Source: Candidatus Uhrbacteria bacterium
GTDB lineage: Bacteria; Patescibacteriota; Patescibacteriia; UBA9934; GWF2-40-263
Assembly (NCBI GenBank): GCA_026395055.1
Contig: JAPLZK010000002.1
Coordinates: 1-54,939, forward strand
Length of the DNA stretch: 54,939 nt
Reading direction: 5' to 3'
Shown: in pieces, positions 1 to 54,939 of the stretch
Position numbering within the stretch: the stretch's first letter is position 1
How the letters are laid out: each line of letters starts with the position of its first letter
The notes under the pieces: model-generated
What the model saw: only the letters and a program-made list of their open reading frames with translations
The model's database searches: none
Told to the model about the DNA's origin: nothing
Position numbers and translations under genes: made by a program

Positions 1-557
1 CCAAAGTCGCGGTCGGACCAGGCTTTGAAGTCTTGAACAGTGGAAGTGCGTCCGAGGATAATCGAAGTACTTGTCGCGAACAGACAGAACTCTCCACCAG
101 ATTCATTCAATCCATTTGTTTCGACGACGACGGATGTGAGTGCATCTTCCTTTGCCATCACAAAGCGAACAGGGCGGTCTGTGTCTCGTAAAGCGTTCTT
201 AATTTCGCCTCCAAGCGTCTTGAAGCTTCTTGCGATTCGCTGAACAGCCTTAGGATTTCCAAGATCGTAGGCACTAAATCCAAAGGTGATTTTATTTTTT
301 CCTGTGGCTTCCGAGGCTTTTCCGACGATCGCATTTGCACATGCACGCGCGTCGCTTCCGAGGTATTCATCGAGAATGATACCAATCTTGATGGTTCCGC
401 CCAGGCGGTTTTGAAGGTCTTCGAGTGGTATCTCGACATGCTCAAGAACGAGGACGGTCGAGGACTCGAGAAGAATTTTTGAATTCAAACCCACAACCGA
501 GAGAATTTCGGCTTTTGCGAGGTCTGGATGTGAGCCAAGAATGAAAAACGTTTGCAT
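1..557 (-). CDS. conserved hypothetical protein, N-terminal part only (gene runs off the window start); N-terminus resembles putative RNA/DNA-methylase-like proteins of small-genome bacteria
   Basis: Not in the ORF track (no stop inside the window). The minus frame is open from ATG at 557 (plus-strand cat 555-557; in-frame stop upstream at 648-650) to position 1. My translation: MQTFFILGSHPDLAKAEILSVVGLNSKILLESSTVLVLEH...GRTSTVQDFKAWSDRDF. The functional hint is from memory of the N-terminal pattern only. Confidence 0.55.
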   Translation of the reverse strand, partial: MQTFFILGSHPDLAKAEILSVVGLNSKILLESSTVLVLEHVEIPLEDLQNRLGGTIKIGIILDEYLGSDARACANAIVGKASEATGKNKITFGFSAYDLGNPKAVQRIARSFKTLGGEIKNALRDTDRPVRFVMAKEDALTSVVVETNGLNESGGEFCLFATSTSIILGRTSTVQDFKAWSDRDF

Positions 558-611
558 ATCGGAATCAATGTACGCGATTGGAGGCGTTTTGTCGATTTGC
601 CCCCGAATTCC

Positions 612-640
612 TTGACCAAATCCACGGGATTGTGTAGGAT
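612..640 (+). promoter_or_regulatory. sigma70-type promoter upstream of rpsF
   Basis: TTGACC (612-617), 17-nt spacer, TAGGAT (635-640); 75 nt upstream of the rpsF ATG. Confidence 0.5.
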
Positions 641-715
641 TCCGGCATTAATTCTTATCTGTCCACGACCTGAAGAAGGTCGCTCCAACCCACGCGTCGG
701 AGCCAGACGAAACCT

Positions 716-1219
716 ATGAACAAGTACGAACTTTTGTATATTGTGGGATCACAATATACAGAGACAGAGGTTGGAGAAATCCAAAAAAAGATTGCCGCAC
801 AGTTGGAAAAGCTCGGTGCGAAAATTCTTCGCAATGAAATGATTGGCAAGATTCGTCTTGCGTATATCATTAAAAAGACCCGTCACGGATCTTACGTGCT
901 TGTCCACTTTGATGCAGACCCAGCCACAATCAAAGACTTCAATCGTTCCATGGAATTGAATGAAGAGATCTTGCGCCACACACTGCTCACACGTGAGCCA
1001 GGTGCTGAGAACAAAAAGTTTGAATTGACCGCTTACGTTGCGCCGCTCACAGATGAAGGAAAGCGCGTAGAACAAAAGCCAGCATTGGTTCGTGAAAAAC
1101 CAGCACATGTTGAATCTGCCGCTGCACCAATCGACGCTGCGGACGCAAACATGAGCATTGAAGAGTTGGACAAAAAACTCGACGAAATCTTGGAAGATGA
1201 CTTGTCAGAAAAAGTTTAG
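716..1219 (+). CDS. rpsF: 30S ribosomal protein S6 with acidic C-terminal extension
   Basis: ORF track. S6 core (MNKYELLYIV...RLAYIIKKTRHGSYVLVHFDA...EEILRHTLL) plus a ~65-aa acidic tail. Conserved rpsF-ssb-rpsR order. Confidence 0.93.
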   Translation: MNKYELLYIVGSQYTETEVGEIQKKIAAQLEKLGAKILRNEMIGKIRLAYIIKKTRHGSYVLVHFDADPATIKDFNRSMELNEEILRHTLLTREPGAENKKFELTAYVAPLTDEGKRVEQKPALVREKPAHVESAAAPIDAADANMSIEELDKKLDEILEDDLSEKV

Positions 1220-1270
1220 TGAGACGCACGCTTAACATAAATCAAATGAGACCACTGAAAAAGTAGCAGA

Positions 1271-1353
1271 TTTTCGTTGAACGGGCTGTTGATCCCCGCG
1301 ATACGTAGGTGTTCTACGTTGAGTGGGGGCAACGGGCGCCCGTGAAACGAAAA
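1271..1353 (+). promoter_or_regulatory. extended imperfect hairpin in the rpsF-ssb spacer (possible leader/regulatory RNA structure)
   Basis: TTTTCGTTgaACGGGC (1271-1286) pairs with GCCCGTgaAACGAAAA (1338-1353). Inner ACGTAG/CTACGT and CCCC/GGGG helices. No ORF. Confidence 0.3.
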
Positions 1354-1384
1354 GATGCGCTTTTGCAGGGGTCTCAACATCTCT

Positions 1385-1852
1385 ATGTACTCATTGAATC
1401 GAGCAACTTTAATTGGAAACCTTACACGTGAACCAGAAATGCGTCAGACGCCAGGCGGACAATCCGTCTGTTCCTTCTCTGTTGCAACCAATCGTGCTTG
1501 GACCGGCAATGACGGTGTAAAGCAAGATGCAACAGAATTTCATAATATTGTCGCATGGGGAAAGCTTGCGGATATTTGCGGACAATATTTGAGTAAAGGA
1601 AAAAAGATTTACGTAGAAGGACGATTGCAAACACGTGATTGGGAAGGCCAAGACGGTGTAAAGCGTTATCGTACAGAAATTGTTGCAGAAAACATGATCA
1701 TGCTTGATAACAAAGGTGGTGCACCAACGGGAGGATCTACCTTCAGTCCGTCACCAAGTGCGGGGGGATTTACTCCACCACAACCTAAGATGCAAGATGA
1801 TCCGTCGGTCAATCAAGACCAAGAGATTCGTATGGAAGAAATTCCTTTCTAA
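1385..1852 (+). CDS. ssb: single-stranded DNA-binding protein
   Basis: OB-fold SSB motifs (LNRATLIGNLTREPEMR, FHNIVAWGKLAD, YVEGRLQTRDWE), Gly/Pro-rich linker and acidic tip ...MEEIPF. Start moved from the ORF-track 1355 to ATG 1385 (MYSLNRA). Confidence 0.93.
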   Translation: MYSLNRATLIGNLTREPEMRQTPGGQSVCSFSVATNRAWTGNDGVKQDATEFHNIVAWGKLADICGQYLSKGKKIYVEGRLQTRDWEGQDGVKRYRTEIVAENMIMLDNKGGAPTGGSTFSPSPSAGGFTPPQPKMQDDPSVNQDQEIRMEEIPF

Positions 1853-1857
1853 AATAT

Positions 1858-2103
1858 ATGATGAATAACAATCAAAATTCAAAGCCGGTTGTGGCCGGAG
1901 CAAAAAAGCAATGCTATTTTTGCTACAACAACATCGATGACATTGATTATAAAGAAATGAATGTCATGAAGCGTTTTCTTTCTTCATTTGCAAAGATCGT
2001 TCCACGCAAGCGCTCTGGTGTTTGCCAAAGCCATCAACGCAGATTAGCGAATGCCATTAAGCGCGCTCGTATCATGGCGCTCGTTCCGTTCGTACAACAA
2101 TAA
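1858..2103 (+). CDS. rpsR: 30S ribosomal protein S18
   Basis: S18 core: CYFCYNNIDDIDYKEMNVMKRFLSSFAKIVPRKRSGVCQSHQRRLANAIKRARIMALVPF. Confidence 0.93.
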   Translation: MMNNNQNSKPVVAGAKKQCYFCYNNIDDIDYKEMNVMKRFLSSFAKIVPRKRSGVCQSHQRRLANAIKRARIMALVPFVQQ

Positions 2104-2109
2104 AAATGG

Positions 2110-2141
2110 GACGAGGTTTAAAGCCTCGTCTTTATTTTTTT
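2110..2141 (+). terminator. intrinsic terminator after rpsR
   Basis: GACGAGG tttaaag CCTCGTC followed by TTTATTTTTTT. Confidence 0.6.
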
Positions 2142-3104
2142 ATGCAAAACATTCTCGACACAATCCGTGATCGCCAAACGATAAATGATGTCATTCGTGC
2201 GTTTTTGCGTTCTCGCAATTATGTTGAAGTCGAAACTCCGCTCATGGTCGCGTCACCAGATATTGAACCTACATTGACTCCGTTCGAGACGATTGTGAAA
2301 ACGCCCGATGGTTCATCGTATACCGCTGGACTTATCACGAGTCCAGAATATTCCATGAAGAAGTTGCTTGGAATGGGATTACAGAAAATTTTTACCCTTA
2401 CAAAAGTGTTTCGCAACAACGAATCCTTTGGTGGAATTCATAATCCAGAATTCACCATGCTTGAATGGTACACACAGGGTGCGGATATGTTTGCATGTAT
2501 GGATGAAACCGAAGCTCTGGTGCACGAAGTGTTCGCGGCGTTTCGTCATGATGCTGGAGTGATTGATCGTAAGTCTGTTCCGGATCTATTTCGAGAGTTG
2601 ATTGGTGTAGATCTCACGCATGCGTCGCAACAAGACTTGATTGATGCGTGCAACAGACTCGAGGTGCATATCGACTCGTCTGATACAGAATCCGATCTGT
2701 TCTATCGCTTATTCCTTTCGAAAATTGAACCAACATTTGCGGATCGAAACATATTTGTCCATACATATCCGAAGTATCAAGCCGCATTATCTCGATTGAC
2801 CCCGGACGGGAAGTTTGGTGAACGATTCGAGCTGTATTTTAATGGCGTTGAGCTTTGTAATGCATTTACGGAATTAACAGATCCAATAGAACAGCGAAAG
2901 CGGTTTGAGGAGGAATCAAAGACTCGTCTAGAATCAGGGAAAACAACATTCCCCATTGACGAAGATCTCTTAAATCTGTTAGCATCCGTCCAGAATCCGA
3001 GTTTTGGAAACGCTCTTGGTGTCGACCGTCTTCTCATGGTTGCAACAGGAAAAACATCCCTAGAAGATGTGTTGCCATTCTCTGCTAAAAAATTGTTTCA
3101 CTAA
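2142..3104 (+). CDS. epmA: EF-P lysine-34 lysyltransferase (EpmA/PoxA/GenX, truncated class-II LysRS paralog)
   Basis: Class-II aaRS catalytic core without an anticodon-binding domain (SPEYSMKKLL, KIFTLTKVFRNNE, HNPEFTMLEWY, ERFELYFNGVELCNAFTEL, GNALGVDRLLM). Directly upstream of efp. Start set to ATG 2142, after the rpsR terminator. Confidence 0.8.
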   Translation: MQNILDTIRDRQTINDVIRAFLRSRNYVEVETPLMVASPDIEPTLTPFETIVKTPDGSSYTAGLITSPEYSMKKLLGMGLQKIFTLTKVFRNNESFGGIHNPEFTMLEWYTQGADMFACMDETEALVHEVFAAFRHDAGVIDRKSVPDLFRELIGVDLTHASQQDLIDACNRLEVHIDSSDTESDLFYRLFLSKIEPTFADRNIFVHTYPKYQAALSRLTPDGKFGERFELYFNGVELCNAFTELTDPIEQRKRFEEESKTRLESGKTTFPIDEDLLNLLASVQNPSFGNALGVDRLLMVATGKTSLEDVLPFSAKKLFH

Positions 3105-3111
3105 AGATTGT

Positions 3112-3678
3112 ATGGCATCACCAAACGACATCAAGAAATCTACCGTTATTCGTATGAATGGCGAGCTCTGGGTTGCGGTTGATTTTCAACGCGTCTCTCC
3201 AGGAAAGGGAAGTTCCTTTGTGCGAACACGTTTGCGCAATTTGAAATCCGGAAAGGTTATTGAAAACAACTTCAAATCCGCGGAAACTCTGGAGTTTGAA
3301 GATGTTCAATATAAAAAGATGCAATATCTTTTTAATGACGGAAATCTTTACACCTTCATGGACAACGGATCATTCGAACAAGTCTCTATTGGAAAAGCAG
3401 AGATTGCAGAATTCATCCCATACCTCAAAGAAGGATTAGATGTCACGGTTGTCATGCATGACGGAAACGCCCTTACCATTGCTCTCCCACAAAAAATTCA
3501 ATACAGAATCACTTACGCAGAACCAGCAGTGAAAGGAGACACCGCTTCTGGAAACGTTACCAAGGAAGCCGAGTTAGACAGCGGAATGAAAATGCGTGTT
3601 CCAATGTTTATTAACACTGGAGACGAAATTCTTGTAAATACAGATACGGGAACATACGTAGAGCGTGTAAGTAAGTAA
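3112..3678 (+). CDS. efp: translation elongation factor P
   Basis: MASPNDIKKSTVIRMNGELWVAVDFQRVSPGKGSSFVRTRLRNLKSGK...; the conserved modifiable Lys sits in the PGKG loop. Start at ATG 3112 inside ORF 3067-3678. Confidence 0.95.
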   Translation: MASPNDIKKSTVIRMNGELWVAVDFQRVSPGKGSSFVRTRLRNLKSGKVIENNFKSAETLEFEDVQYKKMQYLFNDGNLYTFMDNGSFEQVSIGKAEIAEFIPYLKEGLDVTVVMHDGNALTIALPQKIQYRITYAEPAVKGDTASGNVTKEAELDSGMKMRVPMFINTGDEILVNTDTGTYVERVSK

Positions 3679-3680
3679 AC

Positions 3681-3716
3681 AAAAATCCCTCGAATGATTC
3701 GAGGGATTTTTTATTT
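3681..3716. terminator. bidirectional terminator between efp and the convergent 3715-4089 gene
   Basis: AAAAATCCCTCG aatgatt CGAGGGATTTTTT. Confidence 0.65.
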
Positions 3717-4089
3717 ACGATGCGAGAACTTTGCGTCTGAGATTGATAAAGTTGTAATCCATGATCGTGAAATTTTCTTTCAGTTCACCGATTGCATCGA
3801 AAAGCAAATCAAATTTAGACTCAAACTTTTTATCACTCGCATAATTTTTTCTATCAAGTTCACTGATTTTTTGGTTGACGTCATTAATTCTTTGATCTAA
3901 ATATTCGATATCATCTCTTGTTGCCATGGTTTTTGTTATGCCAGTTATCTGAATTTGCATGGAAACTAGAATGTCCATGATGTAATTTGTTGTCTGTTCA
4001 TGTTTCTCCAGAACCGTTTTTATTTGACCTGTTGTTTCTTCTTGCTTTTCGAATGCAAGCATGATCTTTTTTGTTGTTACATCCTCCAT
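3715..4089 (-). CDS. hypothetical coiled-coil protein
   Basis: 124-aa ORF, heptad-rich, AT-rich composition like the backbone, no SD. No recognisable family. Confidence 0.55.
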   Translation of the reverse strand: MEDVTTKKIMLAFEKQEETTGQIKTVLEKHEQTTNYIMDILVSMQIQITGITKTMATRDDIEYLDQRINDVNQKISELDRKNYASDKKFESKFDLLFDAIGELKENFTIMDYNFINLRRKVLAS

Positions 4090-4110
4090 AAAATTTTGAA
4101 TTAAATTTTC

Positions 4111-5151
4111 TTAGTCATCTGACCCAAGTTGTGTAACTTCTTTTCCACCTTCTACGGCTGTGATGATTTCTTTTCTAATATCCATCATCATTTCTTTGTG
4201 TTCATTTAAAAATGTTTTTGCGGCTTCACGTCCGAGTCCGAGTTTTGTTTCTCGGAAGGTGTAGTTGTTTCCACTCTTTGTAATGGTTCCGATTGGAACT
4301 CCTACGTCTAAAATATCTCCCGCAATACTAATTCCTTCATTGTACATGATGTCGAATTCGCAGGTGCGGAACGGAGGCGCGACTTTATTTTTAACGATTT
4401 TAACTTTGGTTCTGTTTCCAACAATTTTTTCTCCTTGTTTGATTTGTGCATTGCGACGAATTTCAATGCGTATGGATGCATAGAATTTGAGCGCGTTTCC
4501 ACCGGTTGTGGTTTCTGGGTTTCCAAAGACCACGCCAATTTTCATGCGGATTTGGTTGATGAAGATGACGGTTGTTTTGGACTTGTTTACAATACCCGCA
4601 AGCTTACGAAGCGCTTGACTCATAAGACGAGCCTGAAGTCCCATATGAGAATCTCCCATGTCACCGTCAATTTCTGCCTTTGGTGTGAGGGCGGCGACGG
4701 AGTCAATGACAATGACGTCAACCGCGTTTGAACGGACGAGTGTTTCAACGATCTCTAACGCTTGTTCACCGTTGTCTGGTTGTGAAATGAAGAGCTCGTT
4801 AATGTTTACACCAATTTTTTGTGCGTATTCAGGATCAAGCGCGTGTTCTGCATCTACGTATGCGGCAAGTCCACCAAGTTTTTGTACCTCTGCCACAATG
4901 TGTTGTGCAAGTGTGGATTTTCCAGAAGACTCTGGTCCATAAATTTCAATAATGCGACCACGAGGCACTCCGCCAACCCCGAGCGCGAGATCGAGAGAGA
5001 GGCAACCGGTTGAGACAGCGTCTACTTGCATGGTCTTTGCTTCTCCAAGACGCATGATGGAACCTTCGCCGAATTTTTGTTTGATTTGATCAATGGCTTC
5101 AATGGCAGCTTTATTGCGCGCATCAACAACCGAGGTAACTTGTTTTGCCAT
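4111..5151 (-). CDS. recA: recombinase RecA
   Basis: Walker A in [27 protein letters not shown]-like [15 protein letters not shown]2 region [17 protein letters not shown]. Start at ATG 5151 ([10 protein letters not shown]...) within ORF 4111-5205. Confidence 0.97.
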
Positions 5152-5153
5152 AT

Positions 5154-5238
5154 TGGGAAAGGGGTTAGGGGCAAGGGGGTAAAGGTTAGTGAGAGCGCAT
5201 TTCACGCTAGTCCCTAATCCCTTACCTCTCGTCCCTTT
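5154..5238. repeat. G-tract/C-tract inverted-repeat element abutting the recA start codon
   Basis: AAGGGGTTAGGG (5159-5170) and CCCTAATCCCTT (5212-5223), embedded in GGG/CCC-word-rich arms. The same core is at 13543/13605/13619, 23069/23119 and 30450. Confidence 0.7.
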
Positions 5239-5353
5239 ATTATTTATTCAACGTTACGATCAGGGTATCGGGCTCGTGAAAAACACACAAGCTACCTGTG
5301 GATGATATCAAAAAAGTACGAAAAATCAAGGGATGTTGAGCAAAGTTGTCAAC

Positions 5354-5383
5354 AGAAACAAAACATCGCCAAGGTTGGCGATG
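5354..5383 (-). terminator. intrinsic terminator after the rodZ-like gene
   Basis: Minus strand: CATCGCC aacctt GGCGATG TTTTGTTTCTG. The stem sequence is the same as in the 16S terminator at 33159-33187. Confidence 0.55.
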
Positions 5384-5412
5384 AAATGTGTCTGATGAAT
5401 TCTGACACGTGT

Positions 5413-6123
5413 TTAAAATGTTGGAGGAATATTTTGCGGGGTGAGTCCGATCGTCTTTCCGTTGTCAAAAATGACTCGTCTGTACTGTGTGATGAGGTGC
5501 GAATAACGTTTTGCTCCTTCAATTTGCAAGACGTTTACTCCGCGTTCAAGCGCGATTTCTTTTTCAAAGGATCCATCTTGCGCAAGGAGGACTGTTTGTC
5601 CGTTAATCGTAATGGAAGCACCTTTATCTGTTTTTCCTTTTACAAGAATGGTTGCGTCTGTTGTAAGAAAACCATCTGATGGCGATGCGATACTCAAGTG
5701 TGGGGGAGTAATAATAGTCTTCACTTCAAATCCAATGTACGACACGAATGCACCAATGAGCAGAACAAAGAGACAAATTTGCGCGAAGCGACTTGCGACA
5801 AATAGAGAGGTCGCACGTGTGCGTTGGCGTGGTGTCTGGTGTTTGTTTACAACATCACATGTGCCACGTTCCTGTTCGAACTGATCAATGTAGTACGCTT
5901 CCTCTCCACCAAGTGTTCTTGCGAGAGTTTTTAGATAATTACGCGCGTAGATTGGATCTGGTAGTTTGTGAAATGCGTTTGCCTCGAATGCTTTCAGGTA
6001 GGTCTTTTGAATCTTTGTCATTTCTGATAATTCCGACAACGTTAAACGAGCTTCTTTGCGAAGCGTGTGGAGTTTTTCTCCAAGGGTTTGTTCGTTGTGA
6101 AATTGTCGGATGACAAACGCCAT
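5413..6123 (-). CDS. RodZ-like membrane protein (N-terminal HTH, single TM, beta-rich C-terminal domain)
   Basis: HTH-like LGEKLHTLRKEARLTLSELSEMTKIQKTYLKAFE, then TM FAQICLFVLLIGAFVSYIGF. Start taken as ATG 6123 (MAFVIRQF), downstream of the ftsK stop. Confidence 0.65.
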   Translation of the reverse strand: MAFVIRQFHNEQTLGEKLHTLRKEARLTLSELSEMTKIQKTYLKAFEANAFHKLPDPIYARNYLKTLARTLGGEEAYYIDQFEQERGTCDVVNKHQTPRQRTRATSLFVASRFAQICLFVLLIGAFVSYIGFEVKTIITPPHLSIASPSDGFLTTDATILVKGKTDKGASITINGQTVLLAQDGSFEKEIALERGVNVLQIEGAKRYSHLITQYRRVIFDNGKTIGLTPQNIPPTF

Positions 6124-6143
6124 AATGCACAAGTGGGGGCGGA

Positions 6144-8543
6144 TTAAAATTCCGTGTCTTCTTTTCCTTCTTTGTCTTTTGTTTCGTCTTGGAACCAAGC
6201 GTCGTCAATATCGTCATCCCAATTTGGTTTCTTACTTGGTTCGATTTCTTTTTCCTCCTCCTCTTCTTTCATGATGGTTTTTATTGGCGCGACATGGGGA
6301 TTTAAGAATTCTTCTTCTGTATCCTCTTCATCATCTTTTGTATATTTGTTTGGTTTTTCTGCTTCTAGGTAATCATCATCCGCTGTTGGCATGCCATCTT
6401 TCAGATCTCCTCCCGGTGGCCATGCGTCAACCAGAATTTCGCGTGGTTTTGCGCCTTCGCCAGGACCGACGACACCAGACTCTTCCATCAGGTCGATCAT
6501 GCGGGCTGCTCGAGAATAGCCGATCTTTAAGTGGCGCTGTAAGAATGATGTAGAAGCTTTGCCTGCTTTGATCACAAGGTCAACGCCTTGGTCAAACAAT
6601 GGTTCGTCGTTTCCTGTGTCACTAAAGACTGTGCCAGCCTTTGTAATTTCTGTGATAGCCAGATTGTAGTCTGGTTCTCCTTTTTGTCGCAAGAACGCGA
6701 CCACACGTTCAATTTCTTCACTGGATGCATAGGCACCTTGAATACGTTTTGGTTTTGCGAGCTCCGCACTTGTGAAGAGCATGTCTCCTCGACCAAGTAA
6801 TTTTTCCGCACCACTCATGTCCAGAATTGTGCGTGAGTCTGTTTGTGATGCAACCGCAAAGGCGATGCGTCCCGGAATGTTTGCTTTGATGAGACCGGTG
6901 ATGACGTCCACACTTGGACGTTGTGTTGCAAGCACTAAGTGAATTCCAACCGCGCGCGCCATCTGTGCGATACGGACAATCGTGGATTCAACTTCACGAC
7001 CACTTTGGCTCATGAGATCCGCGAGCTCGTCGATGACGACCACGATTTTTGGCATGCGCTCTTCGGATTTTTCGTTGTATCCGTCGATATTACGCGCGCC
7101 GAACTTCGAAAGCACATCTAAACGTCGTTCCATTTCACGAACTGTCCACTTGAGAGCGTTGACCGTGTCATCTGCGTTGATGATTGGTGGCACAAGCAAA
7201 TGTGGAATACCAGCGAACATGGTGAGCTCGACACGTTTTGGATCTACGAGAATCAACTTTAAATCATCCGGACCATTTTGATAGAGAAGAGAAACGATGA
7301 GTCCATTCAAACACACAGATTTTCCAGAACCGGTTGATCCAGCAATCAACATGTGTGGCATCTTTGCAAGATCGATGGTGTAGGAAGATCCGGAAACATC
7401 TTTTCCAAGTGGAATAGAAAGTCCGGTTGCATTTTTTGTAAATTCTTTTGTTTCCATGACGTCACGGAGTGTAACCGTTGCAACCTTTGTGTTTGGAACT
7501 TCAATACCAACTAAAGATTTTCCTGGGATTGGTGCTTCAAGACGGAGTGGATGAGCAGCGAGTGCGAGCGCAAGATCATTTTGCAACGCGACGATGCGTG
7601 AGATCTTGATTCCTTGTGAAGGTCGAAGCGTAAATTGTGTCACGGTTGGCCCAACCGATGTTTCGCTCATCTCCACTTCAATGCCGAATTCATGAAATGT
7701 TCGCTCAATGATTTCTTTGTTGCGTTCAATGTCGCCTGGTTGTGCTTTTGAGGTGGAATGCTCGAGAAGATCGAGAGGAATGGTAATGCTTCTACGCTTT
7801 TTACTTGTGAGAACTGTTTCTGCGACAGGTTGTTCTTTCAAAGGGGATGCGCGGAAAAGAGATTTCTTTGGTTCGGGGATGAGTTCGTCATCGTCTTCCA
7901 TTTCATCTGTGTCGTCGATGAGAAGATTTTCGTCCTCGTCTTCATCTTCTTCATCAAGATCAACAGGAGTTTCCACAGCGTCTTTTGTAAGGCGTGTTTG
8001 CATCCAGCCACTGACTTGTTTGTGAACACCAAGCGCTTGTGAAAGAGAGGTGTTAAAAATCAACATGATGGATACGCATAAAAGCGCGACCACAATAACG
8101 AACGCACCCCAGTATCCAACGGAAGAGGGAAGAAGGATGGCAAGAAATTGTCCAAGGTACCCGCCAGCAAGTGTGAGGTCTGTAAGCGGAGTTGCGATAT
8201 CAATAAACAATAAGTTGAGCAGGGCGTTGAATGAAAGGAAAAAAATGATGAGTCCAACATAATTCCATTTTGAAAGGCGTCCGCGATCTGGAAAGGCAAG
8301 GGTGAATCCGATGGCGAGAAACAAAAAAGGGGCGACGTAGCGATCGATTCCAAGAAAAAGAGAGAGTTGATCATTCAGCCATAAGCCAAAGTTCCCCGCG
8401 AGGTGAAACAAAGCGAGAATAAAAATAACGCCGATGGTAAAAAGGAAAACGATGGCAATGCTTCGTTTTGCTTCTGGGTTCAGAACGAAATGATTGGGTT
8501 CTGAGGAGTGGTGTTGGCGCGAAGCGCGTTTTTTCTTGGACAT
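6144..8543 (-). CDS. ftsK: DNA translocase FtsK/SpoIIIE
   Basis: N-terminal TM helices, acidic linker, motor domain with LIAGSTGSGKS (Walker A) and IVVVIDELADLM (Walker B). Gamma-like winged helix ASTSFLQRHLKIGYSRAARMIDLMEESGVVGP, acidic tail. Start probably ATG 8543 (MSKKKRAS) within ORF 6144-8600. Confidence 0.93.
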   Translation of the reverse strand: MSKKKRASRQHHSSEPNHFVLNPEAKRSIAIVFLFTIGVIFILALFHLAGNFGLWLNDQLSLFLGIDRYVAPFLFLAIGFTLAFPDRGRLSKWNYVGLIIFFLSFNALLNLLFIDIATPLTDLTLAGGYLGQFLAILLPSSVGYWGAFVIVVALLCVSIMLIFNTSLSQALGVHKQVSGWMQTRLTKDAVETPVDLDEEDEDEDENLLIDDTDEMEDDDELIPEPKKSLFRASPLKEQPVAETVLTSKKRRSITIPLDLLEHSTSKAQPGDIERNKEIIERTFHEFGIEVEMSETSVGPTVTQFTLRPSQGIKISRIVALQNDLALALAAHPLRLEAPIPGKSLVGIEVPNTKVATVTLRDVMETKEFTKNATGLSIPLGKDVSGSSYTIDLAKMPHMLIAGSTGSGKSVCLNGLIVSLLYQNGPDDLKLILVDPKRVELTMFAGIPHLLVPPIINADDTVNALKWTVREMERRLDVLSKFGARNIDGYNEKSEERMPKIVVVIDELADLMSQSGREVESTIVRIAQMARAVGIHLVLATQRPSVDVITGLIKANIPGRIAFAVASQTDSRTILDMSGAEKLLGRGDMLFTSAELAKPKRIQGAYASSEEIERVVAFLRQKGEPDYNLAITEITKAGTVFSDTGNDEPLFDQGVDLVIKAGKASTSFLQRHLKIGYSRAARMIDLMEESGVVGPGEGAKPREILVDAWPPGGDLKDGMPTADDDYLEAEKPNKYTKDDEEDTEEEFLNPHVAPIKTIMKEEEEEKEIEPSKKPNWDDDIDDAWFQDETKDKEGKEDTEF

Positions 8544-8593
8544 GTGCGTGTATTTTAGCATGATTGGGAAGCGGGGAGAAGATTGATTGACCA

Positions 8594-8622
8594 TTGACAA
8601 AACGGCAAAAATCCCGTACGGT
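8594..8622 (+). promoter_or_regulatory. sigma70-type promoter upstream of pit
   Basis: TTGACA (8594-8599), 17 nt, TACGGT (8617-8622). The ORF-track start at 8594 is the TTG of this -35 box. Confidence 0.45.
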
Positions 8623-8671
8623 TTCGCCAGTTCCTTGTGTCCTTAACAATGCGCCTTATGGAGGTGATTCC

Positions 8672-9745
8672 GTGTTCGAACAATTCTTGGCTCATTACGA
8701 GCTGTTGAAGCAAGTGCCGTTCGTTTTGTTCGTGATCATCCTTGCGTTCGTCTTTGAAGGTACGAACGGATTTCATGACGCGCCCAATTCAATTGCGCTC
8801 ATGGTTAAGACGAAAGTCATGTCTTACCGCAAGGCGATTGTCTGGGCGGCATTCTGGAACTTTGCTGCCACGTGGTTCGTTGGAACCGCGATTGCAAACA
8901 CTGTTGCAAAGTGGATCTTTCCGGAGTTCGTGACGCCAGAAGTGATCGGCGCTGGTCTCATTGGTGCCATTGTCTGGAATTTGGCGACATGGGCGAAGGG
9001 AATTCCCTCAAGCTCATCGCATGCACTTCTGGGCGGATTTGGTGGAGCGGCTATTGCAATGGCTGGAACTGCGCACGGCGTCATGCACATGGAAAAAGTG
9101 TACATGATCATCGCGTTCATCTTCTTGTCCCCGGTTGCAGGTTCGTGGATCAGCCTCTGGCTCCTGCGGATTATCCGTATGAAAGCTCCGCCGACGGAAC
9201 AAAATACCTCGGGTTCGCTTGCGAAAGTCATGCAGATCGTTTCTTCCGCGGCGTACAGTTGTGGTCACGGCGCGAACGACTCGCAAAAGACCATGGGCAT
9301 CATCGCTGCCCTGCTCTACTGCAGCATTCTGAAGTCGGATCAGGCAGCGTTCATGGCTGGAACCGCCAAGTTTCCGTCGTGGATCATCTTCGCCTGTTAT
9401 GCGTGCATGGCACTCGGTACGCTCATGGGTGGGCGTCGAATCATGAACACGATGACCGACGATATTACGAACGACATCAATCCACGTTCTGCGGCGACCA
9501 TTGGGGTCTCTGCAGCGGTTGTGCTCTTCGCTTCCCAAGCACTCGGCATTCCGGTGTCGACGACCCATGCGATCAACGGTTCCATCGTTGGTGCAGCCAT
9601 GGAAAATCACCCGATTTCCGAGATCTACTGGAAAAAGATCCTGGAAATTGGTTACACCTGGGTCATCACCCTTCCTGGCGCCGGCCTCGTTGCCGCGCTC
9701 GCCTACTGGGTCATCATGTACTTCCGAACCACTCACGCTGCTTAA
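8672..9745 (+). CDS. pit: inorganic phosphate transporter, PiT family
   Basis: Duplicated PiT signature: FEGTNGFHDAPNSIA and CGHGANDSQKTMGIIAAL. Multi-TM. GTG 8672 is preceded by GGAGG (8660-8664), so I prefer it over the ORF-track start. Confidence 0.85.
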   Translation: MFEQFLAHYELLKQVPFVLFVIILAFVFEGTNGFHDAPNSIALMVKTKVMSYRKAIVWAAFWNFAATWFVGTAIANTVAKWIFPEFVTPEVIGAGLIGAIVWNLATWAKGIPSSSSHALLGGFGGAAIAMAGTAHGVMHMEKVYMIIAFIFLSPVAGSWISLWLLRIIRMKAPPTEQNTSGSLAKVMQIVSSAAYSCGHGANDSQKTMGIIAALLYCSILKSDQAAFMAGTAKFPSWIIFACYACMALGTLMGGRRIMNTMTDDITNDINPRSAATIGVSAAVVLFASQALGIPVSTTHAINGSIVGAAMENHPISEIYWKKILEIGYTWVITLPGAGLVAALAYWVIMYFRTTHAA

Positions 9746-9771
9746 AAGGCAGTGTTTTTGTTTGTCTTCCC

Positions 9772-9800
9772 TTGACAATTTGGCATTTTGATGGTATATT
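9772..9800 (+). promoter_or_regulatory. near-consensus sigma70 promoter ahead of the 9988-12738 gene set
   Basis: TTGACA (9772-9777), 17 nt, TATATT (9795-9800). Confidence 0.6.
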
Positions 9801-9894
9801 TGCCCGTCAAAATTCCTTCAAATTTGTGTCTTTTTTCTGTGTGGTCTTTGGAGAGAGCATGCAGAAAACCCAACAAAATCCCGCGTTCCAAGAT

Positions 9895-9933
9895 AATCCC
9901 CACGAATTCTCTCCGAACGTGGGATTTTGTTTA
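9895..9933 (+). terminator. terminator-like hairpin inside the long leader (attenuator or end of a ~125-nt sRNA)
   Basis: AATCCCCACG aattctctccgaa CGTGGGATT TTGTTT. The loop CTCTCC is complementary to GGAGAGAG at 9850-9857. Confidence 0.45.
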
Positions 9934-9987
9934 AAGTGTCTAAACCCATTCGCGTGTGATCGCGAAACATGAAGGAGCAGCACAAAG

Positions 9988-10917
9988 ATGCGAAAGCCTG
10001 TTCAGAAGTTGAAGTCTTTCTTTTGTTTGGATGCGTCAGCATTCGACGTCGATCATGATGAAGTCGAAGTGTATCGGCATCCGAAGTTGGGACATCTGTC
10101 GCCAAAGGAAGCGACTCGTGTGCACAACAAGCTGGTCGTTCGCCATAACGGTGACGCGGACGAGATGCATCATGCGAAGCTTCCGATCATCGGGCATTAT
10201 CTCGACGAGAACGCCAAGGATGGTGTTTACCTGAAGCCCGTGTTCAAGGTGCCACATCGCGCGAAGACGGCTTCGTGGAAGGATGCTTCCAATGCGTCCA
10301 AGCAGTGGGCGCGCCATGAGCGTCGTCTCACGCAAAGCAAGACGCGACGGGAAGTGAAGATGAACGAGCATCGCGCGGTCTATGTGGCCAAGCGTGCGCA
10401 CAAGGAAGAGATGGAGAATGTCTGTCGTTTCGTTCTTGCATATTCGGAATACCGAGACATCTACAAGCGCGGCCGCAAGTACTCGCACCTCGCCTACTTG
10501 ATGGCGCGTACGGATTACGCGGAATGGCGCTTGCACAACGAGCCTTCGCCGGTGGAGTCGAGTGTGACCATGAACGTGACGCGCGTGCGTTGCGTGGAAG
10601 TCTCGACTCACTCGCGTGATCAGAATCAGCTCGACGATTTGCGATACCTGCAGGAAGAAAACGAGCCGCAGAATCTGGAAGATCTCGGTCACGAAGGTTT
10701 CTGGAACCCGTCGCTCCCGGCAGGTTTCGGCATCGTCACGGACGAGAGTTTTAATCATCGGGGCGAACTGCGCCGCGTGAAGTTCGTTCCGCTCGCGGAC
10801 AAGCTCCACTTGATGGAATGCTTCCGTCCGGATGCATACCAAGATGAAGATCGCGACGATGACACCATGAGCGAACTGCGCTTTCAGTCCGAACAGGAAA
10901 TGCGGAAGGCAGCCTAG
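9988..10917 (+). CDS. hypothetical protein (309 aa)
   Basis: ORF track. AAGGAG 11 nt upstream, promoter upstream, hairpin + T-run downstream. GC-rich block. No family recognised. Confidence 0.7.
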   Translation: MRKPVQKLKSFFCLDASAFDVDHDEVEVYRHPKLGHLSPKEATRVHNKLVVRHNGDADEMHHAKLPIIGHYLDENAKDGVYLKPVFKVPHRAKTASWKDASNASKQWARHERRLTQSKTRREVKMNEHRAVYVAKRAHKEEMENVCRFVLAYSEYRDIYKRGRKYSHLAYLMARTDYAEWRLHNEPSPVESSVTMNVTRVRCVEVSTHSRDQNQLDDLRYLQEENEPQNLEDLGHEGFWNPSLPAGFGIVTDESFNHRGELRRVKFVPLADKLHLMECFRPDAYQDEDRDDDTMSELRFQSEQEMRKAA

Positions 10918-10943
10918 TTCATTTCTCGCCTGAGATTCACTCA

Positions 10944-10989
10944 GGCCTTTTCACAAGTTCTCGAAGTGGTCGAGGGCTGGTGATCAGAA
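10944..10989 (+). repeat. 46-bp post-terminator module, copy 1
   Basis: GGCCTTTTCACaAGTTCTCGAAgtggTCGAGGGCTgGTGATCAGAA; 42/46 identical to 11694-11739. Two of the four differences fall in the loop of the CTCGA/TCGAG hairpin and none fall in its stem. Confidence 0.75.
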
Positions 10990-11001
10990 GCTGGAGGTTC
11001 C

Positions 11002-11664
11002 ATGTCAGACAGCAAAAAGAAGCCTGAGAATCGCGACCCGTTGATCGTGGTCGATATCATCCGCTCGTTCGCGCCGCCGGCATTCAAGCCGTCGCTGCCA
11101 TCGGGTTACAATCCGACTCCAATCGGATCAATGAAACTTTCGGATCGGACGGAGAAGCATTCGCTGTTTGGTTCGGGTGTGTATCCGAAGGGGCTGGCGC
11201 ATTCGGATTTTCTTTCCGCGCTCATTCCCGAGAACGTCGTCAATCATCAAACGGGCATTTATGGTACCGATGAAGACGAAGCGTTCGTTCCGAAGAATCA
11301 GGATTGGATGAAAGAATTGCTCATAGATCTCACGCGTCATTTCTCGAGGCATTTCGCTGAATCAGCGCTCCGTGCGTCACGTTCGGAAATGCTTCGCCTG
11401 CAACGGAAGGATTCCATCTTCCCAGCAACGGGTAACCTCTCAGAACTCACGGTCGGTGCATTTTGCAACCCTCTGTTCGAGGGGTCTCACGATTTCTTGT
11501 ACGATCCTCGGATGCGGGATCCCGATCGGAAAGCCACGGAGCGCTACTACGGTGGCCATCGCTACAGCCGGTATCTCGGCTTCATTGATCGCGAAAGAAA
11601 TTTCAAAGCGTATCTGAAGTTCGACGAGAATGGCGGGTACGAAGAGAATGAATTCGCACATTGA
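11002..11664 (+). CDS. hypothetical protein (220 aa)
   Basis: ORF track. GGAGG 6 nt upstream. No family recognised. Confidence 0.7.
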   Translation: MSDSKKKPENRDPLIVVDIIRSFAPPAFKPSLPSGYNPTPIGSMKLSDRTEKHSLFGSGVYPKGLAHSDFLSALIPENVVNHQTGIYGTDEDEAFVPKNQDWMKELLIDLTRHFSRHFAESALRASRSEMLRLQRKDSIFPATGNLSELTVGAFCNPLFEGSHDFLYDPRMRDPDRKATERYYGGHRYSRYLGFIDRERNFKAYLKFDENGGYEENEFAH

Positions 11665-11693
11665 TCCTACAAAAACATCTGCCCAATCACTTG

Positions 11694-11739
11694 GGCCTTT
11701 TCACTAGTTCTCGAAATGCTCGAGGGCTTGTGATCAGAA
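11694..11739 (+). repeat. 46-bp post-terminator module, copy 2
   Basis: GGCCTTTTCACtAGTTCTCGAAatgcTCGAGGGCTtGTGATCAGAA, directly after the GCCCAAtcacTTGGGC hairpin. Confidence 0.75.
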
Positions 11740-12012
11740 AGAAAATCGAATATGAAGGATAAAGAGTATGCTATCTTTTCGTCTGTAACTTGTGAGCAGA
11801 TGAACCCGCGCGCAAGCGAAGATGGTTGATGTATTTCCCGATGCAAACAAGGCTCCGGCTTTCTTCGCACCGCACGAACCCATCTTTTTTGTTTACGCTT
11901 CGGCCAATGAACAAAAGCTCTTCTCCTTCATCTTCGGTTTTCTTTCGCCTGTTGTGTAACAGGCGCCGACGTTCTTTCACCCGCGGATTCTTCCGCATTT
12001 TCAGGAGACAAC

Positions 12013-12738
12013 ATGATGCCTCAAAAACGCATCCTCGTAGACGATTCGCAACCTCCTGTCGCTCGACCAAGACAAACATTGGTTGAGAGAGCTCCGAAGC
12101 CTGCCGTTCGTACCAAGTTGGTCGGGCAGGAGCCTTATCGGTATCACGGTGATGAATCTACCCCAGTTCGTTTTGAGCATCTTCCTTGGATTCGAAATCA
12201 ACTGGATGAATTGTCGCAAGAGCTGAGTGATGCGCCGTTCCGAGCTTACAAGCTCATGAGCGAAACACACTCGGATCAATGCTTCCTCGCTTCAGAAGAG
12301 GAGGGGCATTATACACGCCCTCGAAAAGTTCAGGTGTGTTACAAGCGCGCAACGCAACCCACATCATCCGACGCATTCACGGTCGAGGAATACGCGGGAC
12401 CGTTCCCGAAACTTCATTACCTTCCACACAAGAAATATGATGTGGATGTTCACATCTGTTTCGTGAACGATAATTGCGGCGGGGAAATCGAAGTCGAAGG
12501 GAAGATGGTTCCGATCATGTTTTCTGACATGTTTGCGAAAATGAGTCGCCATCCCGAGCTGGTCGAGTGGGTGTATCATCCGTGTCTCGCGGACTATACC
12601 TATGCGCCGGATGAATGGATTCTGGTTGGATGTAGTTCGAAGACGTTCTACACCCTCGAAGGTTCGCTCATCGTGGCTCGTCGAGAGTTTTTGACCGCGA
12701 GCGTGATTCGAAAGGCGATTGGCAAAGCCGTGCGTTAG
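12013..12738 (+). CDS. hypothetical protein (241 aa)
   Basis: ORF track. CAGGAGA 5 nt upstream. No family recognised. Confidence 0.7.
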   Translation: MMPQKRILVDDSQPPVARPRQTLVERAPKPAVRTKLVGQEPYRYHGDESTPVRFEHLPWIRNQLDELSQELSDAPFRAYKLMSETHSDQCFLASEEEGHYTRPRKVQVCYKRATQPTSSDAFTVEEYAGPFPKLHYLPHKKYDVDVHICFVNDNCGGEIEVEGKMVPIMFSDMFAKMSRHPELVEWVYHPCLADYTYAPDEWILVGCSSKTFYTLEGSLIVARREFLTASVIRKAIGKAVR

Positions 12739-12749
12739 GTTTCTTTCTT

Positions 12750-12780
12750 GGGTTCACACACATGAACCCACCTTTTCTCT
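12750..12780 (+). terminator. intrinsic terminator after 12013-12738
   Basis: GGGTTCA cacaca TGAACCC ACCTTTTCTCT, followed by a second hairpin CTTACGAT gctgaa ATCGTAA (12783-12802). Confidence 0.55.
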
Positions 12781-12821
12781 TGCTTACGATGCTGAAATCG
12801 TAAACAGAACAGAAGGAACTC

Positions 12822-12850
12822 TTGAACTTATTTGTTGATCCTTTTATAAT
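12822..12850 (+). promoter_or_regulatory. near-consensus sigma70 promoter of a non-coding unit
   Basis: TTGAAC (12822-12827), 17 nt, TATAAT (12845-12850). Confidence 0.55.
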
Positions 12851-12856
12851 AGGGTC

Positions 12857-13080
12857 AAGTTTCATCTTCCAGCCTGGTCCATTCCATGCTGCGAAAGACA
12901 GTACGATGTCTTTGAGCCAAAATCGCGAGCCGCCGCGCTCTTCGTGAGTGCAGCAAAGAATCTCTCTCCTCTGCTCAAACATTTTGTTTCTATCTTACAG
13001 CGTGGCTATCTTCCGCAGCATAGAACGGATCAGATGTGGATAACGTAGGTTTGCCTTAGGGCCAAATCCTACGTTTTTTT
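12857..13080 (+). ncRNA. candidate ~220-nt structured sRNA (unclassified)
   Basis: Promoter-to-terminator unit with no SD-led ORF. Long-range pairing ATGCTGCG (12886-12893) with CGCAGCAT (13014-13021), extended by GGTCC/GGATC and CATCT/AGATG. Terminator AACGTAGG...CCTACGTT + T7 (13042-13080). Confidence 0.35.
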
Positions 13081-13139
13081 GTAAAATTACGCGTAATTCT
13101 TGAAATCATTGACACGAAATTGTCTTTCGGCACCTCCTC

Positions 13140-13168
13140 TTGACGAAGGGGTTTTGTCATGGTACGAT
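13140..13168 (+). promoter_or_regulatory. sigma70-type promoter of a second non-coding unit
   Basis: TTGACG (13140-13145), 17 nt, TACGAT (13163-13168). Confidence 0.45.
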
Positions 13169-13174
13169 CGCTTT

Positions 13175-13386
13175 ACATTTAGAGTCATATTTCGCTCAAT
13201 TGAGCAAAACTTGACCTTCTTACTTCCCCTATGGCTGGACGGTCCCGGGATTAAGAAAAATGAAGACAGCAGTGCAACACCGGTTTGACCCCCGGTTAAT
13301 GACCCACACTTCTGATCATCAACATCGCCGTCCAACAGAATAGTTAAAAGCGTCGCTTTCTTAACAAAGGCGAGGTTTTTTGTTTT
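13175..13386 (+). ncRNA. candidate ~210-nt structured sRNA (unclassified)
   Basis: No credible ORF. TGGACGG (about 13233-13241) pairs with CCGTCCA (about 13327-13335). Local hairpin ACCGG tttgaccc CCGGT. Terminator TCGCTTT cttaac AAAGGCGA + GGTTTTTTGTTTT. Confidence 0.3.
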
Positions 13387-13511
13387 ATCGTGCCCTCAAA
13401 ATTGGCGATCTGCTCGTCCTTCGGGAAAAAATTATTTCAACGTATATGAATACGTCTCAACAATTTTTTCCCTCCAGGACTTCGCATCTCATCCAATTTT
13501 GAGAGCACGAT
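13387..13511. repeat. 125-bp long inverted repeat (about 55-bp arms)
   Basis: ATCGTGCcCTCAAAATTGG...GGGAAAAAATT // AATTTTTTCCC...CCAATTTTGAGaGCACGAT. The ends pair almost perfectly and the middle is imperfect. Confidence 0.75.
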
Positions 13512-13530
13512 GCCTTCGTAAATCATGTCT

Positions 13531-13634
13531 GGGGCTCGGAATAAGGGGTTAGGGATTAGAAAAAGTGAATTTACGTTCATTTTTCCTAGTTTCTAACTCT
13601 TCATCCCTAACCCTTTGGCCCTAATCCCTGACCC
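13531..13634. repeat. G-tract/C-tract inverted-repeat element abutting the rpoB start codon
   Basis: AAGGGGTTAGGG (13543-13554), CCCTAACCCTTT (13605-13616) and CCCTAATCCCTG (13619-13630). The rpoB ATG is at 13644. Confidence 0.7.
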
Positions 13635-13643
13635 GTTTAACTT

Positions 13644-16600
13644 ATGATTTTTCAACGCACACCCGTCAAAACACGTGAGCGCAAGATCTTCACAGATGTC
13701 GTGGACGCTATGGAGCTTCCTGACCTCATTGAAGTTCAACGCCGCTCCTACCAATGGTTCTTTGATGAAGGAATCTCAGAATTGTTTTCAGAAGTAACCC
13801 CAATCAAAGACTTTATCGGTCGCGATTTGGAATTGTACTTTGATGGCTACTATCTTGATGAGCCAAAATTTGACGAAAAAGCTTCTCGTTTGAAAAACGT
13901 CACGTATGAAGCACCTTTGCGTGTGAAAACACGTTTGGTGAACTTACGTTCAAAAACGGTAAAGGAACAAGAAATTTATTTGGGTGACCTCCCAATCATG
14001 ACCCCACGCGGAACATTCGTGATTAACGGTGTTGAGCGCGTTATTGTGTCTCAGCTCGTCCGTTCTGCGGGAGCCTTTTTTACGGGAGATGTTTACCGTG
14101 GTCGCCGTTACTACGGAGCAAAAATTATTCCAAACCGTGGAGCATGGCTTGAATTTGAAACAGATCCAAAAAATGTGATCTGGGTAAAGATTGATCGAAA
14201 GCGTAAAGTTGCGGTTACCGCTCTTCTTCGTGCATTCGGAGTTACTTCTGATGAAGATATTTTGGCCATGTTTAAGGATGTTGATACCCACCCAACCAAC
14301 CATTACATTGAAGCGACCTTGAATAAAGACGTTTCAAAAACAGAAGAAGAAGGGTTGATTGAAGTGTACAAGCGTATTCGTCCAGGAGATCGTGCAACCG
14401 CGGACAACGCAAAGAGCTTGATCCACGCCATGTTCTTCAACTTCGATCGTTATGATCTTGGAAAAGTTGGACGTTATAAATTCAACCTCCGTTTCGGGGA
14501 TTCCACAGATCCAAGCGTCGTAAACCCAGAAGAAAATCGTATTATCGGAAAAGAAGATCTCAAGAAAATTATCTGTGAGATTATTCGTTTGAATATCACC
14601 CAAGACGAACCAGATGACGTTGATCACTTGGGAAACCGTCGCGTCCGAGCTGTTGGAGAATTGATCCAAGGACGATTCCGCGTTGGACTCGCTCGTATGG
14701 AGCGCATTATTAAGGATCGCATGTCGACCCAAGATATTGACGCACTTACTCCAGGTCGTCTCATCAACGCTCGTCCAGTGATTGGTGCGATTCGTGAGTT
14801 TTTCATGTCCTCACAGTTGTCTCAGTTCATGGACCAGACAAACCCTCTTTCGGAACTCGAACACAAGCGCCGTCTCTCTGCCATGGGTCCAGGTGGACTT
14901 TCACGTGAACGCGCTGGATTTGAAGTTCGTGACGTTCACCCAACTCACTACGGACGTATCTGTCCAATCGGAACACCAGAAGGACCAAACATCGGACTCA
15001 TTGGTCAGCTTTCAAGTTACGCTATCATTAATGACTACGGATTTATTGAAACGCCGTATCGAAAAGTTGTAAAAGAAACAAAGGGCGGAAAAACACGCGC
15101 GCGTGTGACTGATGAAGTTGTGTACGTAAACGCGTTCGTAGAAGAGCGTGCGGTTACGGTTCCAGCAACAGTGCCGCTTGATAAAGACGGATATGTTTTG
15201 GAAGAGTTCGTTGGAGGACGTAAATTTGGGGAACCAAAAGTTGTGAACCAATCGGAAATTGATTACATGGACGTCTCTTCACGTCAGATCGTTTCTATCG
15301 GAACAGCCTTGATTCCATTTTTGGAGCATGATGACGCAACACGTGCTCTCATGGGAACAAACATGCAACGTCAGGCCGTTCCAACCATTAAACCAGACGC
15401 ACCAATCATCGGAACAGGAATTGAAAAACGTGCTGCGAAAGATTCTGGACACGTGATTGTGGCGGAACAAGACGGAGAAATTTCTGCCATTGATGGTCGT
15501 CGCATTGAAGTGACGGACAAAGACAAAAATGTCTTCCACTACGAATTAAAAAAATTCCAACGCTCAAACAACTCAACCTCCATCAACCAACGTCCAGTTG
15601 TGATGCCAGGTCTCAAAGTAAAGAAGGGAGATGTCATCGCAGACTCTTCAAGTGTGGACCAAGGAGAACTTGCTCTCGGACAAAATGCGCTCGTCGCGTT
15701 TATGTCATGGGATGGGTACAACTTTGAAGATGCTGTTATCTTCTCAGAACGTCTCGTTCACCAAGATCGTTTCACCTCTGTACACATTGAGCACTACACG
15801 CTTGACGTTCGTGACACAAAACTTGGACCAGAAGTTGTCACATCGGACATTCCAAACGTTTCAGAAGAAAAACTTAAAAACTTAGATGCAGAAGGAGTCA
15901 TCCGTGTTGGAGCAGAAGTAAAATCTGGAGACATCTTGGTTGGAAAAATTACGCCAAAAGGTGAAACAGAATTGTCCGCAGAAGAAAAATTGCTTCGCGC
16001 CATCTTCGGAGAAAAAGCACGTGATGTTCGTGACTCTTCTATGTACTTGGAACACGGTGAACATGGAAAAGTTGTTGGCATCACCGTCTTCTCTCGTGAA
16101 GAGGGAGACAAATTGTCACCAGGAGTGATTAAATCCATCCAAGTCACCATCGCCGATCTTCGTAAGATTCAGGTGGGAGACAAGGTTGCAGGACGTCACG
16201 GAAACAAAGGTGTTATCTCAAAGGTGGTTCCGGTTTCCGACATGCCATTCCTTCCAGACGGTACACCGGTGGACGTTATTCTCACCCCACTCGGAGTTGT
16301 TTCACGTATGAACTTGGGTCAGATTCTCGAGGTTCACATGGGACTTGCAGCGAACGCCCTTGGATTCAATGTTACAACACCTGTCTTGAATGGAATCTCA
16401 GAAGACACCATCAAAGAACAATTGAAACTCGCAGGTCTTCCAGAAACAGGACAAATGATTTTGTCTGACGGAAAGACAGGAGAAAAATTTGAAAACCCAA
16501 TCACTGTTGGTTACATGTATATGCTGAAGCTCTCCCACATGGTGGAAGACAAGATGCACCAACGTTCGATTGGTCCGTACTCCCTTATTACGCAACAGCC

Positions 16601-16901
16601 TCTCGGAGGAAAAGCGCAATTCGGAGGACAGCGCTTTGGAGAAATGGAAGTTTGGGCACTGGAAGCGTATGGAGCTGCTCACACCTTGCAAGAAATTCTC
16701 ACCATTAAGTCCGATGACGTTCCAGGACGTTCAAAGGCTTACGAATCCATTATCAAGGGCGAACCTATTCGCAAAGTCAACATTCCAGAATCCTTCAACG
16801 TGCTCATTCGTGAGTTGAAGGGATTATGTCTGGACGTCGAATTGTTGAAGGACGGAAACATCGTCGCACTTAGCGAAGAGAAAGGAGTAATGAAGAAATA
16901 A
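13644..16901 (+). CDS. rpoB: DNA-directed RNA polymerase subunit beta
   Basis: 1085-aa ORF with canonical beta motifs (e.g. [32 protein letters not shown]). Confidence 0.98.
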
Positions 16902-16902
16902 T

Positions 16903-19900
16903 ATGTTCAAAAAACAAGATGCTCTGAAGTCTACCGACTTCGACTCCATTCGCCTTCGCCTTGCTTCTCCAGAAGCAATTCGTTCTTGGTCTTATGGAGA
17001 AGTTTCAAAGCCAGAAACCATCAACTACCGAACACAAAAACCAGAAAAATCTGGACTCTTCGCGGAAGAAATTTTTGGACCATCCAAAGATTGGGAATGT
17101 TATTGTGGAAAATATAAAAAGATTCGTTATAAAGGAATTGTCTGTGACAAGTGTGGTGTTGAAGTAACACACTCCATTGTTCGTCGTGAACGCATGGGGC
17201 ACATTGAACTTGCATGTCCAATCACACACATTTGGTTCTTGCGCGGAGTTCCGTCAAAGATCGGAACTGTTCTCGATCTTTCTGTTCAGAATCTCGAAAA
17301 GGTTATCTACTTCGCAAGTTTCTTGATTACCGACATCAATCAAGAAGCAAAAGACCAAACAGAAGAACAAGTGAAGCAAGAATTGAAGAGCAAACAAAAA
17401 ATGATCGAAGGGGAATTTAAGCGTGACGTAGGTCGCTTGGAAGAAAAGTTCCAAGGTGATGCAAAAAAGGTTGCAGCAGAAATTAAACGCTTAGAAGAAA
17501 TTCGCGATCAAAAAACCGCAGAGCTTGATGAAGATTTCGAACAGGTCATTTCGGACCTCAAAGAAATGGAAGTCATGCGTATCATCTCAGAACAAACCTA
17601 TCACGAGTGGTCTCTCAAATACGGTCACATCTTTGAAGCGGGCATTGGAGCAGGAGCCGTCAAAGACATGTTGAAGCGTATTGACGTAGAAGGAACCATG
17701 AAAAAATTGGAAGAAGAATTGGTAAGCGCAACACGCACAAAGCGTGACCGCGTCCTTCGCCGTTTGAAACTTCTGAAATCCCTTCACGTAAACGGCATCA
17801 AACCAGAATGGATGGTGCTTGCTGCGGTTCCAATCATTCCACCAGATTTGCGTCCAATGGTTCCGCTCGATGGAGGCCGTTTTGCAACATCTGACTTGAA
17901 CGATTTGTATCGTCGCGTGATCAACCGTAACAACCGTTTGCGCCGTCTGTTTGAACTGAACGCGCCGGATGTTATCTCAAGAAATGAAAAACGCATGTTG
18001 CAAGAGGCAGTCGATTCTTTGATCGACAACTCTGCACGTCATTCAAAAACCGTTATTGCCGCAACGGGAAAGAAACGCCAACTCAAATCTCTTGCCGATC
18101 AGTTGAAAGGAAAGCAAGGACGTTTCCGTCAGAACTTGCTTGGTAAGCGTATCGACTACTCTGGACGTTCCGTGATTGTGGTCGGACCTCACTTGAAGCT
18201 TGACCAATGTGGTATTCCAAAAAAGATGGCGCTCGAACTCTTTAAACCGTTTATCATTTCAAAGTTGATTGAACGTGAATACGTTCACAACATCCGAAGT
18301 GCGAACCGTTTCATTGAATCCGATCGTCCAGAAACTTGGGACATCCTTGAAGAAGTTACCAAAGACGCATTCGTGCTCTTGAACCGTGCTCCAACCCTTC
18401 ACCGTTTGGGAATTCAAGCCTTCCGTCCAACCTTGATTGAAGGAAAAGCGATTCAAATTCACCCTCTTGTGTGTGACGCGTATAACGCCGACTTTGACGG
18501 AGACCAAATGGCCGTTCACGTTCCTCTTACAGAAGAAGCACGTGCAGAAGCGCGTGAGCTCATGCTTGCAACAAAGAACTTGTTGAAGCCAGCGCACGGT
18601 GGACCAGTTGCAACACCAGGAAAAGATATCGCATGGGGAATCTATTACTTGACCATGACGCTCGACGACATGCCAACAGACAGAAAGGGTTTGCAAATTT
18701 TTGCAAACGAGTCTGATGTGCAATACGCCGTGAAGACAGAAAAGATTTCGTTGCGTACATGGATCTTGGCTCGCTTGAAAACAGGTGAAATTCTTGTCAC
18801 AACTCCAGGACGCATCATCGTGAACATGCAATTTCCAAAGGAGGTTCCATTCCAGAACTCAACCATGGGAAAGAAAGAATTGTCCACGGTTGTGAAGTAC
18901 TACTTGGAGCTTCATGGATCAGAATTAACCGCAGCCTTTCTGGATCGTTTGAAAGAAATTGGGTTCCGTTATGCCACAAAGGCTGGATACTCCTACGGAA
19001 TGTCCAACCTCCCAGTTATTAAAAACAAAAAAGAATTCATCCAAGATGGAGAACAACGTGTTCGTGAGGTAGAAGGCTTCTTTGCGCAAGGACTTCTGAC
19101 TCAATCAGAACGTCACACATCTATCATCAAAATCTGGAATGAAATTAAAGACAAAATCGCGGATGAGTCTAAAAAGGCACTTCCAAAAGACAACCCTGCT
19201 TACACCATGATTGAATCTGGAGCTCGTGGAACATGGGGTCAGATGACGCAGACCGTCGGTATGAAAGGACTCGTGTCTAACCCATCCGGAGAAGTTATCG
19301 AACTTCCTGTTACGTCTTCTTACCGTGATGGTTACGACGTGCTTGAGTTCTTTATCTCCTCTCACGGTGTGCGTAAGGGTCTTACAGATACCGCGCTTCG
19401 TACGGCAAACGCAGGTTACCTCACACGTCGACTCGTCGACGTTGCACAAGATGTTTCTGTTCGTGAAGATGATTGTGGCGACGTTGATGGTGTGGTTCTT
19501 ACCAAAAAGGAATCCGATGAAATTGGTGAGCCACTTATTATTCGTATTCTTGGTCGTTACACCCTTGCAGATGTTCTGAAACCAGGTGGACGAAAAGTTA
19601 TTGTAAAAGCAGGTGAATTGATTACAGAACAACATGTTCGTGAAATTGAAGAAACAAAAGTTGAAATCGAACAAGTGAATATTCGTTCTGTCATGACCTG
19701 TAAACTTCGTCGTGGAATTTGTAAGAAGTGTTACGGGTACGACCTTGCCTACAATAAAGAAGTAAAACTTGGAACTTCTGTTGGAATCATGGCCGCTCAA
19801 TCCATTGGAGAACCAGGAACTCAGCTCACCATGCGTACCTTCCACACCGGAGGAGTTGCAGGAAAAGACATTACGCAAGGATTGCCACGTGTGGAAGAAT

Positions 19901-20940
19901 TGTTCGAAGCACGTAACCCAAAGCAAAAGGCAATCATGTCTGAAGTGGCTGGAAAAGCTTCCATCGACACGTCTGCGCGAGAAATCGTGCAAGCAGGAAC
20001 CGGAAAACAAATCGTTGATATGCGTCCAGGTCAAAAGACTGTGAAGATTGCATACCAAGGACTTGAAGAAGAACCGGTCATTTACGGTAAGGCTGGAAAG
20101 CTCAACGTAAAAGATGGAGCAAAGGTAAAGATGGGGCAACTCCTCGCCACAAAATCCGACGGCACAGAACTTGCATGTCCACACACCGGTGTGGTGAAAG
20201 CAGAGAAGCCTGGAATTGTGACCGTGATCTATGAAACAGAAAAAATTCGTGAATATATTATTCCACCTGGATTCTCTCTCTACGTAAAAGACGGCGACGA
20301 GATTCAAGCGGGTGATGCACTCACGGATGGAAACTTAGACTTGCAAGTTTTGTTCAAGACAAAAGGACAAGACGCTGTGCAAAAATATTTGTCGAAAGAA
20401 ATTCAGTTCATCTATGCCTCTCAAGGACAGAAGGTGAACAACAAGCACATCGAAATCATCATTCGCCAAATGTTCTCACGCGTTCGCGTGATCGACACAG
20501 GTGATACAGATTTGTTGCCAGGAGAAATTATTGAAAAGGCAACGTACCTTGATGCAAACGATGCTGTGAAAAAAGGAGGACAAGTTGGAACATGTGAACC
20601 ACTCTTCCTTGGAATCACAAAAATTTCGCTTTCAACAGATTCCTGGTTGTCATCCGCTTCCTTCCAAGAAACCGCTCGTGTTCTCATCAACGCGGCTGTG
20701 ACCGGAAAAGTAGATACCCTCCAAGGATTGAAAGAAAACGTTATTATCGGACGCCTCATCCCAGCCGGAACCGGATTTAAGGACATGGGCACAGAGCTCA
20801 TTGGCCAAATGCCGGTTTACGAAGATGATGTTGCCGAAGACAAAGCAGATGTCCTTGATGAAGAAATCAAAAAGGCATTTGAAGAAAATCGTGCCATTGA
20901 AGTTGCTGCAGCAAAAGCAGAGCTTGCAGCGGCAGAATAA
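16903..20940 (+). CDS. rpoC: DNA-directed RNA polymerase subunit beta'
   Basis: 1345-aa ORF. Zn ribbon [23 protein letters not shown], catalytic [17 protein letters not shown]. Starts 2 nt after the rpoB stop. Confidence 0.98.
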
Positions 20941-20950
20941 GGTTTAAAAA

Positions 20951-20982
20951 ACACAGCCCAACACGGGCTGTGTTTTTGTTTG
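20951..20982 (+). terminator. intrinsic terminator after rpoC
   Basis: ACACAGCCC aacac GGGCTGTGT TTTTGTTT. Confidence 0.7.
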
Positions 20983-20992
20983 TGTGAAACGA

Positions 20993-21021
20993 TTGACAAA
21001 TATCCCAGATATTGTTAAATT
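20993..21021 (+). promoter_or_regulatory. sigma70-type promoter of the 21071-22279 gene
   Basis: TTGACA (20993-20998), 17 nt, TAAATT (21016-21021). Confidence 0.55.
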
Positions 21022-21070
21022 CCTTTGTCGATTCATCACGAATCGGCTCATCACCTGAGGAGGTGCTTTC

Positions 21071-22279
21071 ATGGCAAGTCCTGTGCGCTATAGTGTCCGA
21101 TTTCTTCCGCCGCCAGGGTTCGATAAGGTCGTGGATGGCCTCAAGAACCATGGTCTCGTAAGGAAACACGGTTACGTGAAACTGGACGCTATGCGATCAA
21201 TTGCCCTTGCAGCAGATCGTTTGGGGTATAAAGCAAAATGTCAGGTGGCAGAACTGAGAAACTTCTTGGTGAGCGCCGCGGTGCTCATTGATGATGGGTC
21301 TCAGAAATACTATTTTGATGCAGAGCGTGCAGATGTCGTTCTCGTCTGTTGCGATAAGCGTGAAGATATCCCGACGGGAGTCCATCCACAGCAGCGTCTG
21401 AAGTTTCTGAAATTCAACCACTCAACCAGGAGAAACAAACACGTGAATGCAGAACCCGACCAAGTTCCTGATTTGAACACAGATGCAGTTGCGTCTACAG
21501 AAGTTCATCAGTCTCGTGTGCGGTGGACAATTCGATTTACTCCGGAGCAGGCCAAGATCTTCTTGTCGATTGCCGCAGGCATCATGAAGAAGGGGGTCAG
21601 TACGGCATTGACGGCGTGGGCAACGGATCCGCTCAAGAATATTGGTCTTCTCATCAAGCGCGGCGATCGTCGTCTCGCGGTTTGGGAGTGTGATCACACA
21701 ATCTTGCATCAGTGTCGGTTCGAAATGTATCCTCGCGAAAATCATCGCGGCATCTCGATTGTTCAGGATGTTGCGGATGGTCCCGTGGTTGCGTCTGGTC
21801 AGTGGCAGAAAGATCTGGAAGCGATCATGGAAGGAAAAACAGCTGAGCTGATTGAACTCGCACCCGTTCAGGTTGCGGAAGTTGCTGAGCCGGCAGTGAT
21901 CGTCTGTGATCCAGAAGTGACCGTGTGTGTGCCAGAGGTGCTTGATCGGCAACTCGACACGCTGCCGCAGATCAGAACAGATCTCTTGCCTGTGCAGTAC
22001 GAACTCATCATGCAGACGCCCGAAAGTCTTTCGGATGATCAGCTTGAAGAGGCGATGCTCGCGATCCTTGTGCTGTCTGCAAGTTTGAAGAATCGGCATG
22101 AAGCATTGGTTTCCGTGAAAAAAGCACGTGTCCAAAAAGCGATCAATGACGTTCTTGCGGAACAGACTCGATTGGATGAAGAGATTCAGGGTCTGCGTAC
22201 ACGTGAGCAAGAACTCGAAAATGCGAAAGCGACGAATGATGCACGTATTGCATCTCTGCAGCAGAACATGCCGCAGTAA
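21071..22279 (+). CDS. hypothetical protein (402 aa) with C-terminal coiled coil
   Basis: ORF track. GAGGAGG 7 nt upstream. GC-rich. Own promoter and terminator. No family recognised. Confidence 0.7.
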   Translation: MASPVRYSVRFLPPPGFDKVVDGLKNHGLVRKHGYVKLDAMRSIALAADRLGYKAKCQVAELRNFLVSAAVLIDDGSQKYYFDAERADVVLVCCDKREDIPTGVHPQQRLKFLKFNHSTRRNKHVNAEPDQVPDLNTDAVASTEVHQSRVRWTIRFTPEQAKIFLSIAAGIMKKGVSTALTAWATDPLKNIGLLIKRGDRRLAVWECDHTILHQCRFEMYPRENHRGISIVQDVADGPVVASGQWQKDLEAIMEGKTAELIELAPVQVAEVAEPAVIVCDPEVTVCVPEVLDRQLDTLPQIRTDLLPVQYELIMQTPESLSDDQLEEAMLAILVLSASLKNRHEALVSVKKARVQKAINDVLAEQTRLDEEIQGLRTREQELENAKATNDARIASLQQNMPQ

Positions 22280-22284
22280 TCCTC

Positions 22285-22313
22285 ACCACTCTTCCCGAGT
22301 GGTTTTTTGTTTG
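22285..22313 (+). terminator. intrinsic terminator after 21071-22279
   Basis: ACCACTC ttcc c GAGTGGT TTTTTGTTT. Confidence 0.65.
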
Positions 22314-22329
22314 GTACGATGCGATCAAT

Positions 22330-23055
22330 ATGTCAGGGCATTCCAAATTTCACACAATTGCAAAGAAAAAAGGCGCTACAGACAGTATGCGCGCGGTTCA
22401 GTTTGGGAAGCTGGGGAAACTGATCACTGTTGCAGCGCGTGATGGCGGGGGAGACCCGGCGTTCAATTTTCAATTACGCGTGGCCATCGATCAGGCAAAA
22501 GAAGGAAACATGCCCAAAGACAATATTGAACGCGCCATTAAACGTGGAACGGGTGAAGACGGCGCGGGAGCCATCGTAGAAATTATTTATGAAGGATTCG
22601 GTCCTGGTGGTTCAGCCATGCTCATTAAGTCACTGACGGATAATCGTAATCGATCGATCTCGGAAATTCGTACGGCCATCACAAAAAATAATGGAACCAT
22701 GGCTGGCCAAGGAAGTGTTGCGTGGATGTTCGAGAAGAAAGGAGTTGTCACGATCGTAGATCCATCTCGCGTAAAAGATCGAGATGTATTTGAACTTGCG
22801 GTGATTGATGCGGGTGCCGACGACATCATTGAAGATGATGGACTCCTTCAAGTTTTGAGTCCGCCAGATCAATTAAAAAAAGTTCTCGATGGAATAGAAG
22901 CACTTGGGGTAAAAGTTGATGGTGCGGAAATTGAATATCGCGCAAAAGAATTCGTTGCTCTTGAGAATGCAGAAGGAAAACAACAGTTCGAAAAGTTAAT
23001 GGAAGTTTTAGATGAACTTGAAGACGTGGATACGGTTTATACGAATGTGAAATAA
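22330..23055 (+). CDS. yebC: YebC/PmpR-family transcriptional regulator
   Basis: MSGHSKFHTIAKKKGATDSMRA..FGKL...NMPKDNIERAIKRGTGE: typical YebC N-terminus and length. Confidence 0.9.
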   Translation: MSGHSKFHTIAKKKGATDSMRAVQFGKLGKLITVAARDGGGDPAFNFQLRVAIDQAKEGNMPKDNIERAIKRGTGEDGAGAIVEIIYEGFGPGGSAMLIKSLTDNRNRSISEIRTAITKNNGTMAGQGSVAWMFEKKGVVTIVDPSRVKDRDVFELAVIDAGADDIIEDDGLLQVLSPPDQLKKVLDGIEALGVKVDGAEIEYRAKEFVALENAEGKQQFEKLMEVLDELEDVDTVYTNVK

Positions 23056-23132
23056 AGGGGCGAGCGGTAAGGGGTTAGGGACTAGAAGCCAATGAGCTAC
23101 TAGCCCCTCGTCCCTCGCCCCTAATCCCTTGC
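23056..23132. repeat. G-tract/C-tract inverted-repeat element abutting the ruvC start codon
   Basis: AAGGGGTTAGGG (23069-23080) and CCCTAATCCCTT (23119-23130). The ruvC ATG is at 23139. Confidence 0.7.
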
Positions 23133-23138
23133 TCTCTT

Positions 23139-23612
23139 ATGTCCCAAACAATTCTTGGCATTGATCCTGGTTTTGGCAGAATGGGATTTGGCGCCATTCG
23201 TGTTGATGGAATTGTTGTTCGACTTATTGATTACGGAGTGATCACCACAAAATCCACAGAGACCTTTGACGAACGCCTCGTACAAATTGCAGAAGATGTT
23301 CGAGCGCTTCTCAAAGAACATAAACCAGATTTGATCGGAATGGAAAAATTGTTTTTCGGAAAAAGTTCAACCACCGCCATGCGTGTTTCAGAAGTGCGAG
23401 GTGTTGTGCGTTTACTTTGTGCCGAACAAAAAATCCCCATGGTTGAGTTCACACCATCCCAAATCAAAAAGACAACAACCGGAAACGGTGCAGCAACCAA
23501 ACAGGGAATGCAGAAAATGGTGCAACATTTGTTGCAGCTGAAGAATATCCCGCGTCCTGACGACGCGGCAGACGCTCTTGCGGTCGCTCTTACGGCCGTA
23601 GGAGTGCGATAG
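23139..23612 (+). CDS. ruvC: crossover junction endodeoxyribonuclease RuvC
   Basis: ILGIDPGFGRMGFGAI (catalytic Asp), MEKLFFGKS, PDDAADALAVAL. Confidence 0.92.
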   Translation: MSQTILGIDPGFGRMGFGAIRVDGIVVRLIDYGVITTKSTETFDERLVQIAEDVRALLKEHKPDLIGMEKLFFGKSSTTAMRVSEVRGVVRLLCAEQKIPMVEFTPSQIKKTTTGNGAATKQGMQKMVQHLLQLKNIPRPDDAADALAVALTAVGVR

Positions 23613-23620
23613 CGATACTC

Positions 23621-23649
23621 TTGCCAAAAAAGAGCGGATCCTTTAATAT
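23621..23649 (+). promoter_or_regulatory. sigma70-type promoter of tRNA-Gly
   Basis: TTGCCA (23621-23626), 17 nt, TAATAT (23644-23649). The tRNA starts 13 nt later. Confidence 0.55.
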
Positions 23650-23661
23650 ATCGTCACAACC

Positions 23662-23736
23662 GCGGGTATCGTATAGCGGTTATTATCTCAGTTTTCCAAA
23701 CTGATGATGCGGGTTCGACTCCCGCTACCCGCTCCA
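23662..23736 (+). tRNA. tRNA-Gly (anticodon UCC), CCA encoded
   Basis: Hand-folded cloverleaf. Acceptor GCGGGTA/TACCCGC, anticodon arm TCAGT-TTTCCAA-ACTGA, T arm GCGGG-TTCGACT-CCCGC, discriminator T + CCA. Confidence 0.9.
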
Positions 23737-23787
23737 CAAAAGACTCTGACTCACGTCAGGGTTTTTTGTTTTGGTTGAGCGGAGAAA
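23719..23787 (+). repeat. direct repeat, left copy (tRNA-Gly 3' end + its terminator + ~15 nt)
   Basis: 69 nt, 68/69 identical to 25895-25963: CTCCCGCTACCCGCTCCACAAAAGACTCTGACT[C/T]ACGTCAGGGTTTTTTGTTTTGGTTGAGCGGAGAAA. Confidence 0.95.
23744..23772 (+). terminator. intrinsic terminator after tRNA-Gly
   Basis: CTGAC tcac GTCAG GG TTTTTTGTTTT. Confidence 0.65.
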
Positions 23788-25894
23788 GTGGAGGTTAAAA
23801 TCACATCATTTTCCGTTGCGTGTTGGGAAATTCATTGTAAGTTGCCCGCTGGTTGCCTAAAATGTGTGATGCAGTGATTGATAGTGATTTGTCGGAACTT
23901 CCGGGTTTCATCGCATGCTCACTTTATGTTTACTTTATTTATGATAAAATAAACATGATTATTTATAGGTTAAACTCAATTTTTCGCTCATGTATGGCAT
24001 TTGACACACTAAATTCTTTTAGACCTTCGATGGAGAAAAAAGATTCAAAAGATTCGAAAGAAACAATAGAACAAAAAGAATTTATAAAACCTGAACTCGG
24101 TATTGCCTTTGATAAAAAAGTTTTAGGTTCATTGGTTGAAAGATACCCGGATCAGCGTGAAATGTTTGAAAAATTTAGTCGTTTACCTCCTGTTACGTTT
24201 GAGCGCGGCAAGGTTAACTTTATTTTTGGCCCAAATGGTTGTGGTAAATCTACGCTTGCGAACGCTGTTTTTCTGGCGGCTGAGGTTGCTCAAAGAACTC
24301 AAAGAATCATGACAAGATTACCTGAAACGGGTTTAGGTGATAATGAAGAAGACGGAGTACGTTTGGAAGATGCACAAAAAGAAGCCATGGATCACGTTTT
24401 GCATCCATCAAGAATGGATAGATCCGCTGTTGTGGATTTGATTGGCATGGCGGCAGCGCCTCGTTTGGTTGAGGATGGAGCTTTGGTCCTGACACAATTT
24501 CAAGTGCGTGGTGGGTATGGGGGTGAGAAGTCTGATTTGATAAGTGATACGCCGACTGTTCATCGTATTGCCGTTCAAGATGTGTTAGGGGAAGAGAGAA
24601 TGAGAGAGAATAGTTTTATGCGTGATCAGAGATTAAAGTTTAGCCGTGGCGGACAAGGATTTTCAAAGACTCAATCGCATTATGCGGAATCCGGTGCTTC
24701 GGCTCGACAAATGGTTGAAGCAAAATTGAAAGAGGAATTTGAGTTTATGAATTCCGGAAGTATTATTATTATGGATGAAGCGGCGTTTGGTTTGAGCCCA
24801 AAACGTCAAGAGGAATATATAAAAATGTTAGAACAACTTGCGCAAGAAAAAGATCTCATCATTATCGCTCCAGAAAATTCTGGTTATGCGTTTGATGCAG
24901 CAACAGCGCGTATTGATCTTGAAAATCCTGAGCGCGGTCTCCATGTTTCTGAAGCAAGAGATAGCGAGGCGAGAGCGGGTGTTGCAACGCTTGAATCTCG
25001 TGAGAAACTTTCAGGTGCAACGATTCAATTCACTGTAGATCAGGACAAACTTAAAGCCTTAATAGGGGATAATAGTAAATTTCGTCCAATGCTGGAGGTG
25101 TTTGAAAAACTTCCCGCGAATTTTGGATTTAGTCCAGGTAAAACAGATATTTTTGCGGACAATGCTAGTGGAAAAACAACTCTGTTGGGGGTTATGTATT
25201 TGTTAGCGCAAATGGAAAGAGGGGTTCAAAGTAGTATTGATTGGAGTAATGAAATGGGAAGAGAAGCTGGGGATAAAGAAAAATTAAGAAAAGAAGAAAT
25301 GAAAAGTCTGGTTACCAACCCATCGCAACCACGTGATAAGGTTTTTATAGAATCTCTTGGTCTTGCACGAGAAATTATTGCTTCCGGTGCAATAACTCTG
25401 GGAAATAATCCTAATATACCCTTACATCAAGTTCGAGATATGGAAGGGGTGAACGGTGTTATGTGGATGAATCTTCTTGATGTGTCTGGTCAAATAAAAA
25501 AAGACCACTTTAATATTATTGATTCTTCGAGCGTACGAGACGTTGAGGGGCTGGCTAACGAAATTAAAGAAATGAGACCAACGAGTGTCCGTGGTTCTAC
25601 GCGTCAGACTTCAGAAACTATGCTTCTTCAAACAATTCAACATATACAAGAAGGTGGATTTTTATTTGTGGATGAAATAGATGGAGGTATAAGCCCTGGT
25701 CGACAATTAGGTGTTTCAGACGCTGTGCATAAACTCGCGAAAGAAAGAGGTGTGACGGTGATTGCCACATCAAATTCCTATGAAGGTTTAAAATACAGAA
25801 TCACGCCATCTCTTGATTTGTCCGTACCAGAGCAAGGTGTAATTTCTCCAACACATGTACTCGCAGAAACAATAACGAAATAAAATCGCATGGT
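23788..25894 (+). mobile_element. putative 2.1-kb insertion (integrase-less islet) at the tRNA-Gly 3' end
   Basis: Bounded by the 69-bp direct repeat that includes the last 18 nt of tRNA-Gly. Carries one gene. No integrase, transposase or terminal inverted repeats seen. Confidence 0.45.
23853..25883 (+). CDS. internally duplicated P-loop (ABC/SMC-like) ATPase, function unknown
   Basis: Two homologous halves. Half 1: FIFGPNGCGKSTLANAVF ... IIIMDEAAFGLSPKRQ. Half 2: IFADNASGKTTLLGVMYL ... FLFVDEIDGGISPGRQ. No TM segment or nuclease motif seen. The true start is probably ATG 23994 or 24030 (MEKKDSK...). Confidence 0.75.
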   Translation: MPKMCDAVIDSDLSELPGFIACSLYVYFIYDKINMIIYRLNSIFRSCMAFDTLNSFRPSMEKKDSKDSKETIEQKEFIKPELGIAFDKKVLGSLVERYPDQREMFEKFSRLPPVTFERGKVNFIFGPNGCGKSTLANAVFLAAEVAQRTQRIMTRLPETGLGDNEEDGVRLEDAQKEAMDHVLHPSRMDRSAVVDLIGMAAAPRLVEDGALVLTQFQVRGGYGGEKSDLISDTPTVHRIAVQDVLGEERMRENSFMRDQRLKFSRGGQGFSKTQSHYAESGASARQMVEAKLKEEFEFMNSGSIIIMDEAAFGLSPKRQEEYIKMLEQLAQEKDLIIIAPENSGYAFDAATARIDLENPERGLHVSEARDSEARAGVATLESREKLSGATIQFTVDQDKLKALIGDNSKFRPMLEVFEKLPANFGFSPGKTDIFADNASGKTTLLGVMYLLAQMERGVQSSIDWSNEMGREAGDKEKLRKEEMKSLVTNPSQPRDKVFIESLGLAREIIASGAITLGNNPNIPLHQVRDMEGVNGVMWMNLLDVSGQIKKDHFNIIDSSSVRDVEGLANEIKEMRPTSVRGSTRQTSETMLLQTIQHIQEGGFLFVDEIDGGISPGRQLGVSDAVHKLAKERGVTVIATSNSYEGLKYRITPSLDLSVPEQGVISPTHVLAETITK

Positions 25895-25963
25895 CTCCCG
25901 CTACCCGCTCCACAAAAGACTCTGACTTACGTCAGGGTTTTTTGTTTTGGTTGAGCGGAGAAA
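25895..25963 (+). repeat. direct repeat, right copy (tRNA-Gly 3' fragment + terminator copy)
   Basis: See 23719-23787. Only 18 nt of tRNA sequence, so this is not a tRNA gene. Confidence 0.95.
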
Positions 25964-25984
25964 CGGGAGTCAAACCCGTTCTCC

Positions 25985-26013
25985 AAATAAAAAAACGATG
26001 ATTTCTCATCGTT
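25985..26013 (-). terminator. intrinsic terminator overlapping the plsC-like stop codon
   Basis: Minus strand: AACGATGA gaaa TCATCGTT TTTTTATTT. Sequence-related to 26992-27019. Confidence 0.55.
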
Positions 26014-26881
26014 CAGATTGGATCTGATCGTCGATGCGGTGCCATTCGAGGGGGAGCCACTCGCGCACGGTTGCGACGTCTGGTTCACGGATGACTTTGA
26101 TATGCATCGTTACCTTCGAGCCTGGCGGAACGGCGCCGGTCCAGAGCATTTTGCGCGGATCGTAATCGTGCCAAACGTAGCTCACAACCATGAGCGGATG
26201 CTTGGGCGCGCCCGAGAGCATTGCCTCAAGACCGCGAGTCTTCGGTTTGCGCACGTTGCGGTAACCCTCGTCCGGCACGCCCTCAAAGGTTCTGCCTTCA
26301 ACGAAGATGACGGCCCATGACTGATCTTCATGCAAACTTTTTCCGAAGGCAAGGAGATCTTCGACGTCCTGATTTGGGCCGGAGCTTACGTGCTTGCGAC
26401 GCATGAAGGCCGTTTTGCCGAGCTTCAGGACGGTGCCGATGACGGGCCAGCTGCTTGTCTCCTGCATGGCCACGCCGCGCACTCGTTCGACCCCGACACG
26501 CATTCCGCCTTCACCGAGGAGTGTTGCGTCGATGAGGCCGTAATGGTTACCGGTCACGAGCATTGGGATCTGCCTCGCAAGCTCGCGGTCCTCGTCCGAG
26601 ATGACAAATTCCCAGCGTAGCCCGGCGGTGAGCCAAAGGCAGCGGTTGTAGACTTGGCACCAGCGAAAGAACCAGCGGCACATGCGAACATGCATTTCGT
26701 CTGCGGATTCGTTGCCACGTTTGGCGTTGCGTGTAAGCAGCCCGAGCTGCGGCAGACCAATGAAGATGAACAGCGGTACGAACAACATGACGAGCCCAAC
26801 GACGCAGCGGACATAGTGCAGCCAGATGGCGGCCATGCCTGAACGACGAGTTGTAGACGGTGTTGTGACTTGGTTTTCCAA
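26006..26881 (-). CDS. lysophospholipid (1-acyl-glycerol-3-phosphate-type) acyltransferase family protein
   Basis: HX4D motif in VTGNHYGLID and an FPEGTR-like FVEGRTF. N-terminal TM. TTG start at 26881 preceded by AGGAGG. GC-rich. Confidence 0.7.
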   Translation of the reverse strand: MENQVTTPSTTRRSGMAAIWLHYVRCVVGLVMLFVPLFIFIGLPQLGLLTRNAKRGNESADEMHVRMCRWFFRWCQVYNRCLWLTAGLRWEFVISDEDRELARQIPMLVTGNHYGLIDATLLGEGGMRVGVERVRGVAMQETSSWPVIGTVLKLGKTAFMRRKHVSSGPNQDVEDLLAFGKSLHEDQSWAVIFVEGRTFEGVPDEGYRNVRKPKTRGLEAMLSGAPKHPLMVVSYVWHDYDPRKMLWTGAVPPGSKVTMHIKVIREPDVATVREWLPLEWHRIDDQIQSER

Positions 26882-26991
26882 TGGATCCTCCTGATGTTCA
26901 TCTCGCTAAAATCCCAGTGAAATAAAGAGAATGAACGTGAAAAATTAACATGAAATCGCTCGTTTGTCAAGGAATCTGGCCTGTTTCCAAA

Positions 26992-27019
26992 ACAAAAAAA
27001 CGATGCGTTCTACATCGTT
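26992..27019 (-). terminator. intrinsic terminator after purC
   Basis: Minus strand: AACGATG tagaacg CATCGTT TTTTTTG. Confidence 0.55.
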
Positions 27020-27023
27020 CAGT

Positions 27024-28025
27024 TTAATCAATCTCCATTATGCGTTCTTGGAATGTCGGTAAACTCATGCCGGTCAGGCGGATGAAGATCTGGTGGTAGC
27101 GCTCGACCGTCTGGCCGATCACGTCGCGTGGGATTTCCCAACGGCTCGCGAGTTCGGCGTTCAGGAGGGTTGTGTCGAGTGAGCTTAGATCAATGAGCTT
27201 GCCGTCGATTATTGCCTTCTTGCCCGCTTGGCGGACGGGTTCCTTGTCGAAACCAGAAGGTGAGGTGCGTTTGTGAACGGCGATTCCGTACGCATTGCGG
27301 TCCCAGAAACGACAGGAGTCGGGGGTGATGACTTCGTCCGCGAGGGTTCCGTCGATTCCAAGTTCGATCTTCATGTCCGCGATGATGATCCCGCGTTCAA
27401 GAGCGAATTCTGCAGCACGCTCGTAAACTTCGAGAGTCACACGACTTGGCATTTCGCCGTACTTGAGGAGCACAGATTCTGCGGTGATGTGTTCGTCGTG
27501 GCCATAGGTGGGTTTGGTTGTTGGTGTAAAAAGAGCGGGGACGAGTTTGGAGCCGTCGTGCAGCCCATTGGGGAGTTCGTGGCCACAAATCTTTCCTTCG
27601 ACTCGATAAGCCTTGAGTCCGGTTCCCGTAAGGTACCCGCGCGCGATGCATTCGATCGGAAGCATCTGCAGCTTCTTTACAATGAGCGCGCGCTTTTGAA
27701 GCTGTGGCAAAGAACGGAGTGAGCTCGGCAAATACGTGTCCATTTCGGGGCCGCACGCAATCAAATGATGCGGCAGATCTGCGAACAATTGGCGGAGCCA
27801 GAACACGGTCATGGCCGTCAGGATTTCGCCCTTACGCGGAATGAGGTATCCAAGCACAAAGTCGAAAATGCTGAGGCGATCTGTTGCGACGACAAGGAGC
27901 TTGTCCGGGTGTCCTGGAAGTTCGTATGTATCGCGGACTTTGCCTTGGTGAATACGCTTGAGGCGCTTTCTAAGAACTTCGGATGACAATCTGTCTTCTG
28001 CAACCATGAATGGAATTGTTGTCAT
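27024..28025 (-). CDS. purC: phosphoribosylaminoimidazole-succinocarboxamide (SAICAR) synthase, long form
   Basis: GKVRDTYE, LLVVATDRLSIFDFVL, IPRKGEILT, IIADMKIELG, DEVITPDSCRFW. AGGAGA SD. GC-rich. Confidence 0.88.
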   Translation of the reverse strand: MTTIPFMVAEDRLSSEVLRKRLKRIHQGKVRDTYELPGHPDKLLVVATDRLSIFDFVLGYLIPRKGEILTAMTVFWLRQLFADLPHHLIACGPEMDTYLPSSLRSLPQLQKRALIVKKLQMLPIECIARGYLTGTGLKAYRVEGKICGHELPNGLHDGSKLVPALFTPTTKPTYGHDEHITAESVLLKYGEMPSRVTLEVYERAAEFALERGIIIADMKIELGIDGTLADEVITPDSCRFWDRNAYGIAVHKRTSPSGFDKEPVRQAGKKAIIDGKLIDLSSLDTTLLNAELASRWEIPRDVIGQTVERYHQIFIRLTGMSLPTFQERIMEID

Positions 28026-28171
28026 GATCGTTTCTCCTCTTTTGAATCACGTATTTGTCGAATTTCGACATGTGGACGTTAGCATGTGAGACTGATTGTA
28101 ACAAGAAAGGAGACGTGAAAGGTTTTATTTAAAGTGCTATACTATAAATAATTATTCCTTAAATCTTTTTT

Positions 28172-28372
28172 ATGCAAAATATGTCTTGCCCATGTCCGCA
28201 TCACAAAGCTGTTCCTTTGTTCATCACCCTTATTGGTCTCGCCTTTTTACTTAAGGCTCTTGGGTACATGTCCGCCGGAACGGTAGATATTGCTTGGCCA
28301 ATCCTTCTTGTGTTGGTTGGTTTACAAAAGATGATGGGCGGAGCTTGCAAGTGTTGTGAAATGAAAAAGTAA
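28172..28372 (+). CDS. small Cys-rich membrane protein (66 aa)
   Basis: ORF track. CPCPHH at the N-terminus, two hydrophobic helices, CKCC at the C-terminus. Followed by a strong terminator. Confidence 0.5.
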   Translation: MQNMSCPCPHHKAVPLFITLIGLAFLLKALGYMSAGTVDIAWPILLVLVGLQKMMGGACKCCEMKK

Positions 28373-28373
28373 A

Positions 28374-28408
28374 TAAAAAAACACCGGTATTTGTGCCGGT
28401 GTTTTTTA
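28374..28408. terminator. bidirectional terminator (small protein gene / tlyA)
   Basis: AAAAAAA CACCGG tatttgtg CCGGTG TTTTTT. Confidence 0.7.
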
Positions 28409-28957
28409 TTTCTTTTTTATGTGCATGAGCCATTCTGTGTTTCCACCTTTGCTTCCAACAATAGGGGATTCAACTTCGCCAAGAACCTTGACCTCAAATT
28501 TTGATAAAGTCTCTCTTACATCCGCAAGGACTTCTGCCACATGTTCTTCTGGGAGTTTTCCTTTGCGCAGTTGTCGCGGTGATGCTTCGTAATGTGGTTT
28601 GATGAGCGCAATAATCTCGCCAGTGGGTTTTAGATTTGCGATGGCATTGCCAATAGTATTTTCAATACGTGTCCAACTTGTGTCCATAGAGATGAGGTCG
28701 ACCTTCTCTGGCAGCTCGACGTGCATAGCATTTGTACGTTCCATGACAACAACACGCGGATCGTTTCGTAATTTCCAATCAAGAAGACCGTAACCTGTTT
28801 CTACCGCATATACTTTTGCTGCGCCACTTTGCAAGAGACAATCCACAAATCCGCCCGTAGATGCACCAAAATCCGCACAGGTTTTTCCTGTCACATTCAT
28901 CTTGAATGTTGTGAGAGCATGTTCGAGCTTTTCTCCCGCGCGTGAAGCAAACGTCAT
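28406..28957 (-). CDS. tlyA: TlyA-family rRNA 2'-O-methyltransferase (FtsJ-like domain only, no S4 domain)
   Basis: SAM-binding GKTCADFGASTGGFVDCLLQSGAAKVYAVE. ATG 28957 forms an ATGA overlap with the maf stop (tcat 28954-28957). Confidence 0.75.
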   Translation of the reverse strand: MTFASRAGEKLEHALTTFKMNVTGKTCADFGASTGGFVDCLLQSGAAKVYAVETGYGLLDWKLRNDPRVVVMERTNAMHVELPEKVDLISMDTSWTRIENTIGNAIANLKPTGEIIALIKPHYEASPRQLRKGKLPEEHVAEVLADVRETLSKFEVKVLGEVESPIVGSKGGNTEWLMHIKKK

Positions 28958-29532
28958 AATGCATCGCATCCAACTTGTTTTAAAAGTGATTGCACAAGTT
29001 CAAGTGGGAGACCTTCGATACTATCGAGTGAACCTTCAATGTGATCAACGTATGCATCAATGATTGGATCATTCACAATAAACGAACCACTTGAGATGAG
29101 GATACGACCGTCTGCAATAAGGCGATCGATGAGATCGTCTGGAATGGAGGAGAAATATACTTTTGCGAAATCAACATCACAAACTCTTTGTCCGGTAGAA
29201 GTGTTTGCAACACAAACAGCTGTAGCTGTTCCGGGTGGAATGGAACGGTGTTGAATGAGATGTTCTTTCGCTTCCTCCTTTGACACAGGTTTTTCCATGA
29301 TGAGACCATTCGAAACAACGACCTGGTCTGAGGTGATCACAAACGCGGGCTCCGTGACTTTCAAGAGCACGGCGTCCATTTTTGCATTTGCAATTGCGGT
29401 GACAAGTGTTTTTGGATCATTGAACCGAATCGATTTTTCATCAATGTTCGGTTCGATCACATCAAACGACTGTCCCAATTTTTTCAGGACAGCTTGTCGA
29501 AATGGGGAAGAGGATCCAAGGATGAGTTTCAT
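28954..29532 (-). CDS. maf: Maf-like nucleoside triphosphate pyrophosphatase
   Basis: MKLILGSSSPFRQAVLKKLG... and overall Maf length and pattern. Confidence 0.88.
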   Translation of the reverse strand: MKLILGSSSPFRQAVLKKLGQSFDVIEPNIDEKSIRFNDPKTLVTAIANAKMDAVLLKVTEPAFVITSDQVVVSNGLIMEKPVSKEEAKEHLIQHRSIPPGTATAVCVANTSTGQRVCDVDFAKVYFSSIPDDLIDRLIADGRILISSGSFIVNDPIIDAYVDHIEGSLDSIEGLPLELVQSLLKQVGCDAL

Positions 29533-29611
29533 ATGTGCGTACGATAATCGGTTTTTTTGTTCTAGGCAAGATAGTTTTTATATCCTATGAATTGTGTTAT
29601 TCTTTTCTTGT

Positions 29612-30019
29612 ATGGCATACGAACGTAGACCTCCTGAAGCAATGCGTGAGGCAGAAATGCAATCCCTCAAGAAATTGGTGGACGAATCTTTGGTGCTCGC
29701 TCCAAAATATGAACGGCTTCCTCTTGCTGTTTATCGAGCCCTCGACAATCACGGATACAAGGACGCAGATCGAGTGCGTATGTATAAAGCCATTATGGCG
29801 GAAATGACCAAGCGTAGTCAGGCGAAGGCGAAGACAATAAGAGAGGCAAAGCAGGCAGAGCTCGCAGCTCACGCTGCGCCAACGAATACATCAGAACCAG
29901 CAACGTCAGATGTGTCACCAAGCTTCAAGGTCACCGCGGCTGTGTTGCGTGACGCACGCGCACATGAACTGCGACAACCACGCAGTGCGTGGGATCCAGA
30001 TCATCCGGAAAATTCTTAA
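29612..30019 (+). CDS. hypothetical protein (135 aa)
   Basis: ATG 29612 (MAYERRPPEA...) within ORF 29594-30019. Convergent with trmD. No family recognised. Confidence 0.5.
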   Translation: MAYERRPPEAMREAEMQSLKKLVDESLVLAPKYERLPLAVYRALDNHGYKDADRVRMYKAIMAEMTKRSQAKAKTIREAKQAELAAHAAPTNTSEPATSDVSPSFKVTAAVLRDARAHELRQPRSAWDPDHPENS

Positions 30020-30032
30020 ACGAAAAGCGAGA

Positions 30033-30710
30033 TTACTCTCGCTTCTTTTTTTTGCTCTGATCTTCGCGCCACGTTTCAATTTTTTTATGGTCTCCTGACA
30101 AGAGAATTTCCGGGACACTCCATTTTTTATACGTCTCTGGTTTTGTATATTGTGGATATTCAAGATAGCCTTCTTCTGTGTGTGACTCTTTGTCGAGCGA
30201 TGCTTCTGCACCAAGGACTCCCGGAATATTTCTTGCAATCGCATCTGTCATGACAAGTGCAGGAAGTTCACCGCCCGTCAGCACATAGTTCCCGATAGAG
30301 AATGTTTCATCAACAAGATTATCTTCTACACGTTGATCAATGCCTTCATAACGACCGCACAGAAAGATGATTTGTTTGTAAGAAGCGAGTCTTCGCGCAT
30401 CGTCTTGCGTAAAACTCTTTCCATTTGCCGCCGTCAAAATCACCCTCGTCCCTAATCCCTTGCCCCTTGCCACTTTTTTAATTTTTTTGAGCGCCAAATC
30501 GAATGGTTCTACCTTCATAACCATTCCGGGGCCACCGCCGTAGGGTGTGTCATCAACCTTATGGTGTTTGTCTGTTGAATAAGTTCGAATGTCATGCGCT
30601 TTAACCTCAATCAATTTTGCTTTTTGCGCGCGTCCAAGTATAGATTCTTTTGTATAAGAATCGATCATGGCTGGAAAAATCGTCAGGATGTCGAATTGCA
30701 GTTTTTTCAT
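30033..30710 (-). CDS. trmD: tRNA (guanine37-N1)-methyltransferase
   Basis: FDILTIFPAM, TPYGGGPGMVMK, CGRYEGIDQRV, YVLTGGELPA. Confidence 0.93.
   Translation of the reverse strand: MKKLQFDILTIFPAMIDSYTKESILGRAQKAKLIEVKAHDIRTYSTDKHHKVDDTPYGGGPGMVMKVEPFDLALKKIKKVARGKGLGTRVILTAANGKSFTQDDARRLASYKQIIFLCGRYEGIDQRVEDNLVDETFSIGNYVLTGGELPALVMTDAIARNIPGVLGAEASLDKESHTEEGYLEYPQYTKPETYKKWSVPEILLSGDHKKIETWREDQSKKKKRE
30443..30471. repeat. single C-tract arm of the G/C-tract repeat family, in-frame inside trmD
   Basis: CCCTCGTCCCTAATCCCTTGCCCCTTGCC (core CCCTAATCCCTT 30450-30461). Read on the minus strand it encodes VARGKGLGTRV. Confidence 0.6.
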
Positions 30711-30757
30711 AAAATAAAATCAGCTGCGATTATCGTAGCTGATTTTTGTTTTTTATT

Positions 30758-31114
30758 CTAGATTCCGAGGTCGTCCACAGACGTGGTGTCCATGTGTGTG
30801 TCTGTACCGACGCTTCCGCCCATAGATTCTTGACGAGACGACATGTGTTGTTGTCTTGAACCTTCTGGTTCATAAATTTTGAGGTTCACGCGGGCGTTTG
30901 CCTTTGCTCCTACAATCTTTAGAAGTGTACGTACAGCGCGAGCGGTTTGACCTTGGCGACCAATGACGTAACCCATGTCCTCTTGATTGATGTGAAGAGT
31001 GATGAGAACACCACGTTCGTCTACGATACGTTCTGTGGACACGTCATCCGGATGGTTGACGATTGCACGAATGACGTACTCGACGAATGTTTGGTCGAAT
31101 TCTTTTTCTGCCAT
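30758..31114 (-). CDS. KH-domain RNA-binding protein (YlqC/UPF0109-like) with C-terminal tail
   Basis: MGYVIGRQGQTARAVRTLLKIVG (GXXG KH motif). Lies upstream of trmD, as in rpsP operons. Confidence 0.85.
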   Translation of the reverse strand: MAEKEFDQTFVEYVIRAIVNHPDDVSTERIVDERGVLITLHINQEDMGYVIGRQGQTARAVRTLLKIVGAKANARVNLKIYEPEGSRQQHMSSRQESMGGSVGTDTHMDTTSVDDLGI

Positions 31115-31295
31115 AGCTGGTTCTTACATTTGTTACAGTTCTTGAAGTTCGTTTCCGCTTTAGCTGTCGACCTATGCAAGCATGGATGCATGCCAGAAGC
31201 GAAAAAACGAATACCTAAATAATACGAATATTTCCCCCTTTCGTCAACGAGATGAAAGCTGTGGAAAACCTGGGTATTTCTGGCCCCGTCTGCCC

Positions 31296-31324
31296 TTGAC
31301 AGGTTTTTCCTCCTCCTATAAAAT
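31296..31324 (+). promoter_or_regulatory. sigma70-type promoter of the 16S rRNA operon
   Basis: TTGACA (31296-31301), 17 nt, TAAAAT (31319-31324). Confidence 0.6.
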
Positions 31325-31419
31325 GCCGCCACGAGTCACAAATCTCTGAATCAGCGAAACTCATTTGAGGTCACACTCTCTGAGCATAAAATGTGCCTTG
31401 TACAGTCCATTACAATTAA

Positions 31420-31478
31420 GCGAATCTATAATAAAGAGCTAGTAGCATCACACTTATCCTTTGTGTGATTGCAACGTC
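31420..31478 (+). other. 16S leader arm of the pre-rRNA processing stem
   Basis: TGTGATTGCAACGTC pairs perfectly (15 bp) with GACGTTGCAATCACA (33098-33112). GCGAATCTATAATAAAGAGCT pairs imperfectly with AAGCTTCTTTATGAATAGAATTCGC (to 33146). Confidence 0.7.
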
Positions 31479-31518
31479 TTATTTTTCAGCTGAACTTATC
31501 ACCCTCGGGTGGTAAGGT

Positions 31519-33009
<1,491 letters not shown>

Positions 33010-33097
33010 CTAGGGATATCAGAAACCCTCGGGTTTCAATCGATCCTAGGTCGAGATCAATTACATTGATTGGACACGTATCGTAAGATACACAACT

Positions 33098-33146
33098 GAC
33101 GTTGCAATCACATAGAGTGATAAGCTTCTTTATGAATAGAATTCGC
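33098..33146 (+). other. 16S trailer arm of the pre-rRNA processing stem
   Basis: Complement of 31420-31478 (see that entry). Confidence 0.7.
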
Positions 33147-33158
33147 TTAGTTTAAAAA

Positions 33159-33187
33159 CATCGCCTGTGACGGCGATGTTTTTGTTT
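33159..33187 (+). terminator. intrinsic terminator of the 16S unit
   Basis: CATCGCC tgtgac GGCGATG TTTTTGTTT. Confidence 0.7.
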
Positions 33188-33205
33188 GCTTAATATGTGA
33201 ATCCA

Positions 33206-33234
33206 TTGACAAAATCCCACTTTTCTGATAGATT
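33206..33234 (+). promoter_or_regulatory. sigma70-type promoter of 33291-33929
   Basis: TTGACA (33206-33211), 17 nt, TAGATT (33229-33234). Confidence 0.55.
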
Positions 33235-33290
33235 AGGCGGTTCGTGTCGATTGATTGATGGAACAAAAATTTTCTTAGAGTGAGGTTGTG

Positions 33291-33683
33291 ATGACGGGAG
33301 CCAATTGGTTCTTTCTGGTGCGACAGTTGGTTGGATACGCACACGAGTTGCAAAATCCGAAAGATATTTACGTGCAGCAGAAGTTGTCTGTATTTCTTCG
33401 AGACCGAACGTCTTGTTTTCGAAGCGCAGAACTTTTGTCATCTGATCAATTGCTGCCAGACGGACATGAAGGTTTTCGTATTCACGTCTCTGTGGATGCG
33501 CTCGATGATCAATACTTCGAGTTTCTGCGCAAGCGTGACGGAACGTACGCGTTCCGATCCGCAGTCGCATTTCCGAAACTTACGTTCGAAGCCGCGTTCG
33601 ATTTCGAGAACATGACTGAACAAACGAAAATGTTATTGGAATATGATTTCAATAGGGGGCTCGAGCGGTTGCTCGTGGCCTAA
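33291..33683 (+). CDS. hypothetical protein (130 aa)
   Basis: ORF track 33288-33683, with ATG 33291 after GTGAGG. GC-rich. No family recognised. Confidence 0.65.
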   Translation: MTGANWFFLVRQLVGYAHELQNPKDIYVQQKLSVFLRDRTSCFRSAELLSSDQLLPDGHEGFRIHVSVDALDDQYFEFLRKRDGTYAFRSAVAFPKLTFEAAFDFENMTEQTKMLLEYDFNRGLERLLVA

Positions 33684-33719
33684 ACAACCAGTAGGACATA
33701 TCGGAATAAGGAGAAGACC

Positions 33720-33929
33720 ATGTGGAAACATGTAGTGTTCGAAGAACGTACGTTTGGATCTGCTGAGGAAGTACGAGTTGCTGTTTGTGCATTCTTGTCG
33801 GAGAACAACCTTACGCCCGCAGACGTTCAAATTGTGGAAACACGTTTTTACGGCTTGAGTGGCCCGACAGCAAACCTTTCGGTTACGGTTTACTGGTCCG
33901 AAAATACGATTCGTCGACGCCCCGCCTAG
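33720..33929 (+). CDS. hypothetical protein (69 aa)
   Basis: ORF track. AAGGAGAAG 6 nt upstream. Terminator follows. Confidence 0.65.
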   Translation: MWKHVVFEERTFGSAEEVRVAVCAFLSENNLTPADVQIVETRFYGLSGPTANLSVTVYWSENTIRRRPA

Positions 33930-33935
33930 GCACTT

Positions 33936-33962
33936 ACACCCCAACTCTTTGGGGTGTTTTTC
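33936..33962 (+). terminator. intrinsic terminator
   Basis: ACACCCC aactcttt GGGGTGT TTTT. Confidence 0.65.
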
Positions 33963-33963
33963 G

Positions 33964-33992
33964 TTGACATGAATACGTTTTCATGCTAAATT
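33964..33992 (+). promoter_or_regulatory. sigma70-type promoter of 34037-35094
   Basis: TTGACA (33964-33969), 17 nt, TAAATT (33987-33992). This argues against the ORF-track start at 33983. Confidence 0.55.
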
Positions 33993-34036
33993 CCAACGTC
34001 TCGAACATGAATGTTTGGGGCGTGAAGGAGTGTGAA

Positions 34037-34663
34037 ATGCGTGATCATCCGCTTGGAAATGCTCTACAGATTGTTTATACATCGATGCAAAAACCGATCT
34101 CGGAGTTTCTGAGAACTGTTGATCTGTATCTCCCGGGCGGTGTTCGCACCAAAGCCGATGAGCATGTTCTCTGCGAAGCTCTCACGAAAGATGGTTGGGA
34201 GATTTCCGGAGTGCATGGAGAAATCCGTGCGACACTGGTACAGGGAAATGTGTCCATTGGTCTGTGGCTCGACGCGTTCAGTGGCTCACCTTGGACACTT
34301 CGTTGGGGTTTGTTCAAGCCCTGGGAGACGGATCAGGATGCTCGCTATCAAGCGGGTTACCTCGATCATGTTGAACTGAACATGACTGTTCCTGGCGATG
34401 CTCGTTTCGGACATGGTCGACCAGTTTGCTTTGTTGGCTTTGGTACACATGACCACAAGAACTGGATAGAGTATTGGCAACCGGAGTTGATGCAGAACCA
34501 GCATGTTCTTCCTCGTGGAACACACAGTGAAGATGAACGGACGATTCTACGAATCCTTACGCTTATTGGTGAGGACAGAATTCATCATGACAAAAGTTCA
34601 TTCAAAGAGCCGGGAGACAGACTCTTGCGCGATTTCCACTGGCCAAAAAAGGAGACCCCATGA
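34037..34663 (+). CDS. hypothetical protein (208 aa)
   Basis: ATG 34037 (MRDHPLG...) preceded by AAGGAG. GC-rich. No family recognised. Confidence 0.65.
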   Translation: MRDHPLGNALQIVYTSMQKPISEFLRTVDLYLPGGVRTKADEHVLCEALTKDGWEISGVHGEIRATLVQGNVSIGLWLDAFSGSPWTLRWGLFKPWETDQDARYQAGYLDHVELNMTVPGDARFGHGRPVCFVGFGTHDHKNWIEYWQPELMQNQHVLPRGTHSEDERTILRILTLIGEDRIHHDKSSFKEPGDRLLRDFHWPKKETP

Positions 34664-35094
34664 GCTTGCGAAAACTTCATACGTTGCATCTTGGCATGAA
34701 AGAAAACTTGGATCGAGATCCGACAACAACACCGAATGCGCGTGCAACATTGAAGACAGTTGTTCGTGAGCGTTGGCAGAAAGCTGCGAACACAGCATTC
34801 GATCTCATTCCTAAGGATGTCATGCCGTTTGCGACGGAACAGGCCTGGCATGTCTTTGACGATAAAGCCCCTGGCCCACTCGAAGACTTCTTGGTATCGA
34901 TCGTCACGAGTCCACCGACGCAAGGACATGCGATCCATGTGAAGCAGCAGCGCTTTGCCGCTTGTGATGTGGGCGATGTTTCCGCACTGCTGATTTACAT
35001 GATCAAGCTCGATGCGGCGTGGAAGGAGCTCGGGATTAACTTGCTTGTTGAGCCTGAGGTAGACGGTGTGAAGATCATCTTCTTTGCGACGTAG
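34660..35094 (+). CDS. hypothetical protein (144 aa)
   Basis: ATGA overlap with the preceding gene. AGGAGA upstream. Terminator follows. Confidence 0.65.
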   Translation: MSLRKLHTLHLGMKENLDRDPTTTPNARATLKTVVRERWQKAANTAFDLIPKDVMPFATEQAWHVFDDKAPGPLEDFLVSIVTSPPTQGHAIHVKQQRFAACDVGDVSALLIYMIKLDAAWKELGINLLVEPEVDGVKIIFFAT

Positions 35095-35109
35095 AATTGG
35101 CCCACTCTT

Positions 35110-35138
35110 ACGACCCCCAAACAGGGTCGTTTTTTGTT
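35110..35138 (+). terminator. intrinsic terminator
   Basis: ACGACCC ccaaaca GGGTCGT TTTTTGTT. Confidence 0.7.
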
Positions 35139-35149
35139 GAAAAGTTACC

Positions 35150-35178
35150 TTGACCATTTACCGCCATTTTAGTAATAT
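35150..35178 (+). promoter_or_regulatory. sigma70-type promoter of the tRNA-Ile/Phe/Pro unit
   Basis: TTGACC (35150-35155), 17 nt, TAATAT (35173-35178). Confidence 0.6.
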
Positions 35179-35202
35179 ACCGTTGCTTTCAAGAACGTTT
35201 GA

Positions 35203-35279
35203 GGGCGTGTAGCTCAGGTGGTTAGAGCGCGACACTGATAATGTCGAGGTCGGAGGTTCGAGTCCTCCCACGCCCACCA
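35203..35279 (+). tRNA. tRNA-Ile (anticodon GAU), CCA encoded
   Basis: Acceptor GGGCGTG/CACGCCC, anticodon arm CGACA-CTGATAA-TGTCG, T arm GGAGG-TTCGAGT-CCTCC. Confidence 0.92.
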
Positions 35280-35446
35280 TTCGACTCACTTCGCTCGCTC
35301 ATGGTCTACGACCATGTAATGAGTAATAAGTGAGGCGAATGTCCTGAGCCTGTCGAAGGGCCCAGAGTGTCTTGATAACAACTGTTCATGGTTTATGACC
35401 ATGAGACTGGAAATATTCAAGCGTACAGAAACCACATACAACCCCT

Positions 35447-35521
35447 GCCGGGGTAGCTCAGTGGTAGAGCGAAGGACTGAAAATCCTTGCGTCGCCAGTT
35501 CAATCCTGGCCCTCGGCACCA
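35447..35521 (+). tRNA. tRNA-Phe (anticodon GAA), CCA encoded
   Basis: Acceptor GCCGGGG/CCTCGGC (one G-U pair), anticodon arm AAGGA-CTGAAAA-TCCTT, T arm GCCAG-TTCAATC-CTGGC. Confidence 0.9.
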
Positions 35522-35532
35522 CAGACCTTTTT

Positions 35533-35608
35533 CGGGGCGTAGCGCAGATGGTAGCGCGTCTGGTTTGGGACCAGAAGGCCGCAGGTTCGAATCCTGTCGC
35601 CCCGACCA
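35533..35608 (+). tRNA. tRNA-Pro (anticodon UGG), CCA encoded
   Basis: Acceptor CGGGGCG/CGCCCCG, anticodon arm TCTGG-TTTGGGA-CCAGA, T arm GCAGG-TTCGAAT-CCTGT. Confidence 0.9.
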
Positions 35609-35610
35609 CA

Positions 35611-35645
35611 AAAACCGTGATCCGTGAGATCGCGGTTTTTGTTTT
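35611..35645 (+). terminator. intrinsic terminator of the tRNA unit
   Basis: CCGTGATC cgtga GATCGCGG TTTTTGTTTT. Confidence 0.65.
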
Positions 35646-35660
35646 GAAAAATTTTTGAAT

Positions 35661-35689
35661 AAAAAAATCGAGAACGTGAAGTTCTCGAT
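35661..35689 (-). terminator. intrinsic terminator closing the minus-strand envelope cluster
   Basis: Minus strand: ATCGAGAAC ttcac GTTCTCGAT TTTTTTT. Confidence 0.7.
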
Positions 35690-35696
35690 GAAGTGC

Positions 35697-37547
35697 TTAG
35701 TAGCCAGTAACACCTTGTGCTTCGAGCACGCGGAGTTCTTTTGTCCATGCTTCACGATCACGATCTGCGTGTTCCGGATTCGGAAGCAGCGAGCGTCGTG
35801 TGGTGTTCATGTATGCTTGAAGCAGTTGGTAACGACGTGTCGTTTCGATGTCTGCGGGAAGTTGATCGTGAATGAGTCCAAGTACTTCCTCGAGCGTCGC
35901 ATCTTTTTTGCGAATGATAAGCGCATCGAGTTCGCCCTTGAGCAATTGAAATGCTCCGGCGGAATACCCTTTCAATGCGGCCTGGATTTTCCCCCATTCC
36001 TCACCTTCGCGGTTTGGAATGAGATGTTTTACTGGGTGCAATGTCAGTTCAACAAAATCGTCGAAGTCTGCCCCGATCGGATCATCCATCGGAATGATGA
36101 TGCCAAGTCGACCAGGTCGGCGCATGTCGGGCGACAGCAAGTGAAAGCGTGCGCTCATGAGGAGCCACACGACTTTTCCACGCAATCTAGGATCCGACAT
36201 CCATCCTTGAATCGTGCCTGTGAGGCGACGTTCGGTGTCATGTACGTTGGGTCCAACACCACCGAAAACTGTATCTGCTTCGTCTACGAGAATCATGACT
36301 TTTGGAAGCGAGATGAGGATGCGATAAAGCTTTTCCAAAATCACATCCGTTTGTCCAAACCATTGGGAACGGATGTTCTTTAGGACCAGTACGGGCATGC
36401 CAAGAGCTGCCGCAACGGCTTCGAAGAAGAAGGATTTTCCGCCACCGATTGGACCCGCAACACCAATGCCGGTGATCGCATCTTTGCCGGTTGAGATGAG
36501 TCGTGCGTACAACTCATTCTCCCAGAGGTCCTTTTGCTTTCGGCATCCGACAACGTCCGCGATGGAATGGATCGGCTGTTTGAATTCAACCGTTCCTTTT
36601 CTAAGTTGTGACTGGATGTAGTCATCGATTTGCACCACGACATCTTTTGGAGCGACAGGGACTTTGTCGTGGAGTGCACCTTTCAAAAGCTGGCTCAGCT
36701 TTTGTGAATTCAGAGCCATTGTTGCTTCTGCGAGGGCATCCTTTGTACTATAGACGGGCAATACCCCCGTTACCTTCGTTGCTTCAAACCACTCAATGAA
36801 ATGCCTGCGCGCGGTTTCATCCGGCGAAGGGATTTCTATGGTCAAGACTTGCGGCAACGTTGTCACGCGACTGTTCATGAGGCTTACGGATTCCGTGAGC
36901 ATGAGGACCGCGTTGCGGCCATGTGCAAAACTTGGATCCGAGAACCAATCCTGACAGATGGACAATCGCAGCCGATCGGTTTCAGACAGACGAGAGATTT
37001 CCGCTTCCGGAAGAATCATATCTGCCCATTCGATGATCACGATGAGTCTGCATGGTTTTTCTTTCTTGTCTTTCGAGTCGATGAAATTGACCGGGGTCTG
37101 GCAGAAGGCACGCAACAATTGAAGAGCAAGCGCGGGGCGCTCGACGCTCATTGTCATGGTGCGATCAAACACCGCTCCTGGTTCTTCCAACTTCTTGCGG
37201 TCCATGTCTGTTGTCGCAAGTAATTGTTGGATGGCGAGGGTGTTGGAATCCATCCCAGATTTTGCCGCAACCCACGCATCACGCATTTTCTTTTTATCTG
37301 CATCATTTTGGAAACGAATCTGTCGATTCGGTTCGTAGATGATTGGCATAATATCTTCGCGTCCACTCCATTTGCTCGCAAGGTATTCCGTCAAACTGAC
37401 GTATTCCCCATTGTCTCCCTCGTTTTTTCCGGGGAGATAAAACAGATCGTGGACATTTCCGGACAGAACCAAAGAGTTCGATTGTCCTGAGTTCAATACG
37501 CGATTGACCTGTGCGCGAAACGCATGGTCAAATTTCGGATCGATCAT
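35697..37547 (-). CDS. tandem AAA+ ATPase (degenerate N-terminal module + canonical classic-AAA C-terminal module)
   Basis: C-terminal module: GVAGPIGGGKSFF (Walker A), VMILVDEADTVF (Walker B), LLMSARFHLLSPDMRRPGRLG. N-terminal ~370 aa: NSLVLSGNVHDLF and LIVIIEWADMILPE in the equivalent positions, with no P-loop Lys. ATG 37547 overlaps the ABC ATPase stop (ATGA). AAGGAG SD. Confidence 0.85.
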   Translation of the reverse strand: MIDPKFDHAFRAQVNRVLNSGQSNSLVLSGNVHDLFYLPGKNEGDNGEYVSLTEYLASKWSGREDIMPIIYEPNRQIRFQNDADKKKMRDAWVAAKSGMDSNTLAIQQLLATTDMDRKKLEEPGAVFDRTMTMSVERPALALQLLRAFCQTPVNFIDSKDKKEKPCRLIVIIEWADMILPEAEISRLSETDRLRLSICQDWFSDPSFAHGRNAVLMLTESVSLMNSRVTTLPQVLTIEIPSPDETARRHFIEWFEATKVTGVLPVYSTKDALAEATMALNSQKLSQLLKGALHDKVPVAPKDVVVQIDDYIQSQLRKGTVEFKQPIHSIADVVGCRKQKDLWENELYARLISTGKDAITGIGVAGPIGGGKSFFFEAVAAALGMPVLVLKNIRSQWFGQTDVILEKLYRILISLPKVMILVDEADTVFGGVGPNVHDTERRLTGTIQGWMSDPRLRGKVVWLLMSARFHLLSPDMRRPGRLGIIIPMDDPIGADFDDFVELTLHPVKHLIPNREGEEWGKIQAALKGYSAGAFQLLKGELDALIIRKKDATLEEVLGLIHDQLPADIETTRRYQLLQAYMNTTRRSLLPNPEHADRDREAWTKELRVLEAQGVTGY

Positions 37548-38461
37548 TTCAACACTCCTTGTACGTCGCCCGAAGCGACTTGGTTCCAGAAAAGGCAATG
37601 CATTTTCGGATCGAGATCGCGACCTGCGAACACGACTTTGCGCAATTCTTCTGCCTGCGCCATTTCGCGTGTGGCGGCTTTGTCATAGACAATCGTCGCA
37701 CCGGGAAATGATTCGTGTCCTTGATCACGCCAGTTCCAGTGTTTGGAAAAACCGATGACGCGATCTCCAACACTCACAGATTCTTCAAGCGAGTGCGTGA
37801 CCATGATGATGGTGTAGGGCGCAAGAAGTCCCGCGCGCACTGCCTTCATATTTTCCGCGTAAAGATCACGCAACAGTTGCCGCGCATCATCGCGCGTTTC
37901 TTCATCGAGCGCACCGAACGGTTCGTCGAGAAGTAACACTTCTGGTTCCATGATCAGCGCTCGCGCAATCGCGACGCGCTGCTGCATGCCACCTGAGAGT
38001 TCGGACGGAAATCGATTCAGGGCTTCACAGAGGCCAAGCTTTACAAGAAGCGCTTCCGCTTTTGCAAGATGCTCGTGTCGTTTGTGACACCAAGAACCGG
38101 TGATCCATCCAAACGCACGACCCGGAATAGATGTTTCGTTCAGCATGGGGCCGAGCGCAACATTTTCAAGGGCGGTGAGGTGGGGGAACAGAGAATACTT
38201 TTGGTACACCATGCCGCGATCGCGACCGTGTCCGTCTACTTCATGCTCTGCACCAAGGGTGGAGACGAGCATCCGTCCGGAGGACGGGGAGAGGGAACCG
38301 ACCGCAATGTTTAGGAACGTGGACTTTCCACATCCGCTTGAACCAACGACCCCAACGATTTGTCCACGCGCGATTTTGAGGTCGAGTGGAGCGAGAACCT
38401 GTGTGGTTCCGAATCGTCGCGTCATCGCTTCGCATGTGAGGACGATATTGTATTCGCTCAT
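37544..38461 (-). CDS. ABC transporter ATP-binding protein (NitT/TauT-like family)
   Basis: GSSGCGKST (Walker A), MVYQKYSLFPH, LSGGMQQRVAIARAL (signature), LLLDEPFGALD (Walker B). ATGA overlap with the permease stop. Confidence 0.92.
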   Translation of the reverse strand: MSEYNIVLTCEAMTRRFGTTQVLAPLDLKIARGQIVGVVGSSGCGKSTFLNIAVGSLSPSSGRMLVSTLGAEHEVDGHGRDRGMVYQKYSLFPHLTALENVALGPMLNETSIPGRAFGWITGSWCHKRHEHLAKAEALLVKLGLCEALNRFPSELSGGMQQRVAIARALIMEPEVLLLDEPFGALDEETRDDARQLLRDLYAENMKAVRAGLLAPYTIIMVTHSLEESVSVGDRVIGFSKHWNWRDQGHESFPGATIVYDKAATREMAQAEELRKVVFAGRDLDPKMHCLFWNQVASGDVQGVLK

Positions 38462-39402
38462 GAGTTCGCCTCCTTTTTGTTTTGGCGATGGAAGAGGTTT
38501 TGGATCTTATTTAGCATCGCGAGCAGAAATCGATCAACGAAGTCTGGTGGTGTATCACTCTCGTACCAGCGGCACGTGAGTCGTACGATCTTGCGAAAGA
38601 TGTACGAGATAAGGAGTCCAACGACGCCGAGCATCATCACGTACGGGAAGGTCATGAATGTCCGACCCGAACGGTTGAGCTGCATGAATCGGTGGCCAAT
38701 ACCATCGGATCCCACAATCCATTCTGTGCCCATAAGGAACACAATGGCGGGAGGAATCGACTGACGAACAGCCTCGATGATTTGTGGCTTGATTTGTGGG
38801 TAGACCACATACCACGTTACTTCTTGTGGGGATGCACCAAGAGTTTTCGCACTGAAGACATGTTCATCGGAAACACTTTTCGACGCGAGGTAGACGTTTT
38901 TCGTAATCGCCACACAGATACCAAACGCCATGACGCCCCAGAAGAGGGGATTCGTCACGTGGAAGAGGGCGAGAAAGAAAACGGTCATGCCATTTGCCGG
39001 AATATGTTCCACGACTTCCATGATCGGGAGAGCCATGCGGCGAAGATAATCGTAAAGGCCCATGTAGATTCCTACCGTGACGCACAAAAGACTTGTGCCA
39101 CTAATCGCGATAAGTAGCCGTGGGGCAGAAACAAGAAAATCTTTCCACAGAATATGATCTCCGGACTGCGGATCAAGAAACACGAGAAGCTTGAGCCCCT
39201 CAAACAATCGATCAAACCTTGGCACAAGAGGAAATCTCGGCATGGGCGGAATCGTGTTTGTTTCCGAATAGGCAAGTGCTGTGTACACAAGGAACACGAG
39301 CACAAGTCCAAGCACAGAAAAAAACATTCCGAGTTTTGGGGTTAATGGCTTTCGTTGCGTAAAGATCAGCTTGAGTGTTTTTGAAAACACGGACACCTCC
39401 AT
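38458..39402 (-). CDS. ABC transporter permease (NitT/TauT-like family)
   Basis: Multi-TM. EAA-loop-like AKTLGASPQEVTWYVVYPQIKPQIIEAVRQSI. Sits between the SBP and ATPase genes. Confidence 0.88.
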   Translation of the reverse strand: MEVSVFSKTLKLIFTQRKPLTPKLGMFFSVLGLVLVFLVYTALAYSETNTIPPMPRFPLVPRFDRLFEGLKLLVFLDPQSGDHILWKDFLVSAPRLLIAISGTSLLCVTVGIYMGLYDYLRRMALPIMEVVEHIPANGMTVFFLALFHVTNPLFWGVMAFGICVAITKNVYLASKSVSDEHVFSAKTLGASPQEVTWYVVYPQIKPQIIEAVRQSIPPAIVFLMGTEWIVGSDGIGHRFMQLNRSGRTFMTFPYVMMLGVVGLLISYIFRKIVRLTCRWYESDTPPDFVDRFLLAMLNKIQNLFHRQNKKEANS

Positions 39403-39439
39403 TGCTGAATTTCAGTTCATCAGTCTTTCTGACGCGCTG

Positions 39440-39469
39440 AAAAAAAGAGCCAAGAGCGATTCTCTTGGC
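39440..39469 (-). terminator. hairpin + T-run after the SBP gene (internal attenuator/terminator)
   Basis: Minus strand: GCCAAGAG aatcg CTCTTGGC TCTTTTTTT. Confidence 0.55.
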
Positions 39470-39508
39470 AGAAGATTCTGAACCTTGCTTCGCGAGGCGA
39501 GGTGCAGA

Positions 39509-40726
39509 CTAGTTGAGGTAGCTCGCGTCGAAACGCAGCACGGCCGAGGGCGCTTCCGCCTTCGTGCCAAACGCGGTCGGGACAGGGCCCGGAATGGACT
39601 TCGTGACCGTCCGCGAGAATTCATCCGTGAGCGGAATCGATGCCTTGAACTCGGGAGAGCTGAACACGGCTTGCGCCTGGTCCGGCTTGATCGCAAGCGT
39701 GAGCGTGAGCGCGAGTTTGATCACGTCAGGCGCGGTGTTCGAGAAGTTCTTCGACACCGCCGCGAGCGTGGCGCTTTCGGTCGTCGGATTCTGCACGCGA
39801 TTCACCATGGTGGTGTACGCCTCGGCAATCGCCTTCACAGCTTCCTTGCCACCGGGGCGATCGAGCGCCGACTGGCCGACCACGAACATGTCCGTGATCT
39901 CGTACTTGCCGATCATGCTCGAGTTGAACAGGCTCACGACTTCCGGACGCGCCGCCTTGACCTTCAGGGTCTCCGGGCTCCAACCAACGAACGCGCGCAT
40001 GGACTTGTCCTTCGCCGCGAATTGGGTGCTGCCGTCGACCGGGTTCAGGTTCATGAACGGGTAGTCCTTGATGTCGCACTTGTTGATGGTGCAGCCCCGC
40101 CAGTGCAGGTACCGCGAGACCGACATTTCGTCACCGAACACGGGCACGCCTTTCAGCTGGGCCCAGGTCTTGATGTCGGGGTTGGTCTGGATCTGATCCG
40201 CGCCTTCCGAATCGCTGGTTGGGAACACGGCGACGGATGCGTCCTTCACCGTGTCGAAACGCGACTTCGCAACGGACAGGGCGTCCGTGTTGGTAATCAG
40301 GACCGCGTCCACGGTACCGCCTTGGTACTGTTCCATGGTCTTGCCGTAGTCGGACTGCGCAAAGACGATGTCGACGCCATTCTTGCGTTCGTACTCGCCT
40401 TGCTTACCTTCTTCGCCGTTGATGAGCCCGGCCTGATGCGAAGCAGCGAGCAGCGACCAGGTCGTGTACTCACTCCACGCGACCGTGAACTTCGGCAGAT
40501 TCGCGATGACCGCACCGGTCGGATGGGCCGGAAGGGTCGGATTCGGCGCGACGTTTGCGGGCACGGGATTCGCAGCCGCAGTTGCCGCCGGAGCTTCGGC
40601 CGCGGGGGCCTGGGCGACGGGCTCGTCCTTGGGGGCGTCATTCTTTTCGGTCTCGGTCTTGCCGCAGGCGGAAACCGCGAGGGCAAAAACGATGGCCATG
40701 ATGTAACTCGTGTAGCGCTTCAACAT
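39509..40726 (-). CDS. ABC transporter substrate-binding lipoprotein (NMT1/SsuA-like)
   Basis: Lipobox ALAVSAC, Ala/Pro-rich linker, then a periplasmic-binding-protein-like domain. Directly upstream of the permease and ATPase genes. Confidence 0.8.
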   Translation of the reverse strand: MLKRYTSYIMAIVFALAVSACGKTETEKNDAPKDEPVAQAPAAEAPAATAAANPVPANVAPNPTLPAHPTGAVIANLPKFTVAWSEYTTWSLLAASHQAGLINGEEGKQGEYERKNGVDIVFAQSDYGKTMEQYQGGTVDAVLITNTDALSVAKSRFDTVKDASVAVFPTSDSEGADQIQTNPDIKTWAQLKGVPVFGDEMSVSRYLHWRGCTINKCDIKDYPFMNLNPVDGSTQFAAKDKSMRAFVGWSPETLKVKAARPEVVSLFNSSMIGKYEITDMFVVGQSALDRPGGKEAVKAIAEAYTTMVNRVQNPTTESATLAAVSKNFSNTAPDVIKLALTLTLAIKPDQAQAVFSSPEFKASIPLTDEFSRTVTKSIPGPVPTAFGTKAEAPSAVLRFDASYLN

Positions 40727-40886
40727 GTGCAGAACTCCCGTGTCTCAGTCGTAGACCGAAACGTCTGTAGGTTTAGGATCACGACCCGATCCTGGTAGGT
40801 TGGCCACTGTCTGCAGAAGGACATCTCCTGCGTCTAGTGCTGTGTGGGACATTCCCACGAGGCGAGTTCATATGATCTCGACTCGT

Positions 40887-40915
40887 GTAAAAGGGTGATT
40901 GACGAATCAATCACC
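40887..40915 (-). terminator. hairpin + T-run after the pspA-like gene
   Basis: Minus strand: GGTGATTGA ttcg TCAATCACC CTTTTAC. Confidence 0.55.
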
Positions 40916-40932
40916 AGAGGGAAACAAAGGAA

Positions 40933-41775
40933 CTAGTTGAGCACGCCGGTTTCGGTCGTGCCCGCAGCTTTCTCGGCCGGAGCCTTGGCTGCGTCTTCGG
41001 TCTTGACGGCGTGTGCGATCAGAGCCGCAAACTCGTCGTCGGACGCGGGATCGCGATAGGCATCCAGATATTGTGCATCGGAATTCTTGGTGTCCGCGCC
41101 GGCGAGCATGCCAGCCACGCGCGCCTGAGATTCCGTGCGAGCAACGCCTTCTTCGATTTCCTGGAGTACCTTGGAATTGCTTCCGACAGCAGCCAGACCG
41201 GACTCACGATCATGCTGACGCTTCTCTTCCTGTGCCTGAATGACACGAGAGATGAGTTCGTCTGCCTTCGCGCCGGTTTTCTCGATCTGTGCATTTTGTC
41301 GACGCAGATTCAGCATCATGTTGTCGATCTGCTTGTCATCTTCCACGATGCCGGCCTTGAGTTGATCAACCAGGGCCTGCTTGGAAGTGATCTCCTTGGT
41401 CTTTTCATCGTTCTTGTCACGATGCTTCTGCATTTCCTGGTCGGCTGCCATCTCTTCGGCGGAATTCTTGCCGGCCTTCGCGAGTTCTGTGGCACGTGCC
41501 GTGATTCGCTGCCTGGCAGAGGCACGCACCTTTTCCGCATCGGCAATTTCTTGCGAGAGCTGAATGATCTTCGTACGCTTCTTTGTCTTTTCGAGATCAC
41601 GTCCCGCGATCGAGTTCGAATACTCGCGCGCGTTGTGACGCATTTGCTCGACTTCTTCGTCAACGACCGCACGAATCACGTTCGGATCGGAGTTCATGGT
41701 CTTGCGAGCCTCGTCGATCCGACCAGTCATCGCATAACCCATTGCCTTGAAAAACCTGCCAATCGCTCGGAACAT
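40933..41775 (-). CDS. pspA: PspA/IM30-family (ESCRT-III superfamily) protein
   Basis: N-terminal amphipathic MFRAIGRFFKAMGYAMTGRIDEA, followed by ~220 aa of heptad-rich helix with the PspA-like layout, then an acidic/Ala-rich tail. AGGAG SD. Confidence 0.75.
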   Translation of the reverse strand: MFRAIGRFFKAMGYAMTGRIDEARKTMNSDPNVIRAVVDEEVEQMRHNAREYSNSIAGRDLEKTKKRTKIIQLSQEIADAEKVRASARQRITARATELAKAGKNSAEEMAADQEMQKHRDKNDEKTKEITSKQALVDQLKAGIVEDDKQIDNMMLNLRRQNAQIEKTGAKADELISRVIQAQEEKRQHDRESGLAAVGSNSKVLQEIEEGVARTESQARVAGMLAGADTKNSDAQYLDAYRDPASDDEFAALIAHAVKTEDAAKAPAEKAAGTTETGVLN

Positions 41776-41831
41776 AGAGGACTCCTGTGTGTCGAAGGTT
41801 ATTCGACGGTGGTTTGTCTGAGTTGTTCAAG

Positions 41832-42611
41832 TCAGACGGGCTTGTCCGAGGGGGTTTCCCTCAGATACTCGGCATCGCTCTCTGCGATACCGCTTCGGAG
41901 ACGATCCTCCGCACGCTCTGCAACACCGAACAAGGTGCGTATTTCGTCTAGATTCTGTTCCAGGGCTTTTCCACCCATGCTACTTGCCGTCAATCGCTTG
42001 GCAGCAAGTTCTTGTGCTCGGGCATACTGACTCCCGAGTTCTTGTAAGGCACGATCGACGTCATCGAGAAGGCGGTCCGCCGACTTTTTGACTTCGAGTT
42101 GTGCCGATCTTGGCATGCGAGAAGCAGATTGACGCATGTCAAAGGATTTTTCCAACCACTTGATTGCGTTTGCAAACAATCCTTCGATCTTGTTTGTGAT
42201 TTCCGCCACGATGACGTCATCCAATCCTTCTTTCCAGGACGCGTCATGCAGAAATGTCGCGCGGACATTCACAAGATCGTCATAGAGGTGTTCGTCACGT
42301 GTGTCATTGTCCGAAGCGAGTTTGTTGCGTAGCGAATCGAGTTTGCTCTGCTGAGCGTTCACGATTCCACTTCGAACTTTCTCTACTTCTGTTGTGATAA
42401 TTCCATCTCGCTTTACGATCCAGCGATACGAAAGTGTTCCGAGGCTTGTAAGCAAGCAAGCGATTCCTCCAAAGAGCCAGGCTCCCGGATTATCCGCAAG
42501 AAATGCTGCATAGCTGAACGGAATGGCGGATGCGCCAAGAGGAAAAAGTATGCTCCAATGTCCGAAGAGTTCCACTCGGACTTTTTGCTTCAACACATTC
42601 TCGTCGAGCAT
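41832..42611 (-). CDS. 2-TM membrane protein with cytoplasmic coiled-coil domain (PspA-adjacent)
   Basis: Two hydrophobic helices (WSILFPLGASAIPFSYAAF, WLFGGIACLLTSLGTL), then ~190 aa predicted helical. 56 nt upstream of pspA. Confidence 0.7.
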   Translation of the reverse strand: MLDENVLKQKVRVELFGHWSILFPLGASAIPFSYAAFLADNPGAWLFGGIACLLTSLGTLSYRWIVKRDGIITTEVEKVRSGIVNAQQSKLDSLRNKLASDNDTRDEHLYDDLVNVRATFLHDASWKEGLDDVIVAEITNKIEGLFANAIKWLEKSFDMRQSASRMPRSAQLEVKKSADRLLDDVDRALQELGSQYARAQELAAKRLTASSMGGKALEQNLDEIRTLFGVAERAEDRLRSGIAESDAEYLRETPSDKPV

Positions 42612-42621
42612 CCGAGCCCCC

Positions 42622-44169
42622 TTAGTAGGGTCGTTGGGAGAGTTGAAACGTCACGCTTTGTGCCGTACCACTCTGCGTTTGAGAAGGTTCCGCGCTCGTT
42701 TTCACACGCGCGACCGCAATGCCGTTTGAAATCAATTCATCCACCACACTCTTTGAGCGCGCTTTCGCGAGTTCAAGGTTTGCGGCAGGGTCGCCGTCGT
42801 TGCGAGCATGACCGATCACCGTGAGGTAATAGGTTGGCCAGGCCTTCAGACGATCCGCAACGTCTTTCACGTCGCGCGTTCCTTGGATTTCAATGTCTGC
42901 TTTGCCGCGAGCGAAACTGATCGCTCGAGCATCCATGTCGCCAACGGTGATGAGGGATTTCCACTCGTCGTCCGTAAGGGCAGGGAGATTTGCCACACCG
43001 CGTACGATTTCATCTTGGGCTTGGCCCGGATGAAAGTTCGCTTGCTGCATGGCGCGCAGTGTTCCGTCGTAGTACAGGTCTTGCTCGTGTCCATCCGTTG
43101 GATTGGACTTGAGCTTGCCCGTCTTCAGAAGAAACTGCGAGATACTTGCGATCATTTCGCGCATGGTCGGAAGTCCGTGGAGGTCGGCAGCGGACAGGAG
43201 CCCGAACTGCGCGTAGTTTTCCATCGTGTTCTTCCACTGAATCCCATTCGCGATTTTTTTCGCTTGTTCTTCCGTGAGGGTATCGCCATTCAATTTCGCG
43301 TCGTCCATCACAAGCTTTGTCATGCCGTTTGGTGCAACCTGGTAGGTGTGCAACGCACGGAAGTAAGCTTCCTCGACCGCACGCACCACAGTGGGTTGTT
43401 CGATCAAGAATTTGCGATTGACCGCGAGGACGTCGACGATGGCCCCGTTGACCTTCGACGTGTCGTAAATCTGAATGACGCCCGGAAGGGCAAGAGCTTT
43501 CGACAGCGCCGGTTCCCAAAGGACATACGCAGTCTTTGCATTCTTGTCTGCCTTCTTCAGTTGATCCAAAACATCGTCCGGACTCTTTGCGCTCACAAGC
43601 CAGTCTTGTGAACCGAGAGCGGGAAGCATGTTTGCAACCAGTTGTCGCGCAAGCGTTTCGCTTGGCGAGTCTCCGGTCGCAACAATCTTCGTCTGAGCGC
43701 GATTCAGTGCGGCTGCATTTTGAACGGCTTGCTTGTAAGCAACCATTCCGTCTGCGCCGTTTGAGTCATCGATGAGAAGAAAGATCGTGACGTCGGCAAG
43801 AGCACTCTCTGAAATACCAGCGACGATATCACTGTCGATCGTGAAGACAGCCATATTGAGATCGCCTTTTTTGAGCGCCTTCATCCGATTGCCATACATG
43901 TCCGTGTCGTCGGCGGCGGGAGCAATCACTTGCACCCCAATTTCTGAGCGACCCAGTTGGTCACGGAAATTCGGTGAGCGGAGGACGGCGTAGCCCGGGA
44001 ACGAATCCGCACCAATGCGAACATTGGTTTTGTAATTCGTTTGCGAGCTTGTCTGTGCGACGCGTGCTTCTTGGATTTTCGGAAGCAGCAATTTCTTGGC
44101 TGCGAATCCGAGTCCGAAGACAAGGCCGATCACGACGAACGTGAGAATGATCTTCTGTTTGTTTTCCAT
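42622..44169 (-). CDS. membrane-anchored solute-binding-domain / OmpA_C-like fusion protein
   Basis: N-terminal TM IILTFVVIGLVFGLGFAA, an NMT1-like PBP domain, and a C-terminal OmpA-like YYLTVIGHARNDGDPAANLELAKARSKSVVDELISNGI. Confidence 0.8.
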   Translation of the reverse strand: MENKQKIILTFVVIGLVFGLGFAAKKLLLPKIQEARVAQTSSQTNYKTNVRIGADSFPGYAVLRSPNFRDQLGRSEIGVQVIAPAADDTDMYGNRMKALKKGDLNMAVFTIDSDIVAGISESALADVTIFLLIDDSNGADGMVAYKQAVQNAAALNRAQTKIVATGDSPSETLARQLVANMLPALGSQDWLVSAKSPDDVLDQLKKADKNAKTAYVLWEPALSKALALPGVIQIYDTSKVNGAIVDVLAVNRKFLIEQPTVVRAVEEAYFRALHTYQVAPNGMTKLVMDDAKLNGDTLTEEQAKKIANGIQWKNTMENYAQFGLLSAADLHGLPTMREMIASISQFLLKTGKLKSNPTDGHEQDLYYDGTLRAMQQANFHPGQAQDEIVRGVANLPALTDDEWKSLITVGDMDARAISFARGKADIEIQGTRDVKDVADRLKAWPTYYLTVIGHARNDGDPAANLELAKARSKSVVDELISNGIAVARVKTSAEPSQTQSGTAQSVTFQLSQRPY

Positions 44170-44247
44170 TGCCTGCTTCCTCCTTGTTCGATTAAGGTTT
44201 ACTTTCGAACTTAGTCCACATCCGAGACATTCTTGGACATGAGCTAA

Positions 44248-44274
44248 GAGAAAAGGTCGTTTCAGAGAAACGAC
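44248..44274 (-). terminator. hairpin + T-run after the VWA gene
   Basis: Minus strand: GTCGTTT ctctg AAACGAC CTTTTCTC. Confidence 0.5.
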
Positions 44275-44286
44275 AGAGTCTAGTCT

Positions 44287-44320
44287 CCCTCGCCTTCACA
44301 AGGAGGGGGCTGGGGGGTGG
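44287..44320 (-). repeat. C-tract + GC hairpin 3'-UTR element, copy 1
   Basis: Plus strand CCCTCGCCTTCACAAGGAGGGGGCTGGGGGGTGG, abutting the VWA stop codon. Other copies at 47769-47806 and (inverted) 52891-52924. Confidence 0.8.
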
Positions 44321-45373
44321 TCAGTTTTGCACGCGCACCATCTGGCGGCGACGCACGGTGAGAAAACTCACGAGGCAAAGAGCGATGAGGCCCGTCGGAA
44401 CGGGATTGATCCCCGTAGGCGAAGCACTGCAACCTTTTTCCTTGCCTTGGTTCTGATCTGCAGGAGCTGCTTGATCCGTCGGAGCGTTTCCGTTCGGAGC
44501 GGCATTCTGTCCTGCGGGAGCATTCTTTTGCTCTGCAGCTTTCTTGGCGGCGTCGTATTCTTCTTTGGAAACGCCAATGGGCCAATAGCGCAGATCCATA
44601 TTGGTGACTTCCTTGAGCCAAGCATTTGCCACGTCGTCCGGCACTCCCTTCAGCAGATCGTAATCCACTTGGGCAGCGGCGGCATTGGTGGTTTCCACTT
44701 GGACGGCGGTCTTCAGGGCGCGGTCGAGCGCGATCGCATCATTCGCTTTCCAGTAACGGCGCGCGATGGTTGCGAGCGGATGCCTTTCCTCCATGCCGAC
44801 GCCGATGACATCGAGTTGAATGCCACTCGACATCACCTCGGGCGCGTACGCCTTCATCAGCTGATCTTCTTCTGCGGGCGTTGCAACACCGTCGGTCACG
44901 ACCAAGAGTTGGTACGTGCCACGATTGTGCTGTGCACTGCGAGCTTCGATCAATGCGTCCGCCGCTTTCTTGATGGAGGTTCCAAGAGGAGTTCCACCAC
45001 CGGGATTGATTTGATCGATCGCTGCCTTGATCTGATCTTTGTTCATGGGAGCGATCGGCGCGAGCCAATCGATCGTGATCTTGCGACCCCAGTCATCTCC
45101 AACGAACAGCAGAACGCCGACATGGGTGGTTTGTGGAATCTGATCGATCACGCTTTTCAGCGCGTTCTTTGCAACCGTGATTTTCCGATCATTGCTGCCA
45201 GGACTGATTGCATCCTTCATGGAACCGGAACCGTCAATCACGATCGCGATGCAATCGTGTGTGGCGGATTCAGCGGAGGTTGGAGGATTTCCTGCACCGT
45301 CGTACGGAAGCGCGAACGCATTCGTCGAGATGAACAGGGTCGTGAGAATCAGTGCGGTGTGAAGCGTCTTCAT
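44321..45373 (-). CDS. secreted von Willebrand factor type A (VWA) protein with C-terminal Cys + TM + RRR tail
   Basis: Signal peptide MKTLHTALILTTLFISTNAFA. MIDAS residues in IAIVIDGSGSM, GGGTPLGTS, LLVVTDG. C-terminus GCSASPTGINPVPTGLIALCLVSFLTVRRRQ. Confidence 0.85.
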   Translation of the reverse strand: MKTLHTALILTTLFISTNAFALPYDGAGNPPTSAESATHDCIAIVIDGSGSMKDAISPGSNDRKITVAKNALKSVIDQIPQTTHVGVLLFVGDDWGRKITIDWLAPIAPMNKDQIKAAIDQINPGGGTPLGTSIKKAADALIEARSAQHNRGTYQLLVVTDGVATPAEEDQLMKAYAPEVMSSGIQLDVIGVGMEERHPLATIARRYWKANDAIALDRALKTAVQVETTNAAAAQVDYDLLKGVPDDVANAWLKEVTNMDLRYWPIGVSKEEYDAAKKAAEQKNAPAGQNAAPNGNAPTDQAAPADQNQGKEKGCSASPTGINPVPTGLIALCLVSFLTVRRRQMVRVQN

Positions 45374-45387
45374 TTGTGCACCTCCTC

Positions 45388-47340
45388 TTACAGCTCGTAG
45401 TCGGAAGCGGTGGCAGCCTCGGCCGAAACTCGGACGATACTGAACTCCACACGACGATTCTTCGCAGCTTCTTCCGGAATCCGAGGCTTCACGATGAACG
45501 GGTCGCTCGCGCCAGCGCCGATCGGAGTGATCTGGCTCTCGTCGAGTTTCACACCCTTCTTTGCTGCATACGCAATGAGCGCACGGCTCACTTGCTTTGC
45601 ACGATCATACGAAAGTGCTGTCGCGGCTTCCGCAATGCGCGAGGGACTGTCCCCCTGCTTTGCGGCGTCCGTACTGTTGCGCGCTTCGTCGATGTTCGGA
45701 TTGGTCGCAAGAGCGAGGACTTGCTTCGCGTTCTTCAGGTCGAGCGGTTTCCCTTCGATCGAATAGGTGAAGTTGCCAGACGTTCCGGCTTGCTTCACGA
45801 GCCCTTTCTCCATGCCCTTCTTCAGGATCGTGGAGACAAGCAGCGTCGTGTCTGTGTGTCCGCGGATCACGATGGTCGCGCGGGAATACTTTGGTGCGAG
45901 CACCAGGACTTCGTCGAATTCCTTCTTGTAGTTGGTCTCGTCGAACTCGACCTGGTTCTCCGCAAAGTAGGCAACAAACGAGAGCATGGTGTTGCCACCG
46001 AGCGAGCCCGTTTGGTTCATCTGTTCCACTTCCGCTTGGGTTGCTTCTGTGTTGAAGTGCGCGGTGCGCTTCACGTTGCCCGAGAGCAGGTCCTTGAAGA
46101 TCGGATGTGTCCACTCGACGTTCGCACTTTGGATGTCGACACGCTTGGTGGCGTTGTCGAGTTCTGCTGCGAGATCGTTCGAGAGGTTGGAGAAGGACTT
46201 GTGACCGATGACAGACGTCGGATTGAAGAACTCCACGTTGCCGGCAAGGCCGACAAATGCTGCGTCCGACCAGAGGCCGTACGTTGCGGCTTCATCCGGA
46301 CACGTGTCCTTCCACGTCTGCATGGTGAATGCGAGCAGGCCACGGAACTCTTCCGAACCTTTCGCCTTGTTGTCGTAGTCGTGCTGGAGAGCCTTCACGG
46401 CTTCCACTGACTTCAGGAACGCCGCAGCGAACTTCACGACCGTATCATGATGCTCCACGTTGAACTTGTGGCTCACAAAGTACATGTCGGGAATGGACGT
46501 GCGCCGATCGATGGTGGAGACGAGCACGTGCGCGCCCTTCACCGTTCCTTCTGCGCCTGTGCCAACATGCGCCGCATCCGCGCCTGTGAGCGCGTCGCGG
46601 TCCGGACTGATCACGAATGCGCAATCAACTTCCGGATGCGCTTTGAAATATTCCGCGGGGCCGTCTTTTGCCGTCACGTCCTTCGTGAATTTGATCTTCA
46701 CGTTCTTCGAGGTCCGCTTGACGTCCTTCAGGATATCGATGAGGAAGCTCTCGTGCGGGCCGTCCTTCTGGAGAGCGACGGTCGCTGTGTCGAGGTCGCT
46801 GATGCTCTTGATTTTCTCGCGGCAGACCACGTGGTCGCCCATGGAGTACGTCAATTGCACAGCAGGTTCCGCACACAGATCCGCGTCCGGCGTCGGACAC
46901 AGTTCGCCGTCGAACTTGCCGATCATCGGATACGTGCCGCGCAGGAACGTGACCTTGCCCGCCTTGTAGTCGTCGATTTGTGCGCGAACGTTGTCGTTCG
47001 GGCTTTCGACGAATTCAATGCAGAGGCCGTACTGGTCGTAGATGCTACCAATACGTGTCTTCAGACCGCCGTTGCCATAGAAGGCAGCCATTTCGGCGCC
47101 CCAGATGATCATGCCAGCCTTCAGACATTCGCCTTTCTTTTCTTCACCACCCGGCAACTTTGCCTGGATGCCTGGGGCTGCGGGCGCCGCTTGCGCGGGA
47201 GCCTGTGCCTGAGGAGTGGCTTGTGCCGGCGCGCTTTGCGTCGTCGTGTTGCCGTTTTGATTCGGGACCTTCTTGCAGCCGCCGATGACACTCGCGAGCG
47301 CGAGCATCACAGCAAACAGAATCATGCGAGCGTTTCGCAT
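45388..47340 (-). CDS. lipoprotein with solute-binding-like domain fused to an OmpA_C-like domain
   Basis: Lipobox LASVIGGC, Ala/Pro/Gln linker, PBP-like region. C-terminal OmpA-like ATIVIRGHTDTT...LSYDRAKQVSRALIAY...NRRVEFSIVRV. Confidence 0.8.
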   Translation of the reverse strand: MRNARMILFAVMLALASVIGGCKKVPNQNGNTTTQSAPAQATPQAQAPAQAAPAAPGIQAKLPGGEEKKGECLKAGMIIWGAEMAAFYGNGGLKTRIGSIYDQYGLCIEFVESPNDNVRAQIDDYKAGKVTFLRGTYPMIGKFDGELCPTPDADLCAEPAVQLTYSMGDHVVCREKIKSISDLDTATVALQKDGPHESFLIDILKDVKRTSKNVKIKFTKDVTAKDGPAEYFKAHPEVDCAFVISPDRDALTGADAAHVGTGAEGTVKGAHVLVSTIDRRTSIPDMYFVSHKFNVEHHDTVVKFAAAFLKSVEAVKALQHDYDNKAKGSEEFRGLLAFTMQTWKDTCPDEAATYGLWSDAAFVGLAGNVEFFNPTSVIGHKSFSNLSNDLAAELDNATKRVDIQSANVEWTHPIFKDLLSGNVKRTAHFNTEATQAEVEQMNQTGSLGGNTMLSFVAYFAENQVEFDETNYKKEFDEVLVLAPKYSRATIVIRGHTDTTLLVSTILKKGMEKGLVKQAGTSGNFTYSIEGKPLDLKNAKQVLALATNPNIDEARNSTDAAKQGDSPSRIAEAATALSYDRAKQVSRALIAYAAKKGVKLDESQITPIGAGASDPFIVKPRIPEEAAKNRRVEFSIVRVSAEAATASDYEL

Positions 47341-47439
47341 TGGGACTCCTTCTCCTGTCGTTAATTGGAGAATACATCGTGACAGGCCGATGCACTCTTG
47401 TCCTCTAAAAGGAACGTTCGGAAAAATTCCGAAGTCAAG

Positions 47440-47468
47440 AACTTACCTCAAAATTCAATTTTTGTCAA
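47440..47468 (-). promoter_or_regulatory. sigma70-type promoter of the envelope cluster
   Basis: Minus strand: TTGACA (47468-47463), 17 nt, TAAGTT (47445-47440), about 100 nt upstream of ATG 47340. Confidence 0.55.
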
Positions 47469-47582
47469 GGATAATTCGCAGAATTCTGAATGAAACTTTT
47501 CTCAATCAAAAAAAGGGTGAAAAAGGGTTTTTGCTATGAGAAATAAAATGGTTTGTTATAACTAACTGACAAAAAAAGAAGC

Positions 47583-47684
47583 CTAGGATGGCTTCGAGGT
47601 TTTTGAGGGGGGAAGTGCACGAGCGCAAGCGATCGCAACAACCAAGATGATGATGAAAAAGTCACCGAGAAGTTCGTAGAGCAA
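47583..47684 (-). CDS. possible 33-aa hydrophobic peptide
   Basis: TTG 47684 preceded by AGGAGA + 4 nt. Peptide LLYELLGDFFIIILVVAIACARALPPSKTSKPS. The stop lies in the hairpin GAAGCC atccta GGCTTC + T7 (47571-47595). Below the ORF-track size cut-off. Confidence 0.25.
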   Translation of the reverse strand: MLYELLGDFFIIILVVAIACARALPPSKTSKPS

Positions 47685-47737
47685 GGTGTCTCCTGTTTGT
47701 TTGTCGGCGAAACTTAGCGTATGTCTGTAGATTTGGC

Positions 47738-47763
47738 AAACAAAAAACTCGCCCAAAGGCGAG
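47738..47763 (-). terminator. intrinsic terminator after rpsP
   Basis: Minus strand: CTCGCC tttg GGCGAG TTTTTTGTTT. Confidence 0.65.
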
Positions 47764-47768
47764 TATTT

Positions 47769-47806
47769 CCCCCCCCCTCCTTCACAAGGAGGGGGTTGGG
47801 GGGTGG
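47769..47806 (-). repeat. C-tract + GC hairpin 3'-UTR element, copy 2
   Basis: Plus strand CCCCCCCCCTCCTTCACAAGGAGGGGGTTGGGGGGTGG, 5 nt from the rpsP stop. Confidence 0.8.
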
Positions 47807-47811
47807 TCTTA

Positions 47812-48348
47812 TTACTCTGCTGCAGGTGCTTCTGGAGCTGGTTCTTCTGCAACAGGTGCAGCTTCTTCCGTAACGGGAGCTGGAGTTTCTGCTGCAGCTT
47901 TTGCTGTTGCTTTCTCAGCTTCTGCGGCTTCTTTTGCAGCGGCTGCTTCTGCCTTTGCGGCTTCTGCGGCTGCAGCTTTTGCTTCTTCTTCAGCTAATTT
48001 AGCTGCTTCTGCCTTCTTTTGTGCAGCTTCGTCTTTTGCTTTTTTGTCTGCGAGGTCTTTTTCCATGGTCGCTTTCTTGCGATCACTGATGTGAGACTTT
48101 GCAATTTTCTTTCCTTCTACGAATTTGTGGTCAAGGAAGATGTTCCAAACGGTTGGGGAACATTGTGCTCCTTTTTCAAGCCAATGCTTTACTTCTTCTG
48201 CGACGACAACCAATTCTTTTGAACGTGGGTTGTAGTGGCCAAGAATAGCTGTGGATTTTGCCCATGGATCACGTGTTTTTGGTTGAACAATAACGCGGTA
48301 AATTGGAGCTTTTTTCTTTCCAACGCGGGAAAGGCGAATGGTCAACAT
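47812..48348 (-). CDS. rpsP: 30S ribosomal protein S16 with ~90-aa Ala/Glu/Lys-rich C-terminal extension
   Basis: MLTIRLSRVGKKKAPIYRVIVQPKTRDPW..., then a low-complexity AEAAKLAEEEAKAAAAEAAK tail. Confidence 0.92.
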   Translation of the reverse strand: MLTIRLSRVGKKKAPIYRVIVQPKTRDPWAKSTAILGHYNPRSKELVVVAEEVKHWLEKGAQCSPTVWNIFLDHKFVEGKKIAKSHISDRKKATMEKDLADKKAKDEAAQKKAEAAKLAEEEAKAAAAEAAKAEAAAAKEAAEAEKATAKAAAETPAPVTEEAAPVAEEPAPEAPAAE

Positions 48349-48485
48349 AGGATATTTGAGTTCGAAGGTTAAAGTTGGTCAAAGAGAATGGGTAGATATT
48401 CCATCTCTGTGAGGTCTTAAGTCATTGTGAGAGCGATGACGATTCGTGAAGAGTAATAAATTTGGGCAGATTCGTCAATAGACGA

Positions 48486-48514
48486 TTGACGGGCGGCTTT
48501 TAAGTTGGTAGGCT
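48486..48514 (+). promoter_or_regulatory. possible promoter of 48554-48937
   Basis: TTGACG (48486-48491), 17 nt, TAGGCT (48509-48514). Confidence 0.4.
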
Positions 48515-48553
48515 CATTTCTCGATTTTCCTTCGAGAATGTGGAGGTAGATAG

Positions 48554-48937
48554 ATGTTGTCTTTGTTCTTTCTCTTTTTTTCCGTCGTTTTGACATGGGT
48601 TACCAAAGAAGGCTTCCGAATCTGGTGGATGTGTCTGTTTGTCGCACTTGCTGTGCATGAATGTGATACACATCCAGATCCCTTGATCAGTACTGCGGAA
48701 GATGGTCGGTCGGCCTATGTGAAAGGGTTCGAGATCTGCCAAAAAGCGGATTTTCCGGACGTAATCGTTCTGAAACACTACTTTCCGAAAGATGGACACA
48801 TCGATTTCATGTATTATTGTGTAGATTCACAAGGGGGATTGCACATTTCTCCGGACGCTGTGTCAAAGCCGGTCAGTTCGACGCAAAATGTGACCCAAAC
48901 CCCGCTTCCGCCGGCTTCAACCCCTGTTTCTCCGTAA
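48554..48937 (+). CDS. hypothetical membrane/exported protein (127 aa)
   Basis: ORF track. GGAGG 7 nt upstream. N-terminal hydrophobic segments. Terminator follows. Confidence 0.6.
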   Translation: MLSLFFLFFSVVLTWVTKEGFRIWWMCLFVALAVHECDTHPDPLISTAEDGRSAYVKGFEICQKADFPDVIVLKHYFPKDGHIDFMYYCVDSQGGLHISPDAVSKPVSSTQNVTQTPLPPASTPVSP

Positions 48938-48945
48938 TCGACTCA

Positions 48946-48975
48946 AAGACACCCCTGGTGTCTTTTTTCTTTTTC
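48946..48975 (+). terminator. intrinsic terminator
   Basis: AGACACC cct GGTGTCT TTTTTCTTTTT. Confidence 0.65.
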
Positions 48976-49007
48976 GCTTATTTTAGCCAATTTAGTTCGC
49001 TTAGGGC

Positions 49008-49036
49008 TTGACAAAAAGGCCAAAAAGTGGTATATT
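49008..49036 (+). promoter_or_regulatory. near-consensus sigma70 promoter heading the small-gene array
   Basis: TTGACA (49008-49013), 17 nt, TATATT (49031-49036). Confidence 0.6.
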
Positions 49037-49141
49037 GTGGAGGTTAAGATCATTAAAACTTTGGGGAGAGAGCTGTGCTATCCAGTCCCAGGATCCGATA
49101 GCAAATTCAAGGTATTGCCCATTTTTGGCGCAATACTCTTT

Positions 49142-49201
49142 GAGAACCAATGTTTGAGTATTTCTCTCGTTTGAAATAAGCAATCATTGGTTCTTTTTGT
49201 T
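49142..49201 (+). terminator. large-loop terminator-like hairpin in the array leader
   Basis: GAGAACCAATG (32-nt loop containing TTCTCTC) CATTGGTTC TTTTTGTT. The loop is complementary to GGAGAGAG at 49065-49072. Confidence 0.45.
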
Positions 49202-49259
49202 AGATGGTTAGAAAACACGTGCGCTCGGCGTATGACGCGGAGCAACAAGGTAAAAGACA

Positions 49260-49583
49260 ATGTCGAACAAAAACCTGGTTCCTGTGTGGTATGTGGAATA
49301 CACCATGCAAATGGTGCGGCACTTCTGCAAGAAGTACGAATGTCCGGAGCGGGATCTCCAGTCGTGCACAACGGCGATTACGATCGCCTTGCGGGAACAA
49401 GACGACTTTGAATGGACGCCGTGTGTCAAAGGGTTCCGGCGGATCCTGTTCATCAAGCCCCAGATCCGCGAGGAGAAACGCGTGGTCGCCCTGGTCTTCG
49501 GCTACGACAATTTGGATCAGACGCTCACGAACGAGCTGAACGAATCCATTCGTCGTGCCTGCGACAACAAGTGGGCTGACTAA
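49260..49583 (+). CDS. hypothetical protein (107 aa)
   Basis: ORF track. Weak AAGG upstream. GC-rich. Confidence 0.6.
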   Translation: MSNKNLVPVWYVEYTMQMVRHFCKKYECPERDLQSCTTAITIALREQDDFEWTPCVKGFRRILFIKPQIREEKRVVALVFGYDNLDQTLTNELNESIRRACDNKWAD

Positions 49584-49600
49584 ACATCTTCATATCTCTA

Positions 49601-49687
49601 TTAGCTTCGCGCGAATGAGAGTTTGCTCTTTGAAAACCGTCTTGCCCTGTTTGCTTCACAAACAGGGACTCGACTTCGAACATCACT
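49601..49687 (+). repeat. intergenic module family 1, copy 1
   Basis: TTAGCTTCGCGCGAATGAGAGTTTGCTCTTTGAAAAC ... CCCTGTTTG cttca CAAACAGGG ACTCGACTTCGAACATCACT. Confidence 0.8.
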
Positions 49688-49763
49688 CTGCGGCAGTCAA
49701 AGAGTGGTGCGCGATGAGAGCAAAAATCGCTCGGCGTTTACGCGGAGCATCTGGAGACTGTTC

Positions 49764-50078
49764 ATGTCCAAGTCGCAAATCCTCGGTTTCATCGGTTCCT
49801 GTCTCCTCATCATCGCGGCCTACGTGGTGAGCGGGTTGTTCTACACGAAGACGGACTCCTGGTTCGTCCACGACTACGTCGTCCTCTACGTCGGCGCGGC
49901 AACGCTGCTTGCCATGTGGAGCCTGCGCAACGTGAACACCACGTGGCAGTTCGGCCGCTTCAACGTGAGCAGCTTCGCCACGTGTCACGTGTTCCTGTGG
50001 TCGATGCACGCGGTCGTGTTCGTCACGTACCTCAAGCTCGTGATCTCCCCGAACAACCCCATTTACACCGGCTGCTAA
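49764..50078 (+). CDS. hypothetical multi-TM membrane protein (104 aa)
   Basis: ATG 49764 after GGAG, within ORF 49623-50078. The ORF-track start lies inside the intergenic module. Confidence 0.6.
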   Translation: MSKSQILGFIGSCLLIIAAYVVSGLFYTKTDSWFVHDYVVLYVGAATLLAMWSLRNVNTTWQFGRFNVSSFATCHVFLWSMHAVVFVTYLKLVISPNNPIYTGC

Positions 50079-50099
50079 CAGCCTGGAGGACACATCATA

Positions 50100-50210
50100 A
50101 TGCGTAATCTGTTTCGCGGTTTGATCGGACTTGCACTCGTTGTCGGCTTCTTGCATTACCTGCACGTTGCCTACGGCGTGAGCTATACGCCGATCCCGTT
50201 TCTGCCTTAG
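50100..50210 (+). CDS. possible 36-aa membrane peptide
   Basis: GGAGG 9 nt upstream. MRNLFRGLIGLALVVGFLHYLHVAYGVSYTPIPFLP. Below the ORF-track cut-off. Confidence 0.4.
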   Translation: MRNLFRGLIGLALVVGFLHYLHVAYGVSYTPIPFLP

Positions 50211-50302
50211 AGCTTCGCGCTCAACGGTTCGCTCTTTCTCATCTGCTCGACGGGTCCGGAATGTATTCCCGACCCGTCGAGTGCCTGACTTCGAACATCA
50301 CT
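50207..50302 (+). repeat. intergenic module family 1, copy 2 (diverged)
   Basis: TTAGAGCTTCGCGC...GCTCTTT... CTCGACGGGTC (loop) GACCCGTCGAG ...GACTTCGAACATCACT. Confidence 0.65.
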
Positions 50303-50389
50303 TGCAAGGTTGCAGTGTGGTGAACGATGAGGGTGATATGAGTTCCTAACAAAAAATGCCCGCGCAATGCGTCGGCTGCAGGAGTTCCT

Positions 50390-50755
50390 TTGAAGATCAA
50401 TTACGCTCTGGTGCAGGTTCGTAGCTTCATCTTGTTGGCTCTGGTTTGCATCGTCACGATGTGTACCGTGTTCATGGTCAACATTGTGGGGCAGCGCGAG
50501 CTTCGTGAACAGACCATGTTTGCCAGTGTGGAATCGCCGGCCACGTGTCCGATGGATCGCTTTCCGCAGACGTCGGCCGAACGCGTTGCGTGCCTTGAGA
50601 AGAATATGACCGCGCTCTACCTGCAAAGCATCCGCCAGGAAAGGGACATCTACACGCTTGCCAAAGACATGCTCAATCGTGCAGACGATGATTCCGAAGC
50701 GGATGTTCCGAATGAGGAACAGAGCATCGACGAGAAGAATGTCTGCGAGCAGTAG
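50390..50755 (+). CDS. hypothetical signal-anchor protein (121 aa), TTG start
   Basis: ORF track. AGGAG 6 nt upstream. N-terminal TM FILLALVCIVTMCTVFMV. Confidence 0.6.
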   Translation: MKINYALVQVRSFILLALVCIVTMCTVFMVNIVGQRELREQTMFASVESPATCPMDRFPQTSAERVACLEKNMTALYLQSIRQERDIYTLAKDMLNRADDDSEADVPNEEQSIDEKNVCEQ

Positions 50756-50765
50756 TCTTTCTCAC

Positions 50766-50856
50766 TTAGCCTCGCGCGAATGAGAGAATCGCTCTTTGAA
50801 AACAAAGGTCTACCCGCAACTGCTTCACAGCTGCGGGACTCGACTCTGATGATTAC
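50766..50856 (+). repeat. intergenic module family 1, copy 3
   Basis: TTAGCCTCGCGCGAATGAGAGAATCGCTCTTTGAAAAC ... CCCGCAACTG cttca CAGCTGCGGG ACTCGACTCTGATGATTAC. Confidence 0.8.
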
Positions 50857-50955
50857 GTCACGTCTCTCGTGAACGTCGTCGTTAGACTGAGTCTGGTTTC
50901 TCTGGAGTTTCTACACAACAAGATCGGCACGTTCCGATCGGAGGTTTATTCCATC

Positions 50956-52335
50956 ATGAAGTACACGATTCCGTTCCTGGTGTTCGCCATCCTCCTCGCC
51001 GCGTGCGAGACGACGAATGTGTACCCGACCAAGGTGGTTGAGGTGCAGCAGACGTCGAGTGCTCCCGTGGTCGAGACCAAGGTGGTTGAAGTGAAGACGA
51101 AGATCGACTGCGCGTTGATCGATCCGTCGTTCGTGCCGCAGGGTGACAACAACTGCGTCTCGATCTGCGTCGCGTGCCTGAACGGCGGCGGCCAGTGCCT
51201 CGACACGAACAAGAATGGATACGGCGACACATGTGTGACGTCGTTGCCCTCGAGCGAAACGCCTGTCGATGCGCCGCCACAAGCGACGCCGGCAGAATCG
51301 CCCGCGGTTCCGTTCTGCATGGACTATGACAACGACGGGTACGTCAATTGTGACGGCTCGTGTCTGGTTCCGTCGAATCAGCTGTGCGGCGACTGTAGCA
51401 ATTTTGACCCGACGGTTCACCCCGGCGCGGAAGAGATCTGCGACAACGTCGACCAGAACTGCGATGGCAACACGGATCTGGATCTGATGACGGTCTACCG
51501 CGAGGACAAGGACAGTGATGGGTTCGGTGACGCGTTCAGTAAGATTACTCTTGCATGCAAAACGCCGGCCGGATTCGCGAGCGGACAGTTGGATTGCAAC
51601 GACGCGGACGCTTCGGTTCACCCCGGCGCGGACGAGGTGTGCAGCGACAACATCGACAACAACTGCAATCAGCAGGTCGACGAGTTGCCGTGCGTGACGT
51701 ACGAAGAGTTGTGCGGTGACAGCATCGACAACAACAAGAACGGCAAGACGGATGAAGACTGCGACTGCTCGTATGTGAATACCGGCAAGTCGGCGTCGAA
51801 TCTGCTCTATGCGAATTGGTGCAATAAGTGCACGGCGGAGTGCAAGCTTCTGCCGGACATCGACGTCACGAAGGACAGCTACAAGCTCGTGCTCGTGTGG
51901 GGCGACAAGGCCGATGCGAATTGGCCCTACATGAACACATTCAAGTACAAGCAGGAAACCGAGCCCGGCCTCTCTGGTATTGGTTACACCACGACGCAAA
52001 CGTGGGACTCCTGGTCGGGTGTCGATTTCTACAAGGGTACGTTCGTCGCGATCGATCTCGATCCTGCTGTGAAGTACATTCGGTTCAACGAAATGCAGTA
52101 CCCGGGCACCTGGGAAATCTGCAATGCCGCCAAGGTGACGGACACCTTCGTGGATTTCAACGCCCTCAACTTGCCGATGATCTACGTCGTCAAAAATGGC
52201 GTGTGGGAAAACGTCACGTCCAAGGTCGGCATGCAAGTCGCTCTCGATGTCGTGAGCGGCGGCAAGACCCCGAAGTCGGGAAGCCCCTCTGGCTACCCCG
52301 TGCCGAATTACTGCTCGGCGTACATCACGTTCTAG
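50956..52335 (+). CDS. lipoprotein with Cys/Asp-rich MopE-like (putative metal-binding) repeats and a beta-rich C-terminal domain
   Basis: Lipobox ILLAAC. Repeats such as DCSNFDPTVHPGAEEICDNVDQNCDGNTD and DCNDADASVHPGADEVCSDNIDNNCNQQVDE. ATG 50956 after GGAGG, within ORF 50869-52335. Confidence 0.75.
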   Translation: MKYTIPFLVFAILLAACETTNVYPTKVVEVQQTSSAPVVETKVVEVKTKIDCALIDPSFVPQGDNNCVSICVACLNGGGQCLDTNKNGYGDTCVTSLPSSETPVDAPPQATPAESPAVPFCMDYDNDGYVNCDGSCLVPSNQLCGDCSNFDPTVHPGAEEICDNVDQNCDGNTDLDLMTVYREDKDSDGFGDAFSKITLACKTPAGFASGQLDCNDADASVHPGADEVCSDNIDNNCNQQVDELPCVTYEELCGDSIDNNKNGKTDEDCDCSYVNTGKSASNLLYANWCNKCTAECKLLPDIDVTKDSYKLVLVWGDKADANWPYMNTFKYKQETEPGLSGIGYTTTQTWDSWSGVDFYKGTFVAIDLDPAVKYIRFNEMQYPGTWEICNAAKVTDTFVDFNALNLPMIYVVKNGVWENVTSKVGMQVALDVVSGGKTPKSGSPSGYPVPNYCSAYITF

Positions 52336-52351
52336 TCCGCTCTTTCACTCG

Positions 52352-52435
52352 CTCAATCAACTCTCGGAAGTTCCGAAGTTGATTGAGTCTTTTCCAGAGA
52401 TCCGCATCGAAAGGCGATGGAGAGATCTGAGAAAG
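52352..52435 (+). repeat. intergenic module family 2, copy a
   Basis: CTCAATCAAC tctcggaagttccgaa GTTGATTGAG TCTTTTCCAGAGATCCGCATCGAAAGGCGATGGAGAGATCTGAGAAAG. Confidence 0.85.
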
Positions 52436-52487
52436 CTCATTGGTCAGTTCCGTAACATGATCGGCACGTTCCGATCGGAGGCATCAA

Positions 52488-52778
52488 ATGAACAAGAAGG
52501 AAATCCAGGTAGTCGTTGCGTCGATCGTCTGCTTTCTCGAGGCCATGGGCTGTCGCGCGCTCTCGCTCGAAGAGTACGTCAGTCTCACGTTCGATCTCGC
52601 CACGGGCAAGGAGTTCTTCCACTACAGGGCATTCGATCGCTTCACCGAGCTCAACCTCAAGGTCGGCCGCGAATCGTTTGCAATCGTGAACGTCCGTGAC
52701 GTGTGCGATGTGTACATGACGAAATGGTTGAACAACCAGCTCACGATGCGTCTTGCGGCGGCGGCTACCGCGGCGTAG
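52488..52778 (+). CDS. hypothetical protein (96 aa)
   Basis: ORF track. GGAGG 8 nt upstream. Confidence 0.6.
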   Translation: MNKKEIQVVVASIVCFLEAMGCRALSLEEYVSLTFDLATGKEFFHYRAFDRFTELNLKVGRESFAIVNVRDVCDVYMTKWLNNQLTMRLAAAATAA

Positions 52779-52801
52779 GTTTGTCCTTTTTCTTCCACTC
52801 G

Positions 52802-52882
52802 CTTAATCATCTCTCGGAAGTTCCGAAGTTGATTGAGCCTTTTTCAGAGATCGCAAGCGTGTGCTTGTAGGATCTGAGAAAG
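52802..52882 (+). repeat. intergenic module family 2, copy b
   Basis: CTTAATCATC tctcggaagttccgaa GTTGATTGAG CCTTTTTCAGAGATCGCAAGCGTGTGCTTGTAGGATCTGAGAAAG. The inner helix is replaced and the outer helix is kept. Confidence 0.85.
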
Positions 52883-52890
52883 TGGTGAGA

Positions 52891-52924
52891 CCACCCCCTA
52901 ACCCCCTCCTTGTGAAGGCGGGGG
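52891..52924 (+). repeat. C-tract + GC hairpin 3'-UTR element, copy 3 (plus orientation)
   Basis: CCACCCCCTAACCCCCTCCTTGTGAAGGCGGGGG, which is the reverse complement of the 44287 and 47769 copies. Confidence 0.8.
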
Positions 52925-52969
52925 AATAATGAGCTTGCTCCGCCGTGGCGGGGTCGCAAGGAGAGTCAG

Positions 52970-53338
52970 ATGATTCAGCACAAGAATTCGTTGAGTGACA
53001 AGGCGATGCTTGCAGCGTTCGAGACCCTCGTCGCACGAGAACTCGTGACGCGGCAGGAATTGCTGCGGTGGAATTGCGATGCGCAGCTCAACGCACGCAA
53101 GACGCTCTTCACGATCGTGTTCAAGAATCGTGGCAACTCGCGGCGCATCGAATGCGAAGTGCCGGCGACGCTCGACACGCTTCCGGACGGCGGTGTGAAA
53201 ATCTCCGTCGAGATCCTGATGATCATGGCGGGCGCGACCAAGAAGGTTCCGGAAAGTCCGTGGACCGACGTCCTCTTCAACGCAGACAAGCCCCGCACCG
53301 TCCAAATGCGAACCGTGCTTCGTCGGCGCGCGGCGTAA
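52970..53338 (+). CDS. hypothetical protein (122 aa)
   Basis: ORF track. AAGGAGAG 5 nt upstream. Confidence 0.6.
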   Translation: MIQHKNSLSDKAMLAAFETLVARELVTRQELLRWNCDAQLNARKTLFTIVFKNRGNSRRIECEVPATLDTLPDGGVKISVEILMIMAGATKKVPESPWTDVLFNADKPRTVQMRTVLRRRAA

Positions 53339-53369
53339 TTCCTCGATAAGACAACATCCGGAGGAAACG

Positions 53370-53498
53370 ATGATTCGAAAGGTGATTCTGTTCCTGTCAT
53401 TTCTGGTGTTGGCGCTGAAAGTTTATGACGCCAACAAGGACATGAAGATGGAGATTTCGGATGAGCAACTGCATCAAATTCTCCTGAGGGCTCAGTAG
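53370..53498 (+). CDS. possible 42-aa signal-anchor peptide
   Basis: GGAGG 6 nt upstream. MIRKVILFLSFLVLALKVYDANKDMKMEISDEQLHQILLRAQ. Below the ORF-track cut-off. Confidence 0.45.
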   Translation: MIRKVILFLSFLVLALKVYDANKDMKMEISDEQLHQILLRAQ

Positions 53499-53518
53499 CT
53501 AACGTTCTTTCTAAACTC

Positions 53519-53639
53519 GTTCGATCAACACCTAGATCTCCCAGAAGTTGATCGAACCTGCCTCGACCTGTTTACCAAAACAGCGTCGGGGCCTTTTCCA
53601 GAGATCCGCATCGATAGGCGATGGAGAGATCTGCAAAAG
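53519..53639 (+). repeat. intergenic module family 2, copy c (with extra hairpin)
   Basis: GTTCGATCAAC ...GTTGATCGAAC, extra CGACCTGTTT acc AAAACAGCGTCG, then CCTTTTCCAGAGATCCGCATCGATAGGCGATGGAGAGATCTGCAAAAG. Confidence 0.85.
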
Positions 53640-53658
53640 TTCAAACGGAGGTAGTGAC

Positions 53659-53967
53659 ATGTTCACTCAAGAAGAAATCGCGGCGATCTGCGCCGAGTTC
53701 GAAGAAATCTGTCGCGGTTCGGGCGCGTTCTGGAGCATGGTCCGCGAGGATATGCAAAGGTATGAAGCGTCCATCGAACTCGACAACGATGGTTTCCGCA
53801 TCAGGGTGAATGGCGAGATCATGTTCGAAATGCTCTATTACGAACAGTCGTATCACTTTTTCCGCTGGATTCACGAGTCGAACAGCATGGTGCGACGAAG
53901 CGAGTTGCAAAAGGCCATCGAGATTTATGATCGCGTCGTCGGCAAGTTGCTCGGCGTTGCGGCGTAG
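53659..53967 (+). CDS. hypothetical protein (102 aa)
   Basis: ATG 53659 after GGAGG, within ORF 53548-53967. The ORF-track start lies inside the module. Confidence 0.6.
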   Translation: MFTQEEIAAICAEFEEICRGSGAFWSMVREDMQRYEASIELDNDGFRIRVNGEIMFEMLYYEQSYHFFRWIHESNSMVRRSELQKAIEIYDRVVGKLLGVAA

Positions 53968-54024
53968 ATCAATCGTTCAACAACAAAGCAGCCCACGATT
54001 GAGTTCGTCGGCAAGGAGAAGGTG

Positions 54025-54279
54025 ATGTCCAAAAACGTACGGCCGATCTCACTCGGAGAGTTGCAGCAGGAATCGCGCAAGAACATCGAACGCGAAGCGG
54101 CGACCAAGATGGGTCAGGTCGATCCAGATGACTTGAGCCCGCAGGAATACTTGAACGTGATCCACGAAGGCGAAAGCGATCAAGTCATCCCGGCAACAGG
54201 CGATGATGATCTCGATCTGCTGGAAGCCGCGGCTCAGCAATGCGATCGCAACGTCGGCGAATACGACAATCGTTGGTGA
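54025..54279 (+). CDS. hypothetical acidic protein (84 aa)
   Basis: AAGGAGAAGG upstream. ORF track 54022-54279. Confidence 0.6.
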   Translation: MSKNVRPISLGELQQESRKNIEREAATKMGQVDPDDLSPQEYLNVIHEGESDQVIPATGDDDLDLLEAAAQQCDRNVGEYDNRW

Positions 54280-54303
54280 TGCACCCGTTCCTTCCCTTAA
54301 CCT

Positions 54304-54389
54304 GTTCGACCTGCTCTCGGAAACTCCGTGAGTGCGTCGAACCTTTTCCAGAGATCCCGATCGAAAGGCGATGGAGAGATCTGTGAAAG
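54304..54389 (+). repeat. intergenic module family 2, copy d
   Basis: GTTCGAC ctgctctcggaaactccgtgagtgc GTCGAAC CTTTTCCAGAGATCCCGATCGAAAGGCGATGGAGAGATCTGTGAAAG. Confidence 0.85.
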
Positions 54390-54422
54390 TGTATGTAACC
54401 ACCCGCGTGAATTTGCGTCGGT

Positions 54423-54719
54423 ATGGAGTGTGAGAGGATGAAGTGTTTCAAGTATTATTACAATTCAGGTCTGATCTTGTTGATCGGAGTGATCATCACT
54501 TGCGCAACGCATGGTTTTTCCAGAACACCAAGTGTAGGGCTGCGTTGTGTGTTGTTCTGGCTCCAGATCGGTATTCCCGGTCTGTTGTTCGCCAAGGATA
54601 TCCTGATCGTAAAGCGAAGGATATCCCCGGAGCAAGTCACGAAGTTCTCCAAGTTCATCTTGATCCCCACGCAAATCATTGGACTCATTGTTTTGGTGGT
54701 GATGTACCAATCGATCTGA
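54423..54719 (+). CDS. hypothetical multi-TM membrane protein (93-98 aa)
   Basis: ORF track. Alternative start ATG 54438 after GAGAGG. Confidence 0.55.
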   Translation: MECERMKCFKYYYNSGLILLIGVIITCATHGFSRTPSVGLRCVLFWLQIGIPGLLFAKDILIVKRRISPEQVTKFSKFILIPTQIIGLIVLVVMYQSI

Positions 54720-54772
54720 TCTTTCCTCGCATAGTGCGGGACAAGAATTGAAAACATCAACAAGGTGAAGTT

Positions 54773-54939
54773 GTGACAAATCGTGAAATTGTGGAATTGG
54801 TGATCTATCTTCAATCGTGCCGTCAGAGTTTTGGGACGTATGAAGCCACATCGATAGAGATCGCAGAATTGGCTCTGAACCTGAAGGACGGCAATACAGT
54901 GGAGCAGCGGGTGAGGTTGTCCAATCCTCCCGCGATGTA
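54773..54939 (+). CDS. possible hypothetical protein, 5' part only (runs off window end)
   Basis: Frame open from GTG 54773 (weak AAGGTG upstream) to the window end: VTNREIVELVIYLQSCRQSFGTYEATSIEIAELALNLKDGNTVEQRVRLSNPPAM... Confidence 0.3.
   Translation, partial: MTNREIVELVIYLQSCRQSFGTYEATSIEIAELALNLKDGNTVEQRVRLSNPPAM

Follow-up and report, generated by a model that had tools for sequence, protein, structure and literature searches.

Pangenome work describes flexible genomic islands and islets that sit at fixed slots between core genes, and also compositionally atypical accessory DNA. Genomes that combine leaderless with SD-led genes form 'group C' of GeneMarkS-2. In Bacteroidetes (Flavobacterium johnsoniae), initiation is SD-independent and the anti-SD is retained (PMC6847099, PMC7797042). 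Experiments in E. coli demonstrated that U(-1) of the mRNA pairs with A37 of tRNA-fMet (PMC10018350), where a chloroplast example of this extended pairing (Esposito et al. 2003) is also cited. A literature search for a split in start signals between core and flexible genes found no published account of one. Here, we analysed a window of 54,939 nt, the whole stretch of DNA under study, together with the 1.2 Mb genome to which it belongs, the tiny genome of a CPR, Uhrbacteria-like bacterium. We consider it fairly probable that a single ribosome here reads two genome compartments by means of different start signals: an SD-less U(-1) core and a long-resident, SD-led, GC3-rich flexible set.

Two gene classes in the window and the genome

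The GC content of 1-kb segments runs from 0.37 to 0.61 and is high at 8.5-12.5, 21-22.5, 25.5-28, 33.5-47.5 and 49-54.9 kb, which bears out the GC steps seen in a preliminary description of this DNA. Its distinction between SD-led accessory genes and SD-less core genes also held: at a start, an anti-SD duplex of ≤ -6 kcal/mol is formed by 24 of the 27 genes with GC3 ≥ 0.46 in the blocks that it named, versus just 3 of the 18 low-GC3 core genes in the window. In the window's GC-rich genes, SD motifs (AAGGAG, GGAGG, GAGGAGG) can be seen by eye 5-9 nt from the ATG, and long spurious antisense ORFs are confined to the GC-rich blocks, as had been noted. The classes do switch repeatedly along the 55 kb (Table 1), although we count about 9 alternations rather than at least 10.

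Table 1. Core segments, islets and other features of the window
Feature	Position	Strand	Remarks
Core segment 1: rpsF, ssb, rpsR, epmA-like, efp, small ORF, recA, RodZ-like, ftsK	716-8600		Pfam; GC3 0.35-0.45, no functional SD
Islet A, ftsK-rpoB slot: PHO4 phosphate transporter, 3 genes without Pfam match	8594-12738	+	GC3 0.53-0.67, SD-led
rpoB-rpoC core	13644-20940	+	GC3 0.41, T at -1
Islet B, single-gene unit	20947-22303	+	Terminator, promoter, SD, gene, terminator
yebC and ruvC core	22330-23612	+	T(-1), no SD
AT-rich single-gene island: P-loop ATPase (23853-25883)	23719-25969	+	GC3 0.28; direct repeat
Islet C: acyltransferase, PurC-like SAICAR synthetase	26006-28025	-	GC3 0.62-0.69; SDs CAGGAGGA, AGAGGAGA
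Core segment: ftsJ, maf, small ORF, trmD, KhpA-like KH protein	28406-31114	-	Pfam
16S rRNA gene	31519-33009	+	Only 16S gene in the genome
Islet D, between 16S gene and tRNA-Ile: 4 small genes without Pfam match	33190-35094		Own signals
Islet E: AAA ATPase, NitT/TauT-type ABC transporter, two unknown genes, two OmpA-domain proteins, VWA protein	35697-47340	-	Pfam; GC3 0.51-0.83, SD at nearly all genes
rpsP core gene, alone between two islets	47812-48348	-	GC3 0.30, T(-1), no SD
Islet F: cassette-like array of small genes	48554-54939	+	GC3 0.65-0.80; repeated spacers

Synteny of core segment 1 was compared with genomes G002 and G030, and rpoB and rpoC were identified from their ORF lengths (1085 and 1345 aa), earlier naming and orthologs of 73-97% in the same two genomes, in place of a Pfam scan. 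Islet B illustrates the layout of the GC-rich units, with a TTGACA-17-TAAATT promoter, a GAGGAGG SD, a 402-aa gene (21071-22279) and an end terminator with a TTTTTGTTTG tail. Islet D, too, is equipped with TTGACA-17 promoters (33206, 33964) and with terminators, and the ABC transporter of islet E comprises an ATPase, a permease and an NMT1-like SBP. The preliminary description held that both classes share one promoter and terminator grammar. TTGACA-N16-18-TAnnnT promoters and hairpins with T-runs do occur in both, but GC-rich genes have the promoter far more often: a consensus promoter precedes 38% of these (24% perfect) versus 17% of the others (4% perfect), with 4-5% in shuffles.

The pattern extends beyond the window to the whole genome. 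A two-component fit to the GC3 of 1022-1024 genes placed 79% at 0.416 and 21% at 0.578; the per-gene distribution of GC3 peaks mainly around 0.42, and about 20% of the genes lie in a heavy tail around 0.58. The composition of the block genes (GC3 0.52-0.89) is thus atypical relative to this main peak. Genome-wide, anti-SD pairing at starts correlates with GC3 (rho -0.46, p 4e-55; internal control, rho ~0.02), which confirms that the SD split between GC3 classes is real. Duplexes of ≤ -5 kcal/mol at longest-ORF starts increase from 9% (GC3 < 0.40) to 58% (GC3 > 0.60), while the same number of random in-gene control positions gave a flat 15-20%. SD-like sequences are rarer in low-GC3 genes (9%) than in the control (20%), and they are found in 54-59% of the GC3-rich genes at the longest-ORF start and in 87-89% at the best nearby start. 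We called genes and starts ourselves, from longest ORFs and with a two-class Markov model; signals are ambiguous in 42% of the genes. Longest-ORF starts lie further upstream in GC-rich DNA, where genes have 3.2 candidate starts versus 2.7.

The split between the classes recurs in a genome of the same genus (G002), of another genus (G011) and of another family (G030). None of the order-core genes has a GC3 above 0.62, and one alone exceeds 0.54. Between GC3 0.48 and 0.54, core genes are still U-type (T(-1) 85%, SD 23%) and non-core genes are SD-type (71-76%). The spacers within islets are also GC-richer (0.475 versus 0.402), which, together with a rise of all S-ending codons, points to a regional GC force.

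Chimeric assembly, which had been thought unlikely in its simple form, is excluded. Class boundaries are bridged by contigs of two samples at an even depth of 8-10x, and the junctions are identical in the independent same-genus assembly G002 and recur in G007 and in an unrelated MAG contig. Any artefact of the broader kind, including bin contamination and GC-biased gene or start calling, is extremely improbable. The MAG-style assembly in 4 contigs and the more numerous, further upstream start candidates of GC-rich DNA might suggest one, but besides the bridged and recurring junctions, the number-matched random-position controls were flat, and the classes part in the same way when first starts are used and in T(-1), an independent signal.

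Start context of the SD-less genes

The SD-less class has a signature of its own, a T at -1, which is absent from the preliminary description. It precedes about 80% of low-GC3 ATG starts versus 13% of internal ATGs, with frequencies of 0.80 in first genes and 0.81 in operon-internal genes, and just 6-20% of GC-rich genes have it. This is the strong signal of the upstream context, in which A makes up 27% of the bases at -3 and 35% of those at -6. The initiator tRNA carries A37, with an anticodon loop CUCAUAA and a stem with three G-C pairs. Most likely, the U(-1) of core genes adds a fourth base pair with this A37. The strong U preference and the presence of A37 resemble the quadruplet pairing described for E. 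coli; the effect there is small and modulatory, whereas U(-1) here, whose function is putative, is near-obligatory in one class and missing from the other. The predicted folding energy from -25 to +25 is -3.9 kcal/mol at U-type starts versus -7.9 at SD-type starts, which ties structure to SD by correlation.

A minority of core genes has a candidate -10 box near the start: in 40 of 156 low-GC3 first genes (26%), a TAnnnT ends at -10/-9, against a background of about 3% per position. Lying 9-10 nt before the AUG, this box would imply very short leaders. In this, the genes may resemble those of group C genomes. However, most U-type genes, including operon-internal ones, lack such a box, the spacing would imply a leader of 2-3 nt rather than zero, and T(-1) is the general signal.

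Distribution and age of the GC-rich genes

The GC-rich genes are accessory, as had been proposed. Orthologs in the same genus exist for 45% of them versus 73% of low-GC3 genes, and at the order level for 3% versus 58%, although fast protein evolution may hide some of their order-level orthologs. Just 9% have any match in G030. They are clustered (90 adjacent pairs versus 38.9 +/- 5 expected), and the ftsK-rpoB, rpoC-yebC and ruvC-maf slots between syntenic core genes have different contents in G000, G002 and G030; in the first of these slots, each genome has different SD-led GC-rich genes. The islet B gene has a positional ortholog in G002 that is 31% identical, and its slot is empty in G030. 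The gene order of islet E is that of G002 C5:342-354 kb, with identities of 27-83%. Like flexible islands, these islets combine atypical composition, patchy distribution, slot contents that differ among relatives and fast protein evolution. Unlike them, they are GC-richer and not AT-richer than the core, have a start signal unlike that of the core and hold their composition over a long residence, with no integrase or att repeats seen.

The idea that these are foreign genes domesticated under host signals was not borne out as stated, as their residence is old and their start signals are not those of the host: they lack the host U(-1) and have the SD that core genes avoid. A recent horizontal import from GC-richer, SD-using, non-CPR bacteria, with amelioration yet to come, would agree with their patchiness, the scarcity of matches in G030, the atypical composition and the foreign-style start signals. 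The closest non-CPR homologs of SBP-OmpA belong to Planctomycetota, Opitutia and Omnitrophica (35-39% identity), and Planctomycetota make up most of the language-model neighbours of the SBP. We nevertheless regard such an import as quite unlikely. The G000/G002 orthologs in the same positions are as divergent at synonymous sites as the core (4-fold identity 0.52 for GC-rich genes versus 0.48 for low-GC3 core genes), and the GC-rich genes common to both have kept their GC4 (0.64/0.66). By our arithmetic, a simple decay model remains compatible with an import older than the split of these genomes, provided that GC4 was ancestrally about 0.8 and is ameliorating still. GC3 does not fall with age either, being 0.559 in genus-shared and 0.539 in strain-only SD-type genes.

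Individual families point in the same direction. The SBP-OmpA/VWA module, the one module whose long residence was assessed by a tree, has kept GC3 0.58-0.92 and its SDs in five relatives, and in the SBP-OmpA tree all six copies from CPR group together (SH-aLRT 99), separate from the homologs of Planctomycetota and other PVC bacteria, whereas a recent acquisition would predict closest relatives outside the lineage or polyphyletic copies. The relatives of PurC form a graded series between 88% and 45%, in which homologs inside and outside CPR are equally distant, at about 50%. The closest are syntenic CPR-like contigs, and in another MAG contig an 80% identical ortholog adjoins the ftsJ ortholog, that is, at the same locus. 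This check of lineage origin covered SBP-OmpA and PurC among roughly 190 GC-rich genes. In the GC-rich blocks of the window, no integrase was seen among the ORFs scanned with Pfam, nor any tRNA target or flanking direct or att-type repeats. As the GC-rich genes are old residents, recent foreign import is only partly supported, and the other reading of the preliminary description, two distinct expression regimes within one genome, fits better and describes the data well.

An intact anti-SD and its possible regulation

As previously read, the 16S 3' end carries an anti-SD. It reads GGATCACCTCCTTTCTAG, with the intact anti-SD CACCTCCTTT at 33000-33009, and this genome, G002 and G030 each have one 16S gene with an intact anti-SD. 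The genome also encodes bS21 and a four-domain bS1. An SD-like site that is kept in G000, G002 (both -8.7) and G030 (-12.4) precedes rpsU, the bS21 gene, as it does very few other core genes, where random expectation gives such a site in just 5 of 401 three-way orthologs; rpsR is without one (0.4). As in Bacteroidetes, the anti-SD is intact yet SDs are missing or avoided in most genes, and start regions are unstructured. The bS21 gene, unusual among core genes for its SD-like site, may be a further parallel. In contrast to Bacteroidetes, about one fifth of the genes, accessory without exception, use strong SDs, and the context signal is U(-1) instead of A at -3/-6.

The SD-led flexible genes might form a separate translational regulon, in which anti-SD availability is switched, for instance by bS21 occupancy as in Bacteroidetes. 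An intact anti-SD in a genome where 80% of genes avoid SDs, the presence of both bS21 and bS1, an rpsU site kept in three genomes against so low a chance expectation, and the Bacteroidetes precedent (PMC7797042) would all agree with this. However, in two of the genomes, G000 and G002, rpsU has a site of modest strength, the A(-3) context signal of Bacteroidetes is absent, and an account free of any switch fits the pattern equally, so that we rate such regulation as unlikely. Doubtful to the same degree is the more general idea that this CPR order uses a dual initiation code on one ribosome, U(-1)AUG without SD for the core and SD for flexible genes, in which anti-SD availability, possibly set by bS21, tunes the flexible set independently of the core. 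If that code were real, translation of the flexible set could be turned up or down separately.

Two proposed compartments with separate start signals

Under the reading that we prefer, two compartments on one ribosome, the core would comprise about 80% of the genes, including essentially all order-shared ones, and would be translated without SD pairing from G-poor, unstructured leaders that avoid SD-like sequences and place U before about 80% of AUG starts. About 19% of the genes would make up the flexible compartment, clustered as islets in fixed slots that syntenic core genes flank. The islets would be assembled from self-contained units, in each of which a near-consensus sigma-70 promoter and a classical SD, 5-9 nt before the start codon, precede a GC3-rich gene that ends in a hairpin/T-run terminator. 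Such genes would evolve fast at the protein level and be swapped between genomes, and as a class would be old residents of the lineage, their GC-richness and SDs being actively maintained rather than remnants of recent import. We infer two reasons why SDs are kept: the unstructured-leader/U(-1) route is closed to GC-richer, more structured start regions, and genes with portable signals can work after exchange between lineages. What upholds GC3 may be GC-biased gene conversion at loci prone to such exchange, selection, or a combination of the two.

If this is true, two modes of start recognition coexist naturally in one cell, split by evolutionary gene class, and the roles of U(-1):A37 pairing and of a retained anti-SD become directly testable. 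Gene finders trained on a single RBS model would misplace starts in either one class or the other in CPR genomes. The SD-plus-GC3 signature would offer an inexpensive way to mark the flexible set, whose functions lie in the envelope and transport or are unknown and which probably mediates lifestyle differences. GC-rich accessory DNA that holds its composition long-term in an AT-leaning genome would also run contrary to the usual picture of amelioration.

Two blocks of the window have further features. Islet F contains a MopE-repeat protein (50869-52335) and repeated spacer elements of 28-62 nt between its small genes; regarding the idea of an integron-like or CALIN array, none of the 8 larger ORFs scanned with Pfam, in a block that exceeds the window end, matched an integrase. 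The only tRNA-associated repeat in the window belongs to the AT-rich ATPase island, which is flanked by a 75-nt direct repeat consisting of the tRNA-Gly 3' end and its terminator. This island is a third kind of accessory DNA, distinct from the GC-rich islets.

Two gene classes with different start signals

The window makes up the initial 54,939 bases of contig C2 in an assembly of 1.205 Mb (46% GC, four contigs). The size of the genome and the taxa of named homologs (Uhrbacteria, Andersenbacteria, Minisyncoccia) agree with an assignment to Candidatus Uhrbacteria, within CPR/Patescibacteria. The GC profile of the window steps between approximately 0.40–0.46 and 0.50–0.61 at the places named in the preliminary description. 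Its low-GC genes identified with Pfam are rpsF, ssb, rpsR, an EpmA-like class II synthetase, efp, recA, a RodZ-like HTH protein, ftsK, yebC, ruvC, ftsJ, maf, trmD, a KhpA-like KH protein and rpsP; rpoB and rpoC were named from ORF lengths and 73–97% orthologs. The GC-rich genes of the islets encode a PHO4 transporter, an acyltransferase, a PurC-like enzyme, an AAA ATPase, an ABC transporter with an NMT1/SsuA-like substrate-binding protein, two OmpA-domain proteins, a VWA protein and a MopE-repeat protein, and many have no Pfam match. Using our own two-class gene caller, we found starts whose anti-SD duplex reaches ≤ -6 kcal/mol in 24 of the 27 window genes with GC3 ≥ 0.46 and in only 3 of the 18 low-GC3 genes, which bears out the earlier claim that SD sites lead accessory genes and are scarce in core genes. 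The SD motifs of the GC-rich genes are visible by eye, and the sole 16S gene terminates in GGATCACCTCCTTTCTAG, confirming the anti-SD.

Coordinates of islets and other features (window coordinates unless a contig is given)
Feature	Location	Remark
Islet A	8594..12738	
Islet B	20947..22303	
Islet C	26006..28025	
Islet D	33190..35094	
Islet E	35697..47340	contains the SBP-OmpA/VWA module
Islet F	48554..54939	
Islet F spacers	52341-54393	repeated, 51-62 nt, 88-92% identical, between small GC-rich genes
16S gene	31519-33009	
16S gene of G002	G002 C5:332112-333602	
rpsU	G000 C2:224719-224961	bS21 gene
rpsU orthologs	G002 C5:503424; G030 C1:828549	
tRNA-Gly repeat pair	23719-25969	75-nt direct repeat, 96% identical
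Inverted-repeat elements	5202-5248; 13531-13640; 23057-23138; 30440-30486	leaders of recA, rpoB, ruvC; one copy within trmD
Hairpin elements	44286-44322; 47773-47816; 52881-52925	37-44 nt; two direct, one inverted
Split rpsP-KH-(rimM)-trmD operon	30033-48348	normally contiguous

Across the genome, per-gene GC3 follows a heavy-tailed distribution whose main peak lies at 0.42, and a two-component fit (0.416, 79%; 0.578, 21%) is favoured. Anti-SD hybridisation energies computed for the whole genome show that SD enrichment follows GC3, as expected from the preliminary description, with a flat control (rank correlation -0.46, p 4e-55; control 0.01–0.03). Longest-ORF starts reach ≤ -5 kcal/mol in 9% of genes with GC3 < 0.40 and in 54–58% of those above 0.52. 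As random in-gene positions reach this value in 15–20% of cases, SD-like sequence is avoided upstream of low-GC3 genes. GGAG is most frequent 9–10 nt upstream of the start.

GC content might by itself produce SD sites, but core genes with a GC3 of 0.48–0.54 are still U-type (T/U at -1, without SD), whereas non-core genes at the same GC3 are SD-type, and a syntenic PurC ortholog (80% identity) has an SD at a GC3 of only 0.44. The start signal thus tracks gene class rather than GC alone. Among order-core genes, none has a GC3 > 0.62 and only one > 0.54. Secretion or membrane location was rejected as the driver, as the class split holds within every location class; signal-peptide-like proteins account for 24% versus 17% of the classes, and 56% of the GC-rich genes look cytoplasmic. 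A second 16S gene or specialised rRNA is ruled out by the single 16S copy.

Structure of the starts and a possible parallel with Bacteroidetes

T occupies position -1 at approximately 80% of ATG starts in low-GC3 genes, compared with 13% of internal in-frame ATGs and only 6–20% in GC-rich genes, and its frequency is the same for first and operon-internal genes. The initiator tRNA has A37, pairing of which with mRNA U(-1) raises initiation in E. coli (PMC10018350). Predicted folding from -25 to +25 is -3.9 kcal/mol for U-type and -7.9 for SD-type starts, and U-type start regions are also much less structured than gene interiors. Roughly one in four first genes of the low-GC3 class have a -10-like hexamer ending 9–10 nt upstream of the ATG, which suggests that a subset may have very short leaders. 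The proposed sharing of one promoter grammar stood only in part: TTGACA-N16-18-TAnnnT occurs in both classes, but upstream of 38% of GC-rich genes (24% perfect) versus 17% of low-GC3 genes (4% perfect; shuffles 4–5%).

The genome encodes bS21 and a four-domain bS1. The bS21 gene rpsU bears an SD-like site, AAAGGGTG or GAGGTG, which is also kept in its orthologs in G030, a genome from another family of the same order, and in the same-genus genome G002; among 401 three-way core orthologs, only 5 keep such a site across the three genomes. In Bacteroidetes, bS21 aids anti-SD sequestration and its gene bears a rare SD (PMC7797042). The SD-like site on the bS21 gene here may parallel this. The A(-3) signal of Bacteroidetes (PMC6847099) is absent. 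As a lead, this site may be a candidate for regulation. The anti-SD is reported to be missing in some Parcubacteria (PMC9297842), and is retained in the 16S genes of G002 and G030. We found no description of a core/accessory SD split in the literature on CPR SD usage or on core-versus-accessory SD differences.

Conservation and gene turnover

The same two-class split, including the exchange of T(-1) for SD in the top GC3 decile, was found in G002 and G030 (both analysed whole) and in the covered part of G011 (another genus, 52% GC). The 194 genes with GC3 ≥ 0.52 have a reciprocal best hit in G002 in 45% of cases (median identity 68%) and in G030 in 3% (any BLAST hit 9%), versus 73% (median identity 86%) and 58% (any BLAST hit 68%) for low-GC3 genes, so that their accessory nature is upheld. 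GC-rich genes cluster (90 adjacent pairs versus 38.9 ± 5 expected), and the ftsK-rpoB slot holds unrelated SD-led GC-rich genes in each genome: four in G000, the genome under study, two in G002 and three to four in G030.

Chimeric assembly, judged unlikely in the preliminary description, is excluded. Two samples from the same study yielded contigs that span the boundaries at an even 8–10x depth, bridging rpoC/islet B/yebC, islet C/ftsJ-maf-trmD, 16S/islet D/tRNA-Ile and tRNA-Pro/islet E, and the same boundaries recur in an independent assembly, G002 being collinear with the window, including islet E. Read-contig joints from 16S to tRNA-Ile that omit 33.0–35.2 kb were set aside; as their sides measure only 21–22 letters, they most likely derive from rRNA operons of other organisms.

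Origin of the GC-rich class

The preliminary description had offered acquisition of foreign genes as one of two readings; the comparison of orthologs does not support it as stated. Between G000 and G002, identity at 4-fold sites is 0.52 for GC-rich and 0.48 for low-GC3 genes; being equally diverged, both classes were co-inherited. GC4 in these orthologs is 0.64/0.66 and 0.39/0.475, respectively. The genus-level GC-rich set may also fit simple decay from an ancestral GC4 of approximately 0.8; genus-shared SD-type genes are no GC-poorer than strain-only ones. The SBP-OmpA/VWA module, the only one to which a tree test of residence was applied, has its two genes together in five relatives, where they carry SD and a GC3 of 0.58–0.92. 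A single clade (SH-aLRT 99) unites all six CPR copies of SBP-OmpA with a protein named as Patescibacteria, the closest non-CPR homologs being from Planctomycetota, Opitutia and Omnitrophica (35–39% identity). PurC has relatives in a graded identity series. Intra-islet spacers are also GC-richer (0.475 versus 0.402) and all G- or C-ending codons are more frequent in GC-rich genes, which speaks for a GC force acting regionally and against tRNA-specific selection. From the ortholog divergence, GC4, module tree, PurC series, and spacer and codon GC, we conclude that the GC-rich class appears to be old and maintained.

Other elements and loci

A search of genome contigs for PurC returned only one close relative, on a 6.7 kb contig (L128, CAYHWG010000048.1) filed under an 'uncultured Gammaproteobacteria' MAG, with orthologs of ftsJ (73%) and PurC (80%) in the window's gene order. 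As a CPR-like ftsJ adjoins PurC despite this label, the contig probably belongs to a CPR genome and was misbinned.

The 16S genes of G000 and G002 are 99.3% identical, in contrast to a median of 86% for core proteins and approximately 50% divergence at 4-fold sites; the gene would be either unusually conserved or exchanged. In the window, rpsP lies 16.7 kb from KH/trmD, with islet E, three tRNAs, islet D and the 16S gene in between. The tRNA-Gly repeat consists of the tRNA 3' end and its terminator, and encloses just one gene, which is AT-rich (GC3 0.28), codes for a P-loop ATPase and has no ortholog in G002 or G030. The arrangement resembles an integrase-free insertion of 2.2 kb at tRNA-Gly.

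The inverted-repeat elements of the GGGTTAGGGA/TCCCTAATCCC type seem to form a dispersed, structured intergenic element tied to core genes. The hairpin element is laid out as CCCCCTCCTT CAC AAGGAGGGGG followed by a G-rich tail, and its three copies lie at islet borders, adjoining rpsP and the VWA gene. The alternation of spacers and genes in islet F resembles a cassette array.

What the first reader, a model, noticed from the sequence alone, without database searches (positions are those of the whole stretch)
35697..47468. PspA/IM30 (ESCRT-III-like) gene embedded in a nine-gene envelope cluster with a tandem AAA+ ATPase, an ABC importer, two PBP-OmpA fusions and a VWA protein
Seen in the sequence: nine co-directional minus-strand genes, all but one with a GGAGG-type SD. 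Gene junctions range from a 4-nt overlap to about 200 nt. The cluster is preceded by TTGACA-17-TAAGTT (47440-47468) and closed by a hairpin + T-run (35661-35689). Internal hairpin + T-run signals at 44248-44274, 40887-40915 and 39440-39469 suggest 3-4 nested transcription units.

Gene order:
- lipoprotein with an NMT1-like solute-binding domain fused to an OmpA_C-like domain
- secreted VWA protein (DGSGSM MIDAS)
- TM-anchored paralogous PBP-OmpA fusion
- 2-TM coiled-coil protein
- PspA/IM30-family protein
- lipoprotein SBP
- ABC permease
- ABC ATPase
- tandem AAA+ ATPase

Established knowledge: PspA/IM30/Vipp1 belong to the ESCRT-III superfamily of membrane-remodelling polymers. Archaeal and eukaryotic ESCRT-III is recycled by the AAA+ ATPase Vps4. 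The classical proteobacterial psp operon has no such unfoldase (PspF is a sigma54 activator).

Inference: this looks like one functional module. It would couple an ESCRT-III-like polymer and a dedicated AAA+ ATPase to solute import and to wall-tethered binding proteins, acting as an envelope maintenance or repair machine.

Caveat, from memory and unverified: a comparative-genomics survey of Psp systems predicted operons combining PspA, a two-module AAA+ ATPase, an ABC ATPase/permease and PBP-OmpA proteins. I know of no experimental characterisation, and none in a CPR-like host.
Basis: partly seen in the sequence, partly recalled or inferred. Interest (0 to 1): 0.85.

Follow-up and report, generated by a model that had tools for sequence, protein, structure and literature searches.

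The report
Bacterial PspA–AAA+ envelope gene cassette
This is a real nine-gene operon, conserved in the same order across many bacterial phyla, that pairs a divergent PspA/Vipp1 (ESCRT-III-like) membrane protein with its own tandem AAA+ ATPase, an ABC importer and cell-wall-tethered binding proteins; the type was predicted by comparative genomics in 2024 but has never been tested experimentally.

Summary
Nine co-directional minus-strand genes lie at the stated coordinates, with the stated ribosome-binding sites, junctions and hairpins.

- **PspA-like gene (40933-41775):** invisible to Pfam as a single sequence. Family profiles hit Vipp1/PspA structures (E 6e-9 and 4.5e-7), its AlphaFold model's best Foldseek hits are Vipp1, and 17 of 49 relatives hit PF04012.
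- **AAA+ gene (35697-37547):** an internal duplication. The C-terminal module is an intact classical AAA; the N-terminal one is degenerate.
- **Conservation:** the nearest relatives are Candidatus Uhrbacteria (CPR). Of 51 species-representative loci with enough flank, 42 keep at least 7 of the 9 genes in order, across more than seven phyla. Thirteen loci keep only an adjacent PspA-AAA+ pair.
- **Prior art:** Ravi et al. 2024 (PMC11237479) predicted this operon type. I found no experimental work.
- **Corrections:** the VWA protein is C-terminally membrane-anchored rather than free. The two OmpA fusions are not detectably paralogous. The 2-TM protein shows no ESCRT-III/Snf7 signal.
- **New and unexplained:** in the Uhrbacteria-like lineage the 2-TM/PspA pair is hyper-divergent (27-36% identity) inside an otherwise 64-83% identical cassette.
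- **Mechanism:** AAA+ remodelling of a PspA polymer is inferred, not shown.

The parts
47440..47468 (-). Promoter-like site TTGACA-17-TAAGTT upstream of g1
   Evidence: Read directly. The -35 element is perfect; the -10 matches 3 of 6 positions (T1, A2, T6). The consensus scanner does not call it. In relative L004 a TTGACA-16-TAACAT site with an upstream TG sits at the equivalent place.
45388..47340 (-). g1: lipoprotein with an NMT1/SsuA-like solute-binding domain and a C-terminal OmpA-like peptidoglycan-binding domain (650 aa)
   Evidence: ORF. Lipobox VIGGC. OmpA hit of 27.3 bits at residues 570-629 and a weak SsuA_fam hit. Homologues at 39-41% identity carry PF09084 NMT1. It is gene 1 of the conserved cassette.
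44321..45373 (-). g2: exported VWA protein with a DGSGS MIDAS motif, a low-complexity linker and a C-terminal TM helix plus basic tail (350 aa)
   Evidence: VWA E 1.2e-13. Signal peptide and C-terminal LIALCLVSFLTVRRRQ. The same TM-plus-basic-tail ending occurs in nearly all homologues.
44256..44274 (-). Hairpin with a moderate T tail between g2 and g3
   Evidence: -8.8 kcal/mol, z -4.3.
42622..44169 (-). g3: protein with an N-terminal TM anchor, a solute-binding domain and an OmpA-like domain (515 aa)
   Evidence: OmpA E 4.5e-11. TIGR03427-like hit E 1.4e-12 at residues 122-303. PDB OmpA-like/Pal/YiaD hits at residues 413-493.
41832..42611 (-). g4: 2-TM hairpin anchor with a roughly 195-aa cytoplasmic all-helical domain (259 aa). 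It is a family of its own and the conserved neighbour of g5.
   Evidence: 277 cluster representatives in a full HMMER search. AlphaFold model pLDDT 88, all helical. No Pfam, PDB or Foldseek assignment. It lies next to g5 in the cassettes and in the g4-g5 dyads L001-L003.
40933..41775 (-). g5: divergent PspA/IM30/Vipp1-family protein of the ESCRT-III superfamily (280 aa)
   Evidence: Profile A1 against PDB hits Vipp1 6zvr at E 6.3e-9. Profile A4 hits at E 4.5e-7. The top seven Foldseek hits of the AlphaFold model are Vipp1. 17 of 49 relatives hit PF04012. It has an N-terminal amphipathic segment and a long helical hairpin.
40887..40915 (-). Hairpin with a weak T tail after g5
   Evidence: (sequence): -11.8 kcal/mol, z -2.9. 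Only four T follow the stem, so the scanner did not call it.
39509..40726 (-). g6: lipoprotein solute-binding protein of the NitT/TauT (TIGR03427/SsuA-like) class (405 aa)
   Evidence: TIGR03427 E 9.5e-29, below its cut-off. Lipobox AVSAC. No close solved structure.
39449..39469 (-). Intrinsic-terminator-like hairpin after g6
   Evidence: -13.1 kcal/mol, T7 tail. It is conserved in L010 at 8070-8092.
38458..39402 (-). g7: ABC importer permease (314 aa)
   Evidence: BPD_transp_1 E 6e-16. TauC/SaoP/NtrB/SsuC-like.
37544..38461 (-). g8: ABC ATPase (305 aa). Its reading frame overlaps those of g7 and g9 by 4 nt each.
   Evidence: ABC_tran E 1.3e-31. Overlaps.
35697..37547 (-). g9: tandem AAA+ ATPase (616 aa), with a degenerate N-terminal module and an intact classical AAA C-terminal module
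   Evidence: AAA E 6e-12. The best PDB matches are VAT, AFG2 and p97 D1; Vps4 is weaker. Walker A GPIGGGKS, Walker B LVDEAD, pore loop SQWFGQ and RRPGR are conserved. hhalign of the N half against the C half gives probability 90.7%, E 1.3e-6.
35667..35689 (-). Intrinsic terminator closing the operon
   Evidence: -11.7 kcal/mol, z -5.1, T7 tail. It is conserved in L010 at 11859-11880.
40998..42509 (-). Hyper-divergent core: from about codon 35 of g4 to about codon 259 of g5
   Evidence: blastn against the Uhrbacteria relatives L010 and L011 finds 66-79% nucleotide identity on both sides and nothing inside this segment. Amino-acid identity is 36% for g4 and 27% for g5, against 64-83% for the other seven genes.

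Best explanation
**What it is.** The region is one conserved nine-gene envelope operon of a Uhrbacteria-like (CPR) bacterium. It is an instance of the PspA-plus-tandem-AAA+ operon type that Ravi et al. 2024 predicted.

**Cytoplasmic side (inferred mechanism).**
- g5, a divergent PspA/Vipp1-type ESCRT-III-superfamily protein, binds the membrane through its N-terminal amphipathic segment and polymerises there.
- g4, the 2-TM protein, is its membrane anchor or nucleator, analogous to LiaI for LiaH or PspB/C for PspA.
- g9 is a hexameric classical AAA+ unfoldase. It has an inactive N-terminal module and an active C-terminal module with an aromatic pore loop.
- g9 would extract or remodel g5 subunits, most likely by engaging the conserved extreme C-terminal tail of g5. 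This would play the part that Vps4 plays for archaeal and eukaryotic ESCRT-III, although g9 is not a Vps4 orthologue.

**Outer side.**
- A type I ABC importer (g6 binding lipoprotein, g7 permease, g8 ATPase) works with two membrane-anchored binding-protein/OmpA fusions (g1, g3). These fusions bridge the membrane to peptidoglycan.
- g2 is a membrane-anchored VWA protein.
- Together these would link solute uptake or sensing, and wall attachment, to membrane stabilisation.

**Shown versus inferred.** Shown here: the gene identities, the tandem AAA+ architecture, the strict synteny across phyla, and the existence of a minimal g5-g9 pair. Inferred: all physical interactions, the direction of the AAA+/PspA relationship, the solute, and the physiological trigger. 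The confidence of 0.6 is for the package; the identities and the conservation alone would rate about 0.9, and the AAA+-disassembles-PspA step about 0.5.
For: **g5 is PspA/IM30.**
- Profile hits to Vipp1/PspA structures.
- Foldseek top hits are Vipp1.
- PF04012 is the most frequent Pfam hit among relatives, in 17 of 49.

**g9 is a tandem AAA+.**
- Intact Walker A and B motifs, pore loop and arginine fingers in the C-terminal module. The N-terminal module has lost the GK[ST] motif, has its catalytic DE pair replaced by EW, and has lost the arginines.
- An internal repeat is detected by hhalign.
- It matches the classical AAA clade.

**Functional coupling.**
- Exact order 1-9 in 30 loci.
- At least 7 of 9 genes collinear in 42 of 51 loci from more than seven phylum-level groups. 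L004, L007, L008 and L009 agree.
- The g5-g9 dyad stands alone with unrelated flanks in 13 loci.
- The g4-g5 dyad stands alone in L001-L003.
- g4 and g5 accelerate together in the CPR lineage.
- g7/g8 and g8/g9 overlap by 4 nt, implying translational coupling of the transporter ATPase and the AAA+ protein.

**Other support.**
- g5 carries lineage-specific conserved C-terminal tails: ETGVLN in Uhrbacteria-like loci and LPE elsewhere.
- The prior independent prediction proposes the same logic (PMC11237479).
Against: - There is no experimental or interaction evidence of any kind.
- g9 is closer to Cdc48/VAT/AFG2 D1 than to Vps4 and has no MIT domain.
- In E. coli the PspA-AAA+ relationship runs the other way: PspA inhibits PspF (PMC7619361).
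- g4 shows no detectable ESCRT-III, Snf7 or PspA similarity.
- The binding-protein ligand is unknown.
- The g5 model is confident only for the helical hairpin (pLDDT 72 overall).
- Long-range synteny could also reflect co-regulation alone.
Confidence: 0.6

Rival explanations
1. There are two or three independent machines that are merely co-regulated. One is a NitT/TauT-type ABC importer with accessory wall-tethered binding proteins. The other is a separate PspA-like/AAA+ membrane-stress pair. Both would be induced by the same stress, for example osmotic or envelope stress, without physical coupling.
For: - The g5-g9 pair occurs alone in 13 loci, so it does not need the transporter.
- The three longer spacers with hairpins recur at the same junctions (g2|g3, g5|g6, g6|g7) in L004, L008 and L009. 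This suggests sub-operons.
- The transport genes look like ordinary importer parts.
Against: - The same nine genes keep the same order in 42 of 51 loci across distant phyla.
- g9 is separated from g5 by the transporter genes and overlaps g8 by 4 nt. That layout is hard to maintain without selection on the whole unit.
Confidence: 0.22
2. The AAA+ protein is the effector and the PspA-like protein is its regulator or adaptor, as PspA is for PspF. On this view g9 would extract, unfold or assemble membrane or envelope proteins such as g4, g2, g3 or the permease. g5 would gate or recruit it at damaged membrane.
For: - g9 resembles Cdc48/VAT/AFG2-type segregases more than Vps4.
- E. coli PspA is a documented inhibitor of an AAA+ protein (PMC7619361).
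- Several cassette products are single-pass or tail-anchored membrane proteins.
Against: - In all other domains of life, ESCRT-III-superfamily polymers are substrates of their adjacent classical AAA ATPase (PMC10936438).
- The minimal dyad contains only g5 and g9.
Confidence: 0.15
3. The adjacency is fortuitous, or g5 is only a generic coiled-coil protein rather than a PspA relative.
For: - Pfam does not hit g5 as a single sequence.
- Coiled coils give spurious matches; SMC and other coiled-coil hits appear.
Against: - Profile E-values of 6e-9 and 4.5e-7 go specifically to Vipp1/PspA. The alignment spans roughly residues 39-250, from the first long helix to the shared C-terminal acidic motif.
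- PF04012 is the top family among relatives.
- Synteny is strict.
Confidence: 0.02

Closest known systems
The PspA / tandem AAA+ / ABC / PBPB-OmpA operon type predicted by Ravi et al. 2024 (mSystems, PMC11237479; example OGG56892.1, Candidatus Handelsmanbacteria)
   Same: - PspA homologue.
- Two-module AAA+ protein with an inactive N-terminal module.
- ABC ATPase and permease.
- Signal-bearing binding protein fused to OmpA.
- A membrane-anchored helical protein.
- The same proposed logic: ATP-dependent membrane remodelling linked to solute transport.
   Different: - The published example has six genes in another order: PspA, PBPB-OmpA, permease, ABC ATPase, TM-Snf7, AAA-AAA.
- Here there are nine genes in a fixed order, adding a VWA protein, a second binding-protein/OmpA fusion and a separate binding lipoprotein.
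- That nine-gene form is the majority form in my sample.
- The paper calls the membrane protein a divergent Snf7. I could not reproduce that for g4, and I could not check whether g4 is the same family as their protein.
- The host here is CPR (Uhrbacteria-like). Handelsmanbacteria is not in the Patescibacteria group.
Archaeal and eukaryotic ESCRT-III with Vps4 (CdvB/CdvC; Snf7/CHMP with VPS4)
   Same: An ESCRT-III-superfamily protein is encoded with a classical-clade AAA ATPase that has an aromatic pore loop. A conserved C-terminal tail on the polymer subunit could serve as the docking motif.
   Different: - g9 has no MIT domain, and carries an inactive N-terminal AAA module that single-module Vps4 lacks.
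- It scores better against Cdc48/VAT/AFG2 D1 (E about 4e-12) than against Vps4 (E about 2e-5).
- g5 is on the PspA/Vipp1 branch, not the Snf7 branch.
- Recent reviews state that bacteria lack a Vps4-like partner (PMC7619361; PMC10936438).
Classical Psp and Lia systems (E. coli PspF-ABC; B. subtilis LiaIH)
   Same: A PspA-family effector together with a small integral membrane partner encoded next to it. g4 is analogous to PspB/C or LiaI.
   Different: - There is no PspF-type sigma-54 activator, no PspB/PspC/LiaI/LiaF domains and no Toastrack.
- The AAA+ protein here is a classical-clade unfoldase type, not an NtrC-type enhancer-binding protein.
Vipp1/IM30 of cyanobacteria and chloroplasts
   Same: It is the best sequence and structure match for g5. 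Both share the helical hairpin followed by further helices and the C-terminal acidic motif.
   Different: - Identity is only 15-20%.
- The hairpin tip of g5 is about 25 residues longer.
- The genomic context is different.

Membership tests
PspA/IM30/Vipp1 family (PF04012; ESCRT-III superfamily), for g5 | Significant sequence-profile similarity to family members | tested here: met
   PF04012 does not hit g5 itself. The family profile A1 hits Vipp1 6zvr at E 6.3e-9 and profile A4 hits at E 4.5e-7. 17 of 49 relatives hit PF04012, best E 4.4e-5.
PspA/IM30/Vipp1 family (PF04012; ESCRT-III superfamily), for g5 | Fold: N-terminal amphipathic helix, long alpha-helical hairpin, then further helices | tested here: met
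   The AlphaFold model has helices at 3-15, 19-27, 31-100, 113-191, 200-226 and beyond, with pLDDT above 90 over the hairpin. The top seven Foldseek PDB hits are Vipp1, best E 2.4e-4. Confidence is low outside the hairpin.
PspA/IM30/Vipp1 family (PF04012; ESCRT-III superfamily), for g5 | Membrane binding and homo-polymerisation into rings, rods or carpets | not testable with these tools
   Needs biochemistry or electron microscopy.
Classical AAA clade (PF00004), for the g9 C-terminal module | Walker A GxxGxGK[ST], Walker B hhhhDE, aromatic pore loop 1, and second region of homology with arginine fingers | tested here: met
   GPIGGGKS, (I/L)VDEAD, SQWFGQ and SPDMRRPGR are invariant or nearly invariant in 25 homologues. 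PF00004 E 6e-12. PDB hits to VAT, AFG2 and p97.
Tandem AAA+ with an inactive N-terminal module (Ravi et al. 2024), for g9 | The N-terminal half is a degenerate copy of the AAA module | tested here: met
   hhalign of the N half against the C half gives probability 90.7%, E 1.3e-6, over 183 columns. IIEWAD aligns to LVDEAD, DWFSDP to GWMSDP, and the arginine fingers are lost. There is no GK[ST] motif in the N half.
Vps4 (ESCRT-IV / meiotic-clade AAA), for g9 | N-terminal MIT domain, a single AAA module, and closest similarity to Vps4/katanin/spastin | tested here: not met
   No MIT hit. There are two modules. Vps4 hits (E about 2e-5) are far weaker than Cdc48/VAT/AFG2 hits (E about 4e-12). g9 may work like Vps4 but is not a member.
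Snf7/ESCRT-III, for g4 (as proposed for the TM+Snf7 protein in PMC11237479) | Profile or fold similarity to Snf7, CHMP, CdvB or PspA | tested here: not met
   The 52-sequence profile gives no ESCRT-III hit in PDB. hhalign against the g5 profiles gives probability 1-2%. No Snf7 family appears among the 25 most frequent Pfam families, and only 2 of 52 members give weak PF04012 hits. Foldseek on a pLDDT-88 model gives best E 0.6. All-helical folds are hard for these tools, so the proposal is unsupported rather than excluded.
PspA/AAA+/ABC/PBPB-OmpA operon type (PMC11237479) | Co-directional neighbourhood containing PspA, a tandem AAA+, an ABC ATPase, a permease and a binding-protein/OmpA fusion | tested here: met
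   All components are present in the window, and the neighbourhood recurs in 42 of 51 loci. Description.
Classical proteobacterial Psp system | PspF (sigma-54 enhancer-binding AAA+) and the PspB/PspC partners | tested here: not met
   No such domains occur in any of the nine products.
Type I ABC importer (NitT/TauT-like), for g6-g8 | Binding protein, BPD_transp_1 permease and ABC_tran ATPase | tested here: met
   PF00528 E 6e-16, PF00005 E 1e-31 and TIGR03427-like E 9.5e-29. The substrate is not identifiable.
OmpA_C-like peptidoglycan-binding domain, for g1 and g3 | PF00691 match | tested here: met
   g3 scores 43.4 bits. g1 scores 27.3 bits against a cut-off of 27.2, over the C-terminal half of the domain only. 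PDB OmpA/Pal hits support g3. g1 is borderline; its homologues show only faint OmpA hits.

The most novel reading that the evidence does not exclude
Many bacteria, in at least seven phyla and including CPR, possess a functional analogue of the ESCRT-III/Vps4 pair. In it a PspA-branch polymer would be recycled by a dedicated tandem classical AAA+ unfoldase that recognises the polymer's C-terminal tail. The pair would be built into a trans-envelope complex in which wall-tethered binding proteins and an ABC importer couple peptidoglycan or solute status to membrane remodelling. In the Uhrbacteria lineage the polymer and its anchor form a fast-evolving, possibly exchanged, core.
Probability: 0.35. 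Interest if true: 0.8.

Novelty: new member of a known kind. Interest (0 to 1): 0.58.

Why it matters
How bacterial ESCRT-III-like polymers (PspA, Vipp1) are disassembled or regulated is an open question. A 2025 review still states that a Vps4-like ATPase appears absent from bacteria (PMC7619361).

This cassette supplies a concrete candidate: a PspA-family protein encoded with its own classical AAA+ ATPase. The pairing is strict enough that a two-gene version exists. An AAA+ relative occurs in 554 species-representative genomes.

The PspA subfamily involved mostly escapes Pfam, so domain-based censuses will under-count it.

The fixed association with wall-tethered binding proteins, a VWA protein and an ABC importer suggests an unexplored link between solute sensing or uptake, wall attachment and membrane repair.

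For CPR bacteria, spending about 11.7 kb on this cassette points to an important envelope function.

The caveat is that the idea is already published as a prediction, so the value here lies in consolidating it and making it testable.

Tried and rejected
- **Single-sequence Pfam and NCBIfam on g5 and g4:** no PspA or Snf7 hit even at E<=10. Profiles and models were needed instead.
- **g4 as ESCRT-III/Snf7:** profile against PDB, hhalign against both g5 profiles, Pfam on 52 members, and Foldseek on a confident model were all negative.
- **Anti-phage defence system:** PADLOC gave only domain-level noise.
- **Ligand identification for the binding proteins:** no informative solved relative was found for g6, or for the binding-protein domains of g1 and g3.
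- **Paralogy of g1 and g3:** no pairwise similarity.
- **Regulatory RNA in the long spacers:** Rfam found only the 16S rRNA gene and tRNAs in the window.
- **Sigma-70 promoter scan:** no site passes the scanner in the cluster. Promoter evidence is therefore weak.
- **Literature search for experimental work on this operon type:** none found.
- **Checking OGG56892.1:** I could not retrieve the Handelsmanbacteria locus or the OGG56892.1 sequence, so I could not test whether g4 belongs to the same family as the published TM+Snf7 protein.

Full report
**1. The observation**

I number them g1 to g9 from the promoter end.

- Eight of the nine start codons are preceded by a GGAG-type ribosome-binding site; g7 is not.
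- The junctions are 14, 151, 10, 56, 206 and 106 nt, plus two 4-nt overlaps at g7/g8 and g8/g9.
- The 616-aa reading of g9 (ATG at 37547) matches the length of the listed homologues.
- The four hairpins all fold much better than shuffled controls, with z from -2.9 to -5.1 and 0 of 200 shuffles as good.
- The hairpins after g6 and g9 carry T7 tails. They recur almost unchanged at the same positions in the Uhrbacteria relative L010.
- The hairpin after g5 has only four T and is not called by the scanner.
- The proposed promoter TTGACA-17-TAAGTT is there, but its -10 element is weak and the scanner does not call it. L004 has a better site at the equivalent place.

**2. What the products are**

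Standard domain searches confirm most of the calls:
- g2: VWA, with DGSGS.
- g3: OmpA. g1 is borderline.
- g7: BPD_transp_1.
- g8: ABC_tran.
- g9: AAA.
- g6: resembles TIGR03427/SsuA binding proteins.
- g1: its NMT1-type binding domain is seen through homologues at about 40% identity.

The key gene, g5, gives no PF04012 hit even at E<=10. Further evidence places it in the family:
- A profile of its seven word-search homologues hits Vipp1/PspA structures at E 6.3e-9.
- A 49-sequence profile hits at 4.5e-7. In that alignment g5 residue 39 pairs with Vipp1 residue 30, and there is an insertion of about 25 residues at the hairpin tip.
- The AlphaFold model has pLDDT above 90 over the hairpin. Its top seven Foldseek PDB hits are Vipp1.
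- PF04012 is the commonest Pfam hit among relatives, in 17 of 49.

g5 is therefore a divergent PspA/IM30 member that mostly escapes Pfam.

g9 is a tandem AAA+ protein:
- The C-terminal module keeps Walker A (GPIGGGKS), Walker B (VDEAD), an aromatic pore loop (SQWFGQ) and RRPGR.
- The N-terminal half aligns to the C-terminal half (hhalign probability 90.7%, E 1.3e-6). It has lost the P-loop lysine, the catalytic glutamate and the arginine fingers.
- The active module is nearer to VAT/Cdc48/AFG2 D1 than to Vps4, and there is no MIT domain.

g4 is a 2-TM hairpin with a confidently predicted all-helical cytoplasmic domain (pLDDT 88). It belongs to a family of 277 cluster representatives. I found no similarity to Snf7, ESCRT-III or PspA by any route.

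g2 and nearly all its homologues end in a TM helix plus a basic tail. It is therefore an anchored exoprotein rather than a free one.

**3. Conservation**

- The same nine genes in the same order occur in L004, L007, L008 and L009.
- A scan of one genome per GTDB species found 554 loci encoding a g9 relative.
- The closest are Candidatus Uhrbacteria at 73% and 64% identity. Uhrbacteria belong to the Patescibacteria/CPR group.
- I annotated 89 fetched loci with iterated HMMs built from the window proteins.
- Thirty loci show the exact order 1-9.
- Of the 51 genome-scan loci with at least 9 kb upstream of g9, 42 keep at least 7 of the 9 genes collinear. By record label they are 21 Verrucomicrobia, 4 Planctomycetes, 3 Uhrbacteria, 3 Desulfobacterota/Deltaproteobacteria, 2 Sumerlaeota, 1 Acidobacteria and 1 CSSED10-310, with the remaining 7 carrying unclassified labels or, in one case, an archaeal label.
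- Five of these loci, and eight shorter ones, carry only g5 immediately followed by g9, with unrelated flanks.
- L001-L003 carry g4-g5 without g9.

The core partnerships are therefore g4-g5 and g5-g9. The nine-gene cassette is the majority form.

**4. Prior knowledge**

Ravi et al. 2024 (PMC11237479) describe the following:
- PspA co-occurring with a two-module AAA+ protein whose N-terminal module is inactive.
- Longer operons that add an ABC ATPase, a permease, a PBPB-OmpA protein and a membrane-anchored "divergent Snf7".
- The example is OGG56892.1 from Candidatus Handelsmanbacteria, which is not a CPR phylum.

Elsewhere in the literature:
- A 2025 review still says a Vps4-like ATPase appears absent in bacteria (PMC7619361).
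- Makarova et al. 2024 confine ESCRT systems to archaea and eukaryotes.
- Popp et al. 2022 do not mention the association.
- I found no experimental work.

**5. Mechanism**

The best-supported reading runs as follows.
- g5 polymerises on the cytoplasmic face of the membrane.
- g4 anchors or nucleates it.
- g9 remodels or disassembles it with ATP, probably through the conserved extreme C-terminal tail of g5. That tail is ETGVLN in Uhrbacteria-like loci and LPE elsewhere.
- Outside the membrane, g1 and g3 tie the membrane to peptidoglycan through OmpA-like domains while presenting binding-protein folds.
- g2 offers a metal-dependent adhesion site.
- g6-g8 import an unknown small solute.

All interactions are inferred. 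The rivals are independent but co-regulated modules, and a segregase model in which g5 regulates g9 as PspA regulates PspF.

**6. An unexpected extra**

Within the Uhrbacteria-like group the cassette is 64-83% identical in seven genes, but only 36% in g4 and 27% in g5 (window against L010).

Among 1,035 pairs of loci from other phyla, g5 identity never falls below 49% and tracks or exceeds g9 identity.

At the DNA level, homology to L010 and L011 stops at about 42509 and resumes at about 40998. This leaves the first ~35 codons of g4, the last ~22 codons of g5 and the downstream spacer conserved.

Three explanations remain open: relaxed constraint, diversifying selection, or replacement of the segment. 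The joint behaviour of g4 and g5 supports the view that they are partners.

**7. Verdict**

This is a real, well-conserved and uncharacterised system, correctly read by the first stage apart from a few details. It is a new member, and the commonest architecture, of an operon type already predicted in the literature. It is of solid interest because it makes testable the question of how bacteria recycle PspA polymers.

Noticed in passing
window 40998-42509 (g4 codon ~35 to g5 codon ~259), against L010 and L011: The g4-g5 core is hyper-divergent inside an otherwise conserved cassette in the Uhrbacteria-like lineage. g4 is 36% and g5 27% identical, against 64-83% for the other seven genes. blastn homology breaks sharply at both ends. 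In 1,035 pairs of loci from other phyla, g5 identity never falls below 49%.
   Followed up: partly
window 40933-40998 (g5 C-terminus); alignment A5: After a low-complexity linker, g5 ends in a lineage-specific conserved tail. It is TETGVLN in the window, P0003, L010 and L011, and (S/A)LPE in Verrucomicrobia, Planctomycetes and Acidobacteria. This looks like a short docking motif, possibly for the AAA+ protein.
   Followed up: no
window 35697-47340 against the rest; L004, L008-L011, L072: The cassette is GC-richer than its surroundings: 0.545 against 0.474 in the window. The excess is 4-9 points in the six low-GC relatives checked, is smaller (about 2.5 points) in L007 and L048, and is absent in the high-GC hosts L015 and L030. 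This could reflect compositional constraint or old horizontal transfer.
   Followed up: partly
L014, L024, L032, L033, L035, L047, L060, L066, L068, L073, L075, L084, L029: A minimal two-gene version exists, with the PspA-like gene immediately followed by the tandem AAA+ gene and variable flanks. It occurs in Hydrogenedentes, Nitrospiraceae, Planctomycetes, Acidobacteria and some Verrucomicrobia.
   Followed up: partly
L006 3750-6389: A more distant PspA-like gene (P0007) is followed by two small ORFs and a gene called as a 321-aa AAA protein. My HMM annotation matched the AAA+ profile twice in this locus. This may be a third architecture.
   Followed up: no
window 31519-35608: A complete 16S rRNA gene lies at 31519-33009. 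It is followed by about 2.2 kb containing ORFs with no Pfam hit, at 33983-34663 (+) and 34585-35157 (-). Next come tRNA-Ile, tRNA-Phe and tRNA-Pro at 35203-35608. No 23S rRNA gene is found anywhere in the window.
   Followed up: partly
window 47812-48348 (-): Ribosomal protein S16 carries a C-terminal extension of about 110 aa rich in Ala, Glu and Lys. The protein is 178 aa, and the Pfam S16 domain covers only residues 8-64.
   Followed up: no
window 47417-47433 (-): A small hairpin followed by CCTTTT lies in the putative 5' leader, between the promoter-like site and the g1 ribosome-binding site. Its fold is only marginally better than shuffles (z -2.0).
   Followed up: partly
L038, L059, L049: Contigs that carry the cassette or its 3' part are labelled Bathyarchaeia, Woesearchaeota and Bifidobacteriaceae. 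These are probably binning or labelling errors rather than true archaeal or actinobacterial occurrences.
   Followed up: no
window 37544-38461 (g8): The ABC ATPase has a C-terminal extension of about 65 aa beyond the ABC_tran domain, with no family assignment. Its stop codon overlaps the AAA+ start codon (ATGA).
   Followed up: no

Follow-up and report, generated by a model that had tools for sequence, protein, structure and literature searches.

The described systems closest to the locus presented here are the sedentary chromosomal integrons, the hairpins found between the cistrons of certain operons, and the loci of variable surface lipoproteins. In integrons, the bottom strand of attC is the strand that is recombined. 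Hairpins involved in intercistronic processing or stability are exemplified by the RNase III sites of the phage T7 early operon and by the REP/BIME elements of Escherichia coli operons. REP elements are scattered genome-wide, and we know of no link between the T7 RNase III sites and gene turnover. In Mycoplasma, the vsp, vlp and vsa loci encode variable surface lipoproteins.

The locus lies at the end of the stretch of 54,939 nt analysed here (the window). A preliminary description had proposed a cassette-like array or hotspot of swapped small genes, a processed polycistron, or a set of secreted and membrane proteins. This proposal is supported overall, since three objections named in advance (an invariant gene set in relatives, ORFs devoid of coding signal, and modules that are generic terminators) all failed. 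The locus is a real small-gene array. Its genes come, go and change order in units, each closed by a conserved double hairpin, and the whole is integron-like except that integrase and attC sites are missing.

Promoter, chromosomal position and genes of the array

The array is headed on the plus strand by a promoter at 49008..49036 (TTGACA-17-TGGTATATT, extended -10), in which TTGACA-17-TATATT provides 11 of the 12 consensus matches in addition to a TG extension. The near-consensus character noted earlier is therefore confirmed, and promoter and spacer alike recur at the head of the homologous arrays in four other genomes (RIF, CAY, L015 and L017). A structured leader (49043..49205, +) follows, composed of a conserved 5' domain (GGGGAGAGAGCUGYGCUAUCCAGUCCC), a terminator-like hairpin of 22 bp (49143-49194) and a T run, with no match in Rfam. 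This leader is present as announced, but it is conserved in only three of the five genomes with a visible array head, being kept in L002 and L001 and missing from L015 and L017. Wherever an end is visible, the array occupies a fixed chromosomal slot, with a divergent rpsP at its head (five genomes: RIF, CAY, L015, L017 and L021) and a convergent smc at its tail (three genomes: RIF, L015 and L017). A strong terminator (hairpin plus T8) closes the RIF array, and a comparable hairpin plus T run is found downstream of the last genes of L014 and L017.

Twelve co-directional ORFs of 36-459 aa follow the promoter on the plus strand, in line with the minimum of 12 counted initially. Each scores best in its own frame, the annotated frame having the best codon-usage score of the six for 12/12 ORFs. 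GC3 amounts to 0.58-0.91 versus 0.16-0.42 for GC2, and dN/dS ranges from 0.17 to 0.71. On the basis of dN/dS and codon signal, the ORFs are real coding genes, which disposes of the objection concerning a missing coding signal. The claim of near-universal GGAGG/AAGGAG Shine-Dalgarno (SD) sequences holds for the 10 of 12 ORFs with a GGAG-type SD, the SD being weak in g1 (AAGG) and g11 (none obvious). No sigma-70-like hexamers were seen in the intergenic modules described below. A single conserved strong promoter drives this string of ORFs, each with its own SD and without a sigma-70-type promoter of its own.

The first gene, g1 (49260..49583, 107 aa), has no homolog found. It precedes g2 (49764..50078), a 104-aa membrane protein with a CAY homolog of 45% identity, g3 (50100..50210), a hydrophobic peptide of 36 aa, and g4 (50390..50755), a 121-aa protein of signal-anchor type with a CAY homolog of 35% identity. 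The product of g5 (50956..52335) is a 459-aa lipoprotein with Cys-rich MopE-type repeats, whose family (F2) is found in most arrays. As suggested earlier, it is the sole recognisable product, being alone in matching Pfam (Cu-binding_MopE, E = 4e-20). Next come g6 (52488..52778, 96 aa) and g7 (52970..53338, 122 aa), the latter belonging to the most widespread family of array genes (F1; 9 arrays or fragments). These are followed by g8 (53370..53498), a 42-aa membrane peptide, g9 (53659..53967), an acidic protein of cytosolic type (102 aa), and g10 (54025..54279), an acidic protein of 84 aa whose CAY homolog lies directly 3' of g7. A membrane protein of 98 aa with three hydrophobic segments, g11 (54423..54719), has a probable homolog in L022, judged by eye without alignment. 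Finally, g12 (54773..54939) is cut by the window end, and the array runs on beyond it, as had been stated. A hydrophobic segment or lipobox is present in about half of the array proteins. With half of its cargo thus membrane-bound, secreted or lipoprotein, the array probably constitutes a variable cell-surface and interaction repertoire.

The intergenic modules

Seven of the gaps carry one of two conserved modules, as initially reported: module A in three copies, downstream of g1, g3 (partial copy) and g4, and module B in four, downstream of g5, g6, g8 and g10. The long repeat patterns of these modules have a chance expectation of 0.00-0.03 occurrences, and neither module is found in the remaining 49 kb of the window. 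All copies are on the plus strand. The first copy of module A (49584..49763) comprises a GCTTCGCGCGAATGAGAG box, a variable hairpin and a GACTTCGAACATCAC..GTGGTG hairpin. The partial second copy (50211..50389) combines a long hairpin (50246-50281), the GACTTCGAACATCAC box and an SD-proximal hairpin (50358-50377). The third is found together with the lipoprotein 5'UTR (50756..50955), which contains the hairpin GATCGGCACGTTCCGATCGGAGG at 50922-50944. An orthologous UTR of ~200 nt precedes the RIF lipoprotein, and a module A tail with the same UTR hairpin lies upstream of the L020 lipoprotein, at the contig start.

Module B, with which most array units end, consists of a stable, sequence-variable hairpin 1 that immediately follows the stop codon, then four consecutive T and a hairpin 2. 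Its copies are located at 52341..52438 (hairpin 1 52351-52388, T4, hairpin 2 52387-52438; a 5'UTR hairpin follows at 52459-52481, +), 52791..52885 (hairpins 52801-52838 and 52837-52885, the upper stem of hairpin 2 being different and compensated), 53500..53642 (tandem hairpin-1 units 53519-53557 and 53560-53592, hairpin 2 53591-53642) and 54290..54392 (hairpins 54304-54342 and 54341-54392). Hairpin 1 ends 1-2 nt before the T run in every locus checked (plus-strand loci), and several of its sequence classes are paired with the same hairpin 2. The terminator-like hairpin of the preliminary description is stable in module B, but its tail is limited to four T and it is not called by a terminator scan. 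A third, shorter type of junction (type C; 53968..54024, +) displays a conserved 5'UTR and a small hairpin adjoining the SD (GCCYGCG..CGYYGGC..GGAG), with related junctions in CAY, L014 and L020. Several other UTR hairpins adjoin the SD, and often just 10-20 nt separate hairpin 2 from the SD.

Hairpin 2 is laid out as CTTTTCCAGAGATC[variable stem-loop]GATCTGNGAAAG; its base (CUUUUCCAGA/UCUGNGAAAG) is invariant, its internal loop is conserved and its upper stem covaries freely. Pairing reaches 97.0% of cells in 23 copies, where the observed covariation score was attained by 0/500 shuffles, and 96.9% in 50 distinct copies from at least eight genomes, against 25-46% in slid controls. In these 50 copies, compensatory changes altering both sides affect eight pairs, and the covariation score is 0.403 versus 0.136 in shuffles. 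On the sense strand, G.U pairs outnumber A.C pairs by 32 to 6 (p = 2e-5). Selection bears on the sense (top) strand of the hairpins, which is the pattern that a transcript would show. The base of hairpin 2 is moreover conserved in sequence far beyond the needs of pairing, which fits a specific protein partner and could equally reflect a recombinase acting on folded top-strand DNA. Module B matches no Rfam family.

The modules are not generic terminators, as they occur only inside arrays. Hairpin 2 is found there on the sense strand only (33-74 bits, versus at most 19 bits on the antisense strand), with no match in ~90 kb of array-flanking DNA. Among 185,579 species genomes, a strict-pattern scan retrieved only two related contigs and one chance match; across the whole RIF genome its matches are confined to the array, and in viral contigs there are none. 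Similarly, no match to module B (IG5) was obtained by blastn in phage or plasmid collections.

Gene turnover and its possible mechanisms

The gene content of the arrays turns over fast. The family map reveals strong differences in content and order between genomes, and even relatives whose S16 core is 85-87% identical have few gene families in common, in a different order, which answers the objection of an invariant gene set. Module-bounded indels, also foreseen, do exist. A 505-nt lipoprotein cassette flanked by 54-nt hairpin-2 repeats separates L018 from L017, which are 96-99% identical across aligned blocks. The g6 cassette of the window, extending from after hairpin 2 of the first module B copy through hairpin 2 of the second, is missing from L014, where the junction falls in module B. 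These are the only two clean cases, one of them from a scaffold with N gaps elsewhere. Each of the two indels is bounded on either side by hairpin 2, of which a single hybrid copy persists in the shorter allele; this is the signature of recombination between repeats and not of random deletion. Cassette-sized indels thus begin and end at hairpin-2 repeats, their crossover points being located within hairpin 2 at the finest mapping, and the homology blocks between genomes stop at its last base (3' end). Variation of content is likewise seen at junctions devoid of module B. In L022, g6 stands in another context, next to a junction from which hairpin 2 has been lost in an imprecise manner, and in CAY a module has recently been duplicated together with a UTR and signal peptide.

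The best explanation, to which we give a probability of about 0.55, is that a cassette operon, hypervariable and lineage-specific, is carried by Uhrbacteria-like CPR bacteria, the region representing its head and its 12 initial genes, and that its modules both punctuate the mRNA and offer patches of homology. The modules would act in the transcript, hairpin 1 and its short U tract being a leaky terminator or a protective 3' end, hairpin 2 a site at which a conserved factor binds or acts in processing, and the SD-proximal hairpins modulators of translation. As direct repeats of 50-110 nt common to arrays within and between related genomes, the modules would therefore also serve as homology patches, with which ordinary RecA/RuvC recombination may delete, duplicate, insert or reshuffle [5'UTR-ORF-module] units, possibly supplied with DNA from relatives by uptake. 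A homologous, and not a site-specific, mode of recombination is suggested by the presence of RecA, RuvC and SSB in the window, by the absence from it of any recombinase or transposase, by variation without module B and by the imprecise g6 junction of L022. Among the observations counting against this explanation is the L017 array, where a module B separates the promoter from the first ORF; such a placement is unexpected for an element of 3' ends and recalls an attI position.

This attI-like position would fit a dedicated capture system, integron-like without being an integron, in which hairpin 2 folded in single-stranded DNA would be the site of a recombinase encoded elsewhere in the genome, excising and inserting [ORF + module] cassettes downstream of the fixed promoter. 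This alternative is appreciably less probable. It accounts for indels bounded by hairpin-2 repeats, for array-only sites in one orientation, for promoterless cassettes behind one upstream promoter, for an invariant bulged basal stem with a free upper stem, as in folded attC, and for modules better conserved between genomes (up to 93% identity) than rpsP DNA (71%) or the array proteins. However, no tyrosine or serine recombinase, HUH enzyme or transposase was found in the 55-kb window or beside three complete arrays. The content changes without module B, the decayed, imprecise junctions and the selection of structure on the top strand also argue against it, and RecA-type recombination between 50-nt repeats accounts for the same indels.

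Somewhat less probable again is a role of the modules in expression only, as leaky terminators, stabilisers, or processing and translational-control hairpins, with an unrelated turnover; indel ends would then fall in modules because these fill most of the intergenic space. The G.U bias, the fixed placement between stop codon and next SD, the further UTR hairpins and the rapid evolution of array proteins in any case agree with this proposal, which is contradicted by the hybrid hairpin-2 copy left by both indels and by homology blocks ending at the last base of hairpin 2.

A colonisation of the intergenic regions of this operon by selfish repeats (of MITE, REP or Correia type) is very unlikely to explain the modules. 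Although the modules are short, repeated, intergenic and hairpin-forming, and combine several hairpin-1 classes with one hairpin 2, their single orientation and their absence from ~90 kb of flanks and, by the strict-pattern scan, from the rest of the RIF genome speak against it. So does the lack of RAYT or transposase in the window, and the modules have been kept in this one operon even between genomes with S16 cores of only 63-87% identity. Visual reading of the junctions revealed neither terminal inverted repeats nor target duplications.

A true integron is rejected for want of an integrase and an attC consensus, and its remnant, an attC cluster without integrase (CALIN), is scarcely credible: promoterless co-directional ORFs each followed by a hairpin site evoke one, and CALINs without nearby intI are common (PMC4889954), but the site is bipartite and selected on the top strand, no intI or pseudo-intI was found near the arrays, and no junction contains the R'' (RYYYAAC) or the R' (GTTRRRY) box (a lone pair inside the g6 coding sequence compares with 0.9 expected in shuffles), so the locus is neither integron nor CALIN.

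Comparison with known systems

The array shares with sedentary chromosomal integrons and CALINs, such as the Vibrio superintegron and its VCR repeats, a long series of short co-directional ORFs, mostly without known function or promoters of their own, behind one upstream promoter at a fixed chromosomal location. In both, each unit is closed by an imperfect hairpin, conserved at its base and variable at its top, the sites are similar within an array, and cassettes are present or absent between strains. [quoted passage not shown] The host is also different, being a small-genome CPR bacterium, of a size class reported without integrons (PMC4889954).

Like the T7 and REP hairpins, the modules are repeated, structurally conserved and sense-oriented between cistrons of one transcript, with a stable 3' hairpin after each ORF. 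The succession of lower stem, internal loop and upper stem recalls the T7 RNase III sites, cleavage or stabilisation being here only putative. Unlike REP, they are limited to one operon. Correia elements, MITEs and REPINs are likewise co-transcribed, hairpin-forming intergenic repeats of ~100 nt; the modules differ in being undispersed, in a single orientation and free of an associated transposase, and in showing no terminal inverted repeats or target duplications on visual reading of the junctions.

In contrast to the Mycoplasma vsp, vlp and vsa loci, lipoproteins are encoded by only a minority of the cassettes, a single promoter serves all of the array, and no invertible promoter, site-specific invertase or simple-repeat phase switch was seen in it. 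The array is nevertheless comparable to these loci in its host, a reduced-genome, host-associated bacterium, in its tandem co-directional lipoprotein genes (F2 and the CAY duplication) with a highly conserved 5'UTR and signal peptide and divergent mature parts, and in a variation driven by recombination.

Architecture of the array and its conserved modules

The array (49008-54939, plus strand) opens with the near-consensus promoter recognized in the preliminary description, TTGACA-17-TATATT, which also carries a TG extension. The 12 co-directional ORFs that had been counted, g1 to g12, are all found on the plus strand, with lengths of 36-459 aa, and their coding character is confirmed: with a codon scoring table trained on the genes neighbouring the array, the frame of the ORF itself scores best of six in 12 out of 12 cases, and GC3 lies between 0.58 and 0.91 vs 0.16-0.42 for GC2. 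The claim of an almost general SD stands for the 10 ORFs of the 12 in which a clear GGAG-type motif is present, and fails for g1 and g11, where the motif is weak. The cassettes, each made of a 5'UTR, an ORF and a module, are promoterless: no sigma-70 hexamers occur in the modules and the single consensus promoter lies upstream.

This promoter is followed by a structured leader of ~160 nt (49043-49205) ending in a 22-bp hairpin and a T run. The leader is conserved in the Candidatus Uhrbacteria contig MGEI01000005.1 (RIF) and in CAYHDY010000009.1 (CAY), and is absent from two other related arrays, L015 and L017; three genomes thus possess it, with a T run of 5-7 T. No Rfam match was obtained for this leader, which looks like an attenuator, a riboswitch or a small-RNA gene. 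Its 5' domain, GGGGAGAGAGCUGYGCUAUCCAGUCCC..., is able to pair with UUUCUCUC, a stretch located apically in the terminator-like hairpin. The 127-aa plus-strand ORF found at 48554-48937, between rpsP and the array promoter, has its own terminator (48945-48965). It is a conserved gene distinct from the array, since L017 carries a homolog at the corresponding position.

As previously described, conserved modules occupy 7 of the 11 gaps between the ORFs of the window. Module A is located after g1, g3 (as a partial copy) and g4, module B after g5, g6, g8 and g10. The long module repeats, for which 0.00-0.03 occurrences are expected by chance, are absent from the 49 kb of the window that lie outside the array. 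Module B consists of three parts. A T/C-rich stretch lies immediately 3' of the stop codon and is followed by a very stable hairpin (hairpin 1, -14 to -29 kcal/mol), the sequence of which varies while its pairing is kept. In the plus-strand loci checked, the end of hairpin 1 is separated by 1-2 nt from a run of four T, with which the third part, hairpin 2, begins. The latter combines an invariant basal stem, CUUUUCCAGA...UCUGNGAAAG, with an internal loop that is also conserved and with an upper stem of 5-9 bp, which is not the same from one copy to the next; the distance from hairpin 2 to the SD is often 10-20 nt. A stable hairpin 1 directly precedes hairpin 2 in every locus of this survey, which was confined to the plus strand and left out the minus-strand loci L001, L004 and L007. 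An intrinsic terminator is a GC-rich hairpin placed directly before a U tract of about 5-8 residues; hairpin 1 was not called by the terminator scan, and its T run has only 4 T. Any termination at the modules must be leaky, because L017 has a module ahead of its first ORF as well.

The structure of hairpin 2 is supported by extensive covariation. In an alignment of 23 copies, 97.0% of the cells are paired, both sides have changed in 6 of the 6 upper-stem pairs and the observed covariation was reached by none of 500 shuffles. The covariance model built from this alignment retrieved 61 copies (50 distinct) in the window and 13 loci, all inside arrays and all on the sense strand, with scores of 33-74 bits vs at most 19 bits for the antisense strand. 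Among the 50 distinct copies, 96.9% of the cells are paired (slid controls reach only 25-46%), double changes affect 8 pairs, two of them in the basal stem, and the covariation score is 0.403 vs 0.136 for shuffles. On the sense strand, 32 G.U-type pairs were counted vs 6 A.C-type pairs (p = 2e-5), an excess which indicates that the fold is selected on this strand, as expected for a transcript or for top-strand single-stranded DNA. No match to the array reached the gathering score in Rfam 15, and permissive thresholds yielded only two chance-level matches (E = 2.4 and 3.9). This junction element, around which the array is organized, is novel and absent from Rfam, and its covariation, seen in 50 distinct copies, is strong and unusually clear.

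In the internal loop, tandem G.A/A.G pairs beside the basal stem suit by eye a K-turn, except for 2-3 extra nucleotides on the non-bulged strand. A peptide-coding role of hairpin 2 was discarded: the lengths of the copies (43-48 nt) differ by non-multiples of three, and the upper stems covary. Small hairpins abutting the SD form two further families, GCCYGCG-loop-CGYYGGC-(A)GGAG and GATCGGCACGTTCCGATCGGAGG. They are present at 50358-50377, 50922-50944 and 52459-52481 in the window, at 1810, 2696 and 5918 in L014 and at 8662 and 10383 in L017, and in several genomes such hairpins are found ahead of genes unrelated to one another, in all cases on the sense strand. Finally, GATC is ~3-fold over expectation in the array (49000-54939) vs 1.3-2.2-fold in the rest of the window, and many array stems are built from GATC or CGATCG. 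The coding and intergenic parts of the array are equally enriched; a Dam-type switch was considered for this clustering and not retained.

Distribution, chromosomal slot and cargo

A strict hairpin-2 pattern was scanned against one genome per species for 185,579 species (GTDB representatives). Its only matches were RIF, one CAY contig and one chance match. Although the deposited record of CAYHDY010000009.1 labels the MAG 'uncultured Gammaproteobacteria', the synteny of its rpsP and array is of the CPR type, and the contig is probably Uhrbacteria-like and mis-binned or mislabelled. A scan of metagenomes provided further array fragments, and a profile search with g7 followed by retrieval of the encoding contigs gave the arrays L014, L015, L017/L018/L019, L020, L021 and L022. 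Three other loci (L003, L009 and L011), with scores of 28-32 bits and no array context, were set aside as chance pattern matches. No hairpin-2 pattern match was found in viral contigs, nor any blastn match in phage and plasmid collections. Applied to 160 kb of loci and to the window, the hairpin-2 model matches inside arrays only; the modules, confined to arrays in one orientation, are not generic terminators, in agreement with the cassette-like organization first proposed.

Wherever its ends are visible, the array lies in one chromosomal slot, in the order rpsP, conserved promoter, array. The rpsP gene stands at the array head on the opposite strand in RIF, CAY, L015, L017 and L021, and the tail is followed by a convergent smc and then by a DHH phosphoesterase gene in RIF, L015 and L017. 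The flanks are made of housekeeping genes. The RIF array ends with a strong hairpin-plus-T8 terminator, and the genes upstream of the window array (OmpA, VWA, a 650-aa protein and rpsP) match L015 and L017. Arrays differ widely in size: that of L015 measures ~3.5 kb and has 9 genes, those of RIF and L017 reach ~7 kb with 13-15 genes, and that of CAY exceeds 9.6 kb.

Several features of the surroundings deserve to be recorded. Upstream of rpsP, between this gene and the next plus-strand ORF, the window has a 32-nt element, GTCATTGTGAGAGCGATGACGAT.CG.GAAGA (48421-48452), which is conserved in L015 and L017 as well; it could serve as a ribosomal-protein leader or operator. The rpsP product S16 (47812-48348, minus strand) carries an Ala-, Glu- and Lys-rich tail of ~85 aa, and a similar tail is present in RIF and CAY. 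The 16S rRNA gene (31519-33009) has no 23S gene downstream in the remaining 22 kb, and ~2 kb of ORFs devoid of Pfam matches (33190-35279) lie between 16S and tRNA-Ile; unlinked rRNA genes are typical of CPR bacteria. The GC content shifts stepwise between 1-35000 and 35000-54939, from ~44-47% in the translation/replication gene block to 50-60% in the envelope block (OmpA, VWA, ABC) and the array.

Considering all loci, the array proteins (n=101) have a median length of 108 aa; 50 contain a hydrophobic segment and 12 a lipobox-like signal. In the window, as anticipated, only the lipoprotein g5, which contains Cys-rich repeats of the MopE type, has a Pfam match. Of 1.84 billion representative proteins, no more than 13 match the g7 family, and the search with g6 returned one homolog. 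Exact-protein look-ups found no record for g11, g5 or a shorter g11 start, and for g7 only an identical Logan contig of 1467 nt. A null result obtained with 11 small proteins joined in one query was rejected as orphan evidence, the list of 8000 candidates being saturated and the g7 of the window itself having been missed. The AlphaFold model of g7 is confident (pLDDT 81); no PDB fold match better than E = 0.35 was obtained and it therefore offers no functional lead. It is a reasonable inference that the cargo constitutes a variable envelope and interaction repertoire.

Turnover and module-bounded indels

The preliminary description regarded the array as a possible hotspot for the exchange of small genes, and comparison of related genomes supports this idea with two cassette indels that have hairpin-2 repeats at their ends. 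The gene set is by no means invariant: relatives with an S16 core 85-87% identical to that of the window have few array families in common with it, and the shared families differ in position and order between genomes. The most widespread of them is g7, followed by the g5-type lipoprotein, and many genes were seen once. For the shared genes, dN/dS values of 0.17-0.71 indicate selection that is purifying, though relaxed.

The first indel was observed in the strain pair L017/L018, which is 96-99% identical across aligned blocks. L018 contains an extra 505 nt, in which a 5'UTR and an ORF of 120 aa, lipobox-like at its N-terminus (LMAC), are followed by the insert's own hairpin 1 and by a hairpin 2. 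This insert is placed exactly after a hairpin 2, so that near-identical 54-nt copies of this element flank it, and a single copy is kept in L017. Two other apparent differences between these strains, at L018 2076-2175 and at L018 4707-4806, are not indels but stretches of N. The second indel distinguishes L014, where the order is lipoprotein, module B and g7, from the window, where an additional block made of a UTR hairpin, g6, hairpin 1 and hairpin 2 is present between the lipoprotein and g7. Hairpin 1 of L014 matches the copy of the gap after g5 (98% over 58 nt), and the sequence following hairpin 2 matches the gap after g6. The g6 homolog was detected in L022 (60% identity) in a different context, after a probable g11 homolog.

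Homology blocks between genomes end at the last base of hairpin 2. In CAY (L004 5840-5650 and 4890-4700, minus strand), ~190 nt comprising module B, the 5'UTR hairpins and the signal peptide are duplicated, apparently exactly as judged by eye, before two different lipoprotein genes, which suggests a recent duplication or gene conversion. The content also varies at short junctions without module B, for instance in what follows g7, and hairpin 2 was lost imprecisely at the g6 junction of L022. The array is hypervariable, but its modularity is imperfect.

Origin of the turnover and relation to known systems

The favoured reading, with a probability of roughly 0.55, is that the modules act in mRNA and double as homology patches for RecA-type recombination. 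In the transcript, where the modules would work, hairpin 1 may terminate leakily or protect the 3' end, hairpin 2 would bind a factor or be a site of processing, and the SD-proximal hairpins could control translation. Being direct repeats shared between relatives, the same modules would also provide the homology with which RecA-type recombination could delete, duplicate, insert and exchange cassettes. The window contains genes for RecA, RuvC, SSB and FtsK. If homologous recombination indeed takes place between RNA punctuation elements, a simple model for the origin of cassette arrays would follow.

It is unlikely, by comparison, that a dedicated site-specific system acts on hairpin 2. The invariant sequence of the basal stem, the clean ends of the indels and the module B found between promoter and first ORF in L017 would all suit such a system, but variation is in part non-modular and no recombinase lies nearby. 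Pfam scans of the large ORFs of the window (~49 kb upstream) revealed no recombinase or integrase, no recombinase or transposase adjoins the complete arrays of RIF, L015 and L017, flanked by rpsP and smc, and no RAYT/IS200-type or other transposase is present in the window or the array flanks. An enzyme specific to hairpin 2 would nevertheless amount to a new recombination system. It is equally doubtful that hairpin 2 is the recognition site of a putative non-integron cassette-capture machinery, invented independently in ultra-small CPR bacteria and varying their surface and host-interaction repertoire. In a variant of this proposal, the site would work as RNA and the cassettes would pass through an RNA intermediate. 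How integron cassettes gain terminator-like attC sites is an unsolved question, on which this variant, if true, would bear. More improbable again, the modules would be RNA punctuation only, a reading that accommodates the sense-strand fold of hairpin 2 and leaves aside the repeats at the ends of the cassette indels.

CPR bacteria, or Patescibacteria, have tiny genomes and few recognisable mobile elements, and their host interactions are poorly known. The locus represents in these organisms a dedicated expression array with fast turnover at a fixed chromosomal site, and its cargo consists of small, very narrowly distributed genes for membrane proteins, secreted proteins and lipoproteins. Literature searches on cassette arrays in CPR bacteria or Uhrbacteria found no description. 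The hairpin-2 model can be used to locate such arrays and to track strain-level variation in groundwater metagenomes.

The closest RNA-level analogues of the modules are T7-type RNase III intercistronic sites and operon-internal REP hairpins. In an RNase III-type intercistronic site, endonucleolytic cleavage occurs in the internal loop of a composite helix of roughly 20 bp, and the predicted shape of hairpin 2 (9-bp base, internal loop, 5-9-bp top) suits such a site. For the array lipoproteins, the closest analogues are the variable lipoprotein loci of Mycoplasma. Selfish MITE/REP-like repeats are a very improbable identity for the modules: unlike REP, REPIN or MITE elements, the array repeats are neither dispersed nor found in both orientations in the loci, window and species genomes scanned. 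In integrons, the strand that folds for recombination is the bottom one, which is antisense with respect to the cassette ORFs. An integron is defined by an IntI tyrosine recombinase adjacent to the array, which is not required for a CALIN, and attC sites by R'' (RYYYAAC) and R' (GTTRRRY) boxes 50-150 nt apart at each cassette end (PMC4889954). No such box pair was found at the junctions; the only one in the array lies inside the coding sequence of g6, and 0.9 is expected in shuffles. A true integron or CALIN is scarcely conceivable here, with no attC boxes at the junctions, the fold on the sense strand and no integrase in the window or flanks. The array nevertheless resembles a sedentary chromosomal integron by its one promoter, its promoterless cassettes, each terminated by a hairpin whose base is conserved and whose top varies, and its cassette-level polymorphism, and departs from it by a bipartite site folding on the top strand, by the lack of an adjacent IntI and by junctions devoid of R''/R' boxes. 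It is a new version of the cassette-array organization, in which the logic of the integron is realized without integron parts.
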